Shown: positions 1-24,000, counted from the first letter of the stretch. The stretch is 24,000 nucleotides of DNA from Aquibacillus sediminis (GCF_005870085.1 NZ_SZNM01000009.1:18616-42615), one strand, 5' to 3'. Numbers and translations are program-made. Notes: generated by a model from the letters alone, not told the origin.

Positions 1-724
1 GATTCATAGGCGGAGAACCTATAAATTTCGCTACAAATTCATTTGCTGGTGCATTGTAAACATCAATAGGAGGACCGACTTGTTGGATTTTTCCTTCATT
101 CAAAATCATAATTCGATCCCCCATTGTCATCGCCTCGACTTGATCATGGGTCACATAAATCATCGTAATATTTAGCTGTCGTTGGATTTGTTTAATTTCA
201 GACCGCATCTGCGCACGTAATTTGGCATCCAAGTTAGACAATGGTTCATCCATCAAGCATATAGGAGACTCATTGACAATCGCTCTCGCAAGTGCGACCC
301 GTTGTCGTTGGCCACCAGATAGTTGTCGAGGTTTTCGGTTTAAATAGTCGGTAAGCCCAAGCATCTTCGCTACCCGATGGCAACGTTTCTTACGTTGTGT
401 TTTTGGAACCTTTTTGACACTTAAACCAAAGACAATATTTTCTTCCACAGATAAATGAGGATATAAGGCGTAATTTTGAAATACCATCGAAATATCCCGT
501 TTGCTCGGATGAAGATCGTTTACTTTCTTTTGGCCAATCGTTAGCGTCCCTTCCGTTATGTCTTCTAGCCCTGCAATCATTCGCAGCATGGTACTTTTCC
601 CACAACCAGAAGGACCAACCAGAACGAAAAATTCTCCTGCATGAATCGACACACTGATATCTGATAGGACCTCTGTTTGCATGTCATAGGATTTTGATAG
701 GTGTGTAAGCTCTACATCCTTCAC
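1..724 (-). CDS. ABC transporter ATP-binding protein, MsmX/UgpC/MalK type (C-terminus beyond left edge)
   Basis: Absent from the ORF track because it runs off the window. Hand translation from GTG at 724-722 (GGGGGAG SD about 7 nt upstream) gives [20 protein letters not shown]...GPSGCGKST (Walker A), [14 protein letters not shown] (ABC signature), [12 protein letters not shown] (Walker B), YVTHDQ (H-loop), FIGSPPMN. Confidence 0.9.
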
Positions 725-869
725 TTTTTTCTCCCCCTTTCAACTTTCTATCGCCAGTATAAACACTGAATATTAAGAACATTTAAACGAGGTGTAAAGA
801 AACATATAGTTTTAGTAAATATATTTTACAAACAGGGAAGTATTGGTTGGTGGCCAAAATTAAGAAAAG

Positions 870-912
870 TTTACTTTCACTTTACAAAGGGATAACACTC
901 ATTCGTTACACT
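870..912 (+). promoter_or_regulatory. Putative PhoP-box array plus -10 upstream of the phosphodiesterase gene
   Basis: Hexamers TTTACT (870-875), TTTACA (881-886) and ATAACA (892-897) have exact 11-bp periodicity. GTTACA/TACACT (905-912) is a possible -10. This resembles the Bacillus TT(A/T/C)ACA-N5 Pho box, and glpQ is Pho-regulated in B. subtilis. Confidence 0.3.
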
Positions 913-943
913 AGTTGTAAGACAGATGTGTGGAGGGGATATC

Positions 944-1780
944 ATGAAAAGTAGTGTATATGCTATTTTACTTGTTTTATTATTTACTAGCTTCCATTCT
1001 ATTGAAGTGGGGCATTTATTACCGAAGGAATCTGTTCAAGTAATCGCTCATCGAGGTGCTTCTGCCTACATGCCAGAACATACCATCCCAGCGTATCAAT
1101 TGGCACAGCAAATGGGAGCAGACTATATCGAAATCGATGTGCAAATGACAAAAGATGGTCATGTCGTGGCCATGCATGATGAAACAGTGGATCGTACAAC
1201 AAATGGTTCTGGAGATGTCTCCTCCTTCACATTGGAACAGGTCAAACAATTAGAGGTGGTTGTAGAGGGGAATCTGCCTAATGCGGATTCTACAGATATC
1301 ACAATCCCAACACTTGAAGAAATTCTCTACTATTTCGGTGATGAAACCAAGTATTATATTGAGCTAAAATCCCCTCACCTGAACCCAGGTATGAAGGAGA
1401 CGGTGCTAGAATTGTTAGAATCGTATCGTTACATCAATCAACAAGGAGAAACAAAGAATGTTGTCATCGAATCTTTTAACAAAGACACGTTGAAAGCAAT
1501 CCATGGCAGCCATCCCAAGCTTCCATTAGTACAATTGTTAGGAGAAGAACAAACGAAGGATATAAACAAAGAGGAAATAGAGGAATGGAAAAATTATGCA
1601 GATGGTGTAGGGCCAATGTTTGAAGCGTTAGACCGGCACGACGTTTACCAGCTAAGAACAGCTGGTTTGCAAGTCCATACCTATACCATTAATGATGTAG
1701 AACAAATGAAAACAGCGATCCAATGGGGCGTAACCGGCATTTTTACCGACAAGGTTGACATAGCAACCAAAAGGAAGTAG
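944..1780 (+). CDS. glpQ: Secreted glycerophosphodiester phosphodiesterase (GDPD family)
   Basis: VIAHRGASAYMPEHTIPAYQLA..ADYIEIDVQMTKDGHVVAMHDETVDRTTNG is the canonical GDPD core. I prefer the ATG at 944 (GGAGGGG SD at 932-938), which yields signal peptide MKSSVYAILLVLLFTSFHS. The track start at 926 lacks an SD. Confidence 0.9.
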   Translation: MKSSVYAILLVLLFTSFHSIEVGHLLPKESVQVIAHRGASAYMPEHTIPAYQLAQQMGADYIEIDVQMTKDGHVVAMHDETVDRTTNGSGDVSSFTLEQVKQLEVVVEGNLPNADSTDITIPTLEEILYYFGDETKYYIELKSPHLNPGMKETVLELLESYRYINQQGETKNVVIESFNKDTLKAIHGSHPKLPLVQLLGEEQTKDINKEEIEEWKNYADGVGPMFEALDRHDVYQLRTAGLQVHTYTINDVEQMKTAIQWGVTGIFTDKVDIATKRK

Positions 1781-1879
1781 CGGGGCGGTTCTGCAGATCA
1801 TCACGACGATAATAATTTAAATACAATATCGAAAATACCAGAATACCAGTACGAAAGAAATTAGCGGGGAAAGCCGGTA

Positions 1880-1907
1880 GAAGTGGCAGAACAATTTCTG
1901 CTACTTC
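1880..1907. other. Hairpin between convergent glpQ and the repeat-protein gene
   Basis: GAAGTGGCAG (1880-1889) pairs with CTGCTACTTC (1898-1907): 10 bp with one G-T. There is no clear U-run on either strand, so terminator function is uncertain. Confidence 0.3.
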
Positions 1908-1970
1908 AGCAGTGCAGATTCTTAAAGGGGCTAAATATAATTGACTGAAAAAGTGCTTAATTTCGTACCT

Positions 1971-2387
1971 TTAATCCATATTTTTATTCTTTATAATATA
2001 AAGCTCTCTTTCCAGTCTATTTACTTTGTCGGCAATGAAACCTACGTCAGTTATTCTGGATTCATTGGTTAATTCAAATTGTTCTCCAACACCTTGTAAC
2101 TTGGCTTCCATCGCGTTAAATCGTTCATGCATTTCTGATTTAAAGTCATGAATATCTGTGGTCGTATTTTTCATGTCTGTTTTCAATTCACCTATGGCGG
2201 CAGTCGTCGTCTTCATTCCTGTTTTTAACTCACTTATGTCAGTGGTCGTCGTCTTCATTCCTGTTTTCAATTCACCTATGGCAGCGGTCGTCGTCTTCAT
2301 TCCTGTTTTCAATTCACCTATGTCTGCGTTCATACTCTTTATTTCTTTATTCATTTCTGTAAGCAATTTAAAAATTTGTTTATCCAT
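1971..2387 (-). CDS. Hypothetical coiled-coil protein with 14-aa tandem repeats
   Basis: 138-aa ORF with a GAGGTGA SD. It contains IGELKTGMKTTTAA / IGELKTGMKTTTTD / ISELKTGMKTTTAA / IGELKTDMKNTTTD repeats and a heptad-like tail ...VNRLERELYIIKNK. I recognise no enzymatic motif. Confidence 0.6.
   Translation of the reverse strand: MDKQIFKLLTEMNKEIKSMNADIGELKTGMKTTTAAIGELKTGMKTTTTDISELKTGMKTTTAAIGELKTDMKNTTTDIHDFKSEMHERFNAMEAKLQGVGEQFELTNESRITDVGFIADKVNRLERELYIIKNKNMD
2160..2327. repeat. Four tandem 42-bp units inside the 1971-2387 CDS
   Basis: The unit GTCGTCGTCTTCATTCCTGTTTTCAATTCACCTATGGCAGCG starts at 2202, 2244 and 2286 (exact 42-bp spacing). A diverged unit lies at 2160-2201. Confidence 0.9.
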
Positions 2388-2677
2388 ATGATCACCTCAT
2401 CCCTATTATAAACGATATTTTTTAACTAGCATTACCTTCAGCACCGGAGGTTTGTAACACTTTTTCCCAGTCCTTTTGGAGCTTAAAAGTACCAAACAAC
2501 CAATCCAATGTAAATAAGATAGCAGAAATGTAGCAATCCGTCGATAAGGGGAAAATTGGTTTTGTGCATAAAAACAAATCGTGTTTTTCCATTAAGACTA
2601 AAGGAATTTTAATCTCTAAGTTTAAACAGGCGTGGTTTTACGATTTTTCTATGCTCAAAAAATAACAGGCACCAAAA

Positions 2678-2701
2678 GTGGGACAAGCGCCCTTGTCCCA
2701 C
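2678..2701 (-). terminator. A-family short variant acting as terminator of the aminotransferase gene
   Basis: GTGGGACAAG-CGCC-CTTGTCCCAC is a perfect 10-bp stem. On the minus strand it is followed by TTTTGGTG. It begins 1 nt after the stop codon at 2703-2705. Confidence 0.6.
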
Positions 2702-2702
2702 T

Positions 2703-3884
2703 TTAAAGTACGTTACTTAGTTTTTGAATTCCTTCTACTATTTCCTGTTTGTCTGCATAGCTGAAGGAGAGTCGGAGGTATTCTTTTCCATCTTGCGGAT
2801 TCAAGAAAAAATACTTCCCTGGGATATAGGAGATTCCTTCGGCAAGAGCTTGGCTTAGTAGTTGGGATGTATCGACACCCGCCACTTTCACCCAGACAAA
2901 GTATCCTCCTTCAGGTTTATACCAGGAAACAGAATCAGGCATATGTTGTTCGAGTGCAGAAAGTAACACCGCACATTTGTCTTGATAGGCCTCCCCTAAG
3001 ACTTGGATTCGTTCCCCAATATCGTTTTGCTCCAAAAATGATGCCATAGTTGCTTGAGCAAATGGATGGTCTAAATCCTTTTTAAACCAAGCAATCGCAT
3101 TGATAAACTCCGAGTCTGCAGCTACCCAACCAATTCGCATTCCAGGCGCTACTACTTTGGATAGAGATCCAAGATACAGCACACGCCCATCAATATCCAT
3201 GGCTTTTAACGGAGTAGGGGACGCGTCAAACGATAATTCCCCATAAGCATCGTCCTCTAAAATTAGGAAATCATATTTAGCTGCAAGCTCCAGTACATGT
3301 TTCCGACGTTCCTCGTTCATCGTTGTCCCTGTTGGATTTTGGAAAGTTGGAATCGTATATAAAACCTTTGGAAGAGGAAGACCTTTTTGTTTCCTTTCTA
3401 CTAGCACCTCTTCTAATTTGTTCGTTTGCAAGCCGTGCTGATCGACTGGAATGCTTATAAAGTGATCTGTATAGTTTTGAAAAATTTCCAGTGCCTCCAT
3501 ATATGTAGGAGATTCCACGGCAACAACGGTGTTGCTATCCAGCAAAATACGCGCAACTAAATCAATTGCTTGGCATGCACCAGCTGTTATTAAAAGTTCA
3601 TCTTCCGAAACGCCCATATCTCGCTTGGCCATCCTTGCATGGATCTGTTCCTTTAACTTATCCACTTTTGGACTTCCTACATAATGCAGCGGTAAATCCT
3701 GCTCTTCTTCAAGCAAGCGATTAACAGCAGCATTTAACGCTTCAGTTGGCACAAGATTAGGTGCGGGAAATCCAGAACTTAATCGAATACACCCATCCGG
3801 CAGCATCGGCATCCATTCACCTGGAGGATCATGCTTAAGTGCCGCTTTCGTATTGTCATTAAAATAAGATTGCCTATTCATCAA
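2703..3884 (-). CDS. PLP-dependent aminotransferase, class I/II fold (2-aminoadipate/aromatic aminotransferase-like)
   Basis: 393 aa. It has the SLSK(V) PLP-lysine motif (LGSLSKVVAPGMRIGW) and IRLSSGFPAPNLVP and TIPTFQNPTG blocks typical of the family. The start is TTG at 3884 or ATG at 3881, after AAAGGTGA. Confidence 0.85.
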   Translation of the reverse strand: MMNRQSYFNDNTKAALKHDPPGEWMPMLPDGCIRLSSGFPAPNLVPTEALNAAVNRLLEEEQDLPLHYVGSPKVDKLKEQIHARMAKRDMGVSEDELLITAGACQAIDLVARILLDSNTVVAVESPTYMEALEIFQNYTDHFISIPVDQHGLQTNKLEEVLVERKQKGLPLPKVLYTIPTFQNPTGTTMNEERRKHVLELAAKYDFLILEDDAYGELSFDASPTPLKAMDIDGRVLYLGSLSKVVAPGMRIGWVAADSEFINAIAWFKKDLDHPFAQATMASFLEQNDIGERIQVLGEAYQDKCAVLLSALEQHMPDSVSWYKPEGGYFVWVKVAGVDTSQLLSQALAEGISYIPGKYFFLNPQDGKEYLRLSFSYADKQEIVEGIQKLSNVL

Positions 3885-3902
3885 CTATCATTCACCTTTC
3901 AT

Positions 3903-4057
3903 ATAAAGTGAAACTTCCACTCAGTGGTTTGTTTGCTCTTCCCCACTGAGTGGAAGTTAAACCAATCGGGGTGTTAGCATCCGTTTTACTCCCACTTAAA
4001 CATCTTCGTTTTACTTCATGTTTTGAAGTGGGAGTTTTACGGACGGTTGCACCGGGA
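3903..4057. repeat. C-family 155-bp structured repeat, copy 1
   Basis: About 80 percent identical by eye to 9460-9615. It has a perfect 16-bp hairpin (3912-3927 with 3943-3958) and a 10-bp hairpin (3988-3997 with 4026-4035), and ends in GACGGTTGCACCGGGA. Confidence 0.85.
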
Positions 4058-4064
4058 TAAATAA

Positions 4065-4100
4065 GGAAGCACCGGGACGGTTCATGTGCTTCCTTTTCTC
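4065..4100. repeat. B-family hairpin (reverse orientation) with a T-run on the plus strand
   Basis: GGAAGCAC-CGGGACGGTTCAT-GTGCTTCC followed by TTTTCTC. The loop holds the reverse complement of the family core GAACCGTCCC. Confidence 0.7.
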
Positions 4101-4179
4101 GGCAAGAGTTTATGCTTCCACTTTCAGAAGCGCTTAATGCGCGGGATCTGTTCCCCGTTTCCTATATTTTTTATTTTAC

Positions 4180-4218
4180 AACAAAAATAGAAGCAGGAGA
4201 ACCGTCTCCCCTGCTTCC
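4180..4218 (-). terminator. B-family hairpin, intrinsic terminator of the YjiH-like gene
   Basis: The minus strand reads GGAAGCAGGGGAGACGGTTCTCCTGCTTC followed by TATTTTTGTTG. It lies 46 nt downstream of the stop at 4264. Confidence 0.7.
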
Positions 4219-4232
4219 ACCCTCAATAGTGA

Positions 4233-4263
4233 GTGGGACAAGTGCCCTGTCCCCGTGTCCCAC
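4233..4263 (+). repeat. A-family 31-bp element
   Basis: GTGGGACAAGTGCCCTGTCCCCGTGTCCCAC. It is flush (0-nt gap) with the stop codon TAA at 4264-4266 of the minus-strand gene. Confidence 0.9.
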
Positions 4264-5655
4264 TTAAAAGAATAATAGATGGGCCATTAGTGCTGCAACT
4301 GGTAGGGTAATGATCGTTCTTTGTAAGAAGATGATAAATAGTTGCACAAATGATACCGGAATTTTTGACTTGATTAATAAAATTCCAATTTCGGACATGT
4401 AGATTAACTGTGACAAGGACATCACACCGATCACAAAACGTGTCAGTTCTGATTCGATGCCACTACCAACGACAGCTGGTAAGAACATGTCCGCAAAACC
4501 AACTAGCATCGCGGGAGCAGCTGCCTCTGCCTCAGGAATTTGCAACAATTGTAGTAATGGTACAATCGGATAGGATAAATAATTGAAAATTGGTGTGAAC
4601 TCCGCAATCACAAGTGCAATCGTACCTAGCGCCATCACAAGTGGAATTAATGAAAACCAAATATCCACCACATTTTGCACACCACTTTTTACGACACTTT
4701 TGTAACTCTTTACCTGATCTGCTTTTTCAACAGCCTTTTGAACGCCCCACTGAAAACTAGACACACCTTCAGGGACCTCTTCATTAATTTGCTTTCCGAC
4801 CGGTTCATAATACGAGTCTTTTTTCCACGAAAGTGGCGGAATTCTTGGGCAAATAATCGCCGCAATCACCCCTGTGACAATTACAGTGAAATAAAACTGA
4901 ACAAACATATGATCAATATTTAAAAAACGTGCAATCACAAGACTGAAAGCAATTGATGCAATTGAAAAATTCGTCGCAACCACGGACGCTTCACGCTTCG
5001 TATAGTAACCAGCTTCATATTGTTGTGTCGTTAACAACACCCCAACCGTTCCACTTCCCATCCATGATGCGAATGCATCAATCGAAGAACGTCCAGGTAA
5101 TTGAAATAAAGGTTGCATGACTTTACGTACTAATGTTCCGATAAAATCCATTAAGCCAAATTGAAGTAACAACGGCATAAATAAACAAGCAAATAAAAAC
5201 CAAACCATTAACACTGGAATTAAATCATATAGCACAACGCCACCTGTTAAACCTGACCAAACCAATTCAGGACCGATTTCCGTCAATGTAAAAGTTGCAA
5301 ATAAAGCACCAATACAACGTAGCACTAACCAGAATGGCGTGATATCAAATAAACCACTTAAAAATGTATTTTGTTGCACAACGGATAGATTTGTCGCTTT
5401 AACTAGTAAACTACCAACTGCTGATAGGCATAACACAATCGTCATAAATAATGGAATATAATCCGCAATCGCAGCTTGTAGACCATCTGCTAAAATTCCC
5501 AGTCCGATCGTTACTGTACCATCGACAGAAATGGGAACTAAAAATAGCAGAACCCCAATCAATGATGGCACGATAAAGTTTAAATACTTCTTCGTTGAAA
5601 TCTCCTGTTCTTTCGTTGTCATTGCTTCTGCTTGTTGTACTTTTTCCATCCCCAT
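4264..5655 (-). CDS. YjiH-like nucleoside-recognition (Gate) domain membrane protein
   Basis: 463 aa and polytopic. The N-terminus ...KYLNFIVPSLIGVLLFLVPISVDG and overall layout resemble Firmicute YjiH-family proteins. The family assignment is from memory, not a search. Confidence 0.65.
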   Translation of the reverse strand: MGMEKVQQAEAMTTKEQEISTKKYLNFIVPSLIGVLLFLVPISVDGTVTIGLGILADGLQAAIADYIPLFMTIVLCLSAVGSLLVKATNLSVVQQNTFLSGLFDITPFWLVLRCIGALFATFTLTEIGPELVWSGLTGGVVLYDLIPVLMVWFLFACLFMPLLLQFGLMDFIGTLVRKVMQPLFQLPGRSSIDAFASWMGSGTVGVLLTTQQYEAGYYTKREASVVATNFSIASIAFSLVIARFLNIDHMFVQFYFTVIVTGVIAAIICPRIPPLSWKKDSYYEPVGKQINEEVPEGVSSFQWGVQKAVEKADQVKSYKSVVKSGVQNVVDIWFSLIPLVMALGTIALVIAEFTPIFNYLSYPIVPLLQLLQIPEAEAAAPAMLVGFADMFLPAVVGSGIESELTRFVIGVMSLSQLIYMSEIGILLIKSKIPVSFVQLFIIFLQRTIITLPVAALMAHLLFF

Positions 5656-5729
5656 TTATTTCTCCCCCAATTGTATATCTATTCGTTTGAATAACTGTAT
5701 AAATAGCTCCGTTTCTCTTGATAGTTAAT

Positions 5730-5759
5730 AATATACCACTAATATGAATAAATATGCAA
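5730..5759 (-). promoter_or_regulatory. Putative sigma-A promoter of the YjiH-like gene
   Basis: On the minus strand TTGCAT (5759-5754), an 18-nt spacer, then TGGTATATT with an extended -10 (5738-5730). This leaves a leader of about 65 nt. Confidence 0.4.
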
Positions 5760-6074
5760 TACCCTTTTATTATTTTTTATAAAAAAATATCCTCTCAATT
5801 TATAAATAGAAGCAAAGAAAGCATTTTTAACACTGACGCAAACACAAAAAGTTACGTTTAGTCCGTGAAAACCGTTTCATTTCAACTATGTATAAATATA
5901 CCACAACCAGAATATTCGACTCACAATGGATAAAGCTCCCACACATCCTATAAACATTAGTGGAATTTTGTATCTTAGTTGACGGAAACTATGAGTATAC
6001 GTGCTCTCTCGGTTGATTCAGAACAGTCTATCGTGCGATTCTACCGAAAGATGCTTAACAACAGTATTTTGCCC

Positions 6075-6109
6075 CAAAAAAGAAGCACAGGAAAAATCCC
6101 TGCGCTTCT
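6075..6109 (-). terminator. Intrinsic terminator of the esterase/BVMO operon (B-like hairpin)
   Basis: The minus strand reads AGAAGCGCAGGGATTTTTCCTGTGCTTCT followed by TTTTTTGGGG. It lies 16 nt downstream of the stop at 6125. Confidence 0.75.
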
Positions 6110-6124
6110 CAGCTAGAAATCTAT

Positions 6125-7054
6125 TTATTTTGTTAAAGCCCTTCTTAACGCAGTTGCTGCTTGAGTAATTGCTTGATCCCCTTTTTCCATCGCAGCAGGC
6201 ATCCAAAAGTAACCATGAATCATGCCGTCATAACGACAGGCTTCAACGGGGACTCCTGCTTGGTTCAAGCGTTCAGCATAGGCTTCTCCCTCATCGCGTA
6301 ACGGATCATATTCACCCGTGAGGACGAGTGCTGGTGGAAGTCCACTAAGATCATCGGCAAGCATTGGTGAAGCATAGGGGCTCTGACCGTCAGAAGCATC
6401 GCGTAAATAATGATCCCAAAACCACACCATACTATCCTTTGTTAAAAAGTACCCATCCGCATTATCACGATAAGAATCTGTTTCAAAATTATGGTTGGTA
6501 ACTGGATAAATTAATAGTTGATAGGCAATATCTGGGCCACCTTTGTCGCGAGCCATTAAGGAAACAACTGCTGCGAGGTTGCCTCCCGCACTATCCCCAC
6601 CAACAGCAACACGCTCCTGGTCGACATTTAGTGAAGCAGCTTTGTCAGCAACCCACTTTGTTGCAGCATAACAATCCTCTGCTGCTGCAGGATATTTATG
6701 CTCCGGAGCAAGTCGGTAATCGACAGACACAACTACACATTCTGCTCGATTGGCGAGTAACCGACAAGGCACATCGACCGTATCTAAATCACCGACCACC
6801 CAGCCACCACCATGGTAATAAACCAAGGCTGGAAACGGGCCCTCTCCTTTTGGGGTATAGATACGTATTGGGATATCACCCGCTGGACCTGGAACCGTTC
6901 GATTTTCTACTTTTCCAACCGCTTCTGGTTCTCCCGCTAACGGACCCATATCAATCGATGCACGCGCTTCTTCAGGGGAAAGTTCACTCATCGGTGGCTC
7001 CCCTGCCTCTTCCAATTGATCTAATATAAATTTTGCTTGTGGATCTAACGTCAT
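6125..7054 (-). CDS. Alpha/beta hydrolase, hormone-sensitive-lipase family esterase
   Basis: It has the HGGGW oxyanion motif (VYYHGGGWVVGD), the GDSAGG nucleophile elbow, and C-terminal DPLRDEG and HGY. AAGGAGGAAG SD. Confidence 0.9.
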   Translation of the reverse strand: MTLDPQAKFILDQLEEAGEPPMSELSPEEARASIDMGPLAGEPEAVGKVENRTVPGPAGDIPIRIYTPKGEGPFPALVYYHGGGWVVGDLDTVDVPCRLLANRAECVVVSVDYRLAPEHKYPAAAEDCYAATKWVADKAASLNVDQERVAVGGDSAGGNLAAVVSLMARDKGGPDIAYQLLIYPVTNHNFETDSYRDNADGYFLTKDSMVWFWDHYLRDASDGQSPYASPMLADDLSGLPPALVLTGEYDPLRDEGEAYAERLNQAGVPVEACRYDGMIHGYFWMPAAMEKGDQAITQAATALRRALTK

Positions 7055-7108
7055 ACCACATCTTCCTCCTTGTCAGTAGATTATATATTAAGAAAATTTC
7101 CTTGATAA

Positions 7109-8713
7109 CTAAGTTAATGAAAACCCTTCGTACCCTTTGGCCGCGACATCATCACAAATTTGACGATAAGGCCCAACGCCTCCAAGATAAATTTGGAAGC
7201 CTCTTGGTTTGCCTTCAATATTTGCCCCCATGTACCATGAATCTGTTTTGGTAAATAATGTCGCTTCTGCTACTTCACGACAATGGCTACTCCAGTCATC
7301 TTCTGCTTCTACGTTAGCCTCAATCGTTTGGGCGCCATTTTTTTCCATATACTCAATACATTCCGAAATCCACTCGACATGTTGCTCAATCGATACCATC
7401 ATATTACTTAACACGGATGGACTTTCTGGGCCAGTGATCATAAACATATTTGGAAAACCTGTTGTAGCAAGACCGAGATACGTCTTTAACTGCGCCCCGT
7501 CATCCCACTTTTCTTGTAAGGAGACGCCATCTTTGCCTCGAATATCCATTTTAAACAGTGGACCTGTCATCGCATCAAAACCGGTCGCAAATACGATCAT
7601 ATCTAGCTCATACTCTTTTTCTGTAGTGCGAATGCCAGTTGAGGTAATTTCCTCAATTGGGGCATTTTTCACACTAACCAACGAGACATTGTCACGGTTA
7701 TATGTTTCAAAATAATCCGTATCAATAATCGGCCGTTTGGTCGCATAATAGAAATCTGGCATTAATTTCGCTGCTACCTCAGGATCTTTCACAATCTCAC
7801 GTATTTTTGAACGGATAAAACTAGCAAGCGTTTCATTCGCTTCTGCATTCACATTGATATCATTGTACGTATAGGATAAATTCATTAATCCACCTTTTTC
7901 CCAAGCAGCTTCAAACACACGCTGCCGTTCTTCAGGGGAATCATCTAGTGCAGAACGGTCTCTCGGAGCACCAGGCATACCCGTTAGAGAGTAGCGCATT
8001 TCTTCTTTAACCTCATCAAAATTTTCTCTTATCTGCTTCAATCTGTCTGGATCATATGGCTTATTATGTGCAGGGGTACTATATTGTGGTGTTCGTTGAA
8101 AAACAGTCAGGTGTTTTGCTTCCTTCGCAATGGCGGGAATGGACTGAATACCGCTGGAACCAGTGCCAATTACCCCAACATGCTTTCCTTCAAAATCAAC
8201 TTTTTCATGTGGCCATCGACCGGTATGGTACCATTCGCCTTCAAAGTTTTCTAAACCTTTAAAATGGGGGACATTCGATGCAGACAGGCACCCTACTGCG
8301 GTAATAAAATACTTAGCTGAGACAGGAGTGCCCTCGTCGGTTGTTATGTTCCAACGATTGGTTGCTTCATCATAATGAGCACTTTCTATGCGGGTGTTAA
8401 ATTGAATGTCACGCCGGAGATCTAATTTATCGGCAACGAAGTTTATATAACGAAGAATCTCCGGTTGTTCTGCATATCTAGCAGACCAAGTCCATTCATT
8501 AAGAATTTCTACCGAGAAGGTATAATTATAGAAAACACTTTCAACATCACAACGAGCTCCTGGATAACGATTCCAATACCAAGTGCCACCAACATCATCA
8601 GCCAATTCATACACACGAGTGGAATAACCTGCTTCACGTAGACGATGAAGCATATACAACCCCGAAAAACCAGCCCCAACGACGACAACATCATAATTTT
8701 GTCCAGTTGTCAT
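7109..8713 (-). CDS. Type I Baeyer-Villiger monooxygenase (cyclohexanone monooxygenase-like flavoprotein)
   Basis: It has GAGFSGL (FAD Rossmann), the BVMO fingerprint FEGEWYHTGRWP (FxGxxxHxxxWP) and GTGSSG (NADPH Rossmann). GGAGGAGGGG SD. Confidence 0.9.
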   Translation of the reverse strand: MTTGQNYDVVVVGAGFSGLYMLHRLREAGYSTRVYELADDVGGTWYWNRYPGARCDVESVFYNYTFSVEILNEWTWSARYAEQPEILRYINFVADKLDLRRDIQFNTRIESAHYDEATNRWNITTDEGTPVSAKYFITAVGCLSASNVPHFKGLENFEGEWYHTGRWPHEKVDFEGKHVGVIGTGSSGIQSIPAIAKEAKHLTVFQRTPQYSTPAHNKPYDPDRLKQIRENFDEVKEEMRYSLTGMPGAPRDRSALDDSPEERQRVFEAAWEKGGLMNLSYTYNDINVNAEANETLASFIRSKIREIVKDPEVAAKLMPDFYYATKRPIIDTDYFETYNRDNVSLVSVKNAPIEEITSTGIRTTEKEYELDMIVFATGFDAMTGPLFKMDIRGKDGVSLQEKWDDGAQLKTYLGLATTGFPNMFMITGPESPSVLSNMMVSIEQHVEWISECIEYMEKNGAQTIEANVEAEDDWSSHCREVAEATLFTKTDSWYMGANIEGKPRGFQIYLGGVGPYRQICDDVAAKGYEGFSLT

Positions 8714-8886
8714 TCTGTTTGCCCCTCCTCCTCATGGATCATTTTACAAACTTCACCCATTCACTAGATGTTAGCACCACTAATTGGAATCGTTTTCAAA
8801 AAATGAGAAAGGAATACAAGTATCATAAGTGTGCCCTTACTCCAACATATGGCATTATTTATTTGAATATTCCAAATTTTTAATTA

Positions 8887-8917
8887 GTGGGACATGGGGA
8901 CAGGGCACTTGTCCCAG
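8887..8917 (-). repeat. A-family element, reverse orientation
   Basis: GTGGGACATGGGGACAGGGCACTTGTCCCAG is the reverse complement of the consensus with one terminal change. It lies 174 nt upstream of the BVMO start. Confidence 0.9.
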
Positions 8918-8972
8918 TTGGAGGGTACACATACCTTCCTAATGATGACAGCCATAGCATCCTTCCTACTTC

Positions 8973-9008
8973 AAAAAAGCCGGGGAACTGTACGTCCCCT
9001 GGCTTTTT
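8973..9008 (-). terminator. Bidirectional-looking intrinsic terminator downstream of the 98-aa ORF
   Basis: AAAAAAGCCGGGGAACTGTACGTCCCCTGGCTTTTT has an A-run and a T-run flanking a GC stem. It lies 8 nt downstream of the stop at 9016. Confidence 0.75.
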
Positions 9009-9015
9009 AAAAGTT

Positions 9016-9312
9016 TTATTCTTCTTTTAATTCTTTTCTATATTTCTTAATTAATAAATCAACGACATCTAAGTTATTGTCAATAAACGTTAATCTTTCA
9101 CGAGCAGTTTTGCTCCAATCAAAATGCAAGTCAGTCGCTGTAAAAATATGACGAAGTCCGAAAGAATATAAGTGATGTAATTGGCTAACTATAAAACTAC
9201 TACCAACATCTCTTCCTTTCTTTTCAAATACCTCCTTGATATCATCTTTTAACCAATCAGGGGCCACCTCGACCGCTTTATTTGCTAGTACTTGATACTC
9301 CCTATATGTCAT
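9016..9312 (-). CDS. Hypothetical 98-aa protein
   Basis: It has a strong SD (GGGGGAG 8 nt upstream), its own terminator and a possible TATAAT promoter. I recognise no motif. Confidence 0.6.
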   Translation of the reverse strand: MTYREYQVLANKAVEVAPDWLKDDIKEVFEKKGRDVGSSFIVSQLHHLYSFGLRHIFTATDLHFDWSKTARERLTFIDNNLDVVDLLIKKYRKELKEE

Positions 9313-9375
9313 AATCTTTTCTCCCCCTTCTAAATAACGAAGCGCAGGGGCGTTTCTTACACTCCTTCACTAAAG

Positions 9376-9403
9376 GAAGCAGGAGAACCGTCCCCCTTGC
9401 TTC
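9376..9403. repeat. B-family hairpin
   Basis: GAAGCAGGAGAACCGTCCCCCTTGCTTC is near-identical to 4190-4217. It lies in the 5' leader region of the 98-aa ORF. Confidence 0.85.
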
Positions 9404-9404
9404 G

Positions 9405-9433
9405 ATTATACTATGAATTCTTTTTAAATTAAA
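9405..9433 (-). promoter_or_regulatory. Possible promoter of the 98-aa ORF
   Basis: The minus strand has a perfect TATAAT (9410-9405), a 17-nt spacer and a weak -35 TTTAAT (9433-9428). Confidence 0.3.
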
Positions 9434-9459
9434 AGAGATATTTGAACTTTCGCAATTTA

Positions 9460-9615
9460 ATAAAGTGAAACTTCAATCAGTGAGGATTTTTGCCCTTCCC
9501 CTACTGATTGTTAGTTGAACGAATCGGGGTGAAAGCGAAAGTTTACTCTCACTTAAACTTCTTCAGTTTTCCTTCATATTTCGAAGTGGGAGTCTTACGG
9601 ACGGTTGCACCGGGA
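9460..9615. repeat. C-family 155-bp structured repeat, copy 2
   Basis: It aligns end to end with 3903-4057. The first hairpin is retained through paired changes (CAATCAGT 9474-9481 with ACTGATTG 9503-9510). The same GACGGTTGCACCGGGA tail lies at 9600-9615. Confidence 0.85.
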
Positions 9616-9758
9616 AAAAGTGTTGACGTTCTATCATTCTACAATAACGCTCGCTAGATCATGAACAACTATCTTTTTATAGCGCCTGACACTGGCATCG
9701 AAGCTTAATAAAACCGCTAAAGTCAACTCCCACTAACGTTAATTAAATAAAACTTAAT

Positions 9759-9787
9759 TTGAAGAAAGATTAGGAAGAACTTATACT
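9759..9787 (+). promoter_or_regulatory. Putative sigma-A promoter of the nuclease operon
   Basis: TTGAAG (9759-9764), exactly 17 nt, then TATACT (9782-9787). The predicted transcript would carry the A element 9840-9870 in its 5' UTR. Confidence 0.4.
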
Positions 9788-9839
9788 ATTACTAAATTTC
9801 ATGCCATAAAATGTTAACCCCTACTAATCTATCCCCATA

Positions 9840-9870
9840 CTGGGACAAATGCCCTATCCCCATGTCCCAT
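9840..9870 (+). repeat. A-family element (diverged) abutting the SD of the nuclease gene
   Basis: CTGGGACAAATGCCCTATCCCCATGTCCCAT is followed immediately by TAAAGGAG, then ATG at 9888. Confidence 0.85.
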
Positions 9871-9887
9871 TAAAGGAGTTAAAGCTA

Positions 9888-10724
9888 ATGCAAATAGATG
9901 AATATAAATTTAAAGGTGTCATATCTTCTATCAGCAATCAGGTTAGGGGAGAATTATTTTCTCAAAGCAATCAGCACATACATTTTATACAAACATTAAT
10001 AAAGGAAGGCGTTCCTACTCCTGTTTTATCGGTTTGCGGAAAAGGAACACAGGAAATTCGATTCACGAAATATTTTGCTTATTATCTTGACGAAAAAAAA
10101 TTTCACGGTTTGGTCTCTGAATGTTTAAAAGCAGCTTTTGATCAAGAGGCTATAGCGGCCGGACTTCTAGATGATTGGTACCAGGGGTGTGATGTTTTTT
10201 CTGAATATAACCTGGGGAAGATCACTGGTTACGACCTTAATAACTATATCGATATCTTGATCAAAGGGGACGACTTTGTTGTTTGTGTGGAACAAAAGTT
10301 ACTAAGTGGGGAGAGCAATACAAATGAGACAAATCTTGGGCAGTTAGAACGGTATAGTCTCGCATTAACCCAAAATGAAGAGTTTAAAGACGTACAAGTT
10401 ATTAAAATTTATTTAACACCAAACGAGTCGATCCCTACCAGCTCAACTGATTGGATTGCTATGTCCCATGAAAAACTTGTAAAACGATTAATCCCTCTTA
10501 TCTCCAATGAAAAACTATCATCGACAGCGGTCGAAAATGTTAAGCGCCTGTTGCTTGATTTTATCCTTGGACCCTATGAATCTACTGATCAAGTTATCTA
10601 CAATTTGTATGAACGAGCTCAACAGGTGGTTCGGAGTGGGTATGCAGTTAGTAAAACACAAGCATTTATTGACTTGCTCCAAAAACATCATCTGCTCTTG
10701 CAAATTCTTAGAGGAGGAAAATAG
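9888..10724 (+). CDS. PD-(D/E)XK (RecB-like) nuclease-fold protein, uncharacterized family
   Basis: Ordered motifs are FSEYNLG (E), YIDILIKGDDFVVCVEQK (D..ExK) and GQLERY (QxxxY), followed by IKIYLTP. This layout is typical of uncharacterized PDDEXK families. I trimmed the start to the ATG at 9888 (AAAGGAG SD), because the track start at 9849 lies inside a repeat. Confidence 0.7.
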   Translation: MQIDEYKFKGVISSISNQVRGELFSQSNQHIHFIQTLIKEGVPTPVLSVCGKGTQEIRFTKYFAYYLDEKKFHGLVSECLKAAFDQEAIAAGLLDDWYQGCDVFSEYNLGKITGYDLNNYIDILIKGDDFVVCVEQKLLSGESNTNETNLGQLERYSLALTQNEEFKDVQVIKIYLTPNESIPTSSTDWIAMSHEKLVKRLIPLISNEKLSSTAVENVKRLLLDFILGPYESTDQVIYNLYERAQQVVRSGYAVSKTQAFIDLLQKHHLLLQILRGGK

Positions 10725-10726
10725 GA

Positions 10727-11287
10727 ATGAATCATTTATCGGGATCTGGAAAATTGTATCTAAAAGAATACTATGCCTTGAAATACGCTGAAAACACAGT
10801 AAATACATTTCTTGACAATTTACTAAATGATACCTATCAATACATTGTTGCGCGCCTACCAAAAAACGTAAATCATTATAGCTGGAGTGCCAATCAAGCC
10901 AAGCAAGGGAGAATGGAATTGTATCCTCATTTCTCTAGTAACCATGGGATATTTGCGGGCGATAAAGTTGAACTATCTGTTCTTTATCGAGATGTTCGTG
11001 ATTATGATCATATGGAAAAAACAGCGAGCATTCGATTGTCTATATACTGCCGCAAAGGATTAAAGGCAAGGTTTGGTGACATCCCACAAGCAGTACTACA
11101 AAATGCTTGTGAATCAGCAGAACAACACGGGATTACCATTCAGATAGAAAAAGGCCAACCATTATATTGCGAATACATCGATGTGAACCTTGATGACGTT
11201 GAAGAAACGATTCGAGAGGTTGGAGAAGCGATGATACGGATTGGAAAAGGGGTGGATGCATTTGTAGATGGGGTTTTAGTAGGGTAG
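10727..11287 (+). CDS. Hypothetical 186-aa protein, translationally coupled to the nuclease gene
   Basis: The ATG is 2 nt after the upstream TAG, and a GGAGGA SD lies inside the upstream gene's 3' end. I recognise no motif. Confidence 0.65.
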   Translation: MNHLSGSGKLYLKEYYALKYAENTVNTFLDNLLNDTYQYIVARLPKNVNHYSWSANQAKQGRMELYPHFSSNHGIFAGDKVELSVLYRDVRDYDHMEKTASIRLSIYCRKGLKARFGDIPQAVLQNACESAEQHGITIQIEKGQPLYCEYIDVNLDDVEETIREVGEAMIRIGKGVDAFVDGVLVG

Positions 11288-11290
11288 GCA

Positions 11291-11317
11291 GAAGCAGCGG
11301 GTCGGTCCTTGTGCTTC
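11291..11317. repeat. B-family element (reverse, diverged) just after the plus-strand operon
   Basis: GAAGCAGCGGGTCGGTCCTTGTGCTTC, whose reverse complement is GAAGCACAAGGACCGACCCGCTGCTTC. Only 6 bp of terminal stem remain and there is no T-run, so it is a weak terminator at best. Confidence 0.6.
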
Positions 11318-11443
11318 CTAATTCATGTACACCAACGCCTACGCCTCATGATTCAGACTGGTTTTAGGCACTAGCTCCCCGCGCCCCCATTTGTAAAAGG
11401 CATCCAAATTTATCCATTGCAAATGGACAAACCAACTACAAAC

Positions 11444-11471
11444 GGCGCTGGTCATGATCATTACCAGCGCC
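11444..11471 (-). terminator. Hairpin downstream of the man operon
   Basis: GGCGCTGGT pairs with ACCAGCGCC (9-bp stem, 10-nt loop). On the minus strand it is followed by GTTTGTAG, a poor U-run. Confidence 0.35.
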
Positions 11472-11475
11472 CCTA

Positions 11476-11499
11476 GTGGGACAAGTGTCCATGTCCCAC
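11476..11499 (+). repeat. A-family short (24-bp) variant
   Basis: GTGGGACAAGTGTCCATGTCCCAC is flush (0-nt gap) with the stop TGA at 11500-11502 of the SIS gene. Confidence 0.85.
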
Positions 11500-12498
11500 T
11501 CACTCTCTATTTGTAACTTTACGAATAATAGACGCTTCTCCTGCTACTAAGCCTTTTTTCTCGGATAAGCGAACGGCTGCTATTTGAGTAACGCTTGAAT
11601 AGATAATCGGACTGACGAATTCACTGACAGATTTCATCGTAATTGATGTCACATTGTCGTGTTCGAGAGGTTCATCTGATACATATACAACTTTCCCGCC
11701 GTAATCCGCTATCTCTTTTGCCATTTCTAAATTATGCTCGTAGGTCTTCCCATAAGGATTAAATAAAATACATTGAAACGGTTCACGTAACAGTTCGTAA
11801 GGTCCGTGTCTAAATTGTGCAGAGGACAGGGATTCCGTGTAAATTCGAGCCGTTTCTTTTAACGTTAACCCTCCCTGTTCTGCCGTTGTGACACTTGGCC
11901 CGCGTCCAAGCAGTACTAATGGTTGGTTCGGATTGATCGTGTCTACGAGCTTATCGCCAATCGCAGCAAACTGATTTTCCAACACATCACCTAACACATC
12001 TGCAGCGACGAGTAAATCCGATTCCAACGATTCTCCATATTCCTTTGAAAATAACTGCAACAATAACGCTACCGTTGTGGTGAAGGATTTCGAAGATGCG
12101 ATTGCTTTTTCTTGTGTCGCTTTCGTGTAGTAAACATTGGCAGAACCTGTTGTGATTGAACTACCTGGTGTATTGGTAATAGCAGATACATGATGGGTCT
12201 TCTCTAGTAGTTGCTTCACTTCAAAGCTTTCCCCACTTTGCGAACTAATCAATAGGTTATAATGGTTTAACATTGGTGACTGATAATGAAGCAATTCCGA
12301 ACAATCAATCGCTTGAGCCATCCCACCATTGCTAGTCACATATAAAGCCGCCAATTGGGAAGCAGCTAACGAACTACCCATACCAGTAAGCAAAAACGGC
12401 TTGTTTTTATCAAAATTAAAAGTAGTATCGATATTTCCATTAACTGTGTCTTTTATCGACTGTGGTTGCTCATGTACTTCAGTTAAAAATAAACTCAT
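11500..12498 (-). CDS. SIS-domain sugar-phosphate isomerase/deglycase (GlmS C-terminal / FrlB / AgaS-like)
   Basis: 332 aa with two SIS-like halves (LLTGMGSSLAASQ..., ISSQSGES, VLLGRGPS). It is the last gene of the man cluster. Confidence 0.75.
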   Translation of the reverse strand: MSLFLTEVHEQPQSIKDTVNGNIDTTFNFDKNKPFLLTGMGSSLAASQLAALYVTSNGGMAQAIDCSELLHYQSPMLNHYNLLISSQSGESFEVKQLLEKTHHVSAITNTPGSSITTGSANVYYTKATQEKAIASSKSFTTTVALLLQLFSKEYGESLESDLLVAADVLGDVLENQFAAIGDKLVDTINPNQPLVLLGRGPSVTTAEQGGLTLKETARIYTESLSSAQFRHGPYELLREPFQCILFNPYGKTYEHNLEMAKEIADYGGKVVYVSDEPLEHDNVTSITMKSVSEFVSPIIYSSVTQIAAVRLSEKKGLVAGEASIIRKVTNRE

Positions 12499-12562
12499 AT
12501 GCGATCATCCCTTCACAGATTTATAATTATGTACGTTTATAAGAACAGCCGCCCCTTAGTAA

Positions 12563-12589
12563 GAAGCACAAGAACCGTCCCGCCGCTTC
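12563..12589. repeat. B-family element (diverged)
   Basis: GAAGCACAAGAACCGTCCCGCCGCTTC lies between manA and the SIS gene. Confidence 0.7.
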
Positions 12590-12641
12590 CTTATTAGGAA
12601 CTGTGCGAAACCCTCCTTGTACATTCATGCGGGAATATCAA

Positions 12642-12672
12642 GTGGGACAAGTGCCCTGTCCCCATGTCCCAC
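12642..12672 (+). repeat. A-family 31-bp element
   Basis: GTGGGACAAGTGCCCTGTCCCCATGTCCCAC. Its last base is shared with the manA stop codon TAG (12672-12674). Confidence 0.9.
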
Positions 12673-13628
12673 TACACGTGTGATACGATCAATTCTGCTT
12701 TTCCTGTTAATTGATAGTTGCGAACGCCATTTGGCAAAATAAAATGGCTTCCTTTTTCAATTTCAAATGACTGATCCTCGACAGTAATGGTTGCATTTCC
12801 GTCTATAACACTAACTTGCAAGAAGTCTTGCTCTAACGTCAATGATGCACTGCCCTCAAGTTCCCAATGATAAACAGAGAAATACTCCGCTTCTACCAAC
12901 TGCTTCACCGTTAAGTCCTCTACTTTCGATACACTTTGCTCTCCTACTGCATCTTTGTGTGGCACAGTCGTAACTTCCATTGCTTTTTCTAAGTGTAGTT
13001 CACGTTTGTTCCCTTCCGCATCGGTTCGATCATAATCATAGACGCGATATGTAATATCTGAACTTTGTTGGGTTTCTAAAATGACAATCCCTTTTCCAAT
13101 CGCATGAATCGTCCCACTCGGAACATAGACAAAATCACCAGCTTGCACTTTGATCCGACCTAAAAATTGATCCCACTCACCATTTTCTACCATCGTTTTT
13201 AATTCTTGGTCGGATTTTGCATGGTGACCAATCACGAGTTCCGCTTCAGGCTCTGCACTTAGGACATACCAGCACTCGGTCTTCCCATATGGCGCCCCTT
13301 CCACTTCACGCGCATAGGTATCATTCGGATGCACTTGGACAGATAAGTCATCATTCGCATCTAAAATTTTAACAAGCAATGGGTATTCCTCGTCATTATC
13401 CTTGCTTTTATGAAATAACTCTCCATGTTCGTTCCATGCATCTGCTAGTGTTTTGCCAGCTAGAGGTCCATTGGTTATGATACTTGGCCCATTAGGATGG
13501 GCAGAAATCACCCACGCTTCCCCTGTTTGTGCAGATGGAATCTCATAGTTAAATTCTGTTTGTAATTTTTGACCGCCCCAAATACGCTCTTGAAATACAG
13601 GCTGTAAAAAAATCGGCTCTTTGTACAT
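12672..13628 (-). CDS. manA: Mannose-6-phosphate isomerase, class I (Bacillus type)
   Basis: The N-terminus MYKEPIFLQPVFQERIWGG, then QVHPND and GTIHAIG cupin metal motifs. It lies directly downstream of the PTS gene, as in B. subtilis manP-manA. Confidence 0.9.
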   Translation of the reverse strand: MYKEPIFLQPVFQERIWGGQKLQTEFNYEIPSAQTGEAWVISAHPNGPSIITNGPLAGKTLADAWNEHGELFHKSKDNDEEYPLLVKILDANDDLSVQVHPNDTYAREVEGAPYGKTECWYVLSAEPEAELVIGHHAKSDQELKTMVENGEWDQFLGRIKVQAGDFVYVPSGTIHAIGKGIVILETQQSSDITYRVYDYDRTDAEGNKRELHLEKAMEVTTVPHKDAVGEQSVSKVEDLTVKQLVEAEYFSVYHWELEGSASLTLEQDFLQVSVIDGNATITVEDQSFEIEKGSHFILPNGVRNYQLTGKAELIVSHV

Positions 13629-13680
13629 AAATAGTTACCTCCAATATTAAGTTGATTGATCCAAATTTATAATGTAAAGA

Positions 13681-13705
13681 AAGCATGAGCCCCGTCCCCA
13701 TGCTT
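13681..13705 (-). other. Intercistronic hairpin between manP and manA
   Basis: The minus strand reads AAGCATGGGGACGGGGCTCATGCTT followed by TCTTT. The stem is about 7 bp. It could be a partial terminator or a processing site. Confidence 0.35.
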
Positions 13706-13713
13706 TCCCCCTG

Positions 13714-15660
13714 TTACTGTACTTCTTCTAATAAGGTTAGTGCTTCTTGTTTTGAGTTTGTTTGTAGTAATTTTTCTCTAAATTGTTCGTCCATTAATTT
13801 TCTTGATAGCATTTGTAAAATTTTCAAGTGTGCATCTCCAGCACTTTCCTCTGGTACGGCAATCATGAAAATTAATTTGGCGTCAGTGCCATCAAGACTG
13901 TTCCAATCAACACCATCACGCTTGATTCCAAATGCTACGGCAGGGCGTGTGACTGCATTTGACTTTCCATGTGGAATCGCAATGTTCATGCCAAGTCCTG
14001 TAGAACTTTGTGCTTCACGATCCAGAATCGCTTGTTTAAATGTTTGTTTCGAGTCAACAATACCAGCTGCATCAAATTTCTCAATTAATTCATCGATCAC
14101 ATCATCACGTGTTGATGCAGTTAAGCTTGTCTCAATTAAGTCTTCACTCGTAATATCAACTAATTTATTAATTTCTTGAGTTGCAGGCTCTGTAGTCGCC
14201 GTTTGGGATGTTGTTGCTACTTCATCCGTCGCATCAACTTGAACCGTTCCACCCCCAGCGACAGCTACTTCTACATCTTTTTTCAAAAAGTTTACCATAA
14301 ATGCTGTCACGATTACACCAGCAATTGCTGCTAGGAAAAAGACAATTACGTTGTCCACTGCACCTAGTATCGCAACAATTGGTCCACCGTGTGCTACTTT
14401 GTCCCCAACATTCCCAATCATCGCAATAATCGAACCAGTCATCGAACCGACAACAATACTTGGAATAACGCGCAATGGATCCTGTGCGGCAAATGGAATC
14501 GCCCCTTCTGTAATGCCAAAAAATCCCATCGTTAGAGAAGCTTTACCTGCTTCGCGTTCATTTGCTTGATATTTTTTCTTATTAATCAATGTTGCAAGTC
14601 CCATTCCAATTGGTGGAATACAGATCGCAACCGCAATCGGTCCCATAATTTCATAGTTTCCTTCTGCAATCATCGCAGAACCAAATAGGAATGCAACTTT
14701 ATTAAATGGTCCACCCATATCAACGGCAATCATCGCACCAAGAATCGCCGCTAATAAAATCGAGCTTGCGCCTTGCATACCGGCAAGCAATGTCGTTAGC
14801 CCTTCAAACACTTGTGCTACAGGTGCACCGATTACAAAGATAAATAATAGTCCTACAATCACCGATGAAATAATCGGAATAAAAATAATCGGCATAACCG
14901 GTTGCACGGCTTGTGGAACTTTAATTTTCTTAATCCAAAGTGCAATATAACCAGCTAAGAAACCAGCGATAATCCCGCCGATAAATCCAGCTCCAGCTTC
15001 ACTTCCATAAAAACTACCCTCTGCTGCAATATAACCACCGATCATACCTGGTACTAAACCTGGACGATCCGCAATACTAACGGCAATGAAACCTGCTAAA
15101 ATTGGTACCATGAACATAAATGCTGTTCCACCTAAGGTTTCAATTTGTTTCCAAATCGAATCCTCTGGTATTTGAATGCCACCTGGTGTTTGCTCCCCAC
15201 CAATCGTTAATGCAAGCGCGATCAACAGTCCCCCAACAACGATAAATGGAATCATGTAAGAAACACCATTCATCAAGTGTTTATAAATAGGGTTTTCTTT
15301 TTGTTTCTTTTGTTGCTTAACTTCGTCTGGGGATTTTAAGTCTCCTTGGTGAACGGACGCGTCCCCGTTTTGAATTCGTTTGATTAATTCTTTCGGATTA
15401 CGAATGCCCTCTTGGACACCGGTTACAATTAATTTTTTACCAACAAACCGTTCTTTCGAAATTTCTTTGTCAGCAGCGATAATAATTCCATCTGCCTCTG
15501 CAATGTCTTGGTCTGTTAGCACATTTTCCGCACCAATTGAACCTTGTGTTTCAACTTTTATATCAATGCCCATCTCTTCGCCTGCTTTTTGTAAGTTCTC
15601 AGCAGCCATATACGTATGGGCAATCCCAACTGGACAAGCCGTCACAGCTAATACCTTCAT
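13714..15660 (-). CDS. manP: PTS mannose/fructose-family transporter, EIIBCA
   Basis: 648 aa. It has an N-terminal EIIB(Fru) domain (KVLAVTACPVGIAHTYMAAE), a polytopic EIIC and a C-terminal EIIA (GMNIAIPHGK). Domain order and neighbours match B. subtilis ManP. Confidence 0.9.
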   Translation of the reverse strand: MKVLAVTACPVGIAHTYMAAENLQKAGEEMGIDIKVETQGSIGAENVLTDQDIAEADGIIIAADKEISKERFVGKKLIVTGVQEGIRNPKELIKRIQNGDASVHQGDLKSPDEVKQQKKQKENPIYKHLMNGVSYMIPFIVVGGLLIALALTIGGEQTPGGIQIPEDSIWKQIETLGGTAFMFMVPILAGFIAVSIADRPGLVPGMIGGYIAAEGSFYGSEAGAGFIGGIIAGFLAGYIALWIKKIKVPQAVQPVMPIIFIPIISSVIVGLLFIFVIGAPVAQVFEGLTTLLAGMQGASSILLAAILGAMIAVDMGGPFNKVAFLFGSAMIAEGNYEIMGPIAVAICIPPIGMGLATLINKKKYQANEREAGKASLTMGFFGITEGAIPFAAQDPLRVIPSIVVGSMTGSIIAMIGNVGDKVAHGGPIVAILGAVDNVIVFFLAAIAGVIVTAFMVNFLKKDVEVAVAGGGTVQVDATDEVATTSQTATTEPATQEINKLVDITSEDLIETSLTASTRDDVIDELIEKFDAAGIVDSKQTFKQAILDREAQSSTGLGMNIAIPHGKSNAVTRPAVAFGIKRDGVDWNSLDGTDAKLIFMIAVPEESAGDAHLKILQMLSRKLMDEQFREKLLQTNSKQEALTLLEEVQ

Positions 15661-15706
15661 GATGTTTCCCTCCTATAATAACCTCGTTTTGTAATTGCTT
15701 ACATGT

Positions 15707-15766
15707 ATTGTAACGCTGAAAACGGCCTTCATTAATTTAAGTTTTTACCGTAATATGTGGTAAAAA
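15707..15766 (-). promoter_or_regulatory. Putative activator-dependent manP promoter with upstream palindrome
   Basis: The minus strand has -10 TACAAT (15712-15707), a weak -35 TTAATG (15735-15730) and the palindrome TTTTTACC-N9-GGTAAAAA (15742-15766), centred about 50 bp upstream of the expected TSS. The palindrome is a candidate ManR site. Confidence 0.35.
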
Positions 15767-16110
15767 TGAATTAATTGGTTGTGGGATAGCTTTCACCTTG
15801 ATTCTGAAGGCCTTCAATATGGAGTGGGACGTTGCTGGGGTATGGGAGGGTGGGGAAAGTGCGGGATTGCGATTCGGATGCGGAATTGCGGACATTTATT
15901 CCGCTATTCACTCAATTTCATGCCTTTTTCATCCAATTCCGACGGTTTAAAGAACCAATGTCCGCTCCATGCCATTTTGGGCACTTTTTTCACCATTTAA
16001 GGCACTAAATGTCCGCCTCCACCCTCTATTCGAAGCGGACATTTGTTTCACAATTCACGCTGGTATTCATGCCCCCCGCGAACCCCGTCATACCAACCCT
16101 ACTTACTACA

Positions 16111-18039
16111 TCATGATAGGTTATCCAAAAAATCTTTCACACGGTCAGCTGCAACTAATGACTGCACATAGGACGGATGCTCACAAATCGTCGCGATCTG
16201 TGAAACCGCAGCTCGATTTAAGCGTTGATCCTCCTTAGAAAAAGCTAACATAAACACTAGCGAAACAAACTCTGTCCCCCATTCGATTGGTTCCTTCAAA
16301 ACAGCAACCGCAATGGCGGATTGATGAACCATCGATGGGCTACCATGCGGAATGGCGACACCCCCACCAATGGAAGTAGCTGATTTGCTTTCTCTCATTA
16401 TTGCATGATGAGTGAAAGACTCCGTAACGAAACCCTTTTGAAAAAGTGCCTGTCCTAACAGTTCCACCACTTGGTAAGGGTGTTCCTTGTCTACTCCTAA
16501 AAAAACTAAGTCGCCTCGGATCAAAGGAGCAAGCTGTGCCGCATCCTGGCTCCCTGCTTTCTTCTGCTCCAATTGTTTCATGAATTGGTTTAAATTCTCT
16601 TTATCCTTTGCTTCTAATAATGGCGAGATCACAACATGGGGAACATGGATACGGTCAAGTGGCACCGTCGAAATAATAAAATCCACTGCCGTTTTTTCAA
16701 GAAAATCATCCACATCTCCTTGCCCAACACAAGCCAAGATCGTAATATCTTGGTAGTACTGTTTGACTTTTGCCTCCAAAAGATAGGACGTGCCGACCCC
16801 CATGTGACAAACAATTAACGTTTTCTTCTCCTGTTCACGTGTTCCTTCTAGCCGTTCAATTGCAGCTTGGAAATGAAGCACGAGATAGGCGGCCTCATCC
16901 TCTGGAACGTCCAGATCATATTTTTCTCTAATTTCATCTAGCGCGATCATCACCATGTTAAACATATATGGATACATTTTCTTCACATCTGCTAAAAGTG
17001 GATTAGTGATAGGAAAGCCATATTTGATTCGATTAATGACCGAATGAATATGAACCGCTAAGCCTCTAGTTAACACAGCATCACTTTCAAACGAGGTTAA
17101 CGTTAATTTACTTAGCTTTGTCGTTAAATCTGCAACTAAATTATTTAAAAAATCATCTGCGATCGTTGCGAGCGCCGCCTCATCTTCTTTCTTCTTGCCA
17201 CTAATTAAATGCCAGGTAAAATAGATTCGTTCATCTTCTGGGAAGGTGATACGAAAGACGGATTCTAGTTGTTCAAAAAACGTAGAGGTCATATTGTATT
17301 CTTTATAACCGCACACCGCCTCTTTTTCCTCTTCTGGAACATAAACGGGTGACTTTTGCCTTGTTCGTTTGATCATAATTAACGCATGGACGAGCAAACT
17401 TTCCATTGCCCCATCTGTAAAAGCAATCGCATGGTGTTGTTGCAAGTCACGCAATGCCTTTTTCACTGTTGTGATTTCATAGGGAAGAAATAAGTCGAGC
17501 ACATAATTTTTTTCCAATGCAAGTGTTGGAAGCAATTCAGAAAGGTGAGCGATCGCACTCCGCTTATTAAATTCTGTCCCTTCCACATAGTTTCCAAGAC
17601 GTGGTTTGGAAATGAGTTCAAGATCAAACCCATTTAACCATGTCGCAATTTGGTCCAGTTCCTTCTTGATCGTACCCTTGGCAACATAGTAATGTTTCGT
17701 CAAATCTTGAATCGTAACCGCTTTATCACTAACCAATAAGTGATAAGCAATTTCTAAAAATCGATCCTCGGTCGTTTTTGGCTCGGTAGCTAGCAGTCGA
17801 TCAAACATAGCCGCTCGATCAGCCTCACCCACCTCTAGCATAATCCCAATTCCAGGTTTGCGAATCAGCGTTGCACTAGGAAAATCTACTAGAATCTCTT
17901 CTAGTTTCTTCAAATCATTCCGCACCGTTTTCTCCGCACATTCCAATTGACTAGCCAAACTCATTATGTTGACGGTTTCTTTTTTCTGCACTAATAAGAT
18001 TCGTAATAATTCCTTCTGTCTATCATTCATAGTCCGCAC
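16111..18039 (-). CDS. manR: PRD-domain PTS-controlled transcriptional activator (ManR/MtlR/LicR type)
   Basis: 642 aa with N-terminal HTH/Mga-like domains, two PRDs, an EIIB(Gat)-like domain (LIVCHMGVGTS) and a C-terminal EIIA(Mtl/Fru)-like domain (GGGVAIPHG). It sits upstream of manP. Confidence 0.9.
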   Translation of the reverse strand: MRTMNDRQKELLRILLVQKKETVNIMSLASQLECAEKTVRNDLKKLEEILVDFPSATLIRKPGIGIMLEVGEADRAAMFDRLLATEPKTTEDRFLEIAYHLLVSDKAVTIQDLTKHYYVAKGTIKKELDQIATWLNGFDLELISKPRLGNYVEGTEFNKRSAIAHLSELLPTLALEKNYVLDLFLPYEITTVKKALRDLQQHHAIAFTDGAMESLLVHALIMIKRTRQKSPVYVPEEEKEAVCGYKEYNMTSTFFEQLESVFRITFPEDERIYFTWHLISGKKKEDEAALATIADDFLNNLVADLTTKLSKLTLTSFESDAVLTRGLAVHIHSVINRIKYGFPITNPLLADVKKMYPYMFNMVMIALDEIREKYDLDVPEDEAAYLVLHFQAAIERLEGTREQEKKTLIVCHMGVGTSYLLEAKVKQYYQDITILACVGQGDVDDFLEKTAVDFIISTVPLDRIHVPHVVISPLLEAKDKENLNQFMKQLEQKKAGSQDAAQLAPLIRGDLVFLGVDKEHPYQVVELLGQALFQKGFVTESFTHHAIMRESKSATSIGGGVAIPHGSPSMVHQSAIAVAVLKEPIEWGTEFVSLVFMLAFSKEDQRLNRAAVSQIATICEHPSYVQSLVAADRVKDFLDNLS

Positions 18040-18060
18040 CTACTTTAATTAATACCAAAA

Positions 18061-18089
18061 AGTGTATCTTATTAGTAGGAAAAATTCAA
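18061..18089 (-). promoter_or_regulatory. Putative manR promoter
   Basis: The minus strand has TTGAAT (18089-18084), 17 nt, then TACACT (18066-18061). It directly abuts A element 18093-18123. Confidence 0.35.
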
Positions 18090-18092
18090 CGT

Positions 18093-18123
18093 GTGGGACA
18101 AGGGGACAGGTTTACTGTCCCAG
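18093..18123 (-). repeat. A-family element, reverse orientation, diverged
   Basis: GTGGGACAAGGGGACAGGTTTACTGTCCCAG forms an inverted pair with 18221-18252. Confidence 0.8.
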
Positions 18124-18155
18124 AAAGAAGCAGCGAGGACGTGGGGAATCTCGCA

Positions 18156-18171
18156 GACGGTTGCACCGGGA
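18156..18171. repeat. C-family tail fragment
   Basis: GACGGTTGCACCGGGA is identical to 4042-4057 and 9600-9615. It is preceded by the B-like fragment GAAGCAGCGAGGACG. Confidence 0.7.
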
Positions 18172-18220
18172 TCAAGACAAACGTCCAACATCACACCATA
18201 TCTATAGGCGTGCTCCACAA

Positions 18221-18252
18221 GTGGGGACAAGTGCCCTGTCCCCATGTCCCAC
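18221..18252 (+). repeat. A-family element (one extra G)
   Basis: GTGGGGACAAGTGCCCTGTCCCCATGTCCCAC ends 1 nt before the stop TGA at 18254-18256. Confidence 0.9.
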
Positions 18253-18253
18253 T

Positions 18254-18847
18254 TCACCCCTGCTTCTCTCTTCCTCGTTTCCATCTTTTCAGCAAGTATT
18301 GCTCATTTTCCTTTGTATTCACGTTTAGAAGCATTTCACTTTTCACGATTGGTGTTTCTACTTTAACTTTCCAGAAGGGTAAGTAGTTCAATTCGAGTTT
18401 TTTGAGTTTATAGGTTGGTTTTTTCATCATATACATGGAGTTAATTTGGTTTTGTTGAACGTCTTGGACATATTTTTTCACTTCATTGATTGTAGAGATA
18501 TGGGGAGCTAAAAGTAGTTCTTTCTCGACTGTTTCCGTTTTTGTATACGGTACGTCGGTTAGGATGCCACGATATCCTGTCATCCCCTCAACAAAAACCA
18601 TCTGCGGACTAACTTTTGATGCAAACGGTTTGCGGGAAGCTATTACCAATAGTTGTGCGGTCCAAAACGGATGGTAATAGCAAGTTTCCTCTGTAATCCC
18701 TTTTTCAATATATTCTACATTAATCTTTCCCTTTAAACGATCACGCAATGGTAGATTTTTATAAATTAATTTAGCTAATGGAAGGTACTTCTCCTTTTTT
18801 GATGTTATTAGATTTACTTGTTCATCTTTAACAGTTGTCAAAGCCAT
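18254..18847 (-). CDS. Hypothetical 197-aa protein, last gene of the symporter operon
   Basis: It starts 13 nt after the symporter stop and has a G-rich SD. It looks soluble and lysine-rich, and I recognise no motif. Confidence 0.6.
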   Translation of the reverse strand: MALTTVKDEQVNLITSKKEKYLPLAKLIYKNLPLRDRLKGKINVEYIEKGITEETCYYHPFWTAQLLVIASRKPFASKVSPQMVFVEGMTGYRGILTDVPYTKTETVEKELLLAPHISTINEVKKYVQDVQQNQINSMYMMKKPTYKLKKLELNYLPFWKVKVETPIVKSEMLLNVNTKENEQYLLKRWKRGREKQG

Positions 18848-18860
18848 TTTCTATCCCCCC

Positions 18861-20303
18861 CTATTGTGCATCCTTTATTGCTGTGTGATTTAATTCAACT
18901 TCATGCTGGACTTCCTCTGATGGTGGAGGTGTCAACAAGCTAACAATGATCGTTAACGCAAAGGATACAGGCGTCGCAAACATGACCTCATTAATCACTT
19001 CTAAAGGCAATAGCATTGCACCGACATAGACGGTAATACCACCAATAACCCCTGCTAGAGCACCCGGTTTATTTGCTCGCTTCCACCACAACCCTAATAA
19101 TATTGGGGCACTAAAACTAGAAACCAGTGCTCCCCCAATCATCGCGATCATGACATGTAAAAGTGGAGGTGGATTTAAAGATAAAACAATCGCAATAGTT
19201 GCAGCTAGTAGCATGACGACTAATCCAATTCTCGTAACCTTTTTTTCTGGTGCATTTTTATTAATGTGCCCTTTGTATAAATCATGCGCAACTCCTGATG
19301 AGGCCGCTAGTAAAAAGGCGTCTGTCGATGACATAATCGATGCTAGAATAGAGGATAGTAGAATCCCAGCAATAACCGGTGACAAGTAAACCTCTATCAC
19401 GCGTAAAAAGGCAATATCGTTGTTATCTGCAAACGTGTCACTCAAACCAATTCCCGCCATCAATACAAACGCCCCAGTCATGAACAGGACTGCAAATAAC
19501 AGTGTCCCACCAATCATGGAAAGACGTGCATGTCGTGCATTTTTCGCACTTAACGTTCTCATAACTGCAGCTGGCGTCACAACCGCAAACCATAGGAAAA
19601 CAAAAAACAGGGCAAAATAACTGTACCATGGCAACGTCGCATCAAATGCATTTGGATTCACACTAAGCGCCGCATCAATTACATTCGGTACCCCGCCATG
19701 ATTGACAATAATAACGACTGCCAGTACCGCTACACCAGCAACCATCATAATTCCTTGTATTAAGTCGGTATAAGTAATCGCCCACATACCACCGATGGAA
19801 GCATAAAGTGTCATCCCAGCACCAATCACGATGACGGTTAAAGCATAAGGCCACCCAAGCACATAAGAACCTACATACCCAACAGTCGTTAATTGGGGAA
19901 CGATATAAATGGTCATTAAAATAACGATTAAGACAGCTGACACGATCCGAACCGAATTACCAAACCGTTTTCCAAAATAAGCCGGCAGCGTGGTCACCCC
20001 AGATCTTCTCATTTGAGCGGCAAAAAGAAATAAAGCAAACGGAAATAATGCAACACTTCCTAACCCCGTCGCAAGGTAGTAGGGAACGCCATATGCTACA
20101 CCAGACCCTATCGCCCCATACATCGAACCACCGCTTGCTACAGCTGCAAAAACCGCGAATGAACCAACAAAACCATTTACCGAACGACCGGCTAACCAGT
20201 AATCATCCTCTGTTGAAAGGGCTTTTCTAGAAAAATAAATACCAATAACAGTCATAACTAACAAATAGACAATAATAACGGTTGTTTCAACGGGTCTCAT
20301 CAC
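18861..20303 (-). CDS. Sodium:solute symporter (SSS) family transporter
   Basis: 480 aa with about 13 TM segments and typical SSS N-terminal blocks (YWLAGRSV, GGSMYGAIG). The start is GTG at 20303 or ATG at 20300, after AAGGAG. Confidence 0.85.
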   Translation of the reverse strand: MMRPVETTVIIVYLLVMTVIGIYFSRKALSTEDDYWLAGRSVNGFVGSFAVFAAVASGGSMYGAIGSGVAYGVPYYLATGLGSVALFPFALFLFAAQMRRSGVTTLPAYFGKRFGNSVRIVSAVLIVILMTIYIVPQLTTVGYVGSYVLGWPYALTVIVIGAGMTLYASIGGMWAITYTDLIQGIMMVAGVAVLAVVIIVNHGGVPNVIDAALSVNPNAFDATLPWYSYFALFFVFLWFAVVTPAAVMRTLSAKNARHARLSMIGGTLLFAVLFMTGAFVLMAGIGLSDTFADNNDIAFLRVIEVYLSPVIAGILLSSILASIMSSTDAFLLAASSGVAHDLYKGHINKNAPEKKVTRIGLVVMLLAATIAIVLSLNPPPLLHVMIAMIGGALVSSFSAPILLGLWWKRANKPGALAGVIGGITVYVGAMLLPLEVINEVMFATPVSFALTIIVSLLTPPPSEEVQHEVELNHTAIKDAQ

Positions 20304-20324
20304 ACATCACTCCTTTATGATTTA

Positions 20325-20540
20325 TTATTCTTCGTCCTCAACCTTCTCCGCCCAAAAGACAAAAATGATTGATTGGGTCGTCCATATAAAAAAGCCTATA
20401 ATCATCAACCAATTAAAGAGAGGTATTCCTAACCAACCAGGACTAGTGGGGAACCATGCAAAAAGAAAAATGGCATAGGCAATTAAAATAACCGTCATAA
20501 TAATTCCCGGGTTTTTCATGATATTTTTCTTTTGTTTCAT
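20325..20540 (-). CDS. Small 2-TM membrane protein upstream of the symporter (YhjC/DUF3311-like accessory gene)
   Basis: I trimmed it to MKQKKNIMKNPGIIMTVILIAYAIF... (ATG at 20540, GGAGG 9 nt upstream). It has two hydrophobic helices. Its position mimics the small genes known to precede SSS transporters. The family name is from memory. Confidence 0.55.
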   Translation of the reverse strand: MKQKKNIMKNPGIIMTVILIAYAIFLFAWFPTSPGWLGIPLFNWLMIIGFFIWTTQSIIFVFWAEKVEDEE

Positions 20541-20760
20541 CACCTTTCGCCTCCAATCATTTTTTAAAAAATTTTCCTTGCAAACTACAGGGATACGACG
20601 ACCCATTAAGAAAGGGCTTACATTTTAATCGGAAATAATGTGTCCCCCAGTTACGAGGGCTATCCGTTTTTTATGCAAACCACATCACCCTTTTTTTCTT
20701 TCCTTAAAAGATCTATATGCATAAAAGTATTTTTGTATACAATTAATTTGGTACAAACAG

Positions 20761-20800
20761 AAAAAATAAAAAAAGAAGCAACGGGACGGTCTCCTGCTTC
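20761..20800 (-). terminator. B-family hairpin, intrinsic terminator downstream of the TRAP operon
   Basis: The minus strand reads GAAGCAGGAGACCGTCCCGTTGCTTC followed by TTTTTTTATTTTTT. Confidence 0.65.
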
Positions 20801-20867
20801 ATTGTTGAGGAAGTAGAGAATTGGCCCTTGCTTACGACGATATTAAGCACTATTAATACAGTCTTGT

Positions 20868-20904
20868 TAAAAAGACCCACCACGCCTCTGTAAGAAGCGT
20901 GGTG
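20868..20904 (-). terminator. Second terminator-like hairpin downstream of the TRAP operon
   Basis: The minus strand reads CACCACGC-TTCTTACAGAG-GCGTGGTG followed by GGTCTTTTTAAC. Confidence 0.5.
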
Positions 20905-20960
20905 ATTTCTGTTACCTAGTGTCAATAATTGATTTGTTTACGCATTTAGAAAAAGGGAAT

Positions 20961-20983
20961 CTCAAGTACAGTTCTTGTGCTTC
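20961..20983. repeat. Partial B-family element
   Basis: The reverse complement GGAAGCACAAGAACTGTACTTGAG matches the left half of family B (GAAGCACAAGAACCGT). Confidence 0.5.
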
Positions 20984-21054
20984 CTTCTGTGATATCAAGT
21001 ACTTAAAACCGCCACCACCCAACAATATATAACCATAAACATCGCCTAGTCACC

Positions 21055-23010
21055 TTAACTTCCACCGCCACCTTTAAACAACCTCAACTGGGACAAGTGC
21101 CCTGTCCCCATGTCCCACTTTTGGTGGAGGATCACTGCTAGGAGTAGGGCAATTCCTATGGTATCTGTTAGTGTGCCTGGATATAGCATTAGAACGCCGC
21201 TTGCGATAAGCAAAATTCGTTCTAGATAGTTAGCAACCATAAGCAACCATCCGATGGCGCCACCTGCTAAGGTGATCACACCGATCGTCGCGGTAAGGAA
21301 GGCCATAACAATTTGAATTGGAGAGCCATTCATCAATAAGGACGGTTCTACTACAAACATAAACGGGACGATAAACCCAACTAAGCCTAACCGGACAGCT
21401 TCCAACCCTACTCGATTTGGATTGCTACCCGAGATTCCTGCTGCTGCAAAAGCTGCGACAGCAACTGGCGGCGTAATCGCTGAAAAAATCGAGAAATATA
21501 CAATAAACAAATGGGCAGCCACTGTTGGAACCCCTAATTCGATTAACGCCGGTGCTGCCAACATCGCTGTTAAAATATAAGCGGCTGCAACTGGCATGCC
21601 CATTCCTAAAACGATACAAATAAGCATTACCAATAATAATGTAGGAAAAAGCATTCCATCTGTTAATCCAAGTACAATACTTGTTAATTTCCCACCAAGT
21701 CCAGTCGACATGATGCCCGCAATGACTAACCCTGCTGCTGCACATGCCGTTGTCACTGGTATCGAGGACTTAGCCCCAACAACCATCGCTTCAAAAATTT
21801 CTTTCCATCCCATCCGTGTCCGTTTACGGAACCAGCTTACAATTACAATCGATACAATCCCATAAAATCCTGTTCTAGAAGCACTATACCCTTGCAACAG
21901 CAACAAGACCAACACAATTAACGGAATAAAATAATACCATCCTTGTTTTAACACATCTGAAATCTTAGGAATATCTTGTTTCGCTGCATGCGGCAAATCT
22001 AATCGCAACGCTTCAAAATGAACCATGCTTAATAATGACACATAGTAAAGAATTCCTGGGATCATTGCTGCGATCACAATCGAACCATAGGAAACATTCG
22101 TAACGGCAGCCATCAAAAACGCTGATGATCCCATTATTGGGGGTAAAATACTTCCTCCAGTGGAAGCAGCCGCTTCAATCGCTGCCGCAAATGACGGTTT
22201 ATATCCCACTTTTTTACTTACAGGTATGGTAAAAGCTCCTGTCGTCACTACGTTTGCCGTTGGACTACCGGAAATGGAACCAAATAACGCACTGGTCAGC
22301 ACCGCCACCTTAGCCGCTCCTCCTTTTGATGTACCGGCAATCGCCGTTGACAAACGGAAGAAAAATTCTCCAGCTCCCGCCTTTTGCAAAAACGCCCCAA
22401 ACAATAAAAACATAAACACAAACGAAGCAGCAACGGACACTGGAGAACCCCATAACCCATTTAAACTAAAGGCCAAATCATCTAAAATCGTAATCGGAGC
22501 AAATTCCCTGTGCCCCAACAGACCGCTGAAATGATGCCCCCATAAAGCATAACTGAGGCCTACTACCACGATCATAACAATTGGAACACCGATCGTTCTT
22601 CTGGCTGCTTCGATACTTAGAAGTACGAACACAAGACCAAAAAAGACATCGGCATTTGTGAGTGGGTCCATAATCGGAATCCTTTGTGCTATCCGGTCTG
22701 CATGAATCGTGAAATAGACTCCCGCCCCAAGCGCTAATAACGCACAGAGATAATCGAGGTAGGATGGCATATGACTGGATGCTTTTTTACCTACTTTTGA
22801 ATAACGATAAAATAAAAAAGTCAATCCAATGATAAAAGCCAAATGAATTGCCATCTGATTGATTGGGTTCAATTTTCCCCAAACAACCGACCAGACTTGA
22901 AATACGGATAATAAACAGGCGATAATGTTAAATAGTTTCCGATGGCCACCCGACAAATCACGCTTTTCTCCTGCTGCCAACCATCCTACTACTCTCGTTT
23001 TCATGTTCAC
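21055..23010 (-). CDS. TRAP transporter fused permease (TAXI-associated DctQM-type)
   Basis: 651 aa and highly polytopic, immediately downstream of a TAXI receptor gene. The last 20 or so codons read through A element 21088-21118. Confidence 0.9.
   Translation of the reverse strand: MNMKTRVVGWLAAGEKRDLSGGHRKLFNIIACLLSVFQVWSVVWGKLNPINQMAIHLAFIIGLTFLFYRYSKVGKKASSHMPSYLDYLCALLALGAGVYFTIHADRIAQRIPIMDPLTNADVFFGLVFVLLSIEAARRTIGVPIVMIVVVGLSYALWGHHFSGLLGHREFAPITILDDLAFSLNGLWGSPVSVAASFVFMFLLFGAFLQKAGAGEFFFRLSTAIAGTSKGGAAKVAVLTSALFGSISGSPTANVVTTGAFTIPVSKKVGYKPSFAAAIEAAASTGGSILPPIMGSSAFLMAAVTNVSYGSIVIAAMIPGILYYVSLLSMVHFEALRLDLPHAAKQDIPKISDVLKQGWYYFIPLIVLVLLLLQGYSASRTGFYGIVSIVIVSWFRKRTRMGWKEIFEAMVVGAKSSIPVTTACAAAGLVIAGIMSTGLGGKLTSIVLGLTDGMLFPTLLLVMLICIVLGMGMPVAAAYILTAMLAAPALIELGVPTVAAHLFIVYFSIFSAITPPVAVAAFAAAGISGSNPNRVGLEAVRLGLVGFIVPFMFVVEPSLLMNGSPIQIVMAFLTATIGVITLAGGAIGWLLMVANYLERILLIASGVLMLYPGTLTDTIGIALLLAVILHQKWDMGTGHLSQLRLFKGGGGS
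21088..21118 (+). repeat. A-family element inside the 3' end of the TRAP permease ORF
   Basis: CTGGGACAAGTGCCCTGTCCCCATGTCCCAC is translated on the minus strand as ..KWDMGTGHLSQ.. Confidence 0.9.
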
Positions 23011-23041
23011 GAATCACGACCTCTTTTCTAAAGTTCCATGT

Positions 23042-24000
23042 TTAGTTCACATCATCGCTTTCAACTAATCCCGCATCTTGGAAAAACTTCTCAGCACCAG
23101 GATGAAGCGGAACAGCACCAACATCCATAATCGTTTCATCTGTTAAATTGGTAAATTCCTCATGCACCGTTCCTAAATAATCGATATTTTCATAGATTGA
23201 TTTGGTAACTTGGTACACTTCATCCTCTGATACGTCCTTATGCACCACCAGAATAACTGGCGTATTCACCGTCGCTACATCCTCTTTTAAAAAGTCATAG
23301 CCACCTGCTTCAATCACACCAGCTTCCATTCCAAGATTTTCTGACACCGCTTGAATAACTGCTTCATCCAATGAGAACATCTTGAAGTCCATTGTCGTTG
23401 ATGCTTCGAGAATGTCACTAGAAGGAACGGACAATGCATCACCAGTGCCATCTATCCGGTTATCAGCCATTAATTCAAACGTTTTGGTTCCTCCTAAATG
23501 ATCCACAGATCCGCCCCATGCAATAATGTCATCGTAGGTAACCCCGTATTCCTGCAGAATATTCCTTGTAATCATTTCACCCGGTGATCCTTTTTGATCG
23601 ACAGCCAAACGAAGGGGGACTTCCTGTTCAACAATTTCCTCAAAAGAATCATAATCCGCATCGGCTTTTACAACAAATTGATAATAATTTGCCGGGATCA
23701 CAACACTAATTGCTCGAACATCTTCATAAGCCTGGTCATACGGTTCTTCCCCTTTGTAAGCAGCATAGGCGGTCATCGCATAGGAAAGGCCATATGGAAT
23801 CGTGTTTGTCCCAACAGTTGCGGGATTTTCAACGATCCCACCTGGTTCAACGGTAATGAAAGCATCTTTGTTTTCTCGCCGAATCGATTCTGCTATCCCT
23901 TCTGTAAATACTGACCATGCACCACCAGTACGTCCGCCGATAATGGTCGTTTCCATTTCTTCCTTTGCTGTATCGCTAGACTCTGAATTCGTTGCTTCTG
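23042..24000 (-). CDS. TRAP transporter solute receptor, TAXI family (N-terminus beyond right edge)
   Basis: IIGGRTGGAWSVFTEGIAESI is TAXI-like. The frame stays open upstream of the track's ATG (23956) to the window edge as ..EATNSESSDTAKEE, which looks like a lipoprotein linker. The true start is therefore outside the window. Confidence 0.85.
   Translation of the reverse strand, partial: EATNSESSDTAKEEMETTIIGGRTGGAWSVFTEGIAESIRRENKDAFITVEPGGIVENPATVGTNTIPYGLSYAMTAYAAYKGEEPYDQAYEDVRAISVVIPANYYQFVVKADADYDSFEEIVEQEVPLRLAVDQKGSPGEMITRNILQEYGVTYDDIIAWGGSVDHLGGTKTFELMADNRIDGTGDALSVPSSDILEASTTMDFKMFSLDEAVIQAVSENLGMEAGVIEAGGYDFLKEDVATVNTPVILVVHKDVSEDEVYQVTKSIYENIDYLGTVHEEFTNLTDETIMDVGAVPLHPGAEKFFQDAGLVESDDVN

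Follow-up and report, generated by a model that had tools for sequence, protein, structure and literature searches.

Here we describe a GC-rich palindrome of 24-31 nt, present nine times in the window (the whole 24-kb stretch of Aquibacillus sediminis DNA that was analysed), which is very probably a REP-type miniature non-autonomous element of a RAYT-like Y1/HUH transposase lineage in Bacillota. Copies accumulate directly downstream of native stops; the G-rich strand is the one in the mRNA, and the gene's own terminator follows the element.

The copies in the window are listed in Table 1. A pattern scan for the 31-mer that allowed up to three mismatches returned matches at 4233, 8887 (a minus-strand match of the scan), 12642, 18222 and 21088, and none in 100 shuffles of the window; direct reading added the short forms of 24 nt at 2678 and 11476, a copy with four mismatches at 9840 and a loop variant at 18093. 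These are the nine copies of the first-pass annotation, with one start corrected from 18221 to 18222. The window has 13 occurrences of the outer 8-mer GTGGGACA, where 0.6 would be expected, the GC content of the element is ~65% in a window of ~41%, and eight of the nine copies are extragenic.

Table 1. Copies of the palindrome and sister-type hairpins in the window.
Feature	Position	Strand	Structure and context
Short form	2678..2701	-	Minus strand reads GTGGGACAAGGGCGCTTGTCCCAC; perfect 10-bp stem and tetraloop; conserved loop motif deleted
Long form, 1 mismatch	4233..4263	-	Abuts TAA stop of 'Gate' membrane protein gene (4264..5655)
Long form	8887..8917	+	G-rich sense on plus strand; intergenic
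Degenerate long form, 4 mismatches	9840..9870	-	Precedes plus-strand PD-(D/E)XK gene
Short form, loop partly deleted	11476..11499	-	Abuts TGA stop of SIS-domain gene (11500..12498)
Exact consensus copy	12642..12672	-	First G doubles as the last base of the TAG stop of the mannose-6-phosphate isomerase (PMI) gene (12672..13628)
Loop variant GTGGGACAAGGGGACAGGTTTACTGTCCCAG	18093..18123	+	Left (sense) half of inverted doublet
Long form	18222..18252	-	Right (antisense) half of doublet; 1 nt past TGA stop of gene 18254..18847
Long form	21088..21118	-	Within 3' end of fused TRAP permease ORF (21055..23010)
Sister-type hairpin GGAAGCAGGGGAGACGGTTCTCCTGCTTC	4190..4218	-	T-run after hairpin
Further sister-type hairpin	4065-4093	+	
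Further sister-type hairpin	9375-9404	-	
Further sister-type hairpin	12561-12590	-	
Further sister-type hairpin	13679-13707	-	
Further sister-type hairpin	20775-20800	+	

On the G-rich strand the family consensus is (G)TGGGACA-NN-GGGACAGG-N5-TGTCCCA(C), in which a stem of 8-11 bp encloses the conserved loop core GGGGAC(A/G)G. The palindrome takes forms of 24 and 31 nt, the outer stem measuring 8-10 bp in the window copies and up to 11-12 bp in relatives. Two competing hairpins had been proposed because of an internal second TGTCCC; they can be drawn on paper, but folding prefers the outer hairpin as the minimum-energy structure (in the long form, an 8-bp stem with a 15-nt loop), and the internal hexamer is part of the conserved loop motif and no rival stem. 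With the structure named in advance and its pairs counted, the stem covariation score was 0.447 against 0.223 in shuffled alignments (0 of 500 reached 0.447) and at most 0.20 with the pairing partners slid; RNAalifold, applied to the aligned hairpins, gave no structure owing to register shifts. Likewise, in the hairpins that flank 84 transposase genes the GGGGAC(A/G)G core is kept while the stems co-vary. In the inner stem, the G-rich (mRNA) strand often has G-T/G-U wobble pairs. The element ends, (G/A)TGGGACA, are fully paired and carry no unpaired GTAG or CGTC tag, and a search against the Rfam covariance models gave no match at gathering thresholds nor at E up to 1. A sister-type hairpin at 4190..4218 has the same loop core as the main element, GGGGACGG, on a different stem, and probably serves there as a terminator.

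The evidence for a transposase comes from other Bacillota. Two inverted copies flank a 252-aa Y1/HUH transposase gene in Alkaliphilus, Pelosinus, a Sporomusaceae MAG and metagenome contigs: the upstream copy lies ~60 nt before the gene and in its sense, and the inverted second copy touches the stop codon of the gene. Transposase genes adjoin copies in L039, L094 and L045; both flanks are present in L039, L125, L127/128 and metagenome loci such as L135, L139, L144, L145 and L202, L094 has the upstream flank only and ends inside the transposase gene, and L109 carries a more distant homolog with a related GGGACA palindrome downstream. Among 84 homologs, hairpins with the core GGGAC[AG]G[GT][GT] were found upstream in 64 and downstream in 62. 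The protein matches Pfam Y1_Tnp (9.5e-18) and scores 78.8 bits against the NCBIfam model 'REP-associated tyrosine transposase' (REP_Tyr_transpos), just under the cut-off of 80; H60 and H62 (NHIHLL) and Y119 (YIHQNP) do not vary among 18 diverse members, and the C-terminus has ~110 extra residues with an HTH-like end. The order of copies around the gene recurs in close doublets elsewhere: all 11 within 200 nt are sense-antisense and none antisense-sense. The window doublet, one of the 11, has its halves 98 nt apart measured from the full 18093 copy (102 nt between 27-nt cores), and the 27-nt core of its left half is identical to that of the copy upstream of the Alkaliphilus serpentinus RAYT-like gene. 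No RAYT gene lies within the 24-kb window, and the one homolog seen in Bacillaceae, that of Mesobacillus maritimus, is partial; the link to a RAYT in A. sediminis is thus drawn from relatives and should be taken as putative. The PD-(D/E)XK gene pair that lies between copies 9840 and 11476 was considered as a mobilising enzyme and rejected, as it matches the candidate defence family PDC-S26 and is not a transposase.

The hairpin family is present in many Bacillota genera, and copy density in relatives is 6-7 per 8 kb. In another Aquibacillus, the 21 kb around the orthologous PTS-PMI genes hold no copies, and expansion of the element thus appears to be lineage-specific. The only empty sites compared are those of relatives at 77-83% protein identity. 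Runs of short GGGACA/TGTCCC units also occur, for example in locus L084. A phage or plasmid-like origin was discarded because only two viral contigs carry the family pattern, and the dense clusters in L004, L045, L058 and L098 have ordinary metabolic genes beside them. Cyanobacterial repeats (HIP1, SDR) were dismissed as well, since the window has a single GCGATCGC and Bacillaceae-like genes; pattern matches in Nostoc and Halotia are two unrelated chance loci.

The first-pass annotation had reported stop codons within 1 nt of five copies, and these distances are as it gave them (gap 1 at 2701/2703, 0 at 4263/4264, 0 at 11499/11500, overlap 1 at 12672/12672 and gap 1 at 18252/18254). The copy at 2678 follows the TAA of an aminotransferase gene (2703..3884) and has TTTT directly after it. 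The two reverse copies (8887, 18093) are indeed in non-3' contexts; 8887 is intergenic, with the terminator of gene 9016..9312 on one side and the start of gene 7109..8713 on the other, and no credible gene ends at it. At 9840, the TGTCCCAT end of the copy is 3 nt before the AAAGGAG ribosome-binding site of the PD-(D/E)XK gene (likely start 9888). The sixth copy met by a converging gene does lie inside the TRAP permease ORF, as noted before, and it begins exactly where homology to the orthologs ends, the ORF reading on for 20 more codons; deletion of 31 or 27 nt of it gives an immediate stop, and the C-terminus so reconstructed is shorter than in every ortholog.

This placement extends to the family in other genera, where both its non-random, oriented character and the transcription of the element as an immediately post-stop hairpin are borne out. 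Counting ORFs of at least 100 codons, the G-rich end lies within -1 to 6 nt of the stop of a converging gene in 16 of 74 family copies (22%), against 1.1% of random intergenic positions and 1 of 74 for the opposite element end. The converging ORFs are real genes with complete C-terminal domains, functionally unrelated to one another, and in locus L034 two oppositely oriented copies are each matched to their own adjacent gene. The stop offset is 0-1 nt in the window, with a family mode of 1 nt from the core. Where testable, comparison with other proteins indicates that the stops are native: the Pfam match of the aminotransferase reaches residue 388 of 393, and PMI orthologs of relatives that lack the element end at the same terminal residues (..SHV, then stop), the comparison with insertion-free orthologs that the first-pass annotation had called for.

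Its suggestion that the element carries or targets stop-like triplets fared less well. Targeting is not supported, since non-genic copies show at most a weak, non-significant excess of TAA/TAG/TGA at the modal offset (6 of 58 against ~2.8 expected). Carriage has limited support: several copies give their own first base as the G of TAG, and two have a stop inside the spacer. The flank pattern T(A/G)A(A)-GTGGGAC, reported for both sides, holds on the gene-facing side and not on the other, and the copies have no conserved flank beyond positions -1 and -2. On the same weak triplet excess at non-genic copies, and with TA at -4/-3 at background there, TRA and TA were rejected as simple DNA targets.

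Much of the element's organisation is that of the REP/REPIN-RAYT systems of E. coli, Pseudomonas and Stenotrophomonas: an imperfect palindrome of 20-40 nt, apparently abundant and mostly extragenic, inverted copies flanking a Y1/HUH gene with the downstream copy touching its stop (PMC2817692), and inverted doublets that repeat the transposase-flank arrangement. Many REP copies also lie a few nt from stops and some supply the stop, so that REPs touching or supplying stop codons are already described (PMC3733652, PMC12306157). However, the two described REP superfamilies have a GTAG or CGTC end tag that this element lacks (PMC3733652), its conserved part is instead the loop core on a freely co-varying stem, and its hosts are Bacillota. 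In a survey of RAYTs abundant REPs accompany groups 2 and 3, and Clostridia are mentioned for group 1 only (PMC5581495). The transposase described here differs further in its C-terminal extension, and apparently in having several paralogs in some genomes (Sporomusa sp. KB1 and S. silvacetica each have several distinct homologs), whereas classical RAYTs are single-copy.

IS200/IS605 elements and their miniature derivatives (PATEs) resemble the present system in the fold family of the transposase (Pfam Y1_Tnp), in an expected strand bias and, presumably, in the recognition of hairpins on single-stranded DNA. In contrast to these, the flanking hairpins here are inverted rather than direct, no fixed 4-5 nt target lies beside one end, and what is dispersed is one hairpin of 24-31 nt or a doublet, without distinct left and right ends. 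The small dispersed repeats (SDR) of Nostoc are reportedly very small hairpins too, of 21-31 nt, and are said to be embedded sometimes in runs of short tandem units, as the present element is in GGGACA/TGTCCC runs; phylum and sequence differ, and we know of no transposase linked to SDRs. We found no named repeat family that matches the element, and a literature search with the sequence returned primer noise only. The novelty claimed earlier is nevertheless weakened, because the element has the defining REP/REPIN organisation with a RAYT-type transposase.

Several of these observations could also be read as selection on RNA. The tie between orientation and adjacent gene (16 against 1, with opposite orientations at the opposite genes of L034) and the frequent wobble pairs on the mRNA strand suit a cis-acting 3' UTR hairpin that tunes termination or ribosome release, or shields the mRNA from 3' exonucleases, with mobility being incidental. 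There is precedent in the E. coli REPs that stall ribosomes when within 15 nt of a stop (PMC12306157), and the lack of a clearly enriched stop-like motif at non-genic copies means that DNA targeting alone does not account for the placement. Selection for such a function is nevertheless unlikely as the primary explanation: ~78% of family copies are away from gene ends, the carrier genes are functionally unrelated, close relatives do without the element at the same gene (PMI), the short forms keep their position though the conserved loop is lost, and the transposase-linked organisation accounts for the sequence conservation without an RNA function. An intrinsic terminator that has spread by duplication is highly improbable. 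In its favour are the GC-rich hairpin at gene ends, the TTTT after the short copy at 2678 and one copy that passes a loose terminator scan, yet most copies lack a T-run, the long form has only 8 bp of stem around its 15-nt loop, and copy 12642 lies between genes of one operon (PTS-PMI-SIS). Moreover, separate terminators of hairpin and T-run type follow 3-14 nt downstream of two copies, namely the terminator-like hairpin of the 'Gate' gene, 14 nt beyond copy 4233..4263, and a GC hairpin (GGCGCTGGT..ACCAGCGCC, then GTTTGT) 3 nt beyond copy 11476..11499, so that the element is not the terminator; it is the structure that comes first in the 3' UTR. Readings as a G-quadruplex, a SECIS or a CsrA site were rejected: the G-runs number only three, TAA, TAG and TGA all serve as stops and a GGA loop is not conserved.

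It is quite improbable that the transposase, or the single-stranded DNA state that it needs, directs insertion to the end of the translated region. The very tight offsets point that way, as does the apparent youth of the window copies (0-2 mismatches), which makes slow compaction unlikely. The copy in the TRAP permease gene may sit just upstream of the former stop, a near miss not expected from selection for a post-stop function; however, the short reconstructed C-terminus leaves this case ambiguous, a conserved target motif was not found and most family copies are elsewhere. We know of no case of stop-codon targeting for HUH transposases. That the RAYT lineage senses the end of the translated region, which would make the hairpin a stop-codon-homing mobile element, is put forward as doubtful; a possible cue would be the boundary where the nascent RNA or displaced DNA strand loses ribosome cover, and orientation and the 0-1 nt spacing would then be properties of insertion.

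As a REP-type element of a RAYT-like transposase lineage, the palindrome is presumably mobile: the transposase would recognise the folded hairpin on single-stranded DNA and copy or move it, and the near-identical long copies in A. sediminis may stem from a recent expansion. By analogy with E. coli REPs, a terminating ribosome would have to melt the hairpin, with likely stalling and lower expression, and the hairpin is likely to impede 3' exonucleases.

Nearly all work on REP/REPIN-RAYT systems has been done in Gammaproteobacteria. The lineage described here, with about 3000 transposase homologs in Bacillota at E <= 1e-10, would be a large and apparently undescribed counterpart. Covariation shows its recognition hairpin directly, with the GGGGAC(A/G)G core enclosed by a stem that varies, which would make for a clean system in which to study hairpin recognition by HUH enzymes. 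For annotation, the element accounts for a repeat that is dense in these genomes and for the extended C-terminus of at least one protein. The tight, oriented placement behind stops also makes it testable why REPs cluster at gene ends, with insertion preference, purging of other sites and an mRNA-level benefit as the candidate answers.

The first-pass annotation had described a dense, GC-rich repeat that includes two 24-nt short forms, and this description holds: five matches to the 31-mer GTGGGACAAGTGCCCTGTCCCCATGTCCCAC, each with at most two mismatches, are found in the window and none in shuffled sequence, and four further copies of the element were found by direct reading (see table). The copy that had been placed at 18221 is present, although its true start is 18222. 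The element's outer 8-mer occurs 13 times in the window against 0.6 expected, and its GC content is about 65% versus about 41% for the window, the gene content of which is typical of Bacillaceae. The encoded mannose-6-phosphate isomerase shows 100% identity to the Aquibacillus sediminis protein. Two plus-strand genes at 9840-11499, bracketed by direct element copies at 9840 and 11476, break into a run of minus-strand genes. One encodes a PD-(D/E)XK nuclease with a match to PDC-S26, a candidate defence family; the product of the other, 186 aa long, has no match. One possibility is that the block is an inserted island which made use of the element or duplicated it.

A second hairpin family, with a GAAGCA/TGCTTC stem around a GGGGACGG(T/G) core, is represented in the window by GGAAGCAGGGGAGACGGTTCTCCTGCTTC and five relatives, and thus 15 hairpins of the superfamily lie in 24 kb. 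Several of these sister-type copies carry T-runs and look like working terminators. Neither family has a copy in the 21 kb around the orthologous PTS-PMI (mannose-6-phosphate isomerase) genes of Aquibacillus sp. 3ASR75-11, and on this comparison the hairpin expansion appears to be specific to some lineages within Aquibacillus.

The element is linked to a Y1/HUH transposase. A scan for the HUH...Y protein motif over all fetched loci gave three ORFs, and tblastn a fourth; three of the four adjoin an element copy and the fourth, in the Atopobiaceae MAG L109, lies with a related palindrome. Pfam assigns the proteins to Y1_Tnp (9.5e-18); in NCBIfam they come closest to 'REP-associated tyrosine transposase', with 78.8 bits, just below the cut-off of 80. 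At E <= 1e-10 the family comprises about 3000 proteins, mostly of 252 aa, to which several sources give the name RayT, and the HUH histidines and the tyrosine of YIHQNP are invariant. The arrangement with inverted flanking copies recurs in Pelosinus fermentans and in metagenome contigs, with a copy in the G-rich sense about 60 nt ahead of the start codon and an inverted one in contact with the stop. The sister type flanks other transposase genes of the same family in metagenome loci (e.g. L165, L174 and L206). For A. sediminis itself, the link with a transposase is suggested by these relatives in other genomes. The L109 homolog (2990-3100) is distant, with about 28% identity and clear C-terminal HTH matches, and the palindrome behind it is larger and nested, with GGGACAAGGGTTCGGAACCCTTGTCCC as its basis, so that use of the GGGACA stem extends beyond Bacillota. 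In L039 the copy that precedes the transposase gene of Alkaliphilus serpentinus (843-870) shares its entire 27-nt core with the window copy at 18093-18123. The two hosts are of different classes, and this identity may point to horizontal transfer or to very strong constraint.

Positions and contexts of directly read element copies, sister-type hairpins and transposase ORFs
Feature	Sequence	Position	Strand	Length	Basis or context
Element, short form	window	2678		24 nt	direct reading
Element, short form	window	11476		24 nt	direct reading
Element, four mismatches	window	9840			direct reading
Element, loop variant	window	18093			direct reading
Sister-type hairpin	window	4065-4093	+		
Sister-type hairpin	window	4190-4218	-		
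Sister-type hairpin	window	9375-9404	-		
Sister-type hairpin	window	12561-12590	-		
Sister-type hairpin	window	13679-13707	-		
Sister-type hairpin	window	20775-20800	+		
Transposase ORF	L039 (Alkaliphilus serpentinus)				between two inverted copies
Transposase ORF	L094 (Sporomusaceae)				copy ~35 nt upstream of start
Transposase homolog, C-terminal half	L045 (Mesobacillus maritimus, Bacillaceae)				runs into a copy
More distant homolog	L109 (Atopobiaceae)				followed by related nested GGGACA palindrome

A metagenome scan with the transposase alignment added 80 loci, giving 84 homologs in all. The core GGGAC[AG]G[GT][GT] marks a hairpin upstream of 64 of them, usually 58-65 nt before the start, and downstream of 62. 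The near-fixed upstream spacing, seen in L134-L213, L039, L094 and L125, suggests that this hairpin also lies in the promoter or 5' UTR of the RAYT-like gene, where it could serve autoregulation. Stems vary by locus (GGGACA, AACACA, GTGACA, GAAGCA, AAAACA and others) with complementarity kept, the GGGACA stem occurring mostly with transposases nearest the Alkaliphilus one (49-59% identity, metagenome loci). In a 67-sequence alignment the covariation score of the 11-pair stem is 0.447, against 0.223 in shuffles, none of 500 of which reach the observed value, and at most 0.20 for slid partners. G-T wobbles occur in the inner stem, and these favour the G-rich strand as the one that folds. The internal second TGTCCC, which is indeed present, thus complements the conserved loop core and is no rival stem of the kind originally proposed; folding agrees. 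Neighbouring copies within 200 nt of each other are ordered sense-antisense, as around the transposase gene, in 11 cases and antisense-sense in none; the window pair 18093/18222 is among these doublets.

When one genome per species was scanned for the element pattern, at least 119 loci were returned, themselves a sample, and a clear element family is present in 34 of those listed, with the consensus (T)GGGACA-N5-CCTGTCCC-N2-TGTCCC(A) on the strand used in the first-pass annotation. Hosts include Ureibacillus, Mesobacillus, Fredinandcohnia, Virgibacillus, Falsibacillus and Lysinibacillus, together with Syntrophomonadaceae, Dethiobacter, Alkaliphilus, Sporomusaceae, one Coriobacteriia MAG and one Atribacteria MAG. 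Among 74 copies from these 34 loci and the window, 16 (22%) are met by a converging ORF (mechanically called, at least 100 codons) whose stop is -1 to 6 nt away from the TGTCCC end, compared with 1.1% for intergenic positions drawn at random from those loci and 1 of 74 at the element's other end. In nine of ten checked ORFs next to copies, Pfam domains are complete before the stop. Two copies 4 kb apart in L034 have opposite orientations, each agreeing with its own gene; orientation thus seems to be set by the gene and not by the direction of replication. Some genomes carry multiplied hexamer units, up to five GGGACA or four TGTCCC spaced 8-14 nt apart (L084 3520-3920; L098 5560-5640 and 6580-6660; L058 3460-3610), and whole hairpins are also found in tandem, which points to slippage or local duplication besides dispersal.

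Within the window, the stop distances of 1, 0, 0, -1 and 1 nt noted for converging minus-strand ORFs were exactly reproduced. In the two nearest relatives available for comparison (83% and 77% identity), the PMI orthologs have identical terminal residues, ..SHV*, and both lack the element behind the PMI stop; judged from these orthologs, the stops next to the element appear to be native. The gene's own terminator-like hairpin lies 14 nt downstream of the 4233 copy and 3 nt downstream of the 11476 copy, and the 12642 copy is situated between two genes of a single operon. The element was accordingly rejected as a terminator; it is an insert that separates the stop codon from the remaining 3' region. 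The idea that it targets stop-like triplets fared poorly: beside copies that do not follow a gene, TAA, TAG and TGA show a weak, non-significant excess, and flank conservation is confined to -1 (T) and, weakly, -2. The idea that the element carries stops has limited support: in some genic copies its first base is the G of a TAG stop, and two have a stop inside the spacer, which resembles GTAG REPs that supply a TAG (PMC3733652). The sixth copy, at 21088, starts exactly where the likeness of a TRAP permease to its orthologs and to the TIGR02123 profile ends, and deletion of 31 or 27 nt there gives an immediate stop; tails are longer in all orthologs, and the original end of the window protein is therefore uncertain. 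The element, together with the DNA that follows it, codes for the final 20 residues of the fused permease (WDMGTGHLSQLRLFKGGGGS; 21055-21120), and this tail is a repeat-derived C-terminal extension.

In structure and organisation the element corresponds to REP/REPIN-RAYT systems, from which it differs in lacking the GTAG/CGTC tag and in a transposase that adds a C-terminal region, sometimes with several paralogs. A survey of RAYTs assigns abundant REPs to two groups, which have been studied in Escherichia and Pseudomonas, and touches on Clostridia only in passing (PMC5581495); we found no published description of this repeat. The claim of novelty is weakened, and the element, which we rate from sequence comparison as probably of REP/REPIN-RAYT type, is therefore placed within that kind as an apparently undescribed member.

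Hairpin anatomy, covariation, transposase flanking, doublet order and oriented placement at native stops upstream of terminators were observed directly. By comparison with IS200/IS605 and RAYT enzymes, the transposase would bind the folded hairpin on single-stranded DNA and spread it. A recent burst would account for the long copies of A. sediminis, which are nearly identical, and the short forms would be deletion relics. The preference for stop codons could be caused by insertion bias, by purging of other sites or by a benefit to the gene. By analogy with the reported effect of E. coli REPs no more than 15 nt from the stop (PMC12306157), a hairpin 0-1 nt past the stop would have to be melted by the terminating ribosome, with lower expression or a block to 3' exonucleases as possible consequences.
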